From Wickerhamiella versatilis (lineage: Eukaryota), in assembly GCA_030867685.1 (NCBI GenBank), contig JAQOWU010000008.1:4526001-4590000 (forward strand): DNA of 64,000 nucleotides. The letters run 5' to 3'. Positions 1-64,000 of the stretch are shown here, piece after piece (positions within the stretch are counted from its first letter, which is position 1; every line of letters starts with the position of its first letter). The notes beneath the pieces were generated by a model, which was given only the letters and a program-made list of their open reading frames with translations, did no database searches and was not told the origin of the DNA. A program made the position numbers and the translations under genes.

Positions 1-932
1 CCCCAATCAGAGAAGACATATCCCTGGAAGTCGAGTTCGGTCTTGAGGACGTGAGATAATGTGTAAGAATTCTCACAGCCCTGGCTCCCATTCACACGGT
101 TATAGGGACACATGATTGATGCGGTGCCCGCCCTCACTGCGTCAGCAAATGCCCAGGTGTATACTTCATGCAATGCACGATCTCCTACGATAGAATCTAT
201 CTGATACTGCTTTCCCTGGGGAAATGGGGTATACTCCCAGGTAAATGATACACGAGCTGGACCAAAAGCCTCAGGTAGCCGAAATGTTTCTTGCTCATAC
301 GCAACGAAATGTTTAGCATTTGCCTGAACACCTTGTGACTGAATACCCTTGATCGCCACAAAGCTCAACTCCCCAGTGAGTACAGGGTCACTACCAAAGT
401 TCTCAAATAGACGACCATTAAATGCTGAACGGCCCTGGGGCCCGCCTGTTACCGGACCCAGCATCACATGTATACCTTTGTCGCGGTTTTCAGCGGCCAT
501 CGCTTCGGAGTGCCGACGGATTAAATCGCGGTCCCAAGTAGCACCAAGCGTAAGTTCGGGTACAAAGCCACTTGTTCCAGCCACCCCCCGCGGGCCTGCA
601 GGGCCATCTTGAAACCTAATAGTGCTTAGGTTGAGTCTCTCCAGGGGCGACGTATTACCTGAAGCACCAAGATACGGTGCACCTGTCACGAGACTAACTT
701 TCTCTTCCGTCGTGAGCTCCTTGAGTAGTGAGACAGCTTTAGGATGTGGAATTCTGATTCCAGGTGCAGAGTACGTCCTTGGATCGTATGGCACATTATT
801 CACGCTCAATCCAAGATATCGTAGATCATGCAGGTAGTCTCGCTCGGCATTAATATTGTTACTCTCGTCTTTCCAGGTCACATTCGACAGCTGTGCTGCC
901 GAAGCTAATGTTAGGCACAAGAAAAATAGCAT
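1..932 (-). CDS. Secreted GH3 beta-glucosidase, 5' part; runs off the left edge and is absent from the ORF track
   Basis: Manual translation from ATG at 932: MLFFLCLTLASAAQ (signal peptide)...LTTEEKVSLVTG...FQDGPAGPRG...GATWDRDL...GRLFENFGSDPVL...ANAKHFVAYEQE, which are typical GH3 motifs. Confidence 0.92.
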   Translation of the reverse strand, partial: MLFFLCLTLASAAQLSNVTWKDESNNINAERDYLHDLRYLGLSVNNVPYDPRTYSAPGIRIPHPKAVSLLKELTTEEKVSLVTGAPYLGASGNTSPLERLNLSTIRFQDGPAGPRGVAGTSGFVPELTLGATWDRDLIRRHSEAMAAENRDKGIHVMLGPVTGGPQGRSAFNGRLFENFGSDPVLTGELSFVAIKGIQSQGVQANAKHFVAYEQETFRLPEAFGPARVSFTWEYTPFPQGKQYQIDSIVGDRALHEVYTWAFADAVRAGTASIMCPYNRVNGSQGCENSYTLSHVLKTELDFQGYVFSDW

Positions 933-1078
933 CGCTCTTTTTTACGATATCAGATCAAAGTAAGAATACCTTACAGACATTTGTAATATTCCTGATTAGC
1001 CTAATGCGGCAATACTTGCCGTGGAGATAAGGAATAGTGGAACAGAGTATTAAAATTTTTTTGAGATCCTTAGAAAAT

Positions 1079-1112
1079 ACTATCTGAGACTGGTAAGACA
1101 ATGCAAGGTCGC
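1079..1112 (+). repeat. Dispersed boundary site, full 34-bp copy
   Basis: ACTATCTGAGACTGGTAAGACAATGCAAGGTCGC. Confidence 0.85.
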
Positions 1113-1456
1113 TTTCTTAGTCGATTTCAACCATGGCGCATGAGGCGAAGCAGTGCTATACAGCAAGCTGCGTAGTGTGGCTTGCTATCGCCAGATATGA
1201 TTGGCCCTATATGCTTTCTTTATTGGGGTTGGTTTTGCAGTCGCTGGATTCCTGTAAAAATACTGGTGTTGATTGAGGAAGAGGATTGCCCATTTGCGGA
1301 ACAGATAAGTGAATTCAAAGAGTCCGAGCATCAGCCACTATAAAAATCAATCTTAACTTTATTTCTTTGCTTAGGCCCAAATACATGGATCTAGATGAAT
1401 TTGCATCTCTTTACTCGTCATCAACGTATAGAAGTTTTTAGATCGAGAAACATTAA

Positions 1457-1488
1457 CCTATCTGGGCAGTTTCCCATATGCAAGATGT
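1457..1488 (+). repeat. Dispersed boundary site, degenerate (arms kept, centre diverged)
   Basis: CCTATCTGGGCAGTTTCCCATATGCAAGATGT. Confidence 0.5.
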
Positions 1489-1489
1489 A

Positions 1490-1994
1490 CTGTTATCAAT
1501 CACGGAGAATCTGGTAAAACGCTACGGGCAGCAATCCATATGTATTAAGGGCACAACAATTCTCAGTAAATTATAAATCAATAGGCAAAAAGGCTTGCTG
1601 GGACTTGCTCATCTACCCTCTGCAGACCACAAGGGCTACAAGTTTGTCGAACAAGTTTAGGCGCAGGGCTAGTCGAGCGCAAACTTTGCAATGATATTCC
1701 CGAATAAACCCTAGCGTGGTCACTCGCTATGCTAAAAATATGAGGCAGCAGTGTGTGTATTGCTGATGGCAGCTCAGACGTCACACGAAATTCATGTCGG
1801 ATGCAGCTGAGATACCGTACTTTAAGTGTATAAAATATATGAGTTTAACAACCCTTACCTACAATGGCACCAACCTCGAGATTCGGATCCTTTTCGTCCA
1901 AAATGATTAGGAGATCATTGTTCTCTTTGAGAGCTTGATCAAAAGCTCTAAATTCAACTGGAGCTCGTCTACCCGCTTCAGTACGTTTTGGCAT
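1490..1994 (-). pseudogene. FDC1: Decayed 5' remnant of ferulic acid decarboxylase (UbiD family), divergent from PAD1
   Basis: ATG at 1994 gives MPKRTEAGRRAPVEFRAFDQALKENNDLLIILDEKDPNLEVGAIVGKGC*, matching the Fdc1 N-terminus (EFRDF..LK..DL.....DPNLEVGAI). Further broken blocks SDHARV, PAPKLV..CSPC and LNTYGL follow. Confidence 0.82.
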
Positions 1995-2138
1995 GATATT
2001 GATTCCCCAAACTAGATAGTGACCACGTTATATATTAAACTACATTTACGTAAGCCGGGAAAGTTCTTAGCTATATATCTTAGTAATATAGTATCCGAAG
2101 AAGACATCATAGTAAGCGTACTTGTTGGTTGATATCGG

Positions 2139-2831
2139 ATGCTTAGGACGCTTGGGGTTAAATTTAGAGAAATTAATTCACGAGTACTCCCCCGGTGCAT
2201 GTCCACGAGCCCTGCATATAAAGTTGCATACGAAACAGCACGTTTGCCAAGAAAAAGGATTGTTCTCGCCCTTACAGGAGCTACCGGCTCAATTTATGGC
2301 ATAGAGGTTTTGCGAATGTTGAAACTACTTGACGTCGAAACACATGTAGTGGTTTCTAAGTGGGCAGAGGCAACCATGCGATATGAATGCGGGCTTAACG
2401 TCGGGGATATTAAAGATCTTTCTTCTCATCTTTATAGCTCGAGGGATCTTTCAGCAAGAATATCTTCGGGATCATTTCACATAGATGGTATGGTGATCGC
2501 CCCATGCAGTATGAAAACATTGGCAGCTTGTCGTATGGGCTTTGAGGAGAGCCTAATTACTCGTGCAGCGGGAGTCTGTCTCAAAGAAAGACGGAAGCTG
2601 GTGTTAGCTGTACGTGAAACTCCACTCAGCAGCATTCATCTTGAGAATATGTTGAGTTTATCGCAAAATGGTGCAGTCATATTTCCACCCGTACCCGCTT
2701 TCTATCACCACCCGGAAACTCTACAAGACGTTGTGAGACAGAGTGCATTAAGGATACTTGATCAGCTGGGTATTGAAGCAAATGATGCCTCTCGATGGAA
2801 TGGTGGGCTGTCAAGAACTCAAAAAAAGTAG
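2139..2831 (+). CDS. PAD1: Flavin prenyltransferase (UbiX/Pad1) with a mitochondrial-type N-terminal extension
   Basis: RIVLALTGATG, ISSGSF, APCSMKTLA, RETPL and PPVPAFY motifs. Confidence 0.95.
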   Translation: MLRTLGVKFREINSRVLPRCMSTSPAYKVAYETARLPRKRIVLALTGATGSIYGIEVLRMLKLLDVETHVVVSKWAEATMRYECGLNVGDIKDLSSHLYSSRDLSARISSGSFHIDGMVIAPCSMKTLAACRMGFEESLITRAAGVCLKERRKLVLAVRETPLSSIHLENMLSLSQNGAVIFPPVPAFYHHPETLQDVVRQSALRILDQLGIEANDASRWNGGLSRTQKK

Positions 2832-3454
2832 AATCGTGATGAAATTTAGCACAAAAAATCACCATAGCATAATTGATAGAGGAGCTCTTAGATGAGATAT
2901 AAAGTGGAATTATTCGAGCCGACTGTTGTTTCGCAATGCCACAATTGAGCGAACAGGATGAGAGTAGTGAATAGATACCACAATTCTTTATGTAACAGAA
3001 TGCACCGTCCATGTGGATCACCGTCGATTTGTCGGTCTTATGCACAGAAATGTTAGTAATGGCTCTACTTCATGAGAAGATAGAGAATGCCTTTTTCTTC
3101 AAATGCAGTGTCAAATGAAATGGGATGGAACACAAGAAGCTGCATGGACATTATCAACTCCTTCTTGCCCCGACTTAGTACTGCAGCAAGAAGTGCATAC
3201 GATCGTACGCTCTCCTGCGTCAAAGTCTGATGGGGTAGTAAGAAATCGAACGAAGGAAGTGGGGATAAAAAGAATGGCAAATTGCATGGGGGTTGGAGTG
3301 GGTAATGAATGATTTCAAAGGTGAGGCTACTGCCCATTAATCTTATATCCGTAATGACTTTTAGGCTAATATTGTATTGTAGGCAATGCGACAAAATCTA
3401 TCAATCTTTGTGAAATTATACTAGCCAGTGCAAGGAAGCATTTTGTCTAATATC

Positions 3455-5236
3455 TTATCTAGGGACACTTTCTTGAGCAAGAAGAGTTGCTATTTCCTTC
3501 AGCTGCTGGGAAGTGATTGTTCCTGACGTTGCAAGGTCCACAACTGTGGTTCCTGGCAGTATGGTCACCTGTTCAACTAAGGCGAGCTCTGGTACTACCT
3601 GTAACAACAAGTCGCAGAGATTCTTGGAGTGTAAAAGCGCCTCTATCGGTTGTTGCAACCAATACTGACCAGGAAGTTTACTGATTTCAGGTAGCGGCTC
3701 AACAATTGCTTTAGATCGCTCAATTTGCGCACGAATGAGCAGATGATCTGTATGAGGAGGGCCTCGACTCGGCAAGCCTAGGCGCTCGAATTGTGACTGA
3801 GGTGCGTTTGAGTCGTGCATAAGTTTCACAAGCAATGTCGCCATTTTGAGCTCGAGTTCATCATCTCTTAAAGGATGTATTTGTAACGGATCATTCAGTA
3901 AGTCGAATAATAAAGTGCCGTGATTCCATCCACTCCATCCGGAACTAAATGGAAAAGGCACCCTGGGGTTAACGTCGATTTTCATCACAGATATTCCGCG
4001 AGTAAACGGCAATGGATCACTTTTTTCCCAATTATAGAGCTCCTCAGTAGCGAATCTTGACCGCATGTGAGTAGGCATCAATGTATATTCCTCTAGAGGG
4101 TGATTCTCTTTTACAATCGGTGAGCGCATGTAGACGTACCGACCATCAGTAACATTTACATGTGCCCCATGACGTCCGAAGAGTGCCCCCTCTTTTCTAA
4201 CAATGTCGGATTGAGGGGCTAGATCGTGGCCCTGTACCTCGTCGGGGATTGGAAGTCCAAAAAAAGCCAGGATGGTGGGTGCAATGTCTATTGTCTGTGC
4301 TAGCTCGTCGCTACGTACACCCATTTTACCACTTCGTGGATCCCATAAAAAGACGGGTAAATGCACCAGTTCATTGTACCAAGGCATAACACCTTTCGCC
4401 CACCATCCATGCTGGCCAAGTAGATATCCATGATCAGTGTTGACAATCAGCAACGTATCCTGCCAGAGGTCATGCTGATCAAAAGCATCTAAAACTCTTC
4501 CCAATGAGTAGTCGCACATAGTCAATAGGGCGGCATATGCACTACGGGCTTCATTCACTTGACTCTTTGGCTCAGAAACTTTGTGGTATCCCGGCCAGTC
4601 AAATTTATCATCTTTGGTGAGTCCCTGTCTCTTGCGATAGTTCTCCGGGCTGAAAAAAGGTTCATGTGGATCGAAGAGCTCTATTTGGAGCAACCAGTCA
4701 TTTTCCCTGGCATTGGTGTCAATGAAATCCAGTCCTGAGTCGACTGTTCGAGTTTGACAGTGGGTTTTTTCATTCGGCATATAACGTCGGTTAACCGCAT
4801 CCTGACGTTTGAGCTGGGTTTTGAGGGATTTATTACCAGCCGTTCCACTTGAAACTTCCCCTTTCCATGGATCGCCTTCCTGGCCACGATGGAATTCCCA
4901 AGTGGTATAGCGTGTATGGTAAGTTGCCCCTCCATCCTCCCAGTAATGGGGGTGATCTGTCGTCAGATGAGTATGTATTCCTGCTCGTGAAAGTTGCTCT
5001 GGCATAGAGTGGTCGAAAGGCTCCAGGGGCCCCCAACTACGGTGTAAAAAGTTATATCTGCCTGTGTGAAGCTCTCTACGTGCTGGCATACATGGCATTG
5101 AGCCCGCGTAGAACTTCTCAAAGGTGATAGTATGACGTGCCAGGCGGGCGAAGTTCGGCGTCTCAATGTCCGTATCCCCATAGGGCGACAGCTGGTGTCG
5201 GTTAAGACTATCAAACATTAAGATAACTGCCTTCAT
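3455..5236 (-). CDS. Formylglycine-type sulfatase, bacterial-like, no signal peptide
   Basis: MKAVILMFDSLNRH start, CMPARRELHTGR (CxPxR), DPHEPF, NTDHG. Confidence 0.9.
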   Translation of the reverse strand: MKAVILMFDSLNRHQLSPYGDTDIETPNFARLARHTITFEKFYAGSMPCMPARRELHTGRYNFLHRSWGPLEPFDHSMPEQLSRAGIHTHLTTDHPHYWEDGGATYHTRYTTWEFHRGQEGDPWKGEVSSGTAGNKSLKTQLKRQDAVNRRYMPNEKTHCQTRTVDSGLDFIDTNARENDWLLQIELFDPHEPFFSPENYRKRQGLTKDDKFDWPGYHKVSEPKSQVNEARSAYAALLTMCDYSLGRVLDAFDQHDLWQDTLLIVNTDHGYLLGQHGWWAKGVMPWYNELVHLPVFLWDPRSGKMGVRSDELAQTIDIAPTILAFFGLPIPDEVQGHDLAPQSDIVRKEGALFGRHGAHVNVTDGRYVYMRSPIVKENHPLEEYTLMPTHMRSRFATEELYNWEKSDPLPFTRGISVMKIDVNPRVPFPFSSGWSGWNHGTLLFDLLNDPLQIHPLRDDELELKMATLLVKLMHDSNAPQSQFERLGLPSRGPPHTDHLLIRAQIERSKAIVEPLPEISKLPGQYWLQQPIEALLHSKNLCDLLLQVVPELALVEQVTILPGTTVVDLATSGTITSQQLKEIATLLAQESVPR

Positions 5237-5620
5237 TTCGTAACTAATTTACGCTAGAAGCAGATTGGTGTTATGTGCGAGTGTTCCCATGAGACAGAGG
5301 CACACGTGATAAGACGAGAGATTATTACAAATGCCTCTGCTTCCGCGTTGTATGAGCCAGTATGTACCTTGAATTCTACACAGCTCTACTGAATTTATGT
5401 CCCCTGTAATATTTGAAAAGCTGGTAATATTCAGATAGATTTGTAGCCCATTTGGTGCAATCAGGTATTTGATATTACACAACCTGTTTTAATATTTCAA
5501 AATTTGAAAGACGAACTGGGTCAATGAAAACTTAGAAAGAAGTCAATATACATATCGCTAAGGATAATTTTCAAACGAAGTAAAAAATACAACGAATTTA
5601 GGTATGGCAGAAGTTGCCAT

Positions 5621-6697
5621 CTAGTTTCCTATGACACCTTTCAAAAAGGTAACAAGGTGATTAAATGTGGGATCCAGCGCACCAGTAAAGACGATCGGAT
5701 CATGAGTTCCCTGTGGTTTCTCGTATACAGTGGCACCACGGCCCTCTATCCCAGTCATATTTACCCATGCTGTTGTCCCGTCTTTAAGCACTTCACTGTC
5801 ACCATAACTCACAAATATCTTAGATGCATCGGGAAGCAAGCTGGTATCGGACCAATCGATAGTGTCATTTTGTATCTTAAACGTAGGCGAATGGAATACT
5901 GATGTATCGTTCTTCGTTTCAAGCTCGCCCCAACCTACAACACTAGCGGCATCCAATATATCTTTCCCTTTGTTCTCTTTACCGGAACCTTCGTCGTCAC
6001 TCAAGTTCCAATCAAGCCCAGGGCTGAGAAGAGCTATAGAATCAGGCAGGCTATCGATGGCGTCAACTCCGGGATATGGGTATTTGAGATGGCGGGCAAG
6101 CTGAACAATAGTGTGACCGCCTGCAGAATCTCCCACTGCTATGATATTGTTACTAGTCTTCTTTAATTCATTGAAGACTTGTACAGCCTGCTGCAGGGGT
6201 GCTGGCCAATACTCCTCGCTAGAAAGCGAGTAATCAATCCAAACGCAAGATAGCCTATCATTGTTCAGCTGTCTATAAGCCTCGACTGGCCATAGAGACA
6301 TGGTGGGTAGAGGACCCCAACCATATCCTCCACCATGGATATAGAATATGACAGGGTCGTCTGGTGTACGATCGTTTGCTTCAAAGAGCCATTTTACTCT
6401 CCCGTCATCCAAACTTTCGATCTTACCGAAATCCGTATTGTAGTTTGGTATTCCCAAAGCTAATGCCTGCACAAGTTTTGCGTTAAGATCCAGGCTTATA
6501 TGTGGGACAACAGCGTCTACGACGGACATAGGAACATGGTCCCATATCAAATCTGCAACATGACCCACAAGTTCGTTGGTCCATTTAGTGATGTCATCAC
6601 CAATAGATGGGATCTTGAACGTAGACTCTTTTTTGTCTAGTGGTGCTCCAAGAGTAGTCTGCAGGAAGAAAGCAGCGGTTACTACCGATGTCTTCAT
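5621..6697 (-). CDS. Secreted alpha/beta-hydrolase esterase (Say1/HSL-like), paralog 1
   Basis: Likely start MKTSVVTAAFFLQTTLGAP (signal peptide); HGGG oxyanion motif, GDSAGG nucleophile, GTHD. Confidence 0.88.
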   Translation of the reverse strand: MKTSVVTAAFFLQTTLGAPLDKKESTFKIPSIGDDITKWTNELVGHVADLIWDHVPMSVVDAVVPHISLDLNAKLVQALALGIPNYNTDFGKIESLDDGRVKWLFEANDRTPDDPVIFYIHGGGYGWGPLPTMSLWPVEAYRQLNNDRLSCVWIDYSLSSEEYWPAPLQQAVQVFNELKKTSNNIIAVGDSAGGHTIVQLARHLKYPYPGVDAIDSLPDSIALLSPGLDWNLSDDEGSGKENKGKDILDAASVVGWGELETKNDTSVFHSPTFKIQNDTIDWSDTSLLPDASKIFVSYGDSEVLKDGTTAWVNMTGIEGRGATVYEKPQGTHDPIVFTGALDPTFNHLVTFLKGVIGN

Positions 6698-7702
6698 GAT
6701 GTATATAGGAAAAAAAGCTCTATGGCTGTTCGAGCACTTATATATGGTGCACTTTAATATGTTTACGATTAGATCCAGAAACCCTAGCTGGGAATGGTGT
6801 TTCATACGCAGGAAGTTTTAAATTTTGAGTCAGCGACTAAAAAGAGGAATTTAATGATTCATAAGGCTAGATTTGAAAGATATTATTGTTATTGTTTAAT
6901 TTAAATTGCTCGTGGATTAGTTCTGTTTAATATAAACAGGCTAATGTCTATCGCAAGGAGCTAGAGGATTGCCAGAGGCATTCTTATGAAGATCAGAGGG
7001 TAGGGGTTGAGAACAAAAAACGGCCACTGCATTAGAAGAGTAGAAAAAAGCGGTAACGATGGATGAATTTTATAGCTAAAGTATATTAACTCTACATTTA
7101 ACTTGGAGTCTAAAAAAAAATCAGTGAGTAAAGACTCTGAAAGGTGGATTTAGCGCAATCAGCAACCCCGCTTCTAACCCCACCTCCTATGATGTCAGAT
7201 GTGGGGATCTTGCAGCGATCAGCCTCATTAGAGAGGACGCATTGGAGTACGAACTTAGTAGACTGTATGATTATGATTGAATAACATTTGAGAAGCTAGG
7301 CCTTTCAGACGATGCATAATAACACAAGTAAACGCATAAACTACACGGTAAGGAAATATATTACTGTGGTATGTTGACGAAGAAGATCGCACATCAAGTA
7401 ACCTACAGCGCGAGGGATCTGCAGCCGTAAAGAGTTAAAATGTTGACAAAAAGTGATTAGATATCATTCGATTGTTGAGCTCCTCATGGGAAGACTTTCT
7501 AAGCAAATCACCCTCATGAGAACACTTACCAACTGATTACAATAGCGGTCCCCGCCTGCTCTTATGGCACGATGAGAAAAATCTGAAACTTGCTAGACCC
7601 AATAAAGGGAGTTGCGCGTCCTTAGTTCGGAATTGGCTGTCAGAAGTCTAAGTACGGTATGTCGAGGCTCAATGTGTATAGTATATAGATGTCAGGAAGC
7701 TC

Positions 7703-9436
7703 TCAATAGCTCCATCTGAAATCGAGTCGACGAAATCCTACATCTGTGGTACTCTCAAGGTAGTCCAACTGCTCCTCATTTGACATCGCATTCCATTTCT
7801 TCTCTTTCCTATGATTTAGCCAACGATACCAGACGAAAGAAAGAATCATTAAGACGCCACTCGCTATGCAGACTGCTATCATTTGAGTTAGACCTCGATG
7901 ATAGTAGGGCGCGTCGTCCTTCCTGAACACATTTGAAGAGACAATACCACTTACCTGGCTCATAATATTCACCAGGGCCCCAGAAACTGTCCTGACAGCA
8001 ACATCTCCTGAATTTTGAGACACCCATGGTACACTCATCGCTGTAACCTGAGGCCCTCCCAGTGCTAATGTCAAAATAGCATAAGAGCTCCAAGAGTTTT
8101 TAAGGAAATCTGGCCACCACCTCATAGCACATAGGAATGGAAGATGCCAAAGTGGTGTAAGTGCGAGAAATCCAATGTAGTGATTGAATCTAAAGGTGAG
8201 GTATGAAGTAGTTACAAGCGTTATAATTGCGATGAAGCATTTTGGAATCATCAATAAGTTTGTATCCAAGGTACCGAAACTTAATGGTGGCTGTCGGAGG
8301 ATGATAGGCAGGTAAGCCCCGACTGGTCCCGTTGGCATGTCCCCGATCAGTCTAATGAAGTACATAGGATACATCTCCCAGGACAAGATACCATCCAGAA
8401 GTTGTTTAAGGGTTAACGGTGTACGATTGTTCATAGTTCCCTTTGTGGGATCATCACGTAGAACACGGTTAACCACGATTTTTTCCTCACGGCGAGTGAA
8501 CCACCCCTTACGGCGAAACCAAGTGCGGGTCTGAGAAGGTGATGGAGGCATAAGAAAGAAAGCTGAAAGACCGATAAGTAGCGTGACGGCCCCTTCAATA
8601 ATGAAGATCCATTGCCAACCCTTTAAAGACGTGTGGCCTTCAATGTGAAATATCGCAAAGGCAAGTAAAGAAGAGAATGCCTGAATCAGAGGATTCGCAA
8701 TATAGAAAAGCCCGACACGAAAAGCAAGTTCTGGACCAGTATAGAAATAGCTGAGCCACAATCCTATATCAGGAATGAAACCCCCTTCTAGCATCCCTAC
8801 TAAAGCCCTACAGGCCAAGAAAGATGATCAATTGGTCATTTTGCTTTGGCAAATTGCAACAACTGACCATAGAGTCATTTGAATTGGAATCCACCTATCA
8901 GGACCAATCCATTTGGAGATAATATTACTGTTAGTTAGTAAACTGTCACGAAAAATAGTTTGAAGTACCTACCTTGGAAGTTCAGCCCCTAGAAAGCATA
9001 CAAGGTTAACAGTTGAACCAAGATTATAGTCATTAGTTGTGATGCCAACATCGTCGAACAATGACCCAGTAATGGCGTTCGCGAAGTTATACCTATCAAC
9101 ATCTAAAGCGAGAAAAGCGATGAATGCGAACAGAGTTGCATGCAGGTCTGTTTTCCATAAAACTCTTCTCTCCTCTTTTCGACTCCATTCTAACTCGGGA
9201 TCCAAAAGATGACGGTTTTCGTACTGGGATTTCTCGTACAGTTGACTCCATATCTTTGCCTCATCAGGCTTTGCAAAAACATCATCTCGGAGACTAGTAG
9301 CATCTTCAGATCCTATGGATCGCACAGAAGTAACATTCTTATCTTTCTTTTCCAAATCTGTGTCTGAATCGCTTCTCCTTTCGTCAGACACGGTGTCAAG
9401 GTCTCTGGTTTTATTATGGATCCAGAAATTTAACAT
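7703..9436 (-). pseudogene. MFS allantoate-permease-family (ACS) transporter with one 45-bp intron (8928-8972) and an in-frame TGA at 8828-8830
   Basis: Intron GTAGGT...TACTAACTAACAG joins ...[23 protein letters not shown]; the frame then reads SKMTN*SSFLACRALVGMLEGG. Confidence 0.8.
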
Positions 9437-9712
9437 CTTCAACCAATAATTAACAAGACGTGGGTAGGCTACATAAGTATGGACGCATCGCGTGATTCTG
9501 TGTGACATTCGGTTGATATTTACATTTCAGATGCCTATAAGCACCACGTCCACTCAAAATAACAGTAACATGGATACGCTGAAAATACCATTTAATTTTA
9601 AATAAAGAAAAATCGAGCTGAGCAGGAAAACAGGGGCAAAAAAATAGAAACAATTTTTAGGGCCAGGTGCGCGAAATATTGTATCTTGTCACGTGTGGGC
9701 ATGCCAATTAAG

Positions 9713-9745
9713 TGAGACGGGTTAGATAATGCAAGATAGTCCACT
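9713..9745 (+). repeat. Dispersed boundary site
   Basis: TGAGACGGGTTAGATAATGCAAGATAGTCCACT. Confidence 0.88.
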
Positions 9746-10256
9746 CGGCAGTATCGTTCTAGGAGTGCTATCTATTTACATTGGGTGCTCGTATATTTTT
9801 GAGTAGAAAACTAAATTTTCGATAATCTAATTGCGCCAGTGTCCTTACGCTATCCATGATATGATCGTATATTTTCAATAGGTCTGAGTACCCTTTCCAT
9901 TCTAGTAAAGCATTTTAAGAATCACTACTCTATGTGTTATTAAATTAGAAGCTCCGTCGTGTACCTAATGGGATCCAGATAATGTCCGGGTCGGTACAGC
10001 AGCTTTGACCTTTAAGATACAATCTATGACTTGATGCGTTTTATTATACTCAGAATAACAAATAAACCTATTGAAATAAGCATTTAAAGTACCAAAGGTG
10101 TCACTTATGAAATCATCAAGGGCTGAAAATCTACAAGGAGATAGGCTCGGTAGGGGCTGGGTCGAGAGCCATAACTTTATGATTATTCATTAGCTGGTGC
10201 CTCTATCTCTCTACTAGATAGCATACTCGCAATAAATATTTACTATCTAATAAGAT

Positions 10257-10985
10257 TTAGGGCTGAGCCTGTAGTGTAGGTCGAATTTCCAAGTCGTTCA
10301 CCAAAACCGATGGTGGTTGCTTAACGACATAAAGCAATGCATCCGCGATATCATCCGCATGCAAAGCTTCAATTGAATCCCGAGCTTCGCGCAATGCATC
10401 TTTAGGAACATTGAATCCCCACTCCGTGTACACATGCCCCGGGTTGATCGAGGACACTCTAATACGTTCAGCTGCCAGCTCTTTCCTGAGCGCATCATTG
10501 AAACCTTTAACTGCAAACTTCGTCGCTGTATACACAGCCCAGTTCTCGAAACTCCTTGAGCCTGCTACGCTCGAAACATTGACAATGGATGCACCTTCCC
10601 GTCCCTTGAGTAAAGGAATAGCCCCATGCGCATAATTCAATACACCAAAAATATTCGCATCAATCTGCTGACGCCATTGCTCTGGTGTGCTCTCAGCAAA
10701 CGGGGTCGCAATACCGACGCCAGCATTATTGAAAAGAATATCCAAGCCGCCAAACCGATCGCGAATGAGGCCAAAAACCTTTTCTGCGGCAGCAACATCA
10801 GCGACATCAGCGATGATAGGGATAGCGTTCTCACCAAGGCTTTTTGCCAGAGCTTCAACTCGTTCAGCACGACGAGCTACAAGCACCACCTTCACACCTT
10901 CTTTGACTAGCGCATGCGCAGCCGCAGCTCCAATGCCACTCGATGCTCCCGTAATCAGCGCAACTTTCCCGTTGAGCTCTGTCAT
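10257..10985 (-). CDS. Short-chain dehydrogenase/reductase, bacterial-like (YdfG-type)
   Basis: Start MTELNGKVALITGASSGIG; NNAG; YTATK catalytic motif. Confidence 0.92.
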   Translation of the reverse strand: MTELNGKVALITGASSGIGAAAAHALVKEGVKVVLVARRAERVEALAKSLGENAIPIIADVADVAAAEKVFGLIRDRFGGLDILFNNAGVGIATPFAESTPEQWRQQIDANIFGVLNYAHGAIPLLKGREGASIVNVSSVAGSRSFENWAVYTATKFAVKGFNDALRKELAAERIRVSSINPGHVYTEWGFNVPKDALREARDSIEALHADDIADALLYVVKQPPSVLVNDLEIRPTLQAQP

Positions 10986-11264
10986 TGAAACGTGTAAATC
11001 CGTCTTGCCGCCATCTGTCCCTATATAACATATCGGATCTATTACATGCACATTATGCAACCACCGATGGCGCAATGTCAACGGCTTTTTCTGAGTAAAC
11101 TAACGAGGTTAGTAAAGAAAGAATCACATTAATTACAGTAAAGCGAACTCTTCAATAAGAAAACTATGAGACTCAGTGCTAGGAGCATATCGGTCTTATC
11201 TATCCTTATGGCCTGCACATCAAAACTCCCGTGATTCTGTCTCCAGCATGTGTGGCGTAATCTC

Positions 11265-11363
11265 GGATTGCTTATAAATGTTTGTAATCATAGTAATGTA
11301 ATAATTGGTAAGCATGGATTGCTTATAAATATTTATAATCATAATAATGTGATAATTGGTAAG
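11265..11363. repeat. 51-bp tandem duplication, two copies
   Basis: GGATTGCTTATAAAT...ATAATTGGTAAG at 11265 and 11316. Confidence 0.9.
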
Positions 11364-11863
11364 TGTGCATAAAGGCGCTGGATCGTTAGACGGCGGAAGC
11401 CAGAGAGGCAGAATAATTGGGATTGGAGAGACAAATCCAAATCTACGCGGCAACTACCGATTCATGCTCTAGTTACAGCTATCTATAATAATCTTTCTCT
11501 TCGACAGGTTAAGGTCTGAAGATTTACTGAAATCCACCGGAAAGTGAGCGCAGCTTTACCATAATAAAATACAATTAAAATACAAGGATGTCACACGTTA
11601 CGCGATGTGAGGTTTTGTCCGCGATGGGTGAATAAATACACTCTAAAGAATGGATGAAGTCAGCATACTCATACTCATTTAAGAGCCTAATCAATGTACA
11701 CTTTGAAGATTGCAATAGTGAAGGCTATCGGTACCTAGGACTTAGCTTAGATTACCAAAGATAACAGCTCTTGAACTAGTATTTAAAGTCGTTCCATTGC
11801 TGCAAAGTGACCACCTTTAGACAAATGGTTTCAGTAAACTAGAGGTGAGTATCGGGGAAAATC

Positions 11864-11908
11864 TGCAAAGCCCACTTCACTACCTGAGGCTGGACAATGC
11901 AAGATATC
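11864..11908 (+). repeat. Dispersed boundary site, tandem junction form
   Basis: TGCAAAGCCCACTTCACTACCTGAGGCTGGACAATGCAAGATATC. Confidence 0.9.
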
Positions 11909-11997
11909 ATTTTACTCAAGGAAGCTAATGACGGTCTCGTTACATAATTATCGCTTATATATGTAGCAGCGCTGGATCTCACGTCACTCGTTGTATC

Positions 11998-12876
11998 ATG
12001 CCTGGAAAAGTACTGAGATTGACTTTCCCATTGTGGCAAGGTGGTGACATGCCTGCATATCATGTAGGAAGTCTCATATTGGCGGCTTTGGCGCCACCTT
12101 CGACGTCTGTAAAGGATACAGTTCCTGTCCCTACACCTCCCGAAGACGGTGCTCCCCGGCCTAAGCAAGACGGACTAGTATCCCGGAATGACGTGTTAAA
12201 AATTCTAGAGAACGCGAGGGACACAATTTCAAAGCACAATCCCTCGAAAATAGTTACATTGGGTGGGGATTGCCTTGTTTCTCTTGCACCTTTTTCATAC
12301 CTCCATGAGCAATATCCTGAAGATTTAGCCGTTTTATGGATTGATGCCCATCCGGATATTTCAATTCCCAGTGTCTATGACCATACTCATGCACACGTGG
12401 TTTCCTCTCTGATTGGAGTAAAAGGATCGGATCCAGGATTAGCCGGCTCAGTGAAGTTAAAGTTTAAAGCTAAGGATGTTCTTTACGTGGGAATGCATGA
12501 CCCCTTCCCTCAAGAAGCCGAGCTTCTTGATGATAACAAGTTGAAGTCGGTTACTCCTAAGGATCTTGAATATTCTGTACAAGCAGTTGTTGACTGGTTG
12601 AAAGCTACGGGGAAGAAACATGTGGCAGTGCATTTTGACGTCGATGTCATGGACCCTAAGCTTTACGATTTCCTTTATTATAATAACCCTGATCTTGCTC
12701 CGGGAGCATTGGATGGGTTGGCGCAGGGACAAGTTAGTTTTGAAAAGGTTGCTGAGGTAATTCAGGCGGTTAGCAAAGTATCTGATATTGTTGGTCTGAG
12801 TATTGCAGAATTTCTGCCATGGAGTATGGTTAAGTTTGCGGAGAAACTTAGAACACTTCCTCTTCTCACTGAGTGA
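11998..12876 (+). CDS. Arginase/ureohydrolase family protein, bacterial-like
   Basis: LRLTFPLWQGG N-terminus; LGGDC, WIDAHPD and HFDVDV metal-binding motifs. Confidence 0.9.
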   Translation: MPGKVLRLTFPLWQGGDMPAYHVGSLILAALAPPSTSVKDTVPVPTPPEDGAPRPKQDGLVSRNDVLKILENARDTISKHNPSKIVTLGGDCLVSLAPFSYLHEQYPEDLAVLWIDAHPDISIPSVYDHTHAHVVSSLIGVKGSDPGLAGSVKLKFKAKDVLYVGMHDPFPQEAELLDDNKLKSVTPKDLEYSVQAVVDWLKATGKKHVAVHFDVDVMDPKLYDFLYYNNPDLAPGALDGLAQGQVSFEKVAEVIQAVSKVSDIVGLSIAEFLPWSMVKFAEKLRTLPLLTE

Positions 12877-13140
12877 AGGGATGGCGGTGTGTGTGCATAC
12901 GAACTTATATGTCAAGTTACTTAGGACCCGATACCTTGAGAAGTAAACCTTTAAAGAAGGAGAGGGAAAGGCCGAAAAATTCCCATAGGCGCGGCGCAGT
13001 AGATTTTCAGTTACTTGAGTGTATAATATCGTTCTCTTATTAACGTTACCTCGTCGATTTGAGATATCAGTCTTGAACGCTATGATAACGAAACATAAGG
13101 CCTCATTCTACATAGTATTATTCTTAAGTTCTTTGCAATA

Positions 13141-13162
13141 GGCTGGAAATTGTAAGATAGCC
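13141..13162 (+). repeat. Dispersed boundary site, partial
   Basis: GGCTGGAAATTGTAAGATAGCC. Confidence 0.7.
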
Positions 13163-13416
13163 ATCCCAGGTGTTGTTCCCATTTTAGAAGATATGTATAT
13201 TCTGATGTTTGTTTTGGTCCATGTATAACAGACAAAATCTGTGCCTTAAACCCTAATATGTCAGGGGAGCACAGAACCTACATGGGATAATATACGTAAT
13301 CAAGATTGCCTATATTTTCTTCTTTTGAAATAATAGCCTTATCTGCAAGGCTCTGGTCATTATTTTCTTGCACAGGCTCACATGGCCACCGTATAACCTT
13401 AAGTGAAACTCCCTGT

Positions 13417-13444
13417 CTATCTTGCATGTTGAACCTCAGATAGT
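13417..13444 (-). repeat. Dispersed boundary site, inverted, shortened centre
   Basis: CTATCTTGCATGTTGAACCTCAGATAGT on + strand. Confidence 0.7.
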
Positions 13445-13633
13445 AAAACTGACCTCTCGCACCACACTCTCGGATAAATAAGATAATATCAAGAATAATA
13501 TATTGTTATGCTAAATATGAATTTATTGTTTTATCGTTCGCCGAAGTTACATTGTTAATGTGGCGTTCAAGTCGTAAAGATTCCAACAGCGCAAAAAAGT
13601 TCAAATTTATCTGAAATTTCTCCAATCAAGGTC

Positions 13634-14239
13634 TTACCGTCTATTCATGCTTGATTTGATATCATCGTGCTTCTCATGAGTTTGCATATGGATCTTTAAG
13701 GAACCTTTCTGTACGAAATTCCTAGAGCATGCGTTGCACCTGTATGGGCGAATATCAAGATGGATGCACAAATGTCGTGTAAGATCGCTTTTTCTTCGAA
13801 ATTTCTTCCAGCATATCGCACAACCGTATGTGTTACCTTTCGTGAGATGTGATAATTGGAGTCTTTCTAGGAACTCCAATTTGTTATCTAATGTACTTCC
13901 AGAACAGCTCCATACATCCTTGAATCCCATCTGCTGACTTGCGTTCTGTTGCTCACCGCAAAAGCGTGTGAATCCTCCTTGACCTACCCGTTCAGCTTTC
14001 GGCACAGTATACCTCCAGAAGTATGGAGATTGAGGCCCACATTTTTCCTCTTGTAATGTATTATGCTTTGGATAATGCGAGGAGATGGTCCTATTGTATG
14101 GCAGAAGCCCCGCTGGTGTCTCTTTGGACGGTTTAAGGTAGCCTCCTCGACCCCCCCTAAAAGAAGGACTTGCATCCCTTTGGACGGTGTATTCTTCCCC
14201 CTGTGAAGGAAAATTATGAACTATTCGAGACAGATCCAT
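13634..14239 (-). CDS. C2H2 zinc-finger protein with two fingers
   Basis: CAICWKKFRRKSDLTRHLCIH and CNACSRNFVQKGSLKIHMQTH. Confidence 0.8.
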   Translation of the reverse strand: MDLSRIVHNFPSQGEEYTVQRDASPSFRGGRGGYLKPSKETPAGLLPYNRTISSHYPKHNTLQEEKCGPQSPYFWRYTVPKAERVGQGGFTRFCGEQQNASQQMGFKDVWSCSGSTLDNKLEFLERLQLSHLTKGNTYGCAICWKKFRRKSDLTRHLCIHLDIRPYRCNACSRNFVQKGSLKIHMQTHEKHDDIKSSMNRR

Positions 14240-14611
14240 TATACAAATTCCAGCTGGCTGGCTAACAAGCCAGATGATATAACCATACCCACGGAACGGA
14301 CGTTATGCCCACCGACCATGACTAATTTTCATATCTCATTGAAGATCTCGCAACTATGAATAGTATTTTTTTTCAGATCCTTTAGAACATAGATAAGTAC
14401 ATCTAAGAGCCCAGGATCATGATAAAAAAAGTAACAATCTTATTTTATTGAATGTAGTTCATTTCCACGCATTAGTAAACGGCACTTCGTATCCATTGTC
14501 GTATTGGGCTAGGAGCAGTTACTCCAAAAATCAGATTTGCCTCTTTCAACTATGCTAATACCTACCAATGACATTGGTTGGACATCGCAAGTCGGCCACA
14601 CAATATATTTG

Positions 14612-14690
14612 CCGAACCGAAATATGCAGATAGATTTACCCGAACCGAAATATGCATACAGAATTAACCGAGCCGAGATGGGCATACGCA
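14612..14690. repeat. 28-bp tandem repeat, about 3 copies, CCG-rich
   Basis: CCGAACCGAAATATGCA at 14612 and 14640; degenerate CCGAGCCGAGATGGGCA at 14668. Confidence 0.85.
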
Positions 14691-15031
14691 GCCCAGACTG
14701 TCCCTTATCATAGTTTCACGTAGATTTTTTATCTCTTTCCTTATGTATTGAGTATTATGGCCTAATGTGCCAAAGTTTGCTTGGCGATATGTCGCCTACA
14801 ACCATCGTGATCACTAAGTATGTTGTCAAACATTACTTTTTGCAGCCGTCGCCCTGAGTCTAGCAAGTTGCATATTATTGTAATAATTTGATCCTGCCGT
14901 AGTATAGTAATGCTACCAAGTGTGGCCGCAACATGAGGTCTTCCGTGAATTTGCGTTATGCTAATATGATCATACAAAAGAGTATTTTTAGTGCCAAACA
15001 TTGATAAACGTATAATTAACCATCCATAACA

Positions 15032-15068
15032 CCTACCCGGCTCCCACAATGCAAGATATCCCACTCCA
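15032..15068 (+). repeat. Dispersed boundary site
   Basis: CCTACCCGGCTCCCACAATGCAAGATATCCCACTCCA. Confidence 0.78.
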
Positions 15069-15215
15069 ACTGTAGCTTTACCAGGCTCTCAATAGCCTAT
15101 ATCGCCTATCCGGAGGGAAACCCTGTGACCTGCTGAGTATGTTGGTAATTGATTTTGAGTAATGAGTATACGTTTGATAGAAAAGAATTCATTAGTTATA
15201 AGTATTTATTTACCA

Positions 15216-15246
15216 TGGGCTATCTTGCATTGTCCAACCAGTTTCG
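15216..15246 (-). repeat. Dispersed boundary site, inverted, next to the RPS27 copy
   Basis: TGGGCTATCTTGCATTGTCCAACCAGTTTCG on + strand. Confidence 0.92.
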
Positions 15247-15254
15247 AAGACACA

Positions 15255-15452
15255 ATGGTTCTCGCTGTGGATATTTCGAACCTTTTGTCTGCATCTGAGG
15301 CTCACAATCACAAATTGAAGACCCTTGGCACTCAGCCACGCAGCAATTTCCTTGATATGAAATGCCAAGGCTGCCTGAACATCCCCGCCGTGTTCTCCCT
15401 CGCCCAGACCGTGGTAACCTGCGGCTCCTGCGCTACTGTTCTTTGCCAGCCC
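15255..15452 (+). pseudogene. RPS27: Diverged, 3'-truncated, intronless copy of 40S ribosomal protein S27
   Basis: MVLAVD...SEAHNHKLKTL..PRSNFLDMKCQGCLNI..VFS.AQTVVTCGSCATVLCQP; the conserved TGGKA..L..G.SFRRK tail is missing. Confidence 0.88.
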
Positions 15453-15690
15453 AGATCAGTTCCAAGCTATAATTGGGCTATTCCGCTTAATTTAACCGGT
15501 ACCAGGTGATGGCTTCGAAAAGGTGACGGCGATTACGTGTACTGGGATCAAATCCGCCTTTATCAACCTCCGGGTTTGGTTATGTTTTGATTAGTATGAA
15601 TATATGTACCGGGAGATTTCGCAAATTTGCGACATGATATATATTATATATTATTGAATGTTTGTAGATTAGCAAAGGTAAATTTTTGAC

Positions 15691-16953
15691 ATGTCGACAA
15701 ACGCTTGGAAGCCACTGGACGTTGCAGTATTAGGCGGGGGACTCGGTGGACTTGCCGCTGCAATTGCAATGAGAAGAGGGGGACATAACGTCTCCATCTA
15801 TGAACGTCATGACTATGCGGGAGAAGTGGGGGCATCTCTTTCTTGTGCTTCTAATGGGGGAAAGTGGCTGCACGAATGGGAAGTGGACCCTTATGAAGCC
15901 AGGCCTGTCATCTTGAAGGACTTAATCAGGCACGACTGGCAAACTGGTGAAGAGCACGGTGTTTACTCCCTAGGTGATTACCAAGAAATTTTTGGGTATC
16001 CGTACTATAACTTTCACAGAATTGACATCCACAATGTTTTGAAAAACTACGCTATCTCTCAGGACGGAAAAGGGAAACCTTGCAAGCTTATCCTCAACCA
16101 TAAAGCGATTGATGTTGATTGCGAAACTGGGCACGTGAGGTTCGAAAATGGCAATGAGACCACTGCTGATCTGATTATTGCAGCCGACGGGATCAGAACA
16201 TTAACTAAACCACAACTGGGTATTATACCTAAGGTAAGAAACCAAGATTCCTCGTGTATCAGAATTTTGTTTGACACTAAAAAGGTGAAGGAGTTGGGAC
16301 TTACAGACTTTTCTGAAAATGCTGCAATCCAGTTTTGGGGCGGTAATGATAAGAGCAAAATCGTATTATCACCTTGCTCTAGTAAGAGGGTGATCTCTTG
16401 CTACTGTTTTTATCCTGCAAACCCAGATGATGTGAAGGATGGTTGGCATAATGAGATTTCTCTCCAACAACTATTGGATTCTGTCCCTGGATTGGATCCT
16501 AGGTTGTTAGAACTATTTGTGAAATGCGGGTACGACATAAGGCAATGGCGATTATATGTTCATGAGCCGTTACCTTACTTCTATAAGACCAGCTCCGATT
16601 GCATGAAAGGTGTTGTTTTGTTGGGTGATGCTTGTCACCCAATGATGCCCGATCAGTCTCAAGGTGCCTGTGCTGCGTTTGAGGATGCTGGTGCTCTTGG
16701 TTACATATTTTCGAAGAAATTTAATTTTTCTATTGCACAGGGGCTGAAGCTTTATGAACAAGAAAGGAAACCACGGGTAACCAAGATACAGCAAGCTTCC
16801 TTGCGTGCGAGGGAAAACCTCAATGAACGGATTGGTTGGAGTTCAAAAGCCGATGGACTCAATAAGGAGGATAAACTGACGATTGAAGAGGTCTGTGGTT
16901 ACGATATGAAAGCACACATAGACAAGCTTGTGCAAGAGTCATCATCTACTTGA
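15691..16953 (+). CDS. FAD-dependent monooxygenase, salicylate hydroxylase-like
   Basis: GGGLGG, ADG and LGDACHPMMPDQSQGA motifs. Confidence 0.92.
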   Translation: MSTNAWKPLDVAVLGGGLGGLAAAIAMRRGGHNVSIYERHDYAGEVGASLSCASNGGKWLHEWEVDPYEARPVILKDLIRHDWQTGEEHGVYSLGDYQEIFGYPYYNFHRIDIHNVLKNYAISQDGKGKPCKLILNHKAIDVDCETGHVRFENGNETTADLIIAADGIRTLTKPQLGIIPKVRNQDSSCIRILFDTKKVKELGLTDFSENAAIQFWGGNDKSKIVLSPCSSKRVISCYCFYPANPDDVKDGWHNEISLQQLLDSVPGLDPRLLELFVKCGYDIRQWRLYVHEPLPYFYKTSSDCMKGVVLLGDACHPMMPDQSQGACAAFEDAGALGYIFSKKFNFSIAQGLKLYEQERKPRVTKIQQASLRARENLNERIGWSSKADGLNKEDKLTIEEVCGYDMKAHIDKLVQESSST

Positions 16954-17084
16954 GACTAGGCAATAAAATGTATTCAGTCTAGTTTAACCTGACCTATTCC
17001 ATAAATTCTTAAAAGGGTCAGCAGAATATGGATAATTGTCAACTGCACAGGCGAAGCACTAATCATAGTGGGCTATTCTATTAC

Positions 17085-18116
17085 TTATGTAAAAGATAGT
17101 AGCTGGGTGGTTAAGTCGAGCACACTAGAGTCCAATTTTCTATATGGTATTTCAAAAACTCTTATTCCTTTTGAAGAGTCTGTGGTATAATGTGTGCTCG
17201 AAAGTCTTGCCCCAGGGCTTCCTAAAGGAATTCGATTGGCTAACTCGGCCGGAAGATTCGCATGTAAGATGTCAGCAATCTCCTGATTATCATAATCTCC
17301 AGCCGAGAGCAAAAAGCGTTGGTTTGATGCTTCCTTCCTCGTCAACGCAGAAATATGATATTTAGCTACATCGCGAACGTCGACCCATACAGGATTTTTT
17401 GTGGGAGGTAGCTCTGATCCAGCTGAGAAAAGTAGGTTCGAAATAATCTTGTTGCTGAAGTTCAATTCCTTTAGAGAGCTGATAAGTTTCGTGGAGTAGA
17501 GAGGTCCAAACACCATAGTCGGACATAGAACGCATAAGTCGAAATGTGGAGAATTTTCCTCTATGAAATCCCAAGCGGCTTTTTCTGCAATGGTCTTCGA
17601 AGCACGATACGCCACGGCTGGATTATCAGTCTTGACTCCATCCTCCCATGTCAAAGGACTATAGTTATCTTCAGTTATTACGGCTCCTGGCTGAAGCCCC
17701 AGGTTAGCATCGTATATTGCCGCAAATGAAGATGTCAACACGAGCCTCTTCACCGTATGATTGGCGTAAGCGGCTTGCATGACAGCTTCAGTGCCTCTTA
17801 ATGCTGGCATGAGTAAGTCTTTTAAGTAGTCCTTCACAGCGAAATTAAAAGGTGATGCCAGGTGAAGCACTCTAGTACAACCAGCCATGAGGGCGACCAG
17901 TTCGTGGTAGTTCGTGATATCAGATGTAACAGCTGGCTCAATCAAGTGTCTTTTATCCGCTGGAACACTGTTTTCTAGCTTCAAATATTTTTCCATCGTT
18001 CTTGATTGAGCTTTCACCTTGTACCCCTGTTCCAAAAGGAGACCTACGCAGTGGGCACCGATAAAGCCAGTAGCTCCAGTAACAAAAACAACTTCCGAGG
18101 TATCTGAAACCACCAT
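17085..18116 (-). CDS. NADPH-dependent aldehyde/ketoreductase, GRE2/ARII-like extended SDR
   Basis: VTGATGFIG, HLASP, TSSFAA, YRASK, VDVRDVA. Confidence 0.92.
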   Translation of the reverse strand: MVVSDTSEVVFVTGATGFIGAHCVGLLLEQGYKVKAQSRTMEKYLKLENSVPADKRHLIEPAVTSDITNYHELVALMAGCTRVLHLASPFNFAVKDYLKDLLMPALRGTEAVMQAAYANHTVKRLVLTSSFAAIYDANLGLQPGAVITEDNYSPLTWEDGVKTDNPAVAYRASKTIAEKAAWDFIEENSPHFDLCVLCPTMVFGPLYSTKLISSLKELNFSNKIISNLLFSAGSELPPTKNPVWVDVRDVAKYHISALTRKEASNQRFLLSAGDYDNQEIADILHANLPAELANRIPLGSPGARLSSTHYTTDSSKGIRVFEIPYRKLDSSVLDLTTQLLSFT

Positions 18117-18766
18117 GTCCTACACCTAAGTTTTGCGAAAAGGTTCTCAGTCAATAATATCAATGATGAAATGACGTTATCCAAGCTGATAGCCGAATTA
18201 CCGCAATGCCGATAATTTGCCGAAATTTGCGACAACCGGTACATTTAGCTATTTACGAATATTATCTCGCTGTATAACGTAATGCATCTGAAATCAAATT
18301 GTTCAACCATACTACGTTTAGAAATGCTAAATTTCTATCTCAAGTACTAATACAATCTAGTAATGGCGTGATCGGGGTAAGACTGGTTTCTCTGTTGTGC
18401 GTGGTTGGATAAAGTGGAGACTGGTGTGCCGTTGAAGAAGCCAATAGGGCAGCGTTTAATGTGATAAGTAGAGCATAATCGTTGAGCATGAAGAAATAGA
18501 AAAGTTCTAAAATGCCAATATCTGGGGTCATGGGATACGATTTCTGCTGTGAACACCGACTTATCTATGCGGGGTGAATAGAATAGATAAATTATTAGCT
18601 GTTATAGCTTAATAGTTATTTATACTTTCTGCAACCTGTGGGATATAATGCGATTTAGACCACTTTTATCCTAGAGAGTAAACACTATTGAGCTCTGGCT
18701 AGTTATATAGACATCAAATCAGGACACCCATCGTTAGAATTTCTAGATGTAGCTGTAAATAATTAT

Positions 18767-19822
18767 TTAAGCAAAAGTCTTTATAGTGCCGTGGGCTAGC
18801 GCTATCTCCAAAGCCGTGTACTTGATATAGTCACTCGCTTGCCAGAGGTAACTATCCATGTGTTGGAATGGATGGGGGACACCTGGATATCGCTTGAACA
18901 CAAGTTCATTCCCGTTTTTCAGTAGTTTCGAAGCGTATGCCTCTCCCTCGTCCCTCATGGGGTCGCATCCAGCTGTTACTATCATTGTCTTGGGTAGGCC
19001 TTTAAAGTTCGGTGCATTGAGCACGTCTTTAAGCCATCCAATTTCTTCAAGCTTTTTGGCCTTCTCTGTCTTGTCCTTCGGTAGTGTCTCCCACTTCATG
19101 GTGTCAAAATATTTTATTCCAGCCCAGTTTAAAGTGGGTGCGAATTCCAACTCTCTGACGGACTCATACGGAGAGTCCTGGGCTGTTTCATAGGTTTCAA
19201 CATCATCGACTTGTGGAGTACCAGCAACGCAAAGGACAATTGGTATTCCATGGTCTCTTGCGAGGTGGGACACGATAAAAGCAATATTGCCCCCAACAGA
19301 CACGCCACCGATAGAAATTGAGTCTTTTTTAATCTTCATGGATTCTGAGTTGTCATATAGGTATTTTAATGACGAAAAGCAATCGTAGATATATGTGGGG
19401 TAAGCAAAATCGGGCAACAGCCTATATTCGACATCTACTACCGCGACACGAGCCAACTCGGCATAGTGGCAGAGTACGTGCTTTTCTGTTTCCAGATCAC
19501 CCAAGCCACCGCCACCTCCGTGGAAGTCAATGTGCACGGGAAGAACCTCGTCAGCTTGTGCAGCATTGGGTCTATACACTCTCATTTTGACCTCCGCGCC
19601 ATCAAATGAAGGAAACATCAGCTCCTCAACACTCTCGAGTTCAGGATAATCAGCAGTACCGTATAAGTAGAGCTTGGAGTATAAGGATCTGAGTTGATAA
19701 ACATCAAGGGGTTTATTGGGTTTGTGTGCCAGATGCTCATTGTACATCTGGACAAACACAGGATCCAACTTAGGCAATACATCTGGATGGATTGGGTTCA
19801 CAGCTGCTTTTTTTTCAGTCAT
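18767..19822 (-). CDS. HSL-family lipase/esterase (abhydrolase_3), cytosolic
   Basis: HGGG, GVSVGG, CDPMRDEG, GVPHPF. Confidence 0.9.
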   Translation of the reverse strand: MTEKKAAVNPIHPDVLPKLDPVFVQMYNEHLAHKPNKPLDVYQLRSLYSKLYLYGTADYPELESVEELMFPSFDGAEVKMRVYRPNAAQADEVLPVHIDFHGGGGGLGDLETEKHVLCHYAELARVAVVDVEYRLLPDFAYPTYIYDCFSSLKYLYDNSESMKIKKDSISIGGVSVGGNIAFIVSHLARDHGIPIVLCVAGTPQVDDVETYETAQDSPYESVRELEFAPTLNWAGIKYFDTMKWETLPKDKTEKAKKLEEIGWLKDVLNAPNFKGLPKTMIVTAGCDPMRDEGEAYASKLLKNGNELVFKRYPGVPHPFQHMDSYLWQASDYIKYTALEIALAHGTIKTFA

Positions 19823-20212
19823 TATATTCGGGAAGTAAGCTTGGCTTGAGGGTGTGAGGGGCTAAAGCAATCTCTCATAGATTACGTAGATTAAATAGGT
19901 TCGCCATCGGAAAGTAAGCAGTTAGTTAGATACCGGTATGTTTTGAACTGTTGCGATGACCAAGGTTACGATACAATTGATAGCGGCGAACCTAAAAATT
20001 ACTATACCTTTGATAAAACTTCTTTTTCAGTAGATGCATGTATATGAGTGTATACCTATAGTGAAGTGGGCCATAAGGTTGCAGAGTTCATCGGCAGATT
20101 TTGAACTATTGCGATAGATCTTCGTTAGGCCTCCGTGGATTAGATAACGCACATAAATAGATTAGCATTCAACTAGTCGATTGAACTTGTATTTTCACCG
20201 AAGGACTTTTTT

Positions 20213-21409
20213 ATGGCAAGGTCAATGAAAGTACTCATTAGCGGTGCAGGTGTTGTTGGACTCTTGACTGCACAGGCTCTCAAAGCCAGAAACATCGACT
20301 TCGAGATATTCGACAGAGATGCCGATGTGAAATTTAGGGAAAATGCTGGATGGGCCATAACATTGCATTGGGCGCTCGATACTATATTAGGATTGGTACC
20401 ACCGGAGCTCGCACAAGAAATATATAACGCTCAAGTGCGTCCAAACTTCCACCTTCACGACACAGGGAGGTTCAAATACATCAATGCTACCAATGGTAAT
20501 ACTATACTTTCAGTCCCACCAGCTAAAAGATTGCGAGTAAGGCGCGAACAAATCAGGAGGATACTGCTGAAGGGCATCGATGTTAACTGGAATTGCTACC
20601 TCACGGAGATAACCGAAAGAAGTGACGGAATCACGGTCACCTGTGCTTCTGGCAAAACTTTTGAAGGTGATGTACTTTTGGGCTGTGATGGATCGAATTC
20701 GGCGGTGAGGAAAATACTTTGTGGGGAGGAGCAAGGACGCTTAAACCAGTTACCCCTAAGGTTCTGTGGGGCAAAGGTACAACTATCCGGAGAGGAGATG
20801 GAAAATATTGCAACTCGCTTTGATCCACTCTATTTCCAGGGAACAACTCCTACCAATGAAACGTTTATTTTCTTCTCTACGCTTGCGACTCCGGCTTACA
20901 CAAATGAGGACGATGTCTACTATGCTCAAGTTAACTTGTCCTGGAAAGTCGGCGACGCTGAAGAGCCATTCAAGACTAGCGAAGACAAAGCTGCTGCCCT
21001 GTTGAAACATGCAAGTGATCTACACCCTGAACTTCATGACCTGGTAGTTAGGGCAACTCGTGACCCACAGAAACTGGTGGAGATAAAGTTAGCAGATTGG
21101 TCTCATGTTCAATGGGATACCAGGAACTACAGAATTTTGCTCCTTGGAGACGCAGCTCATGCAATGACTATGTACCGAGCTAATGCTGCTAACCATGGAA
21201 TTGCCGATGTGGCGGATTTGATGAAGCAGATTGACCAGTACCAAGCAGGGGCAATATCGTGGGATGAAGCGGTAACTAACTACTGCAAGATAATGAGAGC
21301 TAGAGCGAGAGAAGCTGTCCTTCTGTCTCGCCAGGCGTGTATGGATGCCCATGAGTTCTCTAAGATTCGTAGCGACTCGGACTCTCCTTTGTTATGGTTA
21401 GACTATTGA
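20213..21409 (+). CDS. FAD-dependent monooxygenase
   Basis: ISGAGVVG, GCDG, LGDAAHAM. Confidence 0.9.
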   Translation: MARSMKVLISGAGVVGLLTAQALKARNIDFEIFDRDADVKFRENAGWAITLHWALDTILGLVPPELAQEIYNAQVRPNFHLHDTGRFKYINATNGNTILSVPPAKRLRVRREQIRRILLKGIDVNWNCYLTEITERSDGITVTCASGKTFEGDVLLGCDGSNSAVRKILCGEEQGRLNQLPLRFCGAKVQLSGEEMENIATRFDPLYFQGTTPTNETFIFFSTLATPAYTNEDDVYYAQVNLSWKVGDAEEPFKTSEDKAAALLKHASDLHPELHDLVVRATRDPQKLVEIKLADWSHVQWDTRNYRILLLGDAAHAMTMYRANAANHGIADVADLMKQIDQYQAGAISWDEAVTNYCKIMRARAREAVLLSRQACMDAHEFSKIRSDSDSPLLWLDY

Positions 21410-21972
21410 TATTAATGGAATTAGGTTCATCATCTTTTAATAAGGTCCTGGATCCTATGTTGGTATGCTCAAAGTGGTGGAAGTAAGGTGATATGGGTAA
21501 TCTATGGTAGTGAAGTGTATTAAAAATGCCTCTAATGGCCACTCAGTGAGCTCTATATACATAGGGATATCTGAGTGAGGATAGATCTTATTGCTATGAA
21601 ACAAAAATTTATTGCTCAACGCCCATCAGGGACTTACAAGAATTGCTACATGCCATACTGCACAAGAATAATGTAGAGTATGACTTTTCCATAAACAGCA
21701 GAAAACTTTTTATGTTCAATTTATTGCCTTATCATGTTCTAATGGATAGCCGAATTATATACCGGAGACTTTACGCATTTCCCCAGTTATTAACGTTAGT
21801 CTACACTTATTAAGGGATCGTCTGAAACGTCACCACAACGCTATTGTCGCAACTTTGATAAACATTCCGAACCCTGCTGATATCCGAGAGTTTATCTCAT
21901 TTGCAACCATATTGTCTCTACTCACTGGATAGCACATTCACACCATAGTTTGGTAACAATATTCTTTACAAC

Positions 21973-23634
21973 ATGCAGTTACCTAGTGCTGTCACAAGTA
22001 TTGAGCAGGGAAAAGATATAATTGATCATGAGCAGGTTTCTGAGATCCCTGGTACGAATGATCTGGTGGATCTAGGACAAATGGAATCAGATCTCAGGCA
22101 TCTCGGGAAGGATGTTGTGCTTGTGCCACAGCCTTCGCAGGATCCTCAAGACCCATTAAACTGGAGCAAATTCCGGAAGGTTTTTTTCATGATACAGGTG
22201 ATTTTTGCCACCTTCATGGTGAGTTGTCTGACATCGGTTTTTGGTGTGGCTGTGACTGGCTATAGCACATTAGGGATTGACTCTGAAACGGTGAGCCGGG
22301 GGACAGCAGTATCTTTCTTATTATTTGGTTGGATTAATCTCTTTATCCAACCTGTGTCTCTGTCCTACGGACATCGTTTTTTTGTCCTCATGATGACACT
22401 GGGTTGCGGTGTTGGAGCAGTAATGTGGAGTCCCTACGTATCTTCTACCGGTACTTATTATGGTGCTCGTATTCTTCAGGGAATTCTGGGTGCCCCTTTC
22501 GAAAGCCTTATCGAACTTCTAGTAGCGGAGGTTTTCTTTGAGCATGAGCGAGCTTTTTGGATGTCTTCCTACGGGTTTGCTTTGGTCGGTGGCTCATTTT
22601 TTGGAACAGTGGCTGCAGCATGGATTGCTCAAAATATGTCTTGGCAATGGATGTTTTACTTCATCGCTATTTTTTGTGGTGCTGCTGGGGTTGTAATGAT
22701 ATTCTTTCTCGAAGAGAGCGGCTATGTTCGTCATATTTCAGTCCTTGAAGGTAGCCCAGTCAATCCTCCTCTTTCTAATGATCATAATAAGAAGTTATCC
22801 GAGAGTGGAGTTGCAGACTTCGAAGTGTTATCAAACTCAAAAGATTCAGAGGCACAACCTACCACGACAGTGCCTCCCAGAAAGCCTTATCCAACAATAC
22901 AGCTATTCAAAAAATTGAGGGCATTCCCTAGTTTGTGGCAGTTCTTACGCCCAATTGTGCTACTCTATAAAATGCCTCATATACAATGGGCTGGATGGAT
23001 GGTAGCATCTGGGTTAATAGGATTCAATGTGGTTACCGCGACAGTCTCGACAGTTTTTTCCTCCGAACCTTACAACTTTTCCGAGGGATCACTTGGACTT
23101 TGCTATATAGGTCCTGGAATTGGTACAATTCTAGGTTGTATTGTCTCAGGTCCTTTGAATGATTGGTTTTGCCTTCGTATTGCTAAAGCACGAGGTGGTA
23201 TCCATGAAGCTGAGGACAGAATATATGGTACTTTACCGCTCATTGTTTTGTATCCAGCGGGATATATTCTGTACGGGGTTGGAGCAGCACATGGGATTCA
23301 TTGGATTGGCCCAGTTATTGGTCTTGCTATTCTAGCTTTCTGCATGGTCGCTGCGACATCAATCCCTTACACATACGCAGTCGACTCGGCTGGTGGAATA
23401 GAGAGCGATTGTATTATTGCAATAGTTATTCTAAAAAGTACCGTTGTTTTTGCGGTATCTTTCGCGATTACAACTTGGGTTGACAGCCTAGGTTTGCAGA
23501 ATGCATTCATCTCTGTAGCCTTCATATTGGGGTTTGCATTTTGGATTACAGCTATCCCTATGATTTTATGGGCTAAACGTATCAGGATTCGAACGGCACC
23601 AGTTTATTACAAGTGGGCTGCTGAATGGATCTAA
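21973..23634 (+). CDS. MFS transporter, HOL1/DHA1-like
   Basis: PQPSQDPQDPLNWS, about 12 hydrophobic segments, FFEHER. Confidence 0.9.
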   Translation: MQLPSAVTSIEQGKDIIDHEQVSEIPGTNDLVDLGQMESDLRHLGKDVVLVPQPSQDPQDPLNWSKFRKVFFMIQVIFATFMVSCLTSVFGVAVTGYSTLGIDSETVSRGTAVSFLLFGWINLFIQPVSLSYGHRFFVLMMTLGCGVGAVMWSPYVSSTGTYYGARILQGILGAPFESLIELLVAEVFFEHERAFWMSSYGFALVGGSFFGTVAAAWIAQNMSWQWMFYFIAIFCGAAGVVMIFFLEESGYVRHISVLEGSPVNPPLSNDHNKKLSESGVADFEVLSNSKDSEAQPTTTVPPRKPYPTIQLFKKLRAFPSLWQFLRPIVLLYKMPHIQWAGWMVASGLIGFNVVTATVSTVFSSEPYNFSEGSLGLCYIGPGIGTILGCIVSGPLNDWFCLRIAKARGGIHEAEDRIYGTLPLIVLYPAGYILYGVGAAHGIHWIGPVIGLAILAFCMVAATSIPYTYAVDSAGGIESDCIIAIVILKSTVVFAVSFAITTWVDSLGLQNAFISVAFILGFAFWITAIPMILWAKRIRIRTAPVYYKWAAEWI

Positions 23635-24116
23635 CCGCCAAATTGGTCTATAAGCAATAGTTAAGCCCGAAGTTATAAATTTAGATGTTTCCAACATAGT
23701 TATTATAATATCTGAAAAAAATTAGCCAACCTAACTACTTCGCAGTGCTGCAATTGGTCCCCATTCACCGAAGAGATAGGGATAGCAATACAGCAACACC
23801 ATGGCGATCTTTTAGTCACACAAGGCGATATCACCGACTATCAGATAACGTCGCAAATTCAAAAAAGTCCCCGAATTTCGGAACAATAGAAACTCTAGCA
23901 CTTCTTACCACGTAATGATGGCCCTTTGAAAACCAAATCGGGTAGGAAGGAGCTGAATAGATACTATTACGGAAATGTAATGGTGGCCCTGTCGTTATTA
24001 TAGGGCAGCAGTGATGCGTATGTAAAGTAGCTAATATTAGGTGAGCAAAGATAGGAATTAGTCTACTAATAAAGTGTTATGTATCATACGCTAACACGGC
24101 AAACAACTTCTCGAGT

Positions 24117-25478
24117 ATGACATTAGTAGATCGTAGCAACCCCCATTTCAACGAGCAGGTACTGGGCGGCATGTTCAATGAATTACTGAAAGAGCTGCCT
24201 ACACCCGATGTTTATATTGCCCCTTACACTGTAGAAGAGGTGTGTGAAGCCGTAAAGTATGCCAGTAGCAACCAGCACCGTATAGCGGTTCGTTCCGGTG
24301 GATGTTCTTGGATAGGAGCATCCTGTCGCTCTCAGGGTATGCTCATCGACATGAAACACTTTAATAGGGTTGATATAAATGCTTCAAAGGGAATAGCGCT
24401 AGTTGGGCCTGCAATTCGAGGTAAAGAGCTTGGAAAAGAGCTGGCTACCCACGGTTTTGCGTTTCCTCTCGGTCACTGCGGTCATCCCGCTGTAGGCGGT
24501 TATCTACTAGGGGGTGGACTCGGTCTGAATTGGGGTGCCTGGAAGCCTGCATGCTACTCTGTACGTTCTATTGATTTCGTGACACCAGAAGGAAACTTTT
24601 TTCATGCTAATGACATTGAAAATAGCAAGTGGCTTTGGATGGCAAGAGGTATGGGGCCGGCTTTCCCAGGTATTATTACTCGCTATGAGCTAGCTCTGAA
24701 GAACTATCCTAATGCCACCCGAGTATCGCGATACGTGTTTGACTATTCTCAGGCCGATAAGGTGGGTGAATGGGTGACCAGAATTTCTCACCAAGTACCA
24801 AATACTGTTGAACTGGTACTAGTAGCCATGGGACCAGATAGAGATTTTCTAAAAGTTCAAGATGGTTTTAATACGCATTTGGTAGTAATTACTGGCATTG
24901 CTTACATGGATACTGTTGAAGAGGCGCGACGAGCGCTGTCACCATTATCACATACTCCAGTCTCACCATTGATGGCCAGTGAAATGCTAGATGTTCCTTT
25001 TGAGAAGATACATGAATTGATAGATGCTTGCTTTCCAGAAAAACATCGCTATGCCGTTGATAGTTTCTGGTCCACGGAGTCGACTGAAACCATCCTGCCT
25101 CGACTAAGCAAGTCTGTCTACGGGGCGCCTTCAGGTAAAAATTTTATCATGGCCATTATGCCAGGTAATGGCTCACCAAACTTAAGCCTGGATAATAAAA
25201 TCGGTTCTTACTCTACTGATTTCAAGACTGTTGTGTTATCGTATGCTGTCTGGAATTTACCAGAAAAAGACCAGGCAAATATTATGTGGACCAAAGAGGT
25301 TGGGCAAGCAATAGAAGAAGTGACCGTTGGGCATTTTATCAACGAAACTGATCTTATCAGAAAGCCATCGCGAATTAGAAATTCTTTCTCGGAGGAAGCC
25401 TTTAGCAGAATAACAAGCTATAAGTCTCATCTGGATCCCCACGATAGGTTCTGGTTTTACCCCAGAATGCCACAATAG
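24117..25478 (+). CDS. FAD-binding oxidoreductase (VAO/BBE family), bacterial-like
   Basis: AVRSGGCSW, FPLGHC..PAVGGYLLGGGLG, WMARGMG, C-terminal LDPHDRF. Confidence 0.88.
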   Translation: MTLVDRSNPHFNEQVLGGMFNELLKELPTPDVYIAPYTVEEVCEAVKYASSNQHRIAVRSGGCSWIGASCRSQGMLIDMKHFNRVDINASKGIALVGPAIRGKELGKELATHGFAFPLGHCGHPAVGGYLLGGGLGLNWGAWKPACYSVRSIDFVTPEGNFFHANDIENSKWLWMARGMGPAFPGIITRYELALKNYPNATRVSRYVFDYSQADKVGEWVTRISHQVPNTVELVLVAMGPDRDFLKVQDGFNTHLVVITGIAYMDTVEEARRALSPLSHTPVSPLMASEMLDVPFEKIHELIDACFPEKHRYAVDSFWSTESTETILPRLSKSVYGAPSGKNFIMAIMPGNGSPNLSLDNKIGSYSTDFKTVVLSYAVWNLPEKDQANIMWTKEVGQAIEEVTVGHFINETDLIRKPSRIRNSFSEEAFSRITSYKSHLDPHDRFWFYPRMPQ

Positions 25479-25530
25479 CTGCAAGTATTTCTACAATACA
25501 TAATTTGATAACAAATTGAATATGATTAGT

Positions 25531-25546
25531 ATTGCAAGATAGCCCA
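25531..25546 (+). repeat. Dispersed boundary site, right half
   Basis: ATTGCAAGATAGCCCA, about 50 bp after the oxidase stop. Confidence 0.7.
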
Positions 25547-26195
25547 ATTTTATACATGATATAGCGTCAAATATAGCCTTTCGTCCTTTATCTGGAACAG
25601 CAAGTAAACAAACAGAACTTTCTTATACATTTGAATCCTATAGATATGGAATACATCCAAGAATTACGTAATTGAGTATTAGATACAGATATTGTATTCA
25701 ATCCGATAACGAAAAAAACATGCAGGAAGAACATACAATTATTCATGATGATAATATATCCGAAGGGGGTTTGTATTGTGATAGGCTATGACATAGCAAA
25801 TAGGATTGCTGGAAAGCATTTGAGCAGCGAAGATTATATACGTTTACAGCTTGATTTATCATTACAAAACTCCGGTAACCATAGTAGTGGTTGAATGGCT
25901 GTTAAACTTGAGTCGATGACAAAAAGCATATTTCTCATAGAATAAGATGCAAAGTTTCATAGATATTTGCCATAGTATGCTATCTTTTTGAATCGATGGG
26001 ATTTTCGACTATATATCCTTCTAGAATCAGCTTGTTTGGATTTTACTCGATTGCTATGTCTGCCAATGAATGCTCTATCTTACTGGACTTGTGGAATTCA
26101 CATGATGTGACCTACTTAGGAGATAAAACTTACTACCATCGAGATTTGTTGCCTAACCAGCTATCGTTACTAATATATATCTCTGCTCATTGTAG

Positions 26196-27941
26196 ATGAA
26201 GCGATCGTGCGATCGTTGTCACAAAAGAAAAGAGCTATGTCGGGGAGGCAATCCCTGTGATCGCTGTCAAAGGGATAATGTGGAGTGCTCATATATTAGA
26301 ATAGTCAAGAAGAGTGGGCGCCCAAAGGGTCCTGAAAGAGTCTCTCTCAGAGGGAAGTATAGTAAGAACGGATGCATTCCGTGTAGGAGGCAAAAGAAAA
26401 AATGCGATGAAGGGTATCCTAATTGTAAAAATTGTACAAGGAAGTTGAGATCTTGCTGGTACTCGTCTAGTTCGAACGAGCTCAGCAATGTCAATGAGTC
26501 CACAAGCCTAGCCAATTCACAATGGATAGAGGGTGCTTGTCCCTCCCCTCCATCACAGCCTGACCTATTGGAAGAAAGCCAAGGACCTTTACCTCCATCA
26601 AAGTTTCTTAATACCACTGAAAGAATGTTCCTTGATTCACTAGTGGATACCCCTCTGCTGACCGAGGTGTTCTCGCCTTCGTCGAATCCTTCAGCTCCGT
26701 TCAACTCAGTTGAGTATTATGAGGAACAGAAAATGGAGATCTTGGCCTCTTGTATGCTTAACTCGGTTGGTCTTCCCGCTAAGGAGAGGGATCTACTCTG
26801 CTACTTCGTAAATGATGTGTCTATGCTGCTATTTGCTGACAAGACAACTACGAGGTTTCTGGGTACGGTAATACCTCTCAGTCTCGTGGACAAGCGAGTT
26901 AGGTATCCTATTCTTGCTATTGCGAGCTCACACAGAGTCAATAGCACCACCAACCACGATTGCCACGTAATGAGAGACGCAGTTCAGTACAGAGCCATGG
27001 CGCAGTGCTGCTTGACGGGGCAAAATAGTGATTTTTTTGATGAAACAGAAAATGTTCTTCTAGGCATATGCTTAGTTTCGATTCAGGAAATTTTTGAAGG
27101 GAACTCTCTATATTGGAGTAGCGCGCTAGAAAAAGGTTCGGAAATTATTAAAATGCGGGGCGGATTTCGAAAAGTTTCAGAAACCTCACCTTTATCTATT
27201 CAATTGTTTTGTTACCTTGACCACGTATCATCTCTAAGCACCTGTGCTACCCCTTATGTTGACAGAAGCGGGGATAATAGCGCTTATTCGAACTACGCTG
27301 GTAACCGTGTTGAAGATATTTTGAACTGCAAATTTGGCTTCAAATTTGGCATTGCAGGGGAGCTTTTTAAAATTATGGGGAATATTTCCACACTCGCTGG
27401 TTTGAGATCTATCAGATACCGGTCCCCACGGCACGAAGAACAGTTCGATTCTCTTGCTAATTTGATCGAAATGAAGCTGCAGAACTGGTCACCTTCGCAT
27501 ATAGAGCACATAAATGGTTTCGTAATGAACGAAGATACTATTCTTGGTGAGAAAGCCCGTTCATCATACTGCCTGGCGCTCCAATGGGCATGTTTCTTGA
27601 GGCTTCACCAGGTTAGGGAAGGTTACAATCGTCAGGATTCCAGGGTGAAAGCCTGCCTGTCTATAATACTAAAGTCTATCAAGTCAATTGAAAACAACTC
27701 TGAACTGGAAACAGGACTCATGTTCCCTCTAATTATGGCCGGTGCTGTATGTGTGGATAATTCGGATAGAGAATATGTCTTATCGCGCATACAATCGATC
27801 AAAGAAAAGCTGAGATTTAATTATATTGGCGAGTTCGAGAAATTGCTAGGTTTTGTCTGGGATAGAGATGAAATGGAGGGCAATTACGTGAACTGGGCTA
27901 AGATCCGTTTCTATCAGTTTCCGGGATTAGTTATTTTCTAG
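26196..27941 (+). CDS. Zn2Cys6 transcription factor with two zinc clusters and a fungal TF domain; a short upstream exon is possible
   Basis: CDRCHKRKELC...CDRC...C and CIPCRRQKKKC...CKNC...C; TACTAAT...TGTAG lies immediately before the ATG. Confidence 0.9.
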   Translation: MKRSCDRCHKRKELCRGGNPCDRCQRDNVECSYIRIVKKSGRPKGPERVSLRGKYSKNGCIPCRRQKKKCDEGYPNCKNCTRKLRSCWYSSSSNELSNVNESTSLANSQWIEGACPSPPSQPDLLEESQGPLPPSKFLNTTERMFLDSLVDTPLLTEVFSPSSNPSAPFNSVEYYEEQKMEILASCMLNSVGLPAKERDLLCYFVNDVSMLLFADKTTTRFLGTVIPLSLVDKRVRYPILAIASSHRVNSTTNHDCHVMRDAVQYRAMAQCCLTGQNSDFFDETENVLLGICLVSIQEIFEGNSLYWSSALEKGSEIIKMRGGFRKVSETSPLSIQLFCYLDHVSSLSTCATPYVDRSGDNSAYSNYAGNRVEDILNCKFGFKFGIAGELFKIMGNISTLAGLRSIRYRSPRHEEQFDSLANLIEMKLQNWSPSHIEHINGFVMNEDTILGEKARSSYCLALQWACFLRLHQVREGYNRQDSRVKACLSIILKSIKSIENNSELETGLMFPLIMAGAVCVDNSDREYVLSRIQSIKEKLRFNYIGEFEKLLGFVWDRDEMEGNYVNWAKIRFYQFPGLVIF

Positions 27942-28083
27942 TACTGCGGTGTTTACCGATAGCTTTTGCATCAATCCGACATGGTATTAGACTAAATAGC
28001 AAAGGATGGGGGGATTTATTCGATTTCGTAATTTCGTATAGAAATATTAATATATTTTCTAGTTGAACCAATAGCTTCGAGTC

Positions 28084-28111
28084 GCGGCAGCGGCAGCGGC
28101 AGCGGCAGCGG
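28084..28111. repeat. (GCGGCA)n hexanucleotide microsatellite
   Basis: About 4.5 perfect units. Confidence 0.85.
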
Positions 28112-28475
28112 AGATCTCCAGAGGGTCCAGCGCTGAACCCCCGACTAATTTGGCTCAAGTGCTCATGAATACATCCACTTGTCTCGCGTGGCTTTGATCG
28201 CGGATATGAAATGTCTCTTGAAAAATTTTCAGAACCCTCGAAATAAATATATGACAGATGAATTATTTCCGCGCTTGTATCAGCGTGTCAGTATTCGAAG
28301 AAAATTTTCATGGATCTGGGAGGGGTGGGGGCGAGTAGCGAGCGTCATAGCTGTCTAGGTGTCAAAATCCAGAGAATTGTAAATTATAAGACGATAAAAT
28401 GCGTCATAGGCACATACTCGGGCAAAAAAAAAGATATTGCTGACCGAATATACTTATTTTATGAAAACAGACATT

Positions 28476-29797
28476 TCAAGGGCTTATACTCTTTTTGTAG
28501 ATTTCATCTTCACTTGTCTCACAATGTTCTTCATAAAATTTCTTCACCCCGATATAGATGGCTCCGAACAAGGCAAAAAAATATAGAAAACTTGGACATA
28601 AATGAGCAGCAAGGAATGTAACTAGCATTAGTGCAGTTAGCGCCTTATTGGAAGAACTACCACAGGCCACCAGTTTATCTACACTCTTCCAGAGCCTCCC
28701 GAAAAGAGTTTGAAATATTCCTGAGAGCTGATAAGCTCCAAGATAAGCTATTAGCACCGACTCAATTTTAGCAAACGATATGAAATCGGTTCCTAGCTTC
28801 TCATACCTCCTAGTCTTCCATGATACACTATCCAAAGTATTACTGTAACTTCTCAGATATCTCCCAGCGAGTAAAATATCAATTATCTGGAATATAGTAA
28901 AAATCAGATATGTTCTATTGTGATTTACTCTGTCCTGATACTGTGCGGGAGGAGACACACGTCGTGAGCTTCGGCAAATCATAGTAAAAATCGCGAGTTC
29001 ATGGAACGAGGCACACAATACCCCGGAAAAAAAGTATTCCTGACCCACCTGGGCTGTTGACCACAAGCAGAGAATGCCATGTATGACGCATAGGCCCATT
29101 ACGCTCGCCGGTAGCCCTCTCCTCGCAGTAGACCAAAAATTCATCGGTAAGGTTGAAACACCTAAGACAAGTAAAATCCCCAGAACCAACTGCATTGGGC
29201 GGAGCGAATTCAGAAGTTTGACCGAGATAACGGGGAGAACTCTAGGTGCAATTACGAAGGGTCCAGTTAAAGGAAGACTCAGTATTGCAAGGGAAAAGGG
29301 ACTGGGATACCCAACTATAGTATGCCTTTGAAGCACCAATACTGATGTCAATAAAAAAAACCCGTGACACAGCACGGAATACTATTGTGCCCGACTGAAA
29401 CGGCTATTGCATTGGGGAAATCTGCATCAGGATGTACGGAAACAAAATCTCTGACAAGATCACTTTCAACTAGGCCTTCTTCCAGGTTCTCCTTATTGAC
29501 AAGATAGGTGGCTACAAGAATCAATGAGCTGCATATAAGTATTCCTGTAAATCGGACCCAGGCGGAATAATTGCGAGGCGCATAGGTATATCTCACAAGA
29601 AATGGGAGAAAGCATAGTAGCCCTATAACCCACCTGAGCTTCCACGCAAGACTTACAGCTTCGGGGACTGCTAGTGAGTTGACGCATACGAAGAATAACG
29701 CGAGCGAGTCGACTGGTAACATTCTTCTGCCCTCCCCTGATTCAGTATTTTCGTACTTCTCCTCTGAACATTCGGCTATATCGCTGGCGTCACCCAT
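28476..29797 (-). pseudogene. Orphan multi-pass membrane protein split by a frameshift near 29350-29400
   Basis: Two overlapping hydrophobic ORFs (29348-29797 and 28476-29375) on the same strand; no clear intron signals. Confidence 0.6.
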
Positions 29798-30101
29798 CTA
29801 AGTTTAGAACGGCTGGTTCTGTTTTGGGTAGTTTGATTAATAACACCCTCGCAAGATGATATGCTTATCTGAAATTGAAATCCATTAGTAGCTGGTAGTG
29901 GGCTATAATTTTCGCCTGATTATGCTGATTTGCACAATTAAGTTGTATTACAAGATCAATAGTATGGTATATCCTAGAAAATAGCCCTGAGAGTCCACGT
30001 TAATGCTGCTTGTCTGAGAGCAGCTCTACAAAGAAAAGACTATTTCTTTTTTACAGTCCACTACTGCTCTTCGCGACTGCCTTCCTTTTCTTTGTGAGTA
30101 A

Positions 30102-30131
30102 TACCAGACTGGCTGGACAATGCAGGATAGC
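30102..30131 (+). repeat. Dispersed boundary site
   Basis: TACCAGACTGGCTGGACAATGCAGGATAGC. Confidence 0.88.
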
Positions 30132-30209
30132 TAGTTAAGTTTTCAACTAAATATTTACAGATTCACTGCGAGCAAATCGCAGTACGTAAGCTAATCTGAC
30201 TCGTCACAA

Positions 30210-32132
30210 ATGTCTAAAAATTACGGGGAGTGGCAGCTGACGTTTGACGAGAACAGTATCGCGTGGTTGCGGTTGGACTGCAGGGACTCCTCTGTTAATA
30301 CTCTTTCTGAGCAGGTCCTTGATAACTTATCCTTGGCTCTTGATGGCTTGAATACCTCGATACCCAGGGGACTAGTTTTTTGCTCCGGTAAAAAACATAG
30401 TTTCATATTAGGGGCTAATATTGATGAGCTTGCTAGTTTTGATATTGTCGATAATGCGCTAGCGTTGATTCGAAAAGGATGGACTCTATTCGATCGTATC
30501 TCATGTCTCCCGTACGCGACTTTGGCCCTAATAAATGGCAATTGTCTTGGAGGAGGCTTGGAGCTAGCTCTATCCTGTAGGTATCGAGTTGCTATTGATG
30601 ATTCAATGAGCTTGGGGCTTCCGGAGGTCTTGCTTGGAATTATGCCATGCTGGGGTGGTATCAAACGCCTTCCCGAAGTAGTGGGCGTTACAGAGGCACT
30701 GAAAATGATTCTAAGCGGCAAATTAATCTCCCATAGGAAAGCGCTGGACCTTGGACTTATAGATCAACTCATTTCTCGAGAACATTATAATGCTGAAGAT
30801 GTGGTGAATAAGGTTATAGTATCAGGTCGGTATCCGAGAAGAGCGAGCCTCTTGCAGAGACTTTTGGCAGTTTATCCCCTGAACTACTACATTGTCATGC
30901 GAAAAACTCTGCAAGCTATTGACGCAAAGGATATGTGGCACCACTATCCCGCTCCACGAAGTATCCTTGATGTGTGGAGTAACCATCAAGGTAACCCGCT
31001 GGGGAATCCATCTGCTATTGAACATCTGTTGCAGTCTTCTGTCACTCGGCAGCTAATTCGACTATTTAAGTTACAGCAACGACTGAAAAAAGTTGGGGGC
31101 GGAAGGGACAGCGTCGGAATCACACATGTCCACTTAATTGCCACTGGAAGCCCTGGTGGGAACATAGTTGCAATGTGTGCTCTCAAAGGATTTACTATTA
31201 CGGTACAGGGTAGAGAAGATATTATAAGACAGACGATAGGAGAGGCACGAGACTGTTGCCGTCGATATCTCAGAGATAACTCTGAGGCCATCGATGCAGC
31301 AACCAGTCGAATTACAGAGGATCCAGAGGGAAAGGGCATAACGAAGGCACAGGCATTCATTGAAACATCTAGCGATAACCTAGAGGCCTCCATATACATA
31401 TTGAACTCACTACGGACGGGAGCTGAGTCCCAATCGTTATCACCTGGTGCAGCTGTTCCCGAAGTACGCGAAACTTTGACAAAGACGATGCAAGATTCAG
31501 TTAAAGTGCATTTTGTAGACGAGGTGTATCATTCGCCTCTGGTGGAAGTGATTCAAGCTGGAAATACCGAAACGAACGAGTTCAGGGATGTATGTGCATT
31601 TATGAAGCTTCTAAGTAGGCTCCCGTTTCCTGTAAAAGGATCACCAGGTCTTCTAGTTGATTCAGTCGTGAAGGCTTATATATTAGGCTCTATTTCTGCC
31701 TTAGAGAGTGGGAAATCAAGAGAAGAAATAGATATCTCCATGCTGAAATTTGGGATGTCTATGGGGCCACTGGAACTTCTTGACAGGATCGGACTTGACA
31801 GCTTCTGTCGTAATTTGCTCGATACGGAAATACCCCTGTGCTTAAGGGAAAAAATCAAGAAACGAGAACTTGGTAAAAAAAGTGGACTGGGATTTTACGC
31901 CTGGAAAGATGGTAATCCAGTTAGAGGAAAAAAAATACATGAGTACTCAGAAGCACTTGACTTAGGATTTGCTACAACCCTTGTTGAGCCACTGGTCAGG
32001 GTGACACATCAACTGGTGGAAGATGGTATCGTGGAAGATGCAGATTTGGCTGATGCTGGAGTGGTCTTTGGGATAGGGTATGCTCCATTCAGTGGTGGTC
32101 CTCTGAGCGACAATCGTATTCCAAGAAGGTAG
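30210..32132 (+). CDS. Bacterial FadJ/FadB-type enoyl-CoA hydratase/3-hydroxyacyl-CoA dehydrogenase fusion with a degenerate dehydrogenase domain
   Basis: FILGANI, CLGGGLELALSC, LGLPEV, MGPLELLDRIGLD, LGKKSGLGFY, DAGVVFGIGYAPFSGGPL. Confidence 0.88.
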   Translation: MSKNYGEWQLTFDENSIAWLRLDCRDSSVNTLSEQVLDNLSLALDGLNTSIPRGLVFCSGKKHSFILGANIDELASFDIVDNALALIRKGWTLFDRISCLPYATLALINGNCLGGGLELALSCRYRVAIDDSMSLGLPEVLLGIMPCWGGIKRLPEVVGVTEALKMILSGKLISHRKALDLGLIDQLISREHYNAEDVVNKVIVSGRYPRRASLLQRLLAVYPLNYYIVMRKTLQAIDAKDMWHHYPAPRSILDVWSNHQGNPLGNPSAIEHLLQSSVTRQLIRLFKLQQRLKKVGGGRDSVGITHVHLIATGSPGGNIVAMCALKGFTITVQGREDIIRQTIGEARDCCRRYLRDNSEAIDAATSRITEDPEGKGITKAQAFIETSSDNLEASIYILNSLRTGAESQSLSPGAAVPEVRETLTKTMQDSVKVHFVDEVYHSPLVEVIQAGNTETNEFRDVCAFMKLLSRLPFPVKGSPGLLVDSVVKAYILGSISALESGKSREEIDISMLKFGMSMGPLELLDRIGLDSFCRNLLDTEIPLCLREKIKKRELGKKSGLGFYAWKDGNPVRGKKIHEYSEALDLGFATTLVEPLVRVTHQLVEDGIVEDADLADAGVVFGIGYAPFSGGPLSDNRIPRR

Positions 32133-32501
32133 AAAATGCATGAATTCTCTTTTAACTTTCTTTTGAAGTCACGGACCAACCAATTCACCACTTAAAACTG
32201 ATTGGACACAGTGCGGGATGTAAGGATGACCGTTGGGTGATTCTCAAGGGAATTTCGTTTCAAAGCAGTTTTCGTGCCATGGCAGGAGAATGGTATGTGC
32301 AAGGTACCCCCACATGAAGGGAAGTAAGACGAACAATTATAGCCCACTACTCTTCCTGTGACCGCATACAACTGCGCTCAACACCCATCCTGAGAGAGCA
32401 ATAACGGCCTGTTATTCTGACATACCTTGATCCCCGCAAAGTCTGGGCTTACGATATATAGTATGTGTAATACAGTAGTAATATGAAATCCATTGTTAAG
32501 G

Positions 32502-33392
32502 ATGTTCCAGGACTTCTCGAGCAAATACTTTGAGATACCTGCAGGTGTCACTATTCATGCTCGCATTGGTGGCGAGGGTCCACCTGTGCTTCTGCTCCAT
32601 GGATATCCGGAAACCTCTGCATGCTGGAACGCAGTTGCTCCTGAGCTCATATCAGCAGGATATTCTGTGATCGTTCCGGACCTCAGAGGTTACGGAGCTT
32701 CGAGCAAGCCATCTTCAAGCAAAAATCATGAGACTTATTCTAAACGAGTTATGGCAACGGACCAGGTTCAATTGATGCGTTTATTGGGACATGATCACTT
32801 TTTCCTAGTCGGCCATGATCGGGGAGGGCGCGTCGCACACCGGCTCGCCTTAGATTACCCGGATATATTAGATGGGATTGTTCTGCTCGATATAGTGCCA
32901 ACGGCTACAATGTATAATAGGACCGATAAGAGGTTCGCATCTGCGTATTATCATTGGTTTTTTCTCATACAGCCAGCACCATTTCCCGAAAGGCTTATTG
33001 GAAATGACCCAGACTTTGTTCTTCAGAATCTACTGGGCTCCTTGGGTCGATCTGGCTTAAGCTTTTTTTCAGACGAAGCAATCGAAGAGTACCACAAGTA
33101 TTTCAAGGACCCTGCATGCATAGCGGCCACTTGTGAGGATTACAGAGCAGCTGCATCAATCGACCTAGTGCATGATGAAGAAGATAAACATCGGCTTGTT
33201 GCTGCTCCATTGCTGGTTCTTTGGGGGGCTAATGGGGTTGTTGGAAGCCTCTACGACGTTATCTCCATCTGGAAAGAAAAGGCCGGTAATGTTGACGGAT
33301 ACAGTCTCTCCGCCGGTCATTTCATTCCCGAAGAGTCTCCTAAAGAGACTGCACGAGCTCTAGTCTCTTTTTTCAGGAAGCTGGCTCAGTAA
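32502..33392 (+). CDS. Haloacetate/fluoroacetate dehalogenase-like alpha/beta hydrolase, bacterial-like
   Basis: LLHGYPE, YSKRVMA, VGHDRGGRV, YYHWFFL, CEDYRA, GHFIPEE. Confidence 0.9.
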   Translation: MFQDFSSKYFEIPAGVTIHARIGGEGPPVLLLHGYPETSACWNAVAPELISAGYSVIVPDLRGYGASSKPSSSKNHETYSKRVMATDQVQLMRLLGHDHFFLVGHDRGGRVAHRLALDYPDILDGIVLLDIVPTATMYNRTDKRFASAYYHWFFLIQPAPFPERLIGNDPDFVLQNLLGSLGRSGLSFFSDEAIEEYHKYFKDPACIAATCEDYRAAASIDLVHDEEDKHRLVAAPLLVLWGANGVVGSLYDVISIWKEKAGNVDGYSLSAGHFIPEESPKETARALVSFFRKLAQ

Positions 33393-33748
33393 GTTTTGCG
33401 CTTTTGCTGAGCTTTTTCGACGACTAGCTATTCACTACCATAAGGAAGAAAGGGGGGTGTTGTGCGAATGTCGTATTGAGAGAGAGCATCCAGTCTATCA
33501 GTTATTCAGTTACGACCTAATGATTTTGTTAAATATTCTAGGATCCATTTGTATCGGTCTTTCTACTCCGAATCTGAAGATAACACTTTTCTGTCTTTGC
33601 CAAATTTAACTTGAGCGGTAACTCGGGTCCACTTTTTACGACAGACGTTGCAAATTTGGACTAAATTAGTGCTGGAGAAATCCAGTGTTTTACTTTATAC
33701 TGCTGTTACTTCTCTGAGATGGAATGATTTTGATTACGTACTTTTTAG

Positions 33749-33779
33749 CTGAGAATAATTGGAAAATGCAAGATAGCCC
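33749..33779 (+). repeat. Dispersed boundary site
   Basis: CTGAGAATAATTGGAAAATGCAAGATAGCCC. Confidence 0.88.
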
Positions 33780-34534
33780 GGATTATTTTCTTTGAATCCC
33801 AGGTAAATTTCCATTGCGCTGACAAATTACATAGCAGAAATAGATAAAATTTATCTGTTAAGCAAGTACACTCAGAATAACCAAGTAGAGCCTTGGAAAG
33901 ACTAAAGAAGATCCTGGTATCAGTTTATAATCAATGAATCTAACCATGATACAAAGAACACTAATTGTTGCAAATTGTAAGATTATGCCTCTTCAAAGCT
34001 CACGCATCAGGAGAGAATTCTTTCTTGTCATTCAAGCCTGATGAAATACGCACCTCAGCTTAGTCACCCTCACTTGGTTGCGTAATACCAATGAAAATAG
34101 CACTACTAAGTAATAGAAGGTCCCTACTTCACCAGTAAACAGTCGAGACGACATTGATGTGGAAGTATCACCAATTTGAAAGAAGGACCATATACTAAGC
34201 AGTCTTAGTTGAATAGTATGTGCCACACTTTCAACCGGATTCCCAGACCCGCACATTCTTACTTGTAAATAGATTCGGATTTGCAATCAACAGCGTTAGT
34301 GGAGAGATAAGGCTCGATGCAGGGATTCCCACAAACTCAACTTTGTCGAACACCACTCAAGGATTTAAATTTTTCGACAGCTCTCGAAGACTAAACTCCA
34401 TAGTTGCCGGACCAACATTACGGATATCGCGAGTGGGCTACTCTACAACGACTGTACTGTATCCAGATGCTATACCTTTGAGAACTTGTCCTTTGCAATA
34501 ACTATAGATGGTTTTATTGATTAAAATATTGGCT

Positions 34535-34565
34535 TGGGCTATCTTACGCTAGTCCGTCTTCAGGT
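34535..34565 (-). repeat. Dispersed boundary site, inverted, degenerate
   Basis: TGGGCTATCTTACGCTAGTCCGTCTTCAGGT on + strand. Confidence 0.65.
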
Positions 34566-34999
34566 TCTGTGGAAATAAGGTGCAAGGGAATTTATTATAG
34601 ATCAACATGCTAGAAAGATTATTGGAGCGAAGAAATATTCAATTTTCGGTCTAATCTCTCTAGAAGAGAGGATATATAGCGGTCTAAGTATTCTCCGGTG
34701 TGTTGATCATGCCTAGTTCCGGGAAGAACTGACACTAGCGCTCCTTCCTTAACGAAAGAGGACTGAAAACGACAGTTCATTCACTGGGTCTGGTTAGATG
34801 ACTTAAGATAGCTTCTACGGGAATTTTAATAGAACTTATGGAGAGTATTTATGACATACTTTCGTATTTTGTTCTTAATACTATGCACGATGTTCAGCTT
34901 GAGTCATCTCATAGCCATATAGAGCACAGGTGCCAGCGAGACAATGACTTCTTTCCCTGGTTTCTTACAAATCTAGCTACGTCATGAGATACACACTCA

Positions 35000-35382
35000 T
35001 GCATTTTTTGACACTCTAAGCCTCTTGTTAGAAACCATCCAATGGCGATTTTCCCATATGGTTAGTAATAGAAATATTGGAAGATCTGTCTACTTATGCA
35101 GGAAGCCACATGGCAAAGTTCGACAGATTCAGTAGCTTACATCTAAAGAAAGGGCTCTTGAGAACAAGGAAACTACTAGGGCTGGTGATCTTGCATTTTG
35201 AAACTCTAAATTTCCTACCGGAAACCACACCCCGGCGATTCTTCCGTACAATTAGTAATAGAAAAGTTGGAAGATCTGTCTATTCGTGCGGGGAAGCTAC
35301 ATACCAAAGATCAGCACATTTGGTAGCTTACATCAAAGAGTGGGCTTCTCTAGTAGCACAAGGCAGTTACCAAGGCTGGTGA
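35000..35382. repeat. Diverged tandem duplication, about 190-bp unit, two copies
   Basis: GCATTTT..ACTCTAA..GAAACCA..GGCGATT..TTAGTAATAGAAA..TTGGAAGATCTGTCTA..GTAGCTTACATC..GGCTGGTGA occurs twice at about 191-bp spacing. Confidence 0.85.
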
Positions 35383-35771
35383 AAATATATTATGAACTAG
35401 TTTTGGCTTTACCAACTGCATCACTTTCGATTAAGCCTGCGCTATAGTGATCTGCAAGATCTGATTATAAATGCACGCAGCTTCTAGTTAATCCAGGTCT
35501 AATAACTAAAAAAATGTGGGCAATTAAGCGGTTTTTTGTCTCTTTCACCTTTTCCAGGATGAATTCACTACTGATATTGCTCCTTTACTCGATCAGACAC
35601 TAATACTGGTGCTCTTATCGGAACTGAGCTGATCTTTTCTCTCATACCACATCATCTCATCTAATTACTTACCTACTGACCCCACTTTCCTATTCAGTTG
35701 AAAAACATTACTGCGGAGAAATTTCCTATATAAAATGGGCAATATACCCCTCGGTATCTATAGCTGTAACA

Positions 35772-36833
35772 ATGAAGTTCCTGTTCTTCCTCCAGTGTGC
35801 TACGCTTGCACTCGGGGCTCCATCATCGCTATTCTCTCGAGGTGATGAGCTACAGCTGCCTCAAACTATCGATCAGCTCAAGCAATTTGGGCAGGCTGTA
35901 TTATCGAAAATTGAATATTTTTCCATAAATCTTCTTGGTATGAAGACAGCGGGTGAGATTATTCCTCAGACCAGTCTTGATTTCGATGCTAGCCTGACAG
36001 CTGTTCTCGCTGGTGGTATACCAAATTTTAACAAGGCTTTTGATAGCGTCAATGGTGTAGATGGCTCAAAGGTAAAGTGGCTTGTCGAGGCCAACGATCG
36101 AACTGAAGATGATCCTGTTGTTCTGTTTTTCCACGGAGGCGGGTATGTCACTGGTGTCTTACCCACATACTATCCTGCTCTTTTGAACTATTATCGCGAT
36201 ATTGGCAACGACAGACTATCGATTCTTATGCTGGACTACACCTTGACTAAAGATGCTAGTCATCCGAAGCAGTTACAAGAAGCCGCAGCTGTATACAACA
36301 CGTTAACAAATTCCTCAAAAAACATCATACTTGAGGGTGATTCATCGGGAGGAAATCTGGCATTGATTCTGCTGCGCCACTCCAAATATCCCATAGACTC
36401 TGTTGAACCTGTGAGCACACTGCCTACGGGATTGATGCTCTATTCCCCTTGGGTTAATCTTTACCCAGACGGAAACAACGGGACCATGGCCAGTAATTAT
36501 GGAAAGGATATTCTGAATGCTAATGCTTTGCAGCAAATGGGTGTGCTATTCGCTCCGGACGAAGAGACTCGTAATAGTACAGCACTGAACCAATTTAAGG
36601 ATTACATCGACTGGAGCGAGGTTTTACCCGACCCTTCCAAAATATTTGTGGCTTTTGGTGGTCACGAGGTTCTGGCAGCTGATATCCGGAACTGGGCGAA
36701 TATTGCCAAGCTGGAAGAAAATGGAGCTCAAGTCTTGAATGATACCACTGGAATTCATGATGGATTTACATTCACAGTATTGAGTAATTATTATCATGAT
36801 GTCGTAGACTTCCACAAAAATAATTTCTCTTAG
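35772..36833 (+). CDS. Secreted alpha/beta-hydrolase esterase (Say1/HSL-like), paralog 2
   Basis: Signal peptide, HGGG, GDSSGG, GIHD; collinear with 5621-6697. Confidence 0.9.
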   Translation: MKFLFFLQCATLALGAPSSLFSRGDELQLPQTIDQLKQFGQAVLSKIEYFSINLLGMKTAGEIIPQTSLDFDASLTAVLAGGIPNFNKAFDSVNGVDGSKVKWLVEANDRTEDDPVVLFFHGGGYVTGVLPTYYPALLNYYRDIGNDRLSILMLDYTLTKDASHPKQLQEAAAVYNTLTNSSKNIILEGDSSGGNLALILLRHSKYPIDSVEPVSTLPTGLMLYSPWVNLYPDGNNGTMASNYGKDILNANALQQMGVLFAPDEETRNSTALNQFKDYIDWSEVLPDPSKIFVAFGGHEVLAADIRNWANIAKLEENGAQVLNDTTGIHDGFTFTVLSNYYHDVVDFHKNNFS

Positions 36834-37194
36834 GGTGCCTGTGTAGTTATTGTTTTTTTTGACCTTAGACAAATTCGTGTAAACTATAGCAAAACTACAT
36901 ATTTGTAAACGAGGAGGTTCATTTTTCGCGTTATCATCTTATAGGGTTCTCCTGTTAATGAGAGAATTATATAGAGGGTCTGTTATAGATCGTGGTGTGT
37001 TTTCTCTTGACGGCTGCTAAGATGTCAACCACAAATATTTCGGCTCAAGTCTCACATATGCTAAGTCATGCTAGATATCCACTGAGTGATACATCACTGT
37101 GGAGAAGTCGCCCTTATTGAGACAAAGATGTTATTGGCAACAGCGGGCAGTAGCATAGTCAATACCTCTGACTCATTGGTATGTTCTTAGTCAC

Positions 37195-38253
37195 ATGGGC
37201 AATGAGACTATAGCGATAAATGTGGAGAGGCAAAACAATAGAGAATGGTTCACTGATGGTGACTTGGTGTGCGGGAGAATTGGACTGTCTTTAGAAAGTG
37301 GAATCAATGTACGCAGCATCACAGCTACGTTCATGTGCCAGGAAGTGGTTACAGTAAGATTTTTGGAACGAAGGGTGGGACCAGGATCGCGAAGTGTGAC
37401 GGGGATAGCCAATGTTTATGAGACAAAGACCTACGATCATATGCTGTCAAACAAGTTGCTTTTTCCAACCAGTGAAGTGGCTCAGGTGGCAACTGGCGAG
37501 AATCTGAAGATAGCGCCTGGGGTTCACGAGTTCGACTTCGAATTTCAGATTCCAAATATGGCGGCATTTCCACCATCCTGGAAGATGACTGATGTGGAGG
37601 TATTTTGGGGTATTAAAGTTTGTGTTGAAGTGCCTAAACCTCACCGAGACCTTGACGAGGCCTGTCGGATTAATGTGCTGCCAACGGGGTGGAGACCACC
37701 TAGTGGGCCCTTGATCTCAGTGGTAGACTCAGCTAATCTGACATCCCATTTACCAGGATTCAAACGGGGTATTGGAAAATTTTTTGATTCAGAGCACCAA
37801 AAAACTGTACCAGTGCGAATAGCTGTGAGTTTTCCCAAAAATGGTATTCAACAGTCTTCTTGTCCAGATATTTACATTTCAGCTGAAACTGATCACCCAG
37901 AATTGACTAAAATACTAAAATTCAAAGTTCTTGTCTCAGCTCACGTTTATGCAGACATTGATGGCTATGTAGACAGGTATTTCTGCCAATTCTTGATTGG
38001 CGAGCTGGTGAATTTAAGCTTTGATTCTGATGGCAAAGTCAATCTAAGTGACAAAATGACAAAAGCCGGTGTCTGGAATTTTCCGCCTCTTCCACCAACG
38101 TTTAGCACTGGAATGTTTAAAGTGACTTATTGCTTGGAAATCGAGGCTAAGTTCAAGGAGGCTTTGAAGTTTGAGAAGAGAACTGGACATACTAAGAAGA
38201 TATGCATAAGAAAACGCTGCAATGTAATATCACCATCATTAATAGACTGTTAG
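37195..38253 (+). CDS. Arrestin-like (alpha-arrestin) protein
   Basis: FTDGDLVCGRI..., LLFP, PGVHEFDFEFQIP..FPPS, PPTF...VTYCLEIE beta-sandwich pattern. Confidence 0.7.
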   Translation: MGNETIAINVERQNNREWFTDGDLVCGRIGLSLESGINVRSITATFMCQEVVTVRFLERRVGPGSRSVTGIANVYETKTYDHMLSNKLLFPTSEVAQVATGENLKIAPGVHEFDFEFQIPNMAAFPPSWKMTDVEVFWGIKVCVEVPKPHRDLDEACRINVLPTGWRPPSGPLISVVDSANLTSHLPGFKRGIGKFFDSEHQKTVPVRIAVSFPKNGIQQSSCPDIYISAETDHPELTKILKFKVLVSAHVYADIDGYVDRYFCQFLIGELVNLSFDSDGKVNLSDKMTKAGVWNFPPLPPTFSTGMFKVTYCLEIEAKFKEALKFEKRTGHTKKICIRKRCNVISPSLIDC

Positions 38254-38708
38254 TAGAGAATTTTCAACTAATTTATTAATTGGGGGTAAGGCAAGATAGC
38301 TAGCCAGCCAATGCAGGACGTCCTTCATTATATATACATGGACAGCGAGCTAGTAAAAGGGTAAAACCTTAAGACGCTAGGAATCAAAGCGTCGTTAGAA
38401 TGAGAACGATCAAGCATCTAGAGTCTAAGAATTAGAATTTCGAGATAGCTTATGTGCTAGTTAGTTGACTGAAACTTCATTATACTCTTTCACTCCGTCT
38501 GAAAGATACCCGTTACATCATTGGAACACGAAAGTAGAAGCTCCTCTGTGCTTGAAACCGCAGAGATTACCTTCGACAAAGTGTCAATCAAATAAATTTT
38601 TACAAATTCACAAGCGCGGACATGATTCGCTCATTAAGCAAAGATACGGCTTCAGATAAGTGTAGATTAAGTACTTCGGGCCATATCAAGTAATCAACGC
38701 AAATCGTT

Positions 38709-38726
38709 ATGCAAGATAACCCACTT
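38709..38726 (+). repeat. Dispersed boundary site, right half
   Basis: ATGCAAGATAACCCACTT. Confidence 0.75.
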
Positions 38727-40210
38727 TTCTCATGACAATAACGATGGCAACCTCTTTTAATTCTAGGCATATAACGTCGAGTTTCTTTCAGTTCACTACG
38801 AGGTGGTGCTATATTCACCTCACGCCAGACAGGTTGTTGTCGCAATTGTTACTCTTTGTGGTTTGATTCAATCCTGGCTCTTGAAAGTTTCATTGCAAAT
38901 AATAGCTTTTTTTGAGAGGAGGTTTTTCATGTTTTTAGAGTATATAAGCAGATTATAATAATGTTCAAAGACTCCAATTCCAACTTCCATAAGTTAACCT
39001 TAGCTTACATTTTTCGAATTGAGTACAAATTGATAGATCCATAGGAGCTTTCAGGTATTTGTCAAACAGCGCATTCATTTTGATTCATGATAAATATGCC
39101 TCTGTGGTTCTTTCAAGTTACATATTATAACTATATCCATATGGTCACTAGATATGTATACTTAAAAATTGTGTTCAGCAAGGATACCAAAAATGCTTAC
39201 TAGTACAAAATTATACCATCTTTTGAGTAAAGAATGTAAGATCGGTATGTTATATCCTGAGATTGTTACGTGCATATGACAGATACCAATGCGTGATTCG
39301 GCAAATTACCGAGCTTCGCAGAGAACATTATTAGAGTCAACTAAAAAATAAAGAACTATGATTCTATAATTCATGTATGGCCTCGAAGCAAGCACGTAGG
39401 CCAATCAGACCTGTCGATTGGCTAGAACTATCGTTTGTGGATTTCGTTGGTTCCTGCTAAATGAAAATTATTGGAACTATCTTGCTTGGTTGGGCAACGG
39501 AAGAAACTAAACAAGCGCATAAACTTACGCCATACATAGTAATAGCATAAAAAATGAAGACACACAGACTCAAGAGTACTAGTTAGAATGTATGTAAAAT
39601 ATTAGGGCTGATGCTTGAGGGTTGGGGTTACGATGCGACATCACAACAAGCATTGCAGGAATATCTCTAGTCAGGAGCTTCATCACAGATGTTTTGTAGC
39701 ATGGTGCTCATTTTATTTCCTCAATATTGGCTCTTTTGTTAAGTATTTGTCTCGCAGGTTCTTCAGGAAATGCGTCGTATGCACCCGTAGCATTGATCAG
39801 TATTATGAAGAGCCTTGAGGCATACATGATTTAATGGTTACAAACGGTAGTCAAGACGTCCTAAACCGCTTTGCAAACTTTTTCAGAAATAAATTCTAGT
39901 AGATATAGAGTTAATGCTTGATGTATGGTAGTCCACTTTATACTCAATGTCTTCGGATATTATTCGTACGCCATGTTACTTATAAATATAGAAATGTGGA
40001 CAGAAGGCGAAGCCTGGAACAGGCAGCTATCAAGTTCAAATAGCAATACTCATTAGGAAATGTCCGTGAGGATTAGGAAACACACTGATTACCGGAGTAA
40101 ATGACATTCTCCGCATCACGCTCAGATCTGCGATCTGACAGACGCGGTATTTACACATGATGCAGCCCATGTTTTATTACTAACATCCTACGGACCACGC
40201 ACAACGCAGT

Positions 40211-41959
40211 ATGACACGTACATTTCATTCGCTCTTTTGGTTATTTCCCATACTTGTGCAAGATGTTTCGCTTGCATCTGCTTCTTCCCATCGAGACCAG
40301 CTATCCACTGATGCTTCTGGTCAGTCGACCAATTCCGCAGTGTCATGGAGTTCCCGTAACGCGAACATGGCGACAGTATCTGAGTGGATTATCGAGACTT
40401 CATCAGATATAGCGATAAGTTCCCCTGCACCCGGTGTCGAAACGATGATTAGCCCCCTACAGCCCACTCACTCTCATCCATTTGAAGGCCACAATACTAG
40501 ATCTGAGAGTGCTGCAAACCCTTCCATTCCTCCAGGTAATGAAGACGCGAATTCATACCATAAGAGAAATATGATAGTACGAGAGGATAATCATCGGCAA
40601 GTTACAGAAACTCATGCAGCTTCAGAAACTGGAATACGGCCCGTCCACACCCTAACCCTAAAGTCTAATGAAGGGCCGCTATTCCCATTCATCATACATC
40701 CCTCAATTTGGCTTCCTTCAATATCATATGTGACTATTCCCCCAATTGGCGCAAGCTCAAGCCTGTCCAGCCCTATTATTACTGGTTCCTCTTCAGTTCA
40801 AGAAACGCCCACAGGGCATCAATGGCCATCATTCACGACACCCAAAACTACTAGTGGAGTAATGAGCAAAACAACTCAAGCTATGTCTTCTGCCACACCT
40901 ACAAGTACAGTAGCATATTCGTTTGGATCGTTCAACAGCACACGAACTGATTCCATGGAGCCTACTTCTACAAGTCCATCTCTTGCCAAGGTAGCTTGGA
41001 CTCCCCCAGCCGCTTGTGCTTCTTATGCACAATATCCTACTATGTATTACGGGATGGACATGAATCAATTCAGAATAGATGAGCAAAATTGGGCGAACAC
41101 TATGGAGGGACAAACAATTGACCTTAATTTATGGAGCGAGTGTACCCCTCAATTTGATCTTATTGAGAACATGAAAATTGCTAATGTTTCCTATTACCCT
41201 AATCAGGGTAAAGAACTGCCGGTGAAAGGGCTTGAGGCTAATAAGGTATTGTGGTTCACTGAGACAGAAAATCGGACTCGTTCTGATCCCGTGGTCCTTT
41301 ATATACATGGTGGTGGGTTATTTTGGGGGATTTTGCCTTACCATGCTGCTGCTCTTGACCAGATCCTTAGTACAATTAATGTTCCGAGGCTCTCCTGGTT
41401 ATCTGTCGACTATACCCTTACAATGTACAAGAAATACCCTCAACAGTTGAGAGAGTTGGTTGCAGTTTACACAGAGTTATTGAAGACTACAGACAATATT
41501 ATTATAGTGAGTGACTCAAGTGGTGCTCATGAGGCTGTGGAGCTTTTAATTCACATGCAGTCGCCATTTCCAACGATTGATCCTGTCCCGGAGAATAATG
41601 CTACCAAGGCTTTGCTAATGGCATCCCCATGGATGGATTATTCCGGCTATTCAGACATCATATGGCTATACAATGCAGGTATCAATATATTTGGTACATG
41701 GTGGCAGAATACCTCTCATACTCCGTCGCAAGATACCACAATTAAGTGGGACAAAGTGATTCCACCGAAAACATTCCTGGTGTATGGTGAGGATGACACT
41801 GTGTTAGATCAAGTCAATTCTTTCAGGGAAAACGCAGGTAGTTCAATCGACGACAGCAATGTATATGAAGAACCACAGGGTGTCCACGATGGGTGGGTGA
41901 TATTAGGGAATCAGACCGTAGCCGATCATATTGCAGATTTCATTAAATCTGTAATATGA
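40211..41959 (+). CDS. Secreted esterase paralog 3 with a long Ser/Thr/Pro-rich N-terminal region
   Basis: Signal peptide, about 250-aa low-complexity stalk, DPVVLYIHGGG, SDSSGA, GVHD. Confidence 0.85.
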   Translation: MTRTFHSLFWLFPILVQDVSLASASSHRDQLSTDASGQSTNSAVSWSSRNANMATVSEWIIETSSDIAISSPAPGVETMISPLQPTHSHPFEGHNTRSESAANPSIPPGNEDANSYHKRNMIVREDNHRQVTETHAASETGIRPVHTLTLKSNEGPLFPFIIHPSIWLPSISYVTIPPIGASSSLSSPIITGSSSVQETPTGHQWPSFTTPKTTSGVMSKTTQAMSSATPTSTVAYSFGSFNSTRTDSMEPTSTSPSLAKVAWTPPAACASYAQYPTMYYGMDMNQFRIDEQNWANTMEGQTIDLNLWSECTPQFDLIENMKIANVSYYPNQGKELPVKGLEANKVLWFTETENRTRSDPVVLYIHGGGLFWGILPYHAAALDQILSTINVPRLSWLSVDYTLTMYKKYPQQLRELVAVYTELLKTTDNIIIVSDSSGAHEAVELLIHMQSPFPTIDPVPENNATKALLMASPWMDYSGYSDIIWLYNAGINIFGTWWQNTSHTPSQDTTIKWDKVIPPKTFLVYGEDDTVLDQVNSFRENAGSSIDDSNVYEEPQGVHDGWVILGNQTVADHIADFIKSVI

Positions 41960-42061
41960 GAAGCTAATAACATATTCTAAATCAGCATTGATTGGTTTAA
42001 GGTCCCTAGTAAATTCATGTTCCGGTCACGTGTATGAGTATTGTCTCCGATATATCACATG

Positions 42062-42093
42062 ACTCCGGGACTGGCTAGAAAACGCAAGATAGC
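42062..42093 (+). repeat. Dispersed boundary site
   Basis: ACTCCGGGACTGGCTAGAAAACGCAAGATAGC. Confidence 0.78.
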
Positions 42094-43312
42094 TACTCAA
42101 ATAATTAATTAAATTATGTATGAAATATTTTCGACTTGTTATCGATGGCTTGCACAACTAGGATTTCTCTTGAGTAACAAGTAATTCACAGAGTAGTTTA
42201 AATGCTTTTTTCAATGAGAAGCAATAGACTATGTAGGCAGGTGGTCGCCGTGGGCAGTAGAGGTGTCAGCAAGTCGGAAGTTTTCCTCATCACCTCTCTG
42301 TGCGCGCGGCTATTGTCATGGAGCTGCCAAAGAGCACGATATGGGGATGAGATTCCGTAATCAACGTTCCATGAAGAAGCCCGATGCTGACCTCCTAAGG
42401 CAGTCAAATACTCCATCTGTGGATATTACAAGAACAAGTGAAAGAAGGTAAATTACCCTCACCTTACCCGCATCATAACCCTTAAATAACGAGGTTTGCA
42501 TCTTAAGAAATCGCCGAGTAAGAATGCGAGACCTGAAGTACTCAACCCACCATACGGTAAATTTGATCTTTTTTTTTGCTTTAACCTATCTTGACTTCCT
42601 AAGACTTGTGAAAGGATTCAGAAATGTCAGCATAATATCAAGCGCGCCGTCGTAAACTGGCAATCGTTTACGACGCATCACTGTAGACGGAGACAATCAC
42701 TTTAAACTAACTAAGTGTGAATCATCGACCGCAGTGGTCAAATTTGTTTTTTTTTATTATTTATTGTGGTTTAATTTATGCTATTCCGAAGTAGCAAACT
42801 TTTTGTGATTATGATGTAAACGAGCATATGACATCATTCGACAAGTCGTTGTATGAGGGTAGCGAGCCATTTGGACCTGAACATGATGACAAAAATACCT
42901 TATGTTGATTTAAACTTTTGTTTTTTTGAGGTACTGTGTTGAAATTATCCACTCTACCTGCGACCATCCTAGTTTTAACGGTGAAGATCTGTGCCCCGAA
43001 AATATTACTAAGTTTCCAAATTTAGAATGATCAAATAGAAACAATTGTTCAAGAAGAGTGGCTGCTGACGTCCTAAAACATCAATTACATTTTTTTTTCA
43101 TTGTTCCTCTTCTCCCATATCTTGCATCGGCCGCGAGCCTCTCCCTGATAACCACGCACTCTAGGGATGCAGACGTTCACCTATAGCCCGTTGGCATGGT
43201 CGATGCAGTTAAGCTGGTGTGCGATACTGAATACCTTAAAATTTCTAGAGACCTCTTAGAAATTATTTTATTTTGAACAAATTTACAATTCCTTATAATC
43301 TTATGACTATTT

Positions 43313-43355
43313 GAACTTGTTGGAAAATGCAAGATACCCCACTTCACTACCTGAG
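43313..43355 (+). repeat. Boundary site at the left end of lipase cassette 1
   Basis: GAACTTGTTGGAAAATGCAAGATACCCCACTTCACTACCTGAG. Confidence 0.92.
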
Positions 43356-43806
43356 CGGCGTCAATGCAATGAATGATCAGTCGAAGCTAAATGGAAATAT
43401 ATGCTGAAAATTTTATGCATGTGCATATTAACCTCATCTGACTTCCTAAAGTATTAATAATTCTTGACTGGCTATCCTAGCTCGGCAGTCGTTGTCTAAC
43501 CCGCAGATCGACAATGTGAGACCAGTATTAGGGTTACCCAAGGTTTATTTGATCGTGATTATTAATTCGGGAATTAGCGCTACACGTCCTACACTTGTCT
43601 AATAGAGAGCATTCAAGATTCTGAGGCTTCCTAAGTCAGTTTTTGCTGTGAGAGGGATCCATACGCTGTGAAAAGGATAGCCCACTAATATCTAGCCAGG
43701 GTGTAAATTTGGGATGATCTTTTTGTAATACGTTACGACAATCCGGGCACGTAGATCAGAATATTAATGTCATAAATAATAATCTCGAAGGCTCCTTCCA
43801 TTAACT

Positions 43807-45135
43807 ATGATGTTTTTTCATACCATATTCACTCTAGGCACTGTTCTTGGTGCTGCTATACAAAAACGTACTGCTCCAAGTGATGATGCATTTTATACGG
43901 CTCCAGCAAATTTGACCAGCTATCGCCCGGGGGAGATTATCGACAGCCGCTCCGTTTATGCGCCGGCCGTTCTAAGAGAGGTGACTCAAATAAAATATGC
44001 TACGACCAATACTCAGAATTCTTCTTCATATACGATAGCCACCGTGGCATCCCCAGATAATATTCAGTATCCGCAAAAACTATTATCATTGCAAGATTGG
44101 CAGGATAGTTCAGGCAAAAATTGCGCGCCCAGCTATGGTTTCGCTACCGGTCTCCTTGGATCAGCTGGAATTACTACCTCAGTTATCGATATGCCCATAG
44201 TTCTTGAATGGGCCTTATCAAAAGGCTACTATGTTGTTGTTCCTGACCATGAGGGGCCCAATGGCGAGTTCACAGTGGGGCACACAGAAGGTCAGGCGGG
44301 ACTAGATGGGATCAGAGCAGCTATCTCCTACCTTAATCTCCCTGCAGACACAAGTACGGCAATTTATGGTTATAGTGGTGGCTCTCATGCCACAGCTTGG
44401 ATGGCAAATTTACATGAGTTTTATGCTCCTGAGATCAACATTGTCGGCTCAGCGACTGGAGGAACCGTTATTGACATGTATACGATGTACCACCAAATTG
44501 CTGGTACCCTTTTCTCGGGTTTCTCGTTTCCCGTTGTTGATAGTTTTGCTAGCGCTTATCCTGAACAGGGAGCACAGCTGATGTCGCACTTCAACAATAC
44601 AGCCAACGCTACACTTAATGATGCAGCTCAGGATGATGCATGTATCATCGAAGTCCTACTTAGAGGCGCTTTCCGTAATATTGGTGATGAGAGTGATCTT
44701 GATGATGTTTTATCTTTCCCTCCCGTAGTTGATATGTTTAATCGAGAAACCTTACTCAACAACGTGTCAAGTCTTACAGTATCGGCTCCAAAATTCCCTC
44801 GCTTTGATTATCATGCGCGTAATGACGAGATCGTTCCTTATTCAACAGCCGAGGCATACATCGAGCAGCAGTGCGCCCTTGGAGCAGATATCCAATCCAA
44901 GACATTTGATTTCGGTGGTCATGCTACTACGTTGATATTCGGTCTTCCTGGTGCTCTACAGTTCTTGGAGCAAGCATTTAATGGGGAAGTTCCCAAAGTG
45001 CAATGTGGTACTCAAAATTCTCAGTCGGTCAATATGAGCTCATCAAATGTGAATGAAGTGATTGGTAAGGGCACAGCCGATCGCCTTCGTGCATTTAATG
45101 GCAGGAACACGACGCTGGGAATGATTTCCTGGTAA
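43807..45135 (+). CDS. Secretory lipase (LIP/CAL-A family, lactone esterase-like), copy 1
   Basis: Signal peptide plus KR site, PSDDAFY, CAPSY, VPDHEG, GYSGG, GGH. Confidence 0.92.
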   Translation: MMFFHTIFTLGTVLGAAIQKRTAPSDDAFYTAPANLTSYRPGEIIDSRSVYAPAVLREVTQIKYATTNTQNSSSYTIATVASPDNIQYPQKLLSLQDWQDSSGKNCAPSYGFATGLLGSAGITTSVIDMPIVLEWALSKGYYVVVPDHEGPNGEFTVGHTEGQAGLDGIRAAISYLNLPADTSTAIYGYSGGSHATAWMANLHEFYAPEINIVGSATGGTVIDMYTMYHQIAGTLFSGFSFPVVDSFASAYPEQGAQLMSHFNNTANATLNDAAQDDACIIEVLLRGAFRNIGDESDLDDVLSFPPVVDMFNRETLLNNVSSLTVSAPKFPRFDYHARNDEIVPYSTAEAYIEQQCALGADIQSKTFDFGGHATTLIFGLPGALQFLEQAFNGEVPKVQCGTQNSQSVNMSSSNVNEVIGKGTADRLRAFNGRNTTLGMISW

Positions 45136-45208
45136 TGATGGCCAGGTGTAGTTGTACAGGTAAATACATGGCCATACACAACCTCTTGGTTTCCACAATA
45201 TAATCCAG

Positions 45209-45250
45209 TTTACTACTCGAGACTGTTTAGTCAACGCAAGATAGTCCACT
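45209..45250 (+). repeat. Boundary site at the right end of lipase cassette 1
   Basis: TTTACTACTCGAGACTGTTTAGTCAACGCAAGATAGTCCACT. Confidence 0.88.
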
Positions 45251-45445
45251 ATTGTAGTGTCTATGATTGCAGATATGGATTAGCTAGATGGTAAGAGAGG
45301 AGGTACCTGTATGAAATAACGCGTATTCTAAGGACCAGACTCTATCAGAATTCTATTTGTCATACTTCCTTAGATTTATAAAAATATGTTAATTCTATAG
45401 AGCCTTAGCTTCAATCTACAACATGCTTAAATATTATAAAAAAAA

Positions 45446-47284
45446 CTATGATGATTTACAATCGTTCATAAGACTGTTTCTAGGCCAATCATATCCCGCA
45501 TCGCCCCAAGCAGTTAAATTTGGATTCGTATAGGCCTTTAAGTGGTCCTGGATATATCCCGTGGTCTCAAATCCAGGTGGATCGCAAGTCAATGATTCTT
45601 TTCCTTCCTCTTGATAGATGCGGACGTAGTCAATTTCTTGCACTGTGGGGAATACCAAGTCTAGATAATCGAGGTAGGTAGCCCAGTTCGTAGAAAAGCC
45701 CAAGTTCATGACAATTGACATGGGTTCCTTCGAAATCGTGCGCTGACCGACGTTACCATTTGGACTAAGCGCACCCGCATACATGGTATAAGACGGATTT
45801 TCGCCCACATACCAGGATATGTAACCCTCAGTTTCATTGTTATTGACTTCGAGACCATATCTCTGAAATGCTCTTTCTTCCGAGTAGTCATACCACTGCT
45901 GATTTAGATAAGTAACAGCCGAACACGCTTGCTGGAAAGGGCCGCCATTCCATGAGTTCATCTGTGTAACACTTAGGTTAGTGATCTCGATGAAATCGTA
46001 ATCAACCATCCACCATATATCCATAGGTGCCACCTGCAATGATTGCGATACTGTACCGCATCTCGGGATTTCTGAGCCATTAGCATACTTTACAGGGTCG
46101 GCCATAGCACCTTCGATAACATCTATTTCTGGTGCACCGCGTCCCGTACCCGGCGTGGGATGATCTTCTCCTTTGCAAGTACATTTAGAAAGCTTTTGGC
46201 CAGGGAGATAGGAAATACCATCGTGAGAGCTTTGGTTAGGGGTAATACCAGCGTCACATTCATTATAACTGTAGGGCCAGACCCCCTCGGTGGATGCGAG
46301 AAACCCAGGACGCCCTAGGTTACCCATTGTCCATATACCAGGCCACAGGCCCGAAACATTTCCCTTACCAGGAAGACGTACGCCAAATTCTATGTATCCT
46401 TGTGAATAGCACAATTTATTCCAGGATTGGATCATGGCCGACCTGTAGTTGAGATTGTGGTTCCTATAAGCATCCAGACGAATGTGAAGGGTTCCGTTCT
46501 CAGTCCAAGCTGCATCAGGGCTATACCACTCCAAATCCTGGGTTGCTGAACCATACCAAAAATCTGGCGCTTCCCAGAAAGGATCGTCGCCACTGTAAAA
46601 GGTTCTACCCTCCACATTGAACTCATCACTGAACACAAGCTTCATCTCGTTACCTGATACAGGAGATTTACGGGTCTTAGCATCATCTGGCGTGTCGTCG
46701 TCGATCAAATGGCGTAGTGCCTTTAACCTGCCGTAACTATAGGGCGATAATCGGGAAATCTGGTTTGGAGCCGGTGTACTCTGGGCTGGACCGGTGAAGT
46801 CCAATAGAGGGAGCACGATGAATACAACTATAAATCCGGCGAGTAGAAGTAGGAATGCAATAAGACATCCCCACCCACGCGAGTCAAGTTTGTGGCATTT
46901 TCGCTCTTCTGCCGCGTCCACAATAGGATCAGGGTTATGCAAATAGTCATCAGCCTCTTTCTCGTTGAGCTTCAACGGAAACTCCGATGCTGGATATCCA
47001 CCAAATGGACTGAATTCATTAGAACTCAAGAATGGATCAGTTTCATCCACCGAGGATATAGACATTGTGCGGGATAGTCCGGATGCTGCAGGTGGCGCGA
47101 GAAGCGAAGCTCCCGGCGTTGTGCTTTGAGGATATCTATCCAATGCACCAAAAACAACATGCTCTTCTCCAGAAGACCTTTCTCTGGAGTTGGTAAACGG
47201 ATCTGATATCTGATCGCTGGGCTCATCCGGAAGAGACTGGTAATTACGGCTCGAACCTCTGCCTGACCCGGTAATCGTTCTCAT
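45446..47284 (-). CDS. KRE6: KRE6/SKN1-family GH16 beta-1,6-glucan synthesis protein
   Basis: Type II TM segment, LVFSDEFN, DLEWYSPDA, GLWPGIWTMGNLGRPG, GRGAPEIDVIE. Confidence 0.93.
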   Translation of the reverse strand: MRTITGSGRGSSRNYQSLPDEPSDQISDPFTNSRERSSGEEHVVFGALDRYPQSTTPGASLLAPPAASGLSRTMSISSVDETDPFLSSNEFSPFGGYPASEFPLKLNEKEADDYLHNPDPIVDAAEERKCHKLDSRGWGCLIAFLLLLAGFIVVFIVLPLLDFTGPAQSTPAPNQISRLSPYSYGRLKALRHLIDDDTPDDAKTRKSPVSGNEMKLVFSDEFNVEGRTFYSGDDPFWEAPDFWYGSATQDLEWYSPDAAWTENGTLHIRLDAYRNHNLNYRSAMIQSWNKLCYSQGYIEFGVRLPGKGNVSGLWPGIWTMGNLGRPGFLASTEGVWPYSYNECDAGITPNQSSHDGISYLPGQKLSKCTCKGEDHPTPGTGRGAPEIDVIEGAMADPVKYANGSEIPRCGTVSQSLQVAPMDIWWMVDYDFIEITNLSVTQMNSWNGGPFQQACSAVTYLNQQWYDYSEERAFQRYGLEVNNNETEGYISWYVGENPSYTMYAGALSPNGNVGQRTISKEPMSIVMNLGFSTNWATYLDYLDLVFPTVQEIDYVRIYQEEGKESLTCDPPGFETTGYIQDHLKAYTNPNLTAWGDAGYDWPRNSLMNDCKSS

Positions 47285-47336
47285 AGGATTAATAGAAGAG
47301 TTCCAGTTCTAGTTCTAAAAAGGAATCAAGGGGTCG

Positions 47337-47364
47337 GAGATCTGGTTGGACAATGCAAGATAAC
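47337..47364 (+). repeat. Dispersed boundary site, about 50 bp upstream of the KRE6 ATG
   Basis: GAGATCTGGTTGGACAATGCAAGATAAC. Confidence 0.9.
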
Positions 47365-47757
47365 TCGCCCTCTATTTTTAGAAATGTGGCTCAAGTAGGG
47401 TAAGGATGTCAACATCTGGTCTTTCTTGTAGAAATAAAGCCTAGTTGATTCGGCATTTTTCTCCATCTAGCTAAGTTTTATTTCAAACCGGTTGCACGAT
47501 GTAGAATATATATCATCATAGTGTCGATATCTCATTAATAAGGTGTGAATGTGGGGAAATGTACAAATTCCACCCCGGGTTATACGAGTTCATGACTCAT
47601 GGAATCAGTAAGCTATTGTTTTATAAGGACGTAGCTAATACCTTTCGGAAAGTGTAACTGAATTATAAACTCCATCTAGAGTGGCGATAATATCATATTT
47701 TGTTTTTGAAAGAACCCAACAAAGCACCCAAAATCGATCGCGATCACCATGTTCTTA

Positions 47758-47783
47758 ACCTGAGACTGGTTGGACGATACAAG
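47758..47783 (+). repeat. Dispersed boundary site
   Basis: ACCTGAGACTGGTTGGACGATACAAG. Confidence 0.88.
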
Positions 47784-48726
47784 TCCTTGAGCTATTTTAT
47801 TATTTGAGATTAATTCCATGCCACAAGATGACACGAATTATATGATGCCAAATCTAGGTGCATAATGATATCTCATAGGATGCGCTAACTATATTTAGGA
47901 AGATATTTTACATAGGATGTATTTTAGTCAACATGATTAGACGTCTCGTCTTTTGGCTTGTTGCATGCATTGCGTTGTAGTTCATAACTCTCGTCAGTAG
48001 CGTTACCGTAGCATTCTGGATTGAGTCTGACGCGTTTGGCTTTAGTATATTTCGGGAGAGTGCAAGAGACCCAACAGGATGAGATATCCATCCTAAAGGA
48101 GATCTTTGGGACAGTATAAGATAAGTTAAGCCCACTCCTCTGAAATTATAATGATGGGGATCAATAATATTTGATTATAAAAAGAATTTAAGTATCTTTA
48201 TTCATAAGAACAGTATTATCAATGACGCTCTGTTACTTCGACGATATGATTCGTATGCTGCGTTGAAATTCAAGAATCTACCGGATAAAAACTTCAATCA
48301 CAGGTCAAATACAGAAGTTAATAATCGCAATATATCATTGCTTTCCTCATTCAGGTCTGTACATGATGTCTCCTCAGGATACATCATATTTTCAGAGGTG
48401 TATAGAGAATCTGGCTCGTCTGGCATCCGCACACGTTTAGTACCACGCAGATCTGATTTGAGATTGGAGGAACAGGAAGGCTAGGTGCCTTGACGGCTAC
48501 AACCTTCTCTTAAGTATTCGATAAATGCCTTTTTCAGAATATTGCGGAAAATGATTCTCAATTTTGGTCCCTCTGAATTGTCAGAAGCTTGCGACATCAA
48601 ATTTATCGTCTCTTCTTCCATAAATGCTTTACGTATTTTGTACTCGGCCTTTAGAAATTCATCAACTACGGTTTCAGAGCTCTTGGCCGCTTGAGAATAC
48701 TGTTGGATCGAATTCAATAATTCCCT

Positions 48727-48975
48727 TGCTCCCCTTATACTGATGAATACCTGTATGAGGATGTGCGTGGCTTTGTATTAATTCCTTACATGGGTCATGG
48801 CAATGGGAATCCTATGAGGGGTGGTAAAGTTGTTTCAGATGCGTTGCTGCCGCCTGAATACACTACAGGGAGGAGTTGGGAAACAGCGAGCTTTACTGGT
48901 TCTTATCCTCTGCCAATTCAAGAAAAGGTAGAAAAAGAGTGGAGTTCGATTGGGTTTGGAAGAAAGCAGATTTAG
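48727..48975 (+). pseudogene. FDC1: Isolated 3' fragment of ferulic acid decarboxylase
   Basis: [73 protein letters not shown] closely matches the fungal Fdc1 C-terminus; no upstream Fdc1 sequence. Confidence 0.88.
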
Positions 48976-49563
48976 TACAAGAACAGCAAGCGAACACTTT
49001 ACTATACCTACATCTGTCAGAGGATAGAAATGTTTTAGATTGGGCAATATTGTCAAATAGAATACCACTAGCAGTGCAAAACAGCCCACTTCAGTACCTG
49101 ATACCTGTTGGATTGTGAGCGATAGGACCATGAGGTGACATAGTGCAAAATGGTGCGGCAAAGTAGGGACCCATTTAACGTTCAGTGCCGTAAATACGTC
49201 ATTTTTTTATGTGGTTTTATTTATATTATACTAAGATCTTCATCTATAAGATCATTATTTTGATGCCGGTGCAAGTAGGATGTGATTATTGAGCAAAGCG
49301 TGAGTAAAGACATTACTTACCACACCTGCGATATGTCACCCTCGGAAGGGACTCTCTAATCTAAAAGACTTGCAAATTACGCATTTGAAGGTATTCCCTA
49401 TCTGCAGTCGATGATCGTCAGGATTCATTTGACTTTTATGGTCTGAACAGATCTTGTAGATATATTTACCGTACCAGCTGCACTTTGCTCCTTTTGTGTG
49501 ATATGAAACAATAGTAATATCTATAGCTACCATGAGCTAGTTATAGCGTTCCCTTTATTCCAA

Positions 49564-50643
49564 TCACTTGTTTTTCATCCATTCTAAAATAGTAGCTTTG
49601 ATGGTAGCTCCGCTTTCTCCGTACTTATAGTTGTAGTGGTTACCATCCAGGTAAGACAAGTTCAGGTTTGGGGTTCGCTCTCCGAGACCGTCTATCAAGA
49701 TCTTAGTTTCAATGTTATCCCCATTCATCATCCAAACCTTCAATTTATCCACTGGCAGATACTGTCGATACATTTTACCGCTGATAATTCCAGGAATAAG
49801 TCGGTTGAAAACATACCATTGATATTTAAGCATTCCATGACTTGTGTCGGAATTTCTGCCCTTTGTGAGAGCCGTCAAAGCACTAGCAATGTTTGAGCCA
49901 AGTTGGTTGTTTAATGCTCCTGCATCTGCGGCGTGTAGAGCTTTAAGAATATCAAGTAGCTTATCTGCGATCCATTGAGGGATACCAATCTGCACCAGCA
50001 CTTCTGGGATGACGGGTATAGAGACTACTCCCATATAGGAGATGGAAGCCCACTGCGCTAAAACTTGCGTAAGATTCTGCTGATTATGTACGAGATTTTT
50101 GGTCTGGTCTATCAGCGATTGGGTGGCCAGATCAAAGGATGGAACTCCTACAGAAAAAATGGTCCCAATGGAGCCATTTTCCGGATGCATATCACAGTAT
50201 TCTGAAGCAATAAATGGTGACCAAGCCTCTCCAAAAACAGCTACTTCCTTGTTTGGTGCCGCAGCTTCAATGACAGCACCCATATCTTCCGCCAGGTTAG
50301 GGAGACTGTAGTCCCATATGCCCCATGGATGCGCACTTTTCCCGGAGCCACGCTGATCATATAATATCACGTGTAAGCCTCTATCGGCCATGTCTGCGGC
50401 AAAATCATCAAAAGTTTCAGCTGACACGGGCCATCCACCTGTGATTATGAGTGTAGGATTTGTAGGGTCGCCATATTCGTAGTACGACACAGCTAGGCCT
50501 TGAGAATAAGTAAACTGAAGAGAGCTAGCATTCGGAAAATTGCTAGGTACATCAGTAGTAGACGAATCGTAAGGCGCTACTGTAGAGACTGTAACGCCGC
50601 CAAGCACGCCATGAACTAAGGTACACAACAAAGGCAGTATCAT
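49564..50643 (-). CDS. Secreted alpha/beta-hydrolase-fold protein with non-canonical catalytic motifs
   Basis: Signal peptide; YGDPTNPTLIITGGWP, YDQRGSGKS, VFGEAWSP, DGNH. Confidence 0.75.
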   Translation of the reverse strand: MILPLLCTLVHGVLGGVTVSTVAPYDSSTTDVPSNFPNASSLQFTYSQGLAVSYYEYGDPTNPTLIITGGWPVSAETFDDFAADMADRGLHVILYDQRGSGKSAHPWGIWDYSLPNLAEDMGAVIEAAAPNKEVAVFGEAWSPFIASEYCDMHPENGSIGTIFSVGVPSFDLATQSLIDQTKNLVHNQQNLTQVLAQWASISYMGVVSIPVIPEVLVQIGIPQWIADKLLDILKALHAADAGALNNQLGSNIASALTALTKGRNSDTSHGMLKYQWYVFNRLIPGIISGKMYRQYLPVDKLKVWMMNGDNIETKILIDGLGERTPNLNLSYLDGNHYNYKYGESGATIKATILEWMKNK

Positions 50644-52050
50644 TTCCGTTGCTGTTACAACGCCCTGGTCGGCGGTTTATATATTAGTAAAAAATAACAA
50701 CTCGCGTAGCATATTTACCGTAAATTTGTGACACATGGGTTCAAAACATGGAGTTTGTCTTGTCAGATACGGAAATTAAAGGCTATAAATCTATTAGTGC
50801 ATACAGTTCAAACGAAATAGAATAAAATGTCTCCGCTTCCCTAACTGAGACTACCTGAACACAATAAGGGGTAGATCTCTAAGGCCAGGGCTGGGTGTAC
50901 CCTTGCTTGCTCAGTGTACCCTTACCTTGCCTTATACGCAAAGCACTCGGGCAATATTAAATGTCCTAAATATTAAAGGACTAATTGAGGGACAAATATT
51001 ATCTGGTAACATATTGAACTTTTCTAGAACTGAAATATATCATTTGCGTGGCGGAAATAGCAAGATCATATTGATAGGTATGTATTCCATCTGTCGAGCC
51101 ATGCATGCTTGGGCTGGGAATTGATCTGGTGTTGAGACATCGGATAGTATACGAGCCGTACAGCGCTTATCCCTAAAGTAGGAAGTGCTCCAAATAGACT
51201 CATCCTGGCAATTAGTACCCACGTTATGAAGGTTCTCTTCAAAATACCTCCCCTGGTCACAATACAAGTTCTTTTTCCATTGCAACTTCATTAAATAGAC
51301 CACAATTCGGAGTCTTGGTGAAACATAGCCCCACATCTCTCGATTATTTGCATTGAACACAGGGTCATCCGAATTTGTCCAGCTTGTCCGCCTTCTGGTA
51401 TGAGAGGCGACCATTGGTGGGAACCAATAGGAGATGGCAGTACAGGTGGGCTTGAAACTCAACGGAGTACCCGCTGAGAACGCGGGCAAAATGTGCCGCA
51501 ATTATGGGTGTTCTATAACATATATTTATATATTTTGTGACACAGCTAGAATCAACAAAAATAGCTAGATTCTCTATCTATTAAACAATGAAATGAGTTA
51601 ATGCTCGTTTATACCCTCATGAGAGATGCTACAAGTATGCTCAAAAAAGAAACGCAGAATTATTGTTCCTTGCAAACCCCAGTGCTTCTAAATATGAACA
51701 CACAGAAAGAAAAGGTGCTTAGCTAGAAGTAGCCATGGACCAAGTAGTCATAAAAAAAATGTAGTTTGCGTGTACGTAATGGGCAACCTTATACTTTTGA
51801 CGAATTCATCTTTATGCCAACAGAATCAGAGTGCGTATCAATTGTACAGTAAATTAAATAGAATCAAGAAAACAAAATGACAGTATTTGCCTAGAGACAC
51901 ATCCTCATAGCCTTATTCGGCAGAAGCGAGCCATCATGCATAGTAGTTATCTAGAAGTAGTGCTTACTGCACCACCGGATGTACGCTTATTAACACGGGT
52001 TGTGTTCATTGTGCTCGGCGAATGCTCAGTTTGTTAGAAGATTCAAGGGT

Positions 52051-52093
52051 GACTGGTTGAGCAATACAAGATATCCCACTTCACTACCTGAGA
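52051..52093 (+). repeat. Boundary site at the left end of lipase cassette 2
   Basis: GACTGGTTGAGCAATACAAGATATCCCACTTCACTACCTGAGA. Confidence 0.92.
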
Positions 52094-52612
52094 TACGTCA
52101 ACACAATAAATGATCAGTCAAAACCAAATGGAAATTTATGTTAGAAGTTTTATGTTGGTGCATTTTAATTTCACCAGACTCCCTAAAGTATTAGCGTTTC
52201 TTGACTCTATATTCTAGCTCTTAGCAGGACCTCATGAAGCTCGACTATTATTTACTATGCATCCCCGCAAATCACAATGTGAGACCAGTTGATTAGGGTT
52301 GCCCACTTTGTTTGTTTCGCGTAGGTATTAATGCGGGGATCATAATTCCTGCCCTGCCATGTACTTGTCTGATAGAGAGCATTCAAGATTCTGAGATTTC
52401 CTAAATTTTCGCTAATAGAGTGGAAATGCAATTAGTGCTTAAATGTACAGTAATGATTAATAAGTCGGTATTTGTCACGAGGGGGTCCGTACGCCCTGAA
52501 AAGGGCCAGGTTATAAATTTCGAGTGGGGTATGATACATTCCGAGAATCCTGGCATGTAGATCAGAGCACGAAAGCCATAAATAAGGATCTCAAAGACCC
52601 ATGTTGTTAACA

Positions 52613-53941
52613 ATGATGCTCTTTCATGCCTTATTCACTCTAGGCACTGTTCTCGGTGCTGCTATACAGAAGCGTGCTGCTCCAAGTGATGATGCGTTTT
52701 ATACAGCTCCAGAAAACTTGACCAGCTATCGTCCGGGGGAGATTATCGACAGCCGCTCCGTTTTTTCATCGGTTATTCTAAGGGAGGTGACTCAAATAAA
52801 ATATGCTACGACCAATACTCAGAATTCTTCTTCATATACGATAGCCACCGTGGCATCCCCAGATAATATTCAGTATCCGCAAAAACTTTTATCAATTCAA
52901 AATTGGCAGGACAGTGCCGGCAAAAATTGCGTGCCCAGTTATGGTTTGGTCACCGGTCTCCTTGGACCGGGCGGATTTACTACCTCGATTATCGATATGC
53001 CCATAGTTCTTGAATGGGCCTTATCAAAAGGCTACTATGTTGTTGTTCCTGACCATGAAGGGCCCAATGGCGAGTTCATAGTGGGGCACACAGAGGGTCA
53101 AGCGGGACTAGATGGGATAAGAGCAGCTATCTCTTACCTTAATCTCTCTGAAGACACGGACACGGCACTTTATGGTTATAATGGCGGCTCTCATGCCACA
53201 GCTTGGATGGCTAATTTACATGAGTTTTATGCTCCTGAGATCAACATTGTCGGATCAGTGACTGGAGGAACAGTTATTGACATGTATGCGATGTACAACA
53301 AGATTGCTGGTACCGTTTTCTCGGGGTTCATATTTCCTGTTGTTAATGCTTTTGCTGACGCTTATCCTGAACAGGGAGCACAGGTGCTGTCGCACTTCAA
53401 TGGTATAGCCAACGCTACACTTTCCTATGCAGCCCAAGATAATGTATGCATCATCGGAGACCTACTTGGAGGCGCTTTCCGTAATATTGGCGATGAAAGT
53501 GATCTTGATGATTTTTTGTCCTTCCCTCCTTTAGTTGATATATTCAATCGAGAAAGCTTACTCAACAACGTGTCAAGTCTTGCAGTATCGGCTCCAAAAT
53601 TCCCTCGGTTTAACTATCATGCGCTTTTAGACGAGATTGTGCCTTATCCAGCAGATGAGATGTACACCGAGCAGCAGTGTGCTCTTGGAGCAGATATCCA
53701 GTTCCAAACATTTGACCTGGGTGGGCATGCTACCACAATGTTATTTGGTCTTCCTGGTGCTCTACAATTCTTGGAACAAGCATTTCTTGGGGAAGTTCCT
53801 AAAGTACAATGTGGTTCTCAAAATCCTCAGTCGGTCAATATGAATTCATCAAATGTAGATGAAGTGATTGGTAAGGACACTGCCGATCGCATCCGTGCAT
53901 TTAACGGCAAGAACACTACGTTGGGAATGATTTCCTGGTAA
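52613..53941 (+). CDS. Secretory lipase copy 2; nucleophile Ser replaced by Asn (GYNGG)
   Basis: Collinear and highly similar to 43807-45135. An alternative in-frame ATG lies at 52601. Confidence 0.9.
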   Translation: MMLFHALFTLGTVLGAAIQKRAAPSDDAFYTAPENLTSYRPGEIIDSRSVFSSVILREVTQIKYATTNTQNSSSYTIATVASPDNIQYPQKLLSIQNWQDSAGKNCVPSYGLVTGLLGPGGFTTSIIDMPIVLEWALSKGYYVVVPDHEGPNGEFIVGHTEGQAGLDGIRAAISYLNLSEDTDTALYGYNGGSHATAWMANLHEFYAPEINIVGSVTGGTVIDMYAMYNKIAGTVFSGFIFPVVNAFADAYPEQGAQVLSHFNGIANATLSYAAQDNVCIIGDLLGGAFRNIGDESDLDDFLSFPPLVDIFNRESLLNNVSSLAVSAPKFPRFNYHALLDEIVPYPADEMYTEQQCALGADIQFQTFDLGGHATTMLFGLPGALQFLEQAFLGEVPKVQCGSQNPQSVNMNSSNVDEVIGKDTADRIRAFNGKNTTLGMISW

Positions 53942-54014
53942 AGATGACTAGGTGAACTTGTGCAGGTGAATAAATTGTCGTAGATGAGTTCTCGTTTTCC
54001 ATAATATACTCCAG

Positions 54015-54056
54015 TTTACTACTCGAGACTGGTTGGAGAATGTAAGATAGCCCACT
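54015..54056 (+). repeat. Boundary site at the right end of lipase cassette 2
   Basis: TTTACTACTCGAGACTGGTTGGAGAATGTAAGATAGCCCACT. Confidence 0.92.
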
Positions 54057-54084
54057 AATGCCATGATAAGGGCAACGAGATGAC

Positions 54085-55887
54085 TTAGTGAGCTGCAATT
54101 AGTTTTAGTCGTTCTTGGTTCCAAGAACTCAGGAGATTATAGATAATCAAAGAGGAGACATAAAACATGATAGAAGGCGTGGCAAGATACCAAAATTGCA
54201 AAACGTCATCGCTCAGGACTTCTGTAGATTCAGCATGCCTATACATGCACATTAAATTATCAATTGAAAGCGAAATAATACACCATAATAGTATATATCC
54301 AGAGAAAAACATGGATTTGCTATCATTTGATTTTTGATACTTTGATCTTTTCTTCATTATGTAGAGCACGAAAAATGCACCACCATATTCTATTGATACC
54401 AATGGAATAAAAAATAGAAAGTTTGTAAGACTATCCATGCCATAAATGCTTTGAAAACCTAGCTGTCCACATATTTGAGATAATAAGAAGAGCCTGTTCC
54501 TCCAGTATGAAAGTTCATTTTTTCTATGCACTGAGAGCATGTTGAGTACTGAGCAAATTATACCCGTATGTGCCAAAACGTTGCAAGATAGTAGGAACCC
54601 ATCGAACATCACTGATGATGATGCTGCAGTATATGATAGTACTATCATAAGCAATACAGGAATTATAATCACGTTTTCCGGACATAGAACATGAGATCCA
54701 ATCAAAGCATATGCGAAGTAAAAGAAAAATAGGTCGCAGACTAAAATTGGAAAATCAAAATACCCTCTAATGTACGAAAGACGGTCGAATATGTCATTAA
54801 AATCATTGATTATTTCATCTATTTCGAATTTGTCTCCCACTTTTCCTGCTGAAGCTTCATTAAGAAACCTGTACTTCCTGTCAACATGAATGCGTATGTA
54901 CAGGTGGACAATAAAGTAACCAGTTAGAATGATTATTATCAACCCATGGAGAAAAAGAAGCAACCTATCTTTTTCCACGACTGACTGGCGTGTGTATGGA
55001 ATTTTGCACCTCACCGACGGCATATCAGTAGTTCTTCGTTCACTTGCTTCCCATGTGGCTAAAATATTGAACATAACCATCGCAGTAATACAGGTCATCA
55101 CACAGATAATTGAAACTGTACCCTCTCCCCACCAAAGAGTGAAAGAAAGAGGATCCTCACGATATGCGGATGATGGATCTTCCCATGTCTCCATTTTCTG
55201 ATGGACATTTGCAGCAGCGATTCCAAAAACTGAGAAAAATATTGTAGAAACATTTAGAGTTCTAACAATAACGATGTCCCTTGTGTCTCGGAAATAAACT
55301 TTTTTTGACCCAATTAATACAGCCATAGTTATCGAGAGGCCGCCCAGGGGTAATAATTGGAATAATTGGGTATATTCTAAGGATTTGGGAATATCAACCA
55401 TAAAAGCTATCAAGCTTGGGAATAATATCAAAGCTAAGGAAAAATATTTCCACTTTGGTATCACGATCTTTGCCTCTGGAGACAAGGAATCCATTATTAC
55501 GCATAGAAAACCCCAAAGGTTGATTAACTCACATATCCCTGACCCAATATCAAAGAAATGGGTACTCATTTTGAGCACTGTTAGTATAATACTTAGAAGT
55601 GACATTAAAGAATATAATGATGCAGTTATAATGGAAGGTAGTCGAGACCCAAATGGAATCAAGATTGCAGACAAACTGAATATAGAATATATAATAGGTC
55701 GTGACTGAGGGCAAAATCTCCAATAGAATGCGGTAGGATCGTCATATATAGTGACTATAGATTCCAATGTAAATGCCAAAAAAACGAGTAGAGGAATGCG
55801 CTTCGTTCCGATATTACGCATTATACCATTTTTGTATTCCTTATAATTGTCTGAGCAGGCAGCAGAGGGGCTATCCTGCATCCTCAT
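54085..55887 (-). CDS. Orphan multi-pass membrane protein, AT-rich
   Basis: About 600-aa ORF with many hydrophobic segments; no family recognised; start uncertain. Confidence 0.7.
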   Translation of the reverse strand: MRMQDSPSAACSDNYKEYKNGIMRNIGTKRIPLLVFLAFTLESIVTIYDDPTAFYWRFCPQSRPIIYSIFSLSAILIPFGSRLPSIITASLYSLMSLLSIILTVLKMSTHFFDIGSGICELINLWGFLCVIMDSLSPEAKIVIPKWKYFSLALILFPSLIAFMVDIPKSLEYTQLFQLLPLGGLSITMAVLIGSKKVYFRDTRDIVIVRTLNVSTIFFSVFGIAAANVHQKMETWEDPSSAYREDPLSFTLWWGEGTVSIICVMTCITAMVMFNILATWEASERRTTDMPSVRCKIPYTRQSVVEKDRLLLFLHGLIIIILTGYFIVHLYIRIHVDRKYRFLNEASAGKVGDKFEIDEIINDFNDIFDRLSYIRGYFDFPILVCDLFFFYFAYALIGSHVLCPENVIIIPVLLMIVLSYTAASSSVMFDGFLLSCNVLAHTGIICSVLNMLSVHRKNELSYWRNRLFLLSQICGQLGFQSIYGMDSLTNFLFFIPLVSIEYGGAFFVLYIMKKRSKYQKSNDSKSMFFSGYILLWCIISLSIDNLMCMYRHAESTEVLSDDVLQFWYLATPSIMFYVSSLIIYNLLSSWNQERLKLIAAH

Positions 55888-56074
55888 CGACAACAAGCTC
55901 AATATGAGACAGCAGCGAGATAGAAGAAACCGTGATTAGTAACAAAATTCGTGCACCAGCACAGCAATGTATTTCTATGCATGAATATGTTAATAAGTCG
56001 GCTATAGTTGCAACTATTTAACGTTTGACAGATTGCCATAAGCAACCATAATGTAGTAAGATAAATATGTTATG

Positions 56075-56092
56075 TGGTTGGACAATGAAAGA
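56075..56092 (+). repeat. Dispersed boundary site, partial
   Basis: TGGTTGGACAATGAAAGA. Confidence 0.7.
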
Positions 56093-56142
56093 AAAAATAT
56101 GTGCTCAAACCTGAATTCCGATGGTGATTATAGGACAAGAAG

Positions 56143-58025
56143 TCAGCATATACAACACTCATCGTGAGAGTCAGCAACCTCCACAGATTGAATTGGTTCT
56201 GAGGAACTCGCAGCAGACACTGGTGAAATATAACTGGGTTTATTTATGACTTCAGAAACCGCATTTACCATCTCACAAAGGGGGTTTTTGTCATAATCGA
56301 AAGGCCAGGTGTCTTGTGACACTATTTTTGAAATTTTGTCCATGGATTTGTTATCAAAACCAGTTATTTCGCTATCCATACAATTCGATTGCGTTTTCAA
56401 AAGAATTGCCAGATAAACTGCAATTGCACTGCGAACTGAAAGGCTTAAACTGCCAATTTCCTGGGTACAAGTGTCAAATAACAGCTGTGCAGCATTAGTG
56501 AGCTTTTGCAGTGAAGCCCGTCTTAATTCCAACGAACAGAACACATTAAACGCTGCAAACGAATGAACAGCTATAACTGTATGGTAATATTCTGCCCTCA
56601 ACTCGACCCAAGGAAAGGAGCACAGGATGCTTTGAATATCTCCTTTGCCAGAAGGGTTTATATTCCACAAATCTTCTTCTATGTGAAACCGCCAGGTCTC
56701 AAGCCGCTGATCGAGTCTAGTCATATCCTCAACGATTTGTTGCAATGACACCCTTCTTGTGCCTACTGAGCCGAGAAGTTTACACACATCATCATAAATA
56801 AGATGGATTCCAGTAAAATAATCGAAATTTTGAACCACAATCACTGAAAGCGTCTTCTTTGATAGACTACTCACTCCTTTATCGGACAAAATAGGTTTAA
56901 TCGATAAATGAATACCAAATGAGTAGTTGATAGCGGTTAATAATAACCATACATACTCACGGCGTCCAGATTCAGCTTTAGAATACTTTGAGTTTTCCTC
57001 CTCGCTGTCTAACCCAAGGCTTCTAGCCATAGCCACCACTGTCTCTAGGAAATGCGGTACTGAATGAACAGAGCTAAAAACAGTCATCGTAAAAAGTAGT
57101 GACAAACACAACCTCACCTCTAGAAACCCGGGGTCGCTAAGGGTCAGAACCCGGAGTGTTTCCAGTGCTTTAAGATACGCACAGGCCTCTTGCGACCTCA
57201 CTACGTATGGAACATCACTCTTTGATTCAGCTCTTATTCCGTTTATGCCAATTATAAATATTGTAGAGAAAATTCCATTTCTGATATGTTCAGGATAAGA
57301 ATTAATGCCAAGTGCAAGGTCCTCTGGTGAAATTAGGACATGGAAAAAATTATCTTTCATTTTCATATAGATGTCAAGACACCTTTCAAAAATTATACTG
57401 TCATAAGTGACTATACTTGGAATATTGAGTAACTGTGAAAAGGATAACTGATAAGCTCTCCACATTGCTCGAGAATAATCATTAAGACGCTGCCACAACA
57501 ATAGATCTCCTGTGGCTTGCAAGAGATGTGCTACATCCCCCGGTGTCAAAATTGAGCAGAATATATTTGGCGCATAAGATATATTGCTTAACGACATGTC
57601 GACAGTCTGTTGCTTAAAGCAGAAAAGTCCTTCATTGAATTCTCTTTTTTGAACGTATTTTCAGTGTCTGTACTAGGAGGTAACTCCGTATCTGGACGAC
57701 TTCGACTTATCGCGTTTGGACTATGTTCATGTTCATGTTCATGCCCATGCTGAGTTGAGACTGAGACTAGTCTGGGAGGGCATATCGGTTCGTCATGATG
57801 GTCTCTTTCATATTTATTTTCCAAGTTCTCAATTCTCAACATGAGGGCAGTCCATAATTCTCTGGCAGGTGTCCGCGAGTGACTTCGATAAACGCATCGC
57901 AGTCCAGAACTGGAACAGTTTTCACATGCCGGAGAAGCTGCATCACAGCGTGCTTTACGTTGACGGCAACTCTCACACGCTATCGATGCACGTACTCGGC
58001 TTCTTTTTTCAACTCCCCCAGACAT
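56143..58025 (-). pseudogene. Zn2Cys6 transcription factor split by a frameshift at about 57590-57660 (or a sequencing error)
   Basis: ACESCRQRKARC...CENC...C in the 5' ORF; fungal TF middle domain (MARSLGL...RREYVW) in an overlapping second frame; no clear intron. Confidence 0.7.
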
Positions 58026-58792
58026 ACCAACAGGGCGAATCGATGATAAGTAATTATGTAGTCATACGTCACAGACTAGACTCTCCGTGAGAGATACATG
58101 ATAGCGTAGATTGTTGTGGATCGTTGGAAAATACACGAGTATTTGACAGTTTGACAAAACCAAGCAAACCAGCTTACTAGCAATGTACCTTTCAAGTGAA
58201 CTTCGTCGTTAGAGTTAGAGATAATGGCTTTAATTGTAGTAGTATGGGTTTGCAAATTGTTTAGAGAGCATAAGCAGGGGTGTTGGAGTGATCTATAAGG
58301 ATCACTTGCTATTTTATAGGAGGAAGAGACGAGAAAGTGCTATTATGGGGTCTTTTCTTTTGAAGGTATTCGCGAATATACTGAACCATGACGGCATGTT
58401 CTAACTCTATAGTGACTGGTTGCCTCGTTATCATTAATAACCTAACCCCTTGGATATAGTTTTCCGTTCGGCGCTTACCCAGTGTAAGTGGCTTAGGAGC
58501 CAGACCCAGATCTACAACCCTAGTAGTGATTGGCGGCTAACCTTTTCCGAAACTATGACCTATAGTTACTTTTGGGTATATGTGAAGCTTAACAGCATAT
58601 TATAATATATCACAATCATAATAATATAGTTATCTATATGTTAAGACTGCTTTCTCAATATCTATAAAGTACGTGCGTGTCATTGACTGGTACTCCATCT
58701 GATCATATGACTAATATATGCCTCTCATACCCTAGCTTTATCAGGTCAGTAGACTAGACTAAGCTGCACTGTCTAACAAGTATCAGGTTGCT

Positions 58793-60460
58793 ATGGAAGA
58801 TATCAAGGAAGAAAAGAAGATTCCAGGTACATACCTTTTGTTTAAAAAATGTGATGATAAGGACGATGGCAGCGAACTCGAGCGTGATGGTGATATTATT
58901 CTATATCCCCAGCCATCAGCTTCACCAAATGACCCTCTAAGAATGCCGCGCTGGAAGAAGTATATTCAGCTTTCAATTATATTGTGGTATAAGGGGTTCA
59001 TTGGAGCAATGTCAAATGTTCTCAGCGTCCAGAGCAATGGATTTCTTGTTGAACACCCAACTTGGAATTACAACGACGTGAATATAGCAACAGCCATTAC
59101 CTTTGTGGGTATCGGATGGGCTGGAGCTGCTCTAAATGGGCCTATTCCCCATATTTGGGGGGTTAGACTGGAATACCTCTTGTGTACTTGCTACGGAATA
59201 GTGGGTTCGGCTTGGATGGCCAACATTAATTCTCGGGGCGATATAATAGGGTCACAGCTTTTTATTGGAATGTCTACAAGCGCGGCTGAGGGCCTTAGTC
59301 AATTGTCGATTTCCCAGATATTTTATCAGCATGAACTAGCGGACTTCATTGCATTTTATATTGTCAGTTTGGCGGCAGGTACCTATCTTGGACCTCTCGT
59401 CGGAGGGTACATAGTACAGTACCCTGGCTGGAAATGGATAGGCTGGCACGGATTGATTTTTTCTTGTGTGACGCTTTTGCTTATATTCTTTTTGCTTGAA
59501 GAAACATCTTTCGACCGGGTCGTGTACAACCAGCAGCATCGCAAACTGAGTGCATCTGAAGAAGAATGTATCAATGATTCAGAAGAGAATACATCCGAGA
59601 AACAAGAAGGAACTACCAAGGTGGAACCAAGGAAAGCATCATTTTATGATATGGAGTTGAGAAAATCCTACTGGAAGCGAATCGCTATATTAACCCCAGC
59701 GGCAACAATAAAGGGATACGGGTTCAGACAGTATTTTGAACGACTGGTTTTGCAATGTAGAGTCTTTCTGTTTCCCGCGACCTGGTTTGCCGGTCTTCAC
59801 TGGGGTTGGGGAATAGGGTGGCTAAGTTTCTATTTGACCACTGAGGAAGAAGTGTGGATTCTTCCACCATGGAATTATGGCAGTACTGCCTTAGGAATAA
59901 TGATGGTTCCAGTATTCATTGGTGCAGTTTTAGGGTGCCTATATTCGCTTTATGCCACAGACTGGTTTGTAAAGTATGTTGCCAAGCGTAACCACGGTAT
60001 TTTGGAGTCGGAATCACGGCTTTGGTGTATGATGCCATCGATTATATTTGGACCTCTAGGATTACTTTTATTTGGAGCAGGAACAGAGTACCGATGGTCC
60101 TGGCCAGTACCTTACGTGGGTCTCGCGTTTATTGGAGCAAACTTTGGGATCACAAGTGATATATCAATGACTTATCTTGTCGACTGCTACCCAGCTATGT
60201 CACTTGAGTCTGTTAATGGGATTTCAATGATATATACTGTGATTGCATTGATTTTGTGCTTCGTAGTTGAACCATGGTTTAATATTGGCCAGATGAATAC
60301 CTACATATCGTGCGCAGTTGTCCAATTCTTTTTATGTTGTCTTATAGTTCCAATGATATACACAGGTAATTTTTGGAGACGTAAGACAATGGGCTTATAT
60401 TATCGCTTCATAGAACTTAGAGATACGATGCATGGTAAATGCACAAAGATTACTGAATAA
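58793..60460 (+). CDS. MFS transporter, HOL1-like
   Basis: IPGT..., PQPSASPNDPL, IFYQHE, LEETSFDR, about 12 TM segments. Confidence 0.9.
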   Translation: MEDIKEEKKIPGTYLLFKKCDDKDDGSELERDGDIILYPQPSASPNDPLRMPRWKKYIQLSIILWYKGFIGAMSNVLSVQSNGFLVEHPTWNYNDVNIATAITFVGIGWAGAALNGPIPHIWGVRLEYLLCTCYGIVGSAWMANINSRGDIIGSQLFIGMSTSAAEGLSQLSISQIFYQHELADFIAFYIVSLAAGTYLGPLVGGYIVQYPGWKWIGWHGLIFSCVTLLLIFFLLEETSFDRVVYNQQHRKLSASEEECINDSEENTSEKQEGTTKVEPRKASFYDMELRKSYWKRIAILTPAATIKGYGFRQYFERLVLQCRVFLFPATWFAGLHWGWGIGWLSFYLTTEEEVWILPPWNYGSTALGIMMVPVFIGAVLGCLYSLYATDWFVKYVAKRNHGILESESRLWCMMPSIIFGPLGLLLFGAGTEYRWSWPVPYVGLAFIGANFGITSDISMTYLVDCYPAMSLESVNGISMIYTVIALILCFVVEPWFNIGQMNTYISCAVVQFFLCCLIVPMIYTGNFWRRKTMGLYYRFIELRDTMHGKCTKITE

Positions 60461-60770
60461 TTACATAGATACTGTTTAAATATGCTAACGCGGAATAATG
60501 GCTTCAATCAACTAACTAGGATTATTACTATTGTATGATACAAAGTGTCTCATTTATGGTTGAATTTCTGTGACAATTGATTGTCTGTCATGCAAAATCT
60601 GAGGCAACTCTCCAGCTTGTGCCAGTTGGTAGATCTTGAGCAGATGTTCAAGTTCTTGCTATAATAAATAGAAACATCAAACGTATGCATTTATTGGATT
60701 TTTGTTTTGCTTTTAGAGAAGTTACTAGATAAAAAAATCCTAGTGTCTTTCATATATGATTTTCATTTCC

Positions 60771-62426
60771 TCATATAAGCTCAAACTCCTCACTAGGGGC
60801 GGAATACACACACTTTCCCGCAAGCCAAGTTTGTTGAACCTGCCAGTTTTGAAAGTTTTGAGACTTAATATCTACTATTTTCTCAGGGAATATCACAAAA
60901 TCTGCCGATTTTTTTACTGTAATACTTCCAAGCTCTGAGCCCCAGCCGCAAATATCAGCCGGAGCTTGGGTATAGGCATAAATTGCCTCATCAAAGCTCA
61001 GTGCATTCTCGATATACCATGCCTCCCCTTGCTTCTCCCTTAAAACCGCAGAGCTCAACTGAGATACTGGGTTCTCATAAGCTGTTGGCCAATCACTACC
61101 CAGTACAACTTTTGCACCACTTGAGAGCAATGTTTGCCATGCGTAACTGAGAGGAAGTCTTTGCTGTCCAAGACGCTGGGATTGGTAGCACCCTGCAGTG
61201 GCATGATTAGGTTGCACCGAAGCAACAATATTTCCTTCGCTGAAACGAGTAATCTGGTCCCGTTTAATCACTTCAATGTGTTCTATCCTGTTTGGAAGTG
61301 GGCTCATGGTTTTTGAGGAGCTATTTTCGAAAGCATTCAGTGCCATTCTCACACCCCTGTCACCAATAGCATGAATAGATACAGGGAATCCAGAATAGTT
61401 TGCTGCGGCGACAAGGTGCTCAAGTTCTTCCTGTCCTGTAATGGGCTCGCCTCTGAAGTGATCCACACATCTATCACTATATTCTTCGTCAAGCGCTGCG
61501 GTATAGTTTGAAAGTGTACCATCAACAACTAGCTTGATGTATCCAAACTCAAATTTGTGATTGTTTTCTTTTGACACACCATCAAGATATTTTTTGTCAC
61601 TCCCTCTTAGTTCTTGAAAATTTACTCTGTGACGCTGGTCGGGTGAAATTAGCATTAGACCAAACCATATGCGCATGTAAATAGGTTCCTTTTCACGAAT
61701 TAGTTCATTATACAGATCGAAGTTGGGATTCATATCGTGCACGCCAGTCACACCGATACTGTTAAAATGAGTAATGATGTCTCTTATTTCACTTGTGGTC
61801 ATTTTATATGCCTTTTTGAAGACTTCGTTATCTTCTACGAGACTTATAGCTGTTTCCTTCAACTCACCTGTTAAACACCCTTTAGAGTCGTGAACCACCT
61901 CACCTCCTTCTGGCGCCTCTGTTTCGTCATTTATATCGAGAAGATTTAGTGCCGCAGTATTCAGCCATAACGAATGAAAGTCTATATCGCGTAATGCCAT
62001 AGGCACATTGACTGTAGCAGCATCGACATCTTCACGAGAAGGAAGAACTTGTTCCTCCTTGTCATCTAAAATAGACAGATCCCACCTTCCACCGAATAGC
62101 CATTCCCCCTCCTTTTTAGTTTTTGCAACATTCCTGATGAGTCCCAGCCATTCAGATTTCTTTGTAGAACCAAATAGATCAACGCCTTTGGCTAATTCTA
62201 TTCCACCGATGAGATGGGTATGTGAGTCAATTATTCCTGGAAGGATTGATGCCCCCTGAACGTCCAAAACTTGGGTGTGGCTCGTGCCCTTGAGAGATTC
62301 TATATAAGCATTGGTGCCAACAGCCAGGAAACGCCCGTCCTTTACAGCGAAGGCTTCTGCTCGAGGTTTTGAAGGATCACTAGTTCGTACATCCCCGTTA
62401 ATCACCACGAGATCTGGAACAAACAT
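60771..62426 (-). CDS. Amidohydrolase 3 (YtcJ-like), bacterial-like
   Basis: PGIIDSHTH, KLVVDG, HAIGDRG, RIEH, LGSDWP. Confidence 0.92.
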   Translation of the reverse strand: MFVPDLVVINGDVRTSDPSKPRAEAFAVKDGRFLAVGTNAYIESLKGTSHTQVLDVQGASILPGIIDSHTHLIGGIELAKGVDLFGSTKKSEWLGLIRNVAKTKKEGEWLFGGRWDLSILDDKEEQVLPSREDVDAATVNVPMALRDIDFHSLWLNTAALNLLDINDETEAPEGGEVVHDSKGCLTGELKETAISLVEDNEVFKKAYKMTTSEIRDIITHFNSIGVTGVHDMNPNFDLYNELIREKEPIYMRIWFGLMLISPDQRHRVNFQELRGSDKKYLDGVSKENNHKFEFGYIKLVVDGTLSNYTAALDEEYSDRCVDHFRGEPITGQEELEHLVAAANYSGFPVSIHAIGDRGVRMALNAFENSSSKTMSPLPNRIEHIEVIKRDQITRFSEGNIVASVQPNHATAGCYQSQRLGQQRLPLSYAWQTLLSSGAKVVLGSDWPTAYENPVSQLSSAVLREKQGEAWYIENALSFDEAIYAYTQAPADICGWGSELGSITVKKSADFVIFPEKIVDIKSQNFQNWQVQQTWLAGKCVYSAPSEEFELI

Positions 62427-62672
62427 TTACGTGCAAGCGCAAGTTCAAGTACAATTTTAAACGGACCAAAGACTTGACAGTTATGCTTACGAACTACACT
62501 TTATTTCTCCAAGGACACCGGATCTTAATTCCTAGGTGAGTCAGCATACTGGGTACAAGCGGCATACTTTTCCGAAACCAAAGCCGGATTATGTAAGATA
62601 ATGTGCCTTGTATGGGAATGAGCTTGTCAGTCAGTGCACAATGTAAATCACTTCTCTAGCGGCTGGGGTCAT

Positions 62673-62706
62673 GCTATCTGAGACTAGTTGGACGGTGAAA
62701 GATAGT
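62673..62706 (+). repeat. Dispersed boundary site, full 34-bp copy
   Basis: GCTATCTGAGACTAGTTGGACGGTGAAAGATAGT. Confidence 0.85.
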
Positions 62707-63197
62707 TTATCTGGTTCCCAGGAATTATGAGGGCAAGCAAGCCTCATTCAAGCATAGTATGATAGAGGAGGTCAAGACTGTTTTCTCAGTGAATACTATA
62801 TACTCTGTAGCACCGCCCCAGCTCAGATACATATAGATTATTAGTACATTGGTACTGGTAGTTATAGTCTACAGAAATACAGTATCGTATTGCATATGTT
62901 ATCGACCTCGTGATAATCTTGACCGAGGCCCTTTCTCGGGCAAGGGTGGTTAGGCTATGTTTTGGGAACTACCATCGTCGCTTGGGTTGGCTGGTTTATC
63001 AAACCCGATTGATGTGAAGTATCCCTGGAGCTTAGTGAATAAGAATCATGGCTTGAGAACATTAATTTTTAGCGGCTGAAGGGATTTAATTACCTGAGAC
63101 TAGTAATATTAGCATTTTGTAACTAGGTGTTGAAGAAACAAAGTCCACGCAAGTTCTTCAACTATATTATATTTTTTTAAATGGAACACGCAAATAT

Positions 63198-64000
63198 TTA
63201 AACGTTATTACATTCCACTGTGATAAAATCATCGTCTTCAAGCCCTGTCTTGTGCTTTATTTCTTTATAAGCTAAATCCAGAATATCTCTGCTCTGAGGA
63301 TTTGTTTTTTCCAGTTATGATACGGTCCCGAATTCTGTAATGAACTTGTTAGGTCAATAAGCTCGGCATTTGTTCAAACAAGTTCAAACGTCTCCTGCGG
63401 ACGTAGACAGTCATTATCATTTATAAACCGGAATTCTTGCGTAAACTGACTAGGTAGGAGCTTAAAAGAAGGATACAATCATGTATAATCTCCAATCCCT
63501 TATCCCAATATGGAGCTAACTCGCCATAAGCAAGGTTGTAAATAACTTTTCGTGCTTCTGTCAGTTCCGTTCCAGTTTCTTTCTGGAACACTGACGGTAA
63601 GTAACAGGACCAAATAGCTAGGACTCTATTGGGTTTCAAAATCTTGTGTGCTATATTAAGGAAGTTTGGGTGAGTCAAGTAGTGAAATGCCTTGGCCACT
63701 ATCAGTAAATCAACGCTATGTGGTGTAAACATGCGATTCAGTTTAGTGTTTTCTCCAACGAGGAATTCAATGCTCCTAGGTAAGTCTCTCTGGTCACATG
63801 CTTGTTTAATCATTACCTCAGATCTGCCAATACCGCATACCTTGTCTGCCATCGGCGCAAGGACTCTGGTAGCCTGGCCTGTTTCACATGCCACATCAAC
63901 CACCACACTTGGCTTGACGTCACCAATATAACTGGCTAAGTGTTCATAAAGCGAGTGTAGGTAATCTGGTCGAGATTCTTGGTATCCACTTGCATCATTA
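63198..64000 (-). pseudogene. Class I SAM methyltransferase (TMT1/CRG1-like), decayed; 5' end lies beyond the right edge
   Basis: YQESRPDY..., degenerate motif I DVACETG, stop at 63421; the C-terminal block PYHNWKKTNP..DILD..K continues in another frame to 63198. Confidence 0.72.

Follow-up and report, generated by a model that had tools for sequence, protein, structure and literature searches.

A degenerate 41-bp repeat lies between about half of the genes of a 64-kb stretch of Wickerhamiella versatilis DNA (hereafter the window), and its copies probably mark old seams of inserted or copied gene-sized blocks rather than the sites of a working integron. The copies are real, intergenic, of one prevailing polarity, shorter than two units and independently diverged, and they bound the only recent duplication in the window. 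The reading favored here, at a probability of roughly 40%, is that the window is part of a mosaic, accessory stretch of the genome of a budding yeast (order Dipodascales). The copies at its seams would then be fossils of one homogeneous 41-bp direct-repeat source, left where break repair or homologous recombination inserted blocks or duplicated them.

Detection of the repeat family

The repeat unit, CTGAGACTGGTTGGACAATGCAAGATAGCCCACTTCACTAC, is 41 bp long. An earlier 34-bp consensus has no match in the window at up to three mismatches, which indicates that all copies are degenerate, and profile-like scans were therefore used instead. Wrap-around local alignment against three tandem 41-bp units (+1/-1/-2), with a score of at least 16 defining a strong copy, returns 22 copies on the + strand and two on the - strand (Table 1), or one per 2.7 kb. 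The chance level is about 0.7 matches per strand, with 0-1 per run in six first-order Markov shuffles of one strand each. A 27-bp core allowed up to seven mismatches gives 12 matches, 11 of them on the + strand, while mononucleotide shuffles give none in 19 of 20 cases and a single match in the remaining one. Apart from this motif, no other over-represented words were found in the window.

The motif family that the sequence-only reading had described in intergenic DNA is thus real, and its catalog of copies holds in part. Of the 21 + copies listed as clear, 19 score at least 16, and those at 13141 (14) and 63091 (13, the background level) fall below. Two of the six weaker + copies (32196 and 32338) reach the threshold; those at 38290 and 43675 score 11 and 13, and those at 1457 and 37068 are absent from alignment matches scoring at least 11. 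Among the six inverted copies, only that at 15216 is strong, with a score of 29, whereas those at 7201, 13417, 20059, 21506 and 34535 score 11-14. Two strong copies had been missed, at 49072-49125 (+, 28) and 58741-58788 (-, 21).

An origin of the motif from tRNA or 5S rRNA was rejected on the basis of Rfam and ARAGORN. No Rfam model of a structured RNA, snoRNAs and others included, matches when the gathering thresholds are applied, and a limit relaxed to E up to 10 adds just two weak matches, unrelated and away from the copies; ARAGORN finds no tRNA gene in the window.

Table 1. Strong copies of the 41-bp motif in the window and the interior of the LIPa module
Feature	Position	Strand	Extent and surroundings
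Motif copy	1079..1112	+	0.83 unit, 85% identity; 147 bp 5' of GH3 ORF (- strand)
Motif copy	9713..9745	+	0.80 unit, 88% identity
Motif copy	11856..11908	+	1.37 units, past one unit; 90 bp 5' of arginase-family ORF
Motif copy	14562..14633	+	followed by 28-bp tandem repeat 14612-14687 sharing ATGCA-GATAG core
Motif copy	15046..15068	+	right part only, 0.56 unit
Inverted copy	15216..15282	-	28/28 consensus bases at 15216-15243; these end 11 bp before RPS27-like ATG (15255)
Motif copy	25533..25559	+	55 bp 3' of BBE-type oxidase ORF
Motif copy	30106..30131	+	79 bp 5' of FadJ-like ORF
Motif copy	32180..32219	+	48 bp 3' of FadJ-like ORF
Motif copy	32339..32375	+	127 bp 5' of Abh1 ORF
Motif copy	33746..33779	+	
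Motif copy	34773..34812	+	70% identity
Motif copy	38709..38737	+	right part
Motif copy	42049..42093	+	90 bp 3' of Say1c ORF
Best copy	43306..43372	+	score 40, 1.68 units; left edge of LIPa module
LIPa module interior	43373..45195	+	435-bp upstream region, secretory lipase ORF 43807-45135, 61-bp tail
Motif copy	45196..45250	+	1.34 units; right edge of LIPa module, convergent gap with KRE6
Motif copy	47337..47374	+	53 bp 5' of KRE6 ATG (KRE6 on - strand)
Motif copy	47758..47783	+	left part
Motif copy	49072..49125	+	1.32 units
Motif copy	52051..52114	+	left edge of LIPb module; paralogue of 43306 copy
Motif copy	54003..54056	+	right edge of LIPb module, in 143-bp convergent gap
Motif copy	56075..56092	+	0.44 unit
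Inverted copy	58741..58788	-	5 bp 5' of MFS2 ATG
Motif copy	62674..62705	+	

Placement and polarity

All 24 strong copies lie outside ORFs of at least 120 aa, which occupy 61% of the window; the weak tail of the copy at 15216-15282 overlaps the start of the 84-aa RPS27-like ORF. The statement that the motif punctuates most gene boundaries is generous, as a strong copy is present in 17 of the 33 intergenic intervals and five more hold marginal copies only. The 16 intervals that lack a strong copy count against the proposed seams. Many copies are 5-150 bp from a start or stop codon, the closeness already noticed in the sequence. Several of them stand 5-90 bp from an ATG, where a seam would cut the gene off from most of its promoter, a second point against the favored reading.

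Polarity is strongly biased (22:2, binomial p=3.6e-5) in a window with 16 genes on the + strand and 18 on the - strand, which bears out the claim of a + bias whatever the strand of the neighboring gene. Copies are found on the 5' side and on the 3' side of genes of either strand, and their presence in divergent, tandem and convergent gaps indicates that placement is not tied to gene orientation. Gene-oriented promoter or terminator behavior was not found, since all four gene configurations occur, convergent gaps included.

Strictly intergenic placement near gene ends and a fixed polarity would also be expected of a polar protein-binding element, such as a replication-fork barrier or a chromatin-domain or silencer element, whose orientation is set by the chromosome arm and for which recombination is a by-product. 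This explanation is unlikely, as about half of the intergenic gaps have no copy, and the structure of the copies described below fits it poorly. The same 22:2 bias would be unexpected for transposition.

Structure and divergence of the copies

The copies are 18-73 bp long (0.44-1.78 units) and variable in phase; six extend across the border between units, and all stay below two units. Mean identity to the consensus is only 84%, conservation is distributed evenly across all 41 positions with no short, tight core, and some copies are cut down to either half of the unit. The low identity, the even conservation and the truncation argue against a protein-binding element.

Divergence is star-like, with adjacent copies sharing derived states no more than random pairs do (p=0.77), and along the window neither identity (rho 0.01) nor length (rho -0.05) shows a gradient. 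The pattern suggests one source, from which the copies decayed independently. Serial duplication of the site was rejected, the neighbor-similarity and gradient tests both being negative.

Phase is less favorable to the proposed seams. Continuity across inserts would be expected if one array had been split. It is seen at 4 of the 21 junctions where 2.05 would be expected, an excess that is not significant (p about 0.1), which counts against that reading. In addition, copies start at unit positions 36-3 in 10 of 22 cases and end at 22-33 in 16 of 22, a clustering more in keeping with a defined site than with an array broken at random.

The unit is asymmetric by inspection, with no dyad symmetry beyond TTG-N7-CAA. 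Six copy-bearing strands folded as single-stranded DNA give minimum free energies of -2.1 to -5.7 kcal/mol, with z-scores of -0.5 to +1.5 relative to shuffles, so that no hairpin is apparent. Terminal inverted repeats, poly(A) and conserved sequence beyond the unit are absent, and the copy ends vary, unlike the defined termini of MITE- or SINE-type elements. That a miniature non-autonomous mobile element with a preference for intergenic DNA spread in a burst is highly improbable: star-like divergence with similar ages, and a 5' extent more variable than the 3' end, would suit such a burst, as would a family dispersed in single copies over many loci, but copies of only 18-73 bp that lack terminal inverted repeats, poly(A) and conserved flanks would not.

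Cargo genes and the search for a recombinase

The long gaps were examined for domains as stop-free intergenic ORFs, of which 16 of 49 were tested. Recombinase, integrase, transposase and reverse transcriptase domains are absent from the 34 ORFs of the window and from these 16, and the earlier remark that no recombinase is visible is borne out to that extent; the same result, for transposase and reverse transcriptase, speaks against the mobile element.

The description of many cargo genes as bacterial-like holds at the family level only. Among ten proteins compared with NCBIfam, eight matched something, with the best equivalogs far below their cut-offs, and two gave no match or a weak one. An exception is the UbiX/PAD1 protein, for which two subfamily models of the UbiX family are passed. 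GC3 is uniform across genes (0.34-0.49), and, together with the sub-cut-off equivalog matches, it gives no indication of recent horizontal transfer of the cargo. For a 600-aa protein of the window, a look-up in a protein atlas was uninformative.

A duplicated lipase module

The proposal that the motif stands at the edges of gene-sized modules finds support in LIPa and LIPb, which represent the sole recent, datable module duplication in the window and are 81% identical over 2 kb. Their homology starts inside one motif copy and stops just after the next, and the outer flanks are unrelated. A duplication that ends at the motif would also be expected at fork-stalling sites, and in this respect agrees with a binding element.

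Comparison between strains and loci

Between strains, no gain or loss of a module at motif copies was seen over 20 kb containing 12 strong copies. In an isolate about 1-3% diverged, four structural differences in this stretch are bridged by long flanks on both sides, and all four lie outside strong copies. Strain differences number three in 103 bp of motif and ten in 475 bp of other intergenic DNA, a small sample that gives no sign of constraint and shows no reduced polymorphism of the kind a binding element would predict. The copy at 30106-30131 has no difference inside it and eight in the preceding 44 bp. A homologous contig about 10% diverged carries a fuller copy at the position matching 32339-32375, and this retention at a matching place favors a binding element.

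Contigs from one isolate and three metagenomes hold the motif at further loci, and those contigs continue into additional motif units at single-copy depth, which indicates a family dispersed across the genome. It follows that one array alone cannot account for the family, a further difficulty for the favored reading. High-depth contigs on motif copies were not found in the isolate run, which is weak evidence, as short repeat contigs may be filtered out.

One contig of metagenome X18 has a depth of 119.6 (baseline about 3) and contains a perfect unit junction; a multi-copy array or another organism are both possible sources.

In public collections, the motif was absent from metagenome contigs (searched as a tandem two-core pattern and a 20-mer), genome contigs and viral contigs. 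Six motif 18-mers, on both strands, had no match in the literature. Among the matches listed for 41-bp repeats or motifs, none concerned yeast intergenic repeats and one was a 41-bp centromere motif of Mucor, and nothing relevant was among the matches listed for integron-like arrays in yeast.

Origin of the copies

The fossil-seam interpretation draws on the 22:2 polarity, intergenic placement, variable phase, spread conservation, star-like decay and the LIPa/LIPb edges. It also draws on the missing hairpin and dyad, the negative search for a recombinase, strain differences that fall off the copies, the lack of constraint and the dispersed family. A short tandem array or attachment-like repeat would have been a preferred place of breakage or recombination, and gene-sized blocks may have entered it, whichever way round, during break repair or homologous recombination. 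With each entry the repeat would have been split or duplicated without a change of polarity, and at least one module, the lipase block, could later have been copied by way of homology between leftover pieces. Such a history would not need a dedicated recombinase, and the process now looks inactive. It does, however, require at least two dozen insertions, all into about 1 kb of repeat, and no source array was seen.

Another possibility is that the copies derive from a tandem repeat of telomeres, or one associated with them, and were left inside the chromosome as interstitial relics by repeated end healing and terminal addition. Relics left at each terminal addition would all point towards the telomere, which may be what the uniform polarity in the window reflects, and the tandem structure, variable phase, short length, star-like derivation from one template and accessory gene content would fit. 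The 41-bp unit, however, has no GT bias, unlike the known telomere repeats of budding yeasts, which are 8-26 bp long. The isolate run yielded no high-depth contig on the copies, weak evidence given that short repeat contigs may be filtered out, and the extra contigs are at single-copy depth; there is no age gradient along the window, and about 24 healing events in 64 kb seem too many. A study of the Wickerhamiella/Starmerella clade describes telomere-adjacent "end" domains of more than 500 kb that collect acquired genes (PMC13376923). On balance, telomeric relics appear distinctly unlikely.

A dedicated system of site-specific accretion, of the integron, tandem-island or CRISPR-adaptation type, is very unlikely. 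In it, an enzyme encoded elsewhere would insert modules at the 34-41-bp site and regenerate or duplicate that site every time. Uniform site polarity independent of cargo orientation, preferred start and end frames, a duplicated module bounded by two sites and functionally unrelated cargo would all suit such a system. Nevertheless, the copies lack the dyad or hairpin of tyrosine recombinase sites and attC, are truncated or longer than one unit, and show no distal-to-proximal age gradient; the ORFs tested in the window include no recombinase, 12 sites show no cassette gain or loss between strains, and copy polymorphism looks neutral.

Relation to known systems

The window resembles arrays built with integron attC or Acinetobacter pdif sites, as short sites in one orientation punctuate an array of unrelated genes and a module bounded by two sites has been copied. 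The analogy drawn from the sequence is supported for the module edges, the gene-independent polarity and the ends of LIPa and LIPb, but not for hairpin or dyad, constant ends, array gradient, recombinase or strain differences at the copies. attC folds as a hairpin and pdif consists of two inverted arms around a spacer, whereas the yeast motif has neither, and it also lacks the inverted arms around a short spacer that characterize Xer-, FRT- and lox-type sites of tyrosine recombinases. Integron cassettes are mostly promoterless and co-oriented, in contrast to the yeast genes, which lie on both strands with upstream regions of their own (53-490 bp inside modules). An integron has an adjacent IntI gene with attI and Pc; among the ORFs tested in the window no integrase was found, and no cassette polymorphism was seen between strains. 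pdif sites alternate in orientation around each module, whereas 22 of the 24 yeast copies point one way.

Interstitial telomere-like repeats border subtelomeric duplicated blocks in human subtelomeres and in bdelloid rotifer telomeric regions. They share with the yeast motif the form of short, degenerate, one-way pieces of a tandem repeat at the joints of unrelated blocks in an accessory, end-like region, but the yeast unit is 41 bp and not GT-rich, its density is far higher, and a terminal array was not seen. In trypanosomes, 70-bp repeats flank silent VSG cassettes, lying upstream of genes of one family and co-oriented with them. Imperfect repeats of a few tens of bases beside most genes of an array, offering a homology border for cassette copying, are common to both cases. 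The yeast cargo, by contrast, consists of unrelated genes of either strand, with LIPa/LIPb as the only documented instance of copying.

Bacterial genomic islands that accumulate in tandem at a single att site depend on an integrase and on an att core, for which a tRNA gene end commonly serves. Their accretion similarly leaves one-polarity direct repeats between independently acquired blocks, but the window has no tRNA gene, its tested ORFs include no integrase, and the host is a eukaryote. The mimps of Fusarium, about 200 bp long with terminal inverted repeats, are found in promoters upstream of effector genes on accessory chromosomes and have no chromosome-wide polarity. Like the yeast motif, they are short dispersed repeats marking accessory genes of a fungus; the yeast copies differ in being 18-73 bp long, of one prevailing polarity and free of terminal inverted repeats.

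Implications for accessory regions of yeasts

The question touched by these results is how yeasts assemble and reshuffle accessory regions, some of which are rich in horizontally acquired genes. A 2026 Wickerhamiella/Starmerella study describes few transposons and no Starship elements, and the insertion mechanism is not named (PMC13376923). A short, polar, countable mark at module seams would make the assembly of such regions testable. Breakpoints of acquisition and of rearrangement could be compared with its positions, a reversal of its polarity from one chromosome arm to the other could be looked for, and the protein or repair pathway that acts on it could be sought. If a gene-accretion system did operate in this yeast, cutting a polar 41-bp site and regenerating or duplicating it for each gene-sized block taken up, with its enzyme elsewhere in the genome, the expected outcome would be long arrays at chromosome ends, in which sites of one polarity separate unrelated accessory genes, some of them perhaps foreign. 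Such a system, improbable as it is, would be a functional counterpart of integron- or CRISPR-type accretion in a eukaryote. If the motif is no more than a decayed repeat, it would still be useful for working out in which order the insertions of this lineage took place.

Recurrence and anatomy of the 41-bp repeat

Pieces of a 41-bp repeat recur between the genes of the window far more often than expected by chance, which bears out the central observation of the sequence-only reading. A 27-bp core, searched with up to 7 mismatches, gives 12 matches against 0-1 in 20 shuffles, and wrap-around alignment to the 41-bp unit yields 22 matches on the + strand and 2 on the - strand at a score of at least 16 (strong copies), where 6 Markov shuffles yield 0-1 per strand. 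The clearly over-represented words in the window are motif words only. The 34-bp consensus proposed earlier has no copy in the window within 3 mismatches, and all copies are therefore degenerate. The graded list of copies proposed with it survives in part: 19 of 21 'clear', 2 of 6 'weaker' and 1 of 6 'inverted' entries reach the strong score, most others fall at 11-14 (marginal copies), which is background, and two are absent. Two strong copies were missing from that list (see table).

The copies measure 18-73 bp, or 0.44-1.78 units, and six of them cross the unit border; lengths and phases like these show an underlying tandem repeat with a period of 41 bp. Of 22 copies, 10 start at phases 36-3 and 16 end at phases 22-33, a clustering that recovers the proposed 34/41-bp site, although many copies retain just one half or the other of the unit. 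Conservation extends across the whole unit rather than a short core. The motif contains no hairpin or dyad, its copies have no Rfam or tRNA match, and no sequence conserved past the unit was found around them. Identity to the consensus averages 0.84, with no trend along the window in identity (rho 0.01) or length (rho -0.05), and adjacent copies share no excess of derived changes over random pairs (p=0.77). Thus, the copies look as if they had decayed independently, at a similar age, from a single homogeneous source, and not as if they had been copied serially from one another.

Position and polarity of the copies

All 24 strong copies lie outside ORFs of at least 120 aa, which occupy 61% of the window (p ~1e-10). 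The motif had been said to punctuate most gene boundaries; a strong copy is present in 17 of the 33 intergenic intervals, and 5 more hold marginal copies alone. For many copies, a start or stop codon is 5-150 bp away. Copies are found on the 5' as well as the 3' side of genes, whichever strand the gene is on, and also in convergent gaps, namely between LIPa (one of two secretory lipase modules) and KRE6, and between LIPb (the other) and a 600-aa ORF; a gene-oriented promoter or terminator element is therefore ruled out. Five intervals at 15.7-24.1 kb, inside a putative catabolic cluster, contain only marginal copies, as if the cluster were a single block. A strong copy at 25533 separates the BBE-type oxidase from the Zn2Cys6 regulator.

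The + orientation of the copies, regardless of the strand of the neighbouring gene, is confirmed at 22:2 (p=3.6e-5), with 16 genes on the + and 18 on the - strand. This polarity is the most informative feature of the family, and calls for either a chromosome-directional process or an origin in one oriented source. The copies could also represent a protein-binding element that is itself polar, which is judged unlikely, while a miniature mobile element, the candidate hit hardest by the polarity, is the least probable explanation of all.

Gene content and the duplicated lipase module

The window is compact, intron-poor fungal DNA (GC ~0.42) with 34 recognisable genes, the majority of which serve accessory metabolism. 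These include a GH3 fragment, UbiX/PAD1, a sulfatase, three Say1-type esterases and four further alpha/beta hydrolases, two secretory LIP lipases, SDR and epimerase enzymes, two FAD monooxygenases, a BBE-type oxidase, a FadJ-like protein, an amidohydrolase, and MFS transporters. Regulators comprise two Zn2Cys6 factors, a C2H2 protein and an arrestin-like protein. KRE6 is the one cell-wall gene; its closest named relatives are in Trichomonascus, Nadsonia, Sugiyamaella and Blastobotrys (54-59% identity), and two further relatives reach 83% and 75%. The overall picture fits a Dipodascales yeast with a small genome. The description of the cargo as bacterial-like applies at the family level only, as the best equivalog matches fall far under the NCBIfam cut-offs and GC3 is uniform (0.34-0.49).

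Self-comparison of the window reveals one large duplication, that of LIPa and LIPb, at 81% identity. The homology begins within the upstream motif copy (43306; 52051), covers the LIP ORF together with ~440-490 bp of DNA ahead of it and a tail of 61-62 bp, and ends just past the downstream motif copy (45250; 54056); the outer DNA is unrelated. The duplication directly attests to the past copying of a motif-to-motif module to a new location.

Coordinates of features in the window
Position	Strand	Feature	Observation
2139-2831		UbiX/PAD1 gene	Accessory-metabolism gene
7703-9508	-	MFS ORF lacking its N-terminal part	Match spans profile positions 100-346; 179-aa ORF without family match directly upstream; suggests either a transporter gene that was disrupted or an intron that went unrecognised
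11265-11363		Local tandem repeat	51-bp unit x1.9
14612-14687		28-bp tandem repeat x2.7	Right after motif copy 14562; ATGCA-GATAG core common to both
15255-15509	+	Intronless 84-aa ORF	Ribosomal_S27e match at profile positions 1-40 of 55 (E=9e-16), C-terminus unrelated; probably an RPS27 copy, either processed or decayed, in an accessory region; a perfect-match inverted motif copy stops 11 bp ahead of its ATG
15691-27941		Putative catabolic-cluster-like gene run	Two FAD monooxygenases, NAD-dependent epimerase/NmrA-like protein, Abhydrolase_3 esterase, MFS transporter, BBE-type oxidase, Zn2Cys6 regulator
34465-34580		X13 deletion
34997-35396		Local tandem duplication, ~205 bp	34997-35202 vs 35189-35396, 72% identity
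38492/38495		X13 insertion	2865 bp
39631-39734		X13 deletion
40039-40132		X13 deletion
43315-45254		LIPa duplication	Pairs with 52052-54060
48721-48972	+	Weak UbiD_C fragment	E=1.9e-4, under the Pfam cut-off, in the long gap past KRE6; may be a decayed FDC1-like gene; the window also has a UbiX/PAD1 gene (2139-2831)
49072	+	Strong motif copy	Newly found
52052-54060		LIPb duplication	Pairs with 43315-45254
56143-58025	-	Zn2Cys6 regulator in two overlapping ORFs	Zn_clus domain in 57588-58025, rest in 56143-57597; points to a frameshift or short intron
58741	-	Strong motif copy	Newly found

Strain and metagenome comparison

Metagenomes from food, food fermentation and sediment contain the stretch, as does one isolate (contigs totalling ~9.7 Mb). 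Positions 30001-50000 were compared with contigs of this isolate, X13, and three metagenomes. The X13 contigs among those listed follow the order of the window, with some parts of the compared stretch lacking a listed piece. X13 carries one insertion, ~200 bp from the closest motif pieces, and three deletions; none of the four lies at a strong copy, and one deletion takes out a marginal inverted copy. Joints with short sides (20-42 letters), several of which coincide with motif copies, were taken as contigs from other loci. Strain differences number 3 in 103 bp of motif against 10 in 475 bp of other intergenic DNA, in a sub-region with 37 of 43 differences listed, which gives no indication of constraint on the copies.

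Several contigs from other loci overlap motif copies and continue into a next unit, each with single-copy depth in the isolate. Members of the family are thus scattered through the genome, and the isolate contigs showed no satellite-like array. A fuller copy occupies the same place in a homologue of the Abh1 upstream region that is 10% diverged; the copies are therefore old. Additionally, one contig of metagenome X18, at depth 119.6 (baseline ~3), spans a perfect unit junction (43355/47342), and could represent either an array of many copies or another, abundant organism with the same repeat.

Possible origins of the motif copies

The proposed analogy to integron cassettes or pdif modules fails on structure, as the window offers no hairpin or dyad, co-oriented promoterless cassettes, alternating sites or integrase (none found among the ORFs tested), and the strain comparison lends it no support. 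A dedicated enzyme system for accretion is improbable. The broader proposal, in which the ends of modules that were inserted or copied are marked by the motif, agrees with the polarity of the copies, their intergenic seam positions and the lipase module.

Six 18-mers of the motif match no paper in full-text searches, and such an element is undescribed among the matches listed for '41-bp' repeats and integron-like arrays in yeast. In Wickerhamiella/Starmerella yeasts, very long telomere-adjacent 'end' domains are reported to gather acquired genes, with few transposons and no Starships, and the part of that study consulted names no sequence mark (PMC13376923, 2026). Telomere-associated relics of terminal additions are rather doubtful as an explanation of the copies, ranking a little below the protein-binding element and above an accretion system.

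The best-supported reading, at a probability of about 0.4, is that the copies are fossil seams. Several observations weaken it: continuity of phase across the inserts falls short of significance (p ~0.1), the frame favoured by the copies suggests a defined site, other loci carry the motif too, and some copies are so near an ATG that a seam would sever the promoter. According to the fossil-seam reading, a homogeneous 41-bp repeat would have been a favoured spot for breakage or recombination, into which blocks may have been inserted in either orientation through break repair or homologous recombination. Remnants of less than 2 units would have retained the original polarity, and these pieces may then have mediated at least one module duplication.

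Follow-up and report, generated by a model that had tools for sequence, protein, structure and literature searches.

A block of DNA holding a lipase gene and its upstream region has been duplicated, from one copy of a short oriented repeat to the next, within the 64-kb stretch of Wickerhamiella versatilis DNA analysed here (the window). Sensitive blastn between 42500-46000 and 51200-54900 aligned 43315-45254 with 52052-54060 as a single block, 81.15% identical over 2016 columns; the remaining matches did not exceed 31 nt and had E values of at least 0.77. The duplicated segment comprises the lipase gene and about 460-520 nt upstream of it, and the second block lies 8.7 kb from the first. Judged from the sequence, the coincidence of the block ends with the repeat points to recombination at the repeat.

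Edges of the duplicated block

Identities between the two copies were determined region by region from a global alignment that included the flanks. The left motifs agreed at 23 of 30 positions, the 12 nt directly after them at all 12, the upstream regions at 308 of 428 (72%, plus 115 gap columns), the lipase coding sequences at 1174 of 1329 (88.3%) and the 3' regions at 38 of 56, followed by 27 of 29 in the degenerate unit preceding the right motif and 23 of 30 in the right motif. Outside the block, 19 of 40 positions were identical in the left flank (47.5%) and 24 of 49 in the right flank (49%), these low values being reached a few nt past the repeat edges on both sides. The preliminary description had stated that the two segments are homologous through upstream DNA, ORF and 3' region, that the flanking bases are unrelated and that 6.8 kb of other genes separate the copies. 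All of this was borne out: blastn and global alignment agreed, the flanking words that had been quoted were correct, homology did not run on well past the motifs, and the interval holds a KRE6/SKN1 gene, an alpha/beta hydrolase gene and small ORFs.

The four edges fall in repeat sites on the plus strand. The left site of copy 1 (43312..43369, nhmmer score 27.0) contains 1.5 units, with a head at 43314-43343, a tail at 43344-43354 and then a degenerate second unit, while its right site (45195..45250, score 23.2) consists of a degenerate unit and a 30-nt head ending in CCACT, the homology to copy 2 stopping 1-4 nt further on. The left site of copy 2 (52049..52098, score 25.8) has its head at 52051-52080 and its tail at 52081-52091. 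The right site (54004..54056) scores 27.9, higher than any other repeat copy in the window, and lies 29 nt from the stop of the minus-strand ORF 54085-55902. All four boundary sites are in direct orientation and share an invariant CAAGATA core. By rough arithmetic from the coordinates, the chance that both donor ends hit a site edge is about 3e-4 if end points are random within intergenic spacers.

The boundary sites themselves may not have been part of the copied DNA. The left pair and the right pair are each alike at 23 of 30 positions, as compared with a mean of 21.5 (sd 2.0, range 17-25, 45 pairs) for any two good copies, and they differ even at the most conserved repeat positions. Since boundary pairs are no more alike than random pairs, repeat sites may already have been present at the target before the duplication, and the demonstrably duplicated DNA is only 43344-45220 with its counterpart 52081-54026. 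The earlier proposal that a site-to-site segment moved as a unit is supported in so far as both ends of both copies are delimited at the site, far beyond chance; the sites themselves may or may not have travelled with the segment.

An oriented intergenic repeat family

The repeat family is real, its copies standing far above the shuffled background. The window contains 16 strong copies (nhmmer score of at least 10, the best scores of shuffled sequences being 2.1-7.5), and a matrix scan found 21 copies versus 0-2 in 20 shuffles. The unit is about 36-41 nt long, likeness among copies ending at about 41 nt, and present-day copies are about 72% alike (21.5/30). The plus strand carries 14 of the 16 strong copies (binomial p 0.004), or 12 of 14 when one of each duplicated pair is dropped (p 0.013). 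None of the 16 lies inside an ORF, though ORFs make up 61% of the window (p 3e-7). The repeat occupies 13 of the 32 intergenic spacers, and between 30 and 55 kb a strong site is present in six spacers out of ten.

Besides the boundary sites, plus-strand copies were located at 1079..1115, 9708..9746, 11867..11909 (where the tail of one unit runs directly into the head of the next), 33746..33781 and 62674..62721. A same-strand run from 42 to 54 kb begins with the copy at 42056..42093, about 100 nt past the stop of 40211-41959, and includes 47342..47368 (plus strand, 56 nt upstream of the KRE6 ATG), 47742..47828 (plus strand, about two degenerate units) and 49073..49125, a degenerate plus-strand dimer with a score of 20.7 that the first matrix scan had overlooked. 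A gene cluster free of sites is bordered on its left by 15216..15247, one of only two strong minus-strand copies, and on its right by the plus-strand copy at 30106..30131, 74-100 nt before the ATG at 30210. A weaker minus-strand copy (58731..58802) abuts the ATG at 58793.

Blocks between sites in direct orientation mostly hold one gene or none, with mixed gene directions within blocks. The sites at 58753, 47340, 30107, 11884 and 1088 stand 11-156 nt from an ATG, too close for those blocks to accommodate their own promoters. The suggestion that promoter and gene form a unit therefore fails as a general rule.

Strictly intergenic positions, together with uneven conservation along the unit and a CAAGATA core common to all four boundary sites, would also suit an ordinary regulatory or boundary element, such as a composite site at which factors bind around a GATA-like core. 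The duplication would then end nearby by coincidence, only whole-gene duplicates with intergenic ends surviving. We regard this as improbable: both ends lie within a few nt of site edges, which is unexpected even inside spacers, the distance and direction of the sites relative to genes are not fixed, and such an element predicts neither a strand bias over 60 kb nor tandem units.

Contigs of other strains

Four sequencing runs were compared over 40000-58000; their source environments include food fermentations. The repeat is present at many loci in other strains. Summed contig depth rose 5-11-fold at the repeat, reaching 1445 in isolate X12 for the bin with the left site of copy 1 and 644 for the right site of copy 2, against about 100-250 elsewhere. 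Contigs ended or forked at 43322/43355, 47342/47362, 52076/52093 and 54018-54058, and several of the loose ends continued as a further repeat unit. An X20 contig fitted the window from 47758 rightward and was unlike the stretch to the left, the break lying at a repeat site; X20, which may be RNA, covered neither copy 1 nor most of the flanks. An X12 contig followed lipase 1 up to 43903, inside the coding sequence, and then passed into repeat sequence, and the repeat-bearing contigs of X12 had single-copy depth (118-143).

Strains with an empty site had been proposed as a check; in the four runs neither an empty site nor a presence/absence variant was seen, nor was a long-sided joint removing a copy. 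As for the view that the site is a functional recombination or insertion boundary, its boundary character is supported by the orientation of the repeat and by the forking contigs, but its function is not, given the lack of a recombinase among the ORFs scanned, of symmetry or a hairpin in the site and of an empty site.

Proposed recombination at dispersed repeats

In budding yeasts, 30-50 nt of homology are enough for efficient recombination. LTRs, tRNA genes and other dispersed repeats can mediate segmental or dispersed duplication in yeasts, through non-allelic recombination or break-induced replication, and in S. cerevisiae the ends of segmental duplications often lie in dispersed repeats. 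The lipase block is similar in that its ends fall inside direct dispersed repeats and in that a gene-sized unit was copied within one chromosome region. It differs in the repeat, which is only about 36-41 nt long, strand-biased, spread over 13 of 32 spacers and without recognisable transposon or tRNA origin; the window yielded no Rfam family at gathering score and no tRNA, and the motif strings of the repeat were not found in relevant full-text papers.

We infer, at roughly even chances, that the joints arose by recombination at the dispersed repeats, which copied the site-to-site block. In a region that a dispersed repeat, mostly on one strand, divides into gene-sized blocks, the block with the CalA-type lipase gene and its upstream region would have been copied 8.7 kb away, both joints forming in repeat copies. 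The pathway may have been gene conversion, one repeat-flanked interval converting another, or a circle may have been excised between two direct repeats and reintegrated at a third; both pathways agree with the four boundary sites all being in direct orientation. Purifying selection has since maintained both lipase copies.

Several observations weigh against recombination at the repeats. Copies that are about 72% alike are a poor substrate for homologous recombination, and the event would thus date from a time when they were more alike. Homology alone leaves unexplained why unrelated genes are flanked by the repeat and why the copies lie on the same strand in 14 of 16 cases. When the whole window was compared with itself, a local tandem at 34997-35396 was the only further repeat at the DNA level, and this does not end at a repeat site. 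Finally, a single duplication is one event.

Duplications ending in dispersed repeats are already familiar. What is unusual is the repeat itself, short, nearly one-stranded and frequent, with no sign of a transposon, tRNA or other RNA gene, and its close agreement, to a few nt, with both ends of the single gene duplication that the window contains. If gain, loss and duplication of blocks run from site to site genome-wide, the repeat would mark how variable gene content is built.

Other possible origins for the repeat

Tandem units are arranged head to tail, eight of the 16 sites spanning 1.2-2.2 units. The copies tend to stop at a similar phase, close to where the 30-nt head ends (Rayleigh p 0.005 for end phases), and the start phases show no clustering (p 0.50), although the start-phase estimate is blurred by degenerate units that align poorly. 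This pattern, as if synthesis stopped at the end of a template, would be expected if the repeats were scars of former chromosome ends, in a region grown or reshuffled by terminal additions or subtelomeric exchanges. Each such event would have left behind one or two units made by telomerase and pointing to the chromosome end, and one exchange would have copied the lipase block. The strand bias whatever the direction of the genes, the subtelomere-like gene content, the X20 contig diverging at a site and the X12 contig leaving lipase 1 for repeat sequence would agree with such scars, as would the unit length, putative yeast telomere units spanning 5 to 43 nt (PMC7857110). Yet the consensus unit (A12 C11 G9 T9) has no G/C strand asymmetry, and some 16-25 separate events would be needed in 64 kb even though most blocks hold a whole gene. 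A high-depth collapsed array of the unit was missing among the contigs compared, a weak objection since diverged copies may not recruit a perfect array. On balance this origin appears unlikely.

Interstitial telomere-like repeats edge subtelomeric duplicons in human subtelomeres, at the X-Y' junctions of S. cerevisiae and at the chromosome ends of bdelloid rotifers. There too, short oriented head-to-tail units bound blocks in a variable region rich in gene families, whereas the present unit is free of G/C strand bias and the blocks are very small, mostly a whole gene or no ORF of at least 120 aa. If the unit were the same as the telomere unit, one addition after another to the chromosome end could be read off from this region.

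Clustered end phases could also mark the fixed 3' end of an unrecognised mobile element that carries genes, for example a transposon prone to gene capture such as a rolling-circle type. If such elements were read through or inserted into one another, captured genes would come to be separated by element ends on one strand, and the lipase block would be one transposed unit. Capture-prone elements are known to leave runs of ends in a single orientation, the copies here are discrete and dispersed over many loci, and the repeat in X12 abuts a point inside a lipase coding sequence. Among the 34 ORFs of the window scanned against Pfam, none had a transposase, helicase/Rep, reverse transcriptase or recombinase/integrase domain. 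The repeat lacks terminal inverted repeats, a subterminal hairpin and symmetry. Five of six copies gained no folding stability over shuffled sequences (z 0.15 to 1.02), and the sixth has a z of -1.98 with a fold that its paralogous copy lacks. Stems in a unit dimer do not exceed 4 nt. No target-site duplication was seen by eye at single copies, and their likeness stops at about 41 nt. A mobile element is accordingly a doubtful source.

A dedicated site-specific recombination system, with the repeat as the place where gene cassettes enter, leave and are rearranged, is the analogue suggested by bacterial integrons, whose cassette arrays, with their attC sites, likewise consist of gene-sized units parted by one type of site on one strand. 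The spacing of direct sites around blocks of mostly one gene or none, with strong sites in six of ten spacers at 30-55 kb, and the duplication of a unit exactly from site to site fit such a system, and a one-site circle entering an existing site would multiply same-strand sites. The window, however, belongs to a eukaryote, shows no recombinase or integrase domain in the ORFs scanned and carries genes in both directions within blocks; the site has no inverted arms and no hairpin such as mark the targets of tyrosine or serine recombinases and attC. Copies only 72% alike, boundary pairs that differ at the most conserved positions and sites 11-156 nt from several ATGs, which make the blocks other than self-contained cassettes, also speak against it, and we consider it very unlikely.

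More broadly, this accessory part of the genome could, as a tentative and rather less probable reading, be an array of gene-sized blocks with a single kind of oriented site, about 41 nt long, between them, where blocks are added, duplicated and exchanged, either through telomerase-seeded terminal addition leaving scars or through site-directed recombination. If true, cassette arrays would have a counterpart in a eukaryote, one that might explain how some yeasts take up and retain foreign genes near chromosome ends.

Gene content of the region and the lipase pair

With hydrolase, transporter and zinc-cluster families and pseudogene remnants, the window looks like a gene-family-rich, accessory, subtelomere-like stretch of a budding-yeast chromosome. 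The block next to lipase 1 holds a SKN1/KRE6 family gene (45446..47284, minus strand, opposite to the lipases), whose best named KRE6 matches reach 54-61% and come from several orders; the alpha/beta hydrolase gene between the lipase copies is also on the minus strand (49564..50643). In Wickerhamiella and Starmerella, very long AT-enriched chromosome ends of low expression, termed 'End' domains, gather horizontally acquired genes, the mode of DNA incorporation being placed outside the scope of that account (PMC13376923, in its accessible part). The accessory gene content found here, lipases whose nearest named relatives belong to other fungal groups, and food fermentations among the source environments of the runs are in line with these domains; a repeat of this kind, by contrast, is not mentioned in the same part of their description.

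Both lipase genes are on the plus strand. Lipase 1 (43807..45135) follows a non-coding upstream region (43370..43806, plus strand) in which indels alternate with conserved islands, and encodes 442 aa. Lipase 2 (52613..53941) gives 442 aa from the ATG at 52613, or 446 aa from an in-frame ATG at 52601. Their products are lipases of the CalA type, probably secreted: they match PF03583 (secretory lipase) with 177.3 and 171 bits against a gathering cut-off of 23, a hydrophobic N-terminus is visible in both, and the alignment to Candida antarctica lipase A (PDB 2VEO, 3GUU) is full-length (residues 23-438, E 3e-96). Identity to named ustilaginomycete relatives is about 35-41%. A dS of 0.28 with a dN/dS of 0.31 shows two maintained genes. 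Copy 1 keeps GYSGG, the D of DEIVP and the H of GGH, which we take to be the catalytic Ser, Asp and His positions from the CalA structure. Copy 2 differs from CalA in having GYNGG, an AGT to AAT change at 53180-53182 putting Asn in place of the nucleophile Ser, while the representative of its 90% cluster, P0003, keeps the Ser.

Extent and edges of the lipase duplication

Comparison of 42500-46000 with 51200-54900 by blastn returned one match, in which 43315-45254, holding lipase copy 1 (CDS 43807-45135, +), aligned with 52052-54060, holding copy 2 (CDS 52613-53941, +), at 81.15% identity over 2016 columns; all other similarity was at chance level. In a global alignment, homology stopped at the motifs and identity fell to 47.5% (left) and 49% (right) over the 40-50 nt beyond the duplication, in agreement with the preliminary description, according to which the module ends at the sites in both copies. 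Between copies, the upstream region was 72% identical, the CDS 88%, a degenerate unit preceding the right motif 93% and each of the two boundary motifs 77%, and the 12 nt past the left motif were 100% identical. The precision of these end points makes a coincidence with a regulatory element improbable.

The view that this is not a simple tandem duplication was likewise upheld, the copies being separated by 6.8 kb with other genes (KRE6, an alpha/beta hydrolase and small ORFs). A larger tandem duplication comprising the lipase and its right-hand neighbour, since diverged, was rejected because the KRE6 protein (45446-47284, -) and the 605-aa protein next to copy 2 (54085-55902, -) are unrelated (E 1.4). 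The latter had no Pfam family and no atlas match above 0.79.

The DNA demonstrably duplicated is 43344-45220, corresponding to 52081-54026, with the joints in or at the sites. This extent fits a segment carrying its own sites as well as conversion or integration into pre-existing sites. The two left sites were alike at 23 of 30 positions, as were the two right sites, and pairs drawn from the 10 best copies of the repeat shared 21.5 ± 2.0 positions (maximum 25). Similarity of the boundary motifs is thus no proof of joint copying of sites and gene. The boundary pairs differed even at well-conserved positions, and CAAGATA was constant in all four boundary sites. Movement of the whole site-to-site segment as a unit, as first proposed, is compatible with the ends of the duplication but not demonstrated by the likeness of its sites, which lies within the range of any pair. 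The lipase duplication is real and non-random, and its first interpretation is partly supported.

Structure and distribution of the boundary repeat

The sites belong to a dispersed intergenic repeat with a 30-nt head that recurs in the window, for example at 54027-54056 (GACTGGTTGGAGAATGTAAGATAGCCCACT). A matrix scan found 21 copies; each of 20 shuffles yielded 0-2. Some copies bear an 11-nt tail (TCACTACCTGA at 43344-43354), which at 11867-11909 and 49073-125 runs directly into the next head, so that the unit is about 41 nt long and can be arranged head to tail. With a consensus trimer as query, 16 sites scored at least 10 (best shuffle scores 2.1-7.5), and eight of them spanned 1.2-2.2 units. 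No array of period ~41 was reported by a tandem repeat finder at its thresholds, the dimers being too degenerate for this tool. Neither Rfam families nor tRNAs were found in the window, the longest stem in the unit was 4 nt, and five of six copies folded no better than shuffles. An unrecognised gene-capturing transposon is as improbable as the regulatory coincidence, and a dedicated cassette system slightly more so: the window holds neither a protein nor site symmetry for either.

None of the 16 sites lay inside an ORF (p 3e-7), and 13 of 32 spacers contained one. Comparison with stops and ATGs revealed no fixed relation to genes: the sites at 42069, 45221 and 54027 are 86-110 nt past stops, the lipase ATGs are 460-520 nt downstream of sites, and other sites are just 11-156 nt ahead of ATGs on either strand. 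Across the nine spacers of a gene cluster at 15.6-30 kb, a site was present solely at the right edge. This run of ~15 kb (15216-30131) comprises 10 ORFs, including two FAD monooxygenases, an epimerase, a hydrolase, an MFS transporter, an FAD oxidase, a zinc-cluster factor and two without family. Strong sites are lacking within the run, and inverted repeat copies (15216-15247, -; 30106-30131, +) border it with their 5' ends toward the cluster.

Fourteen of the 16 sites were on the + strand (p 0.004; 0.013 without the duplicated pair). Recombination at dispersed repeats, to which we give an even chance, ranks first among the possible origins of the duplication and calls for nothing that was not observed. 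It would leave direct repeats at both joints, and integration of a circle would also place more sites on one strand. The origin of the repeat flanks on unrelated genes is not explained by this recombination.

Alternatively, the repeats may be scars of telomeres, a reading that would account for the orientation of the sites, their tandem units, the clustering of their end phases (p 0.005; start phases, p 0.50) and the accessory gene content. The unit of 41 nt also falls within the 5-43 nt range given for yeast telomere units in a passage of PMC7857110. The telomere reading is nevertheless unlikely, as nothing links the repeat directly to the organism's own telomeres and the unit shows no G/C strand bias. 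Among papers found on telomeric repeats of candidate yeast groups, none gave a unit sequence in its main text. In passages of PMC13376923, the chromosome 'end' domains of Wickerhamiella and Starmerella yeasts are described as AT-enriched regions of low expression that may be longer than 500 kb and gather genes acquired by horizontal transfer; the transposons recognised in them were very few, and how the DNA is incorporated was declared outside that paper's scope.

The motif strings were not found in relevant full-text papers; one 12-mer among the five reverse-strand strings was present in two unrelated papers, on mouse and human. A scan with a degenerate 21-nt core matched two metagenome loci, one prokaryote locus and no viral locus. 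Each held a single copy and none further, one match (L002) lying inside an ORF, and these loci were discarded as chance matches. The organism seems to be absent from the scanned collections. Duplications of this kind are known, but the bounding repeat is undescribed and has an odd organisation.

Comparison with other strains

Contigs of four sequencing runs were placed on 40000-58000 at 88% identity or more. In isolate run X12, summed depth was 1445 in the bin of the left site of copy 1 and 644 in that of the right site of copy 2, against ~100-250 elsewhere, and the extra contigs each had single-copy depth (118-143). Contigs ended or forked at sites, up to seven sharing one site before diverging, and past 52093 four contigs carried on as a further unit. 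These forks and continuations indicate that the repeat occurs at many loci genome-wide, often as a dimer. One X12 contig matched lipase copy 1 to 43903, inside the CDS, and then continued as repeat sequence; its left-side length is not given, so it only hints that arbitrary break points may adjoin the repeat.

Run X20 was ~4-5% diverged from the window. Its 3195-nt contig was colinear over 51115-54291, including copy 2 and both sites, and another contig matched 47758-48136 but, to the left of the site (47742-47828), was dissimilar. No X20 contig covered copy 1, KRE6 or the outer flanks, a gap that was not counted as absence because the run may be RNA. Strains with an empty site, suggested earlier as a check, were not encountered among the contigs of the four runs, which also showed no long-sided joint deleting or emptying a block. 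Apparent joints with sides of 20-27 nt were rejected as deletions, being motif-to-motif similarity from other loci.

Differences between X12 and the window were dense (~35 in 270 nt) at 40132-40440, at the start of the hydrolase gene 40211-41959; they could represent a conversion tract or an introgressed piece. From 44436 on, the difference was ~0.3-0.8%.

The lipases

Both proteins are secretory lipases (PF03583), and their alignment with Candida antarctica lipase A is full-length (2VEO, E 3e-96). They are identical at 370 of 442 positions, with dS 0.28, dN 0.087 and dN/dS 0.31, which indicates that selection has preserved both copies since a fairly old duplication. Their nearest named relatives were CalA-type lipases of ustilaginomycetes (basidiomycetes) at ~35-41% identity, followed by actinobacterial lipases (33-35%) and LIP proteins of ascomycete yeasts (~32%); several paralogue-like proteins without names reached 45-62%. 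On these sequence comparisons, transfer between fungal groups is possible. At the nucleophile Ser of G-Y-S-G-G, the codon is AGT in copy 1 and AAT (Asn; 53180-53182) in copy 2. The 90% cluster representative aligned with copy 2 (P0003) keeps the Ser and is otherwise shown identical to it. Judging from this codon, copy 2 of this strain may be catalytically dead.

Gene content of the window

G+C content was 41-45%, and 61% of the window consisted of long uninterrupted ORFs. Their Pfam scan revealed a fungal gene content: Zn2Cys6 and fungal-specific transcription factor domains, MFS transporters, three Say1/Mug180-type hydrolases, a sulfatase, an amidohydrolase and others. The SKN1/KRE6 match scored 745 bits. 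Best named matches of the KRE6 protein came from budding yeasts of several orders (Trichomonascus, Nadsonia, Sugiyamaella, Lachancea and others) at only 54-61% identity, pointing to a budding yeast without near annotated relative; nearer matches, at 83% and 75%, were without names. Among sequencing runs, the window was matched in food, food-fermentation and sediment metagenomes and in coded isolates, with no RNA run among those listed.

Two ORFs at 7703-9508 (-), 175 nt apart, appear to encode one MFS transporter, likely split by an intron. In the zinc-cluster factor at 56143-58025 (-), the N-terminal ORF (57588-58025) and the next one (56143-57597) share 10 nt, suggesting a frameshift or short intron. 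Ten stop-to-stop frames from the 'empty' blocks at 42.2-43.0 and 47.9-49.2 kb gave a sole, marginal match: 48721-48972 (+) against the final 35 positions of the UbiD C-terminal domain (E 1.9e-4, under the gathering score), which looks like what is left of an FDC1-type decarboxylase. A UbiX/PAD1-type flavoprotein gene is present at 2139-2831 (+). At 48620-48742, X20 has 394 letters and the window 121. The sole other DNA-level repeat of the window, ending away from any site, is a local tandem duplication at 34997-35396 (~192-nt units, 72% alike). Upstream of the site at 11867, the spacer contains 1.9 copies of a 51-nt unit, 91% identical (11265-11363).
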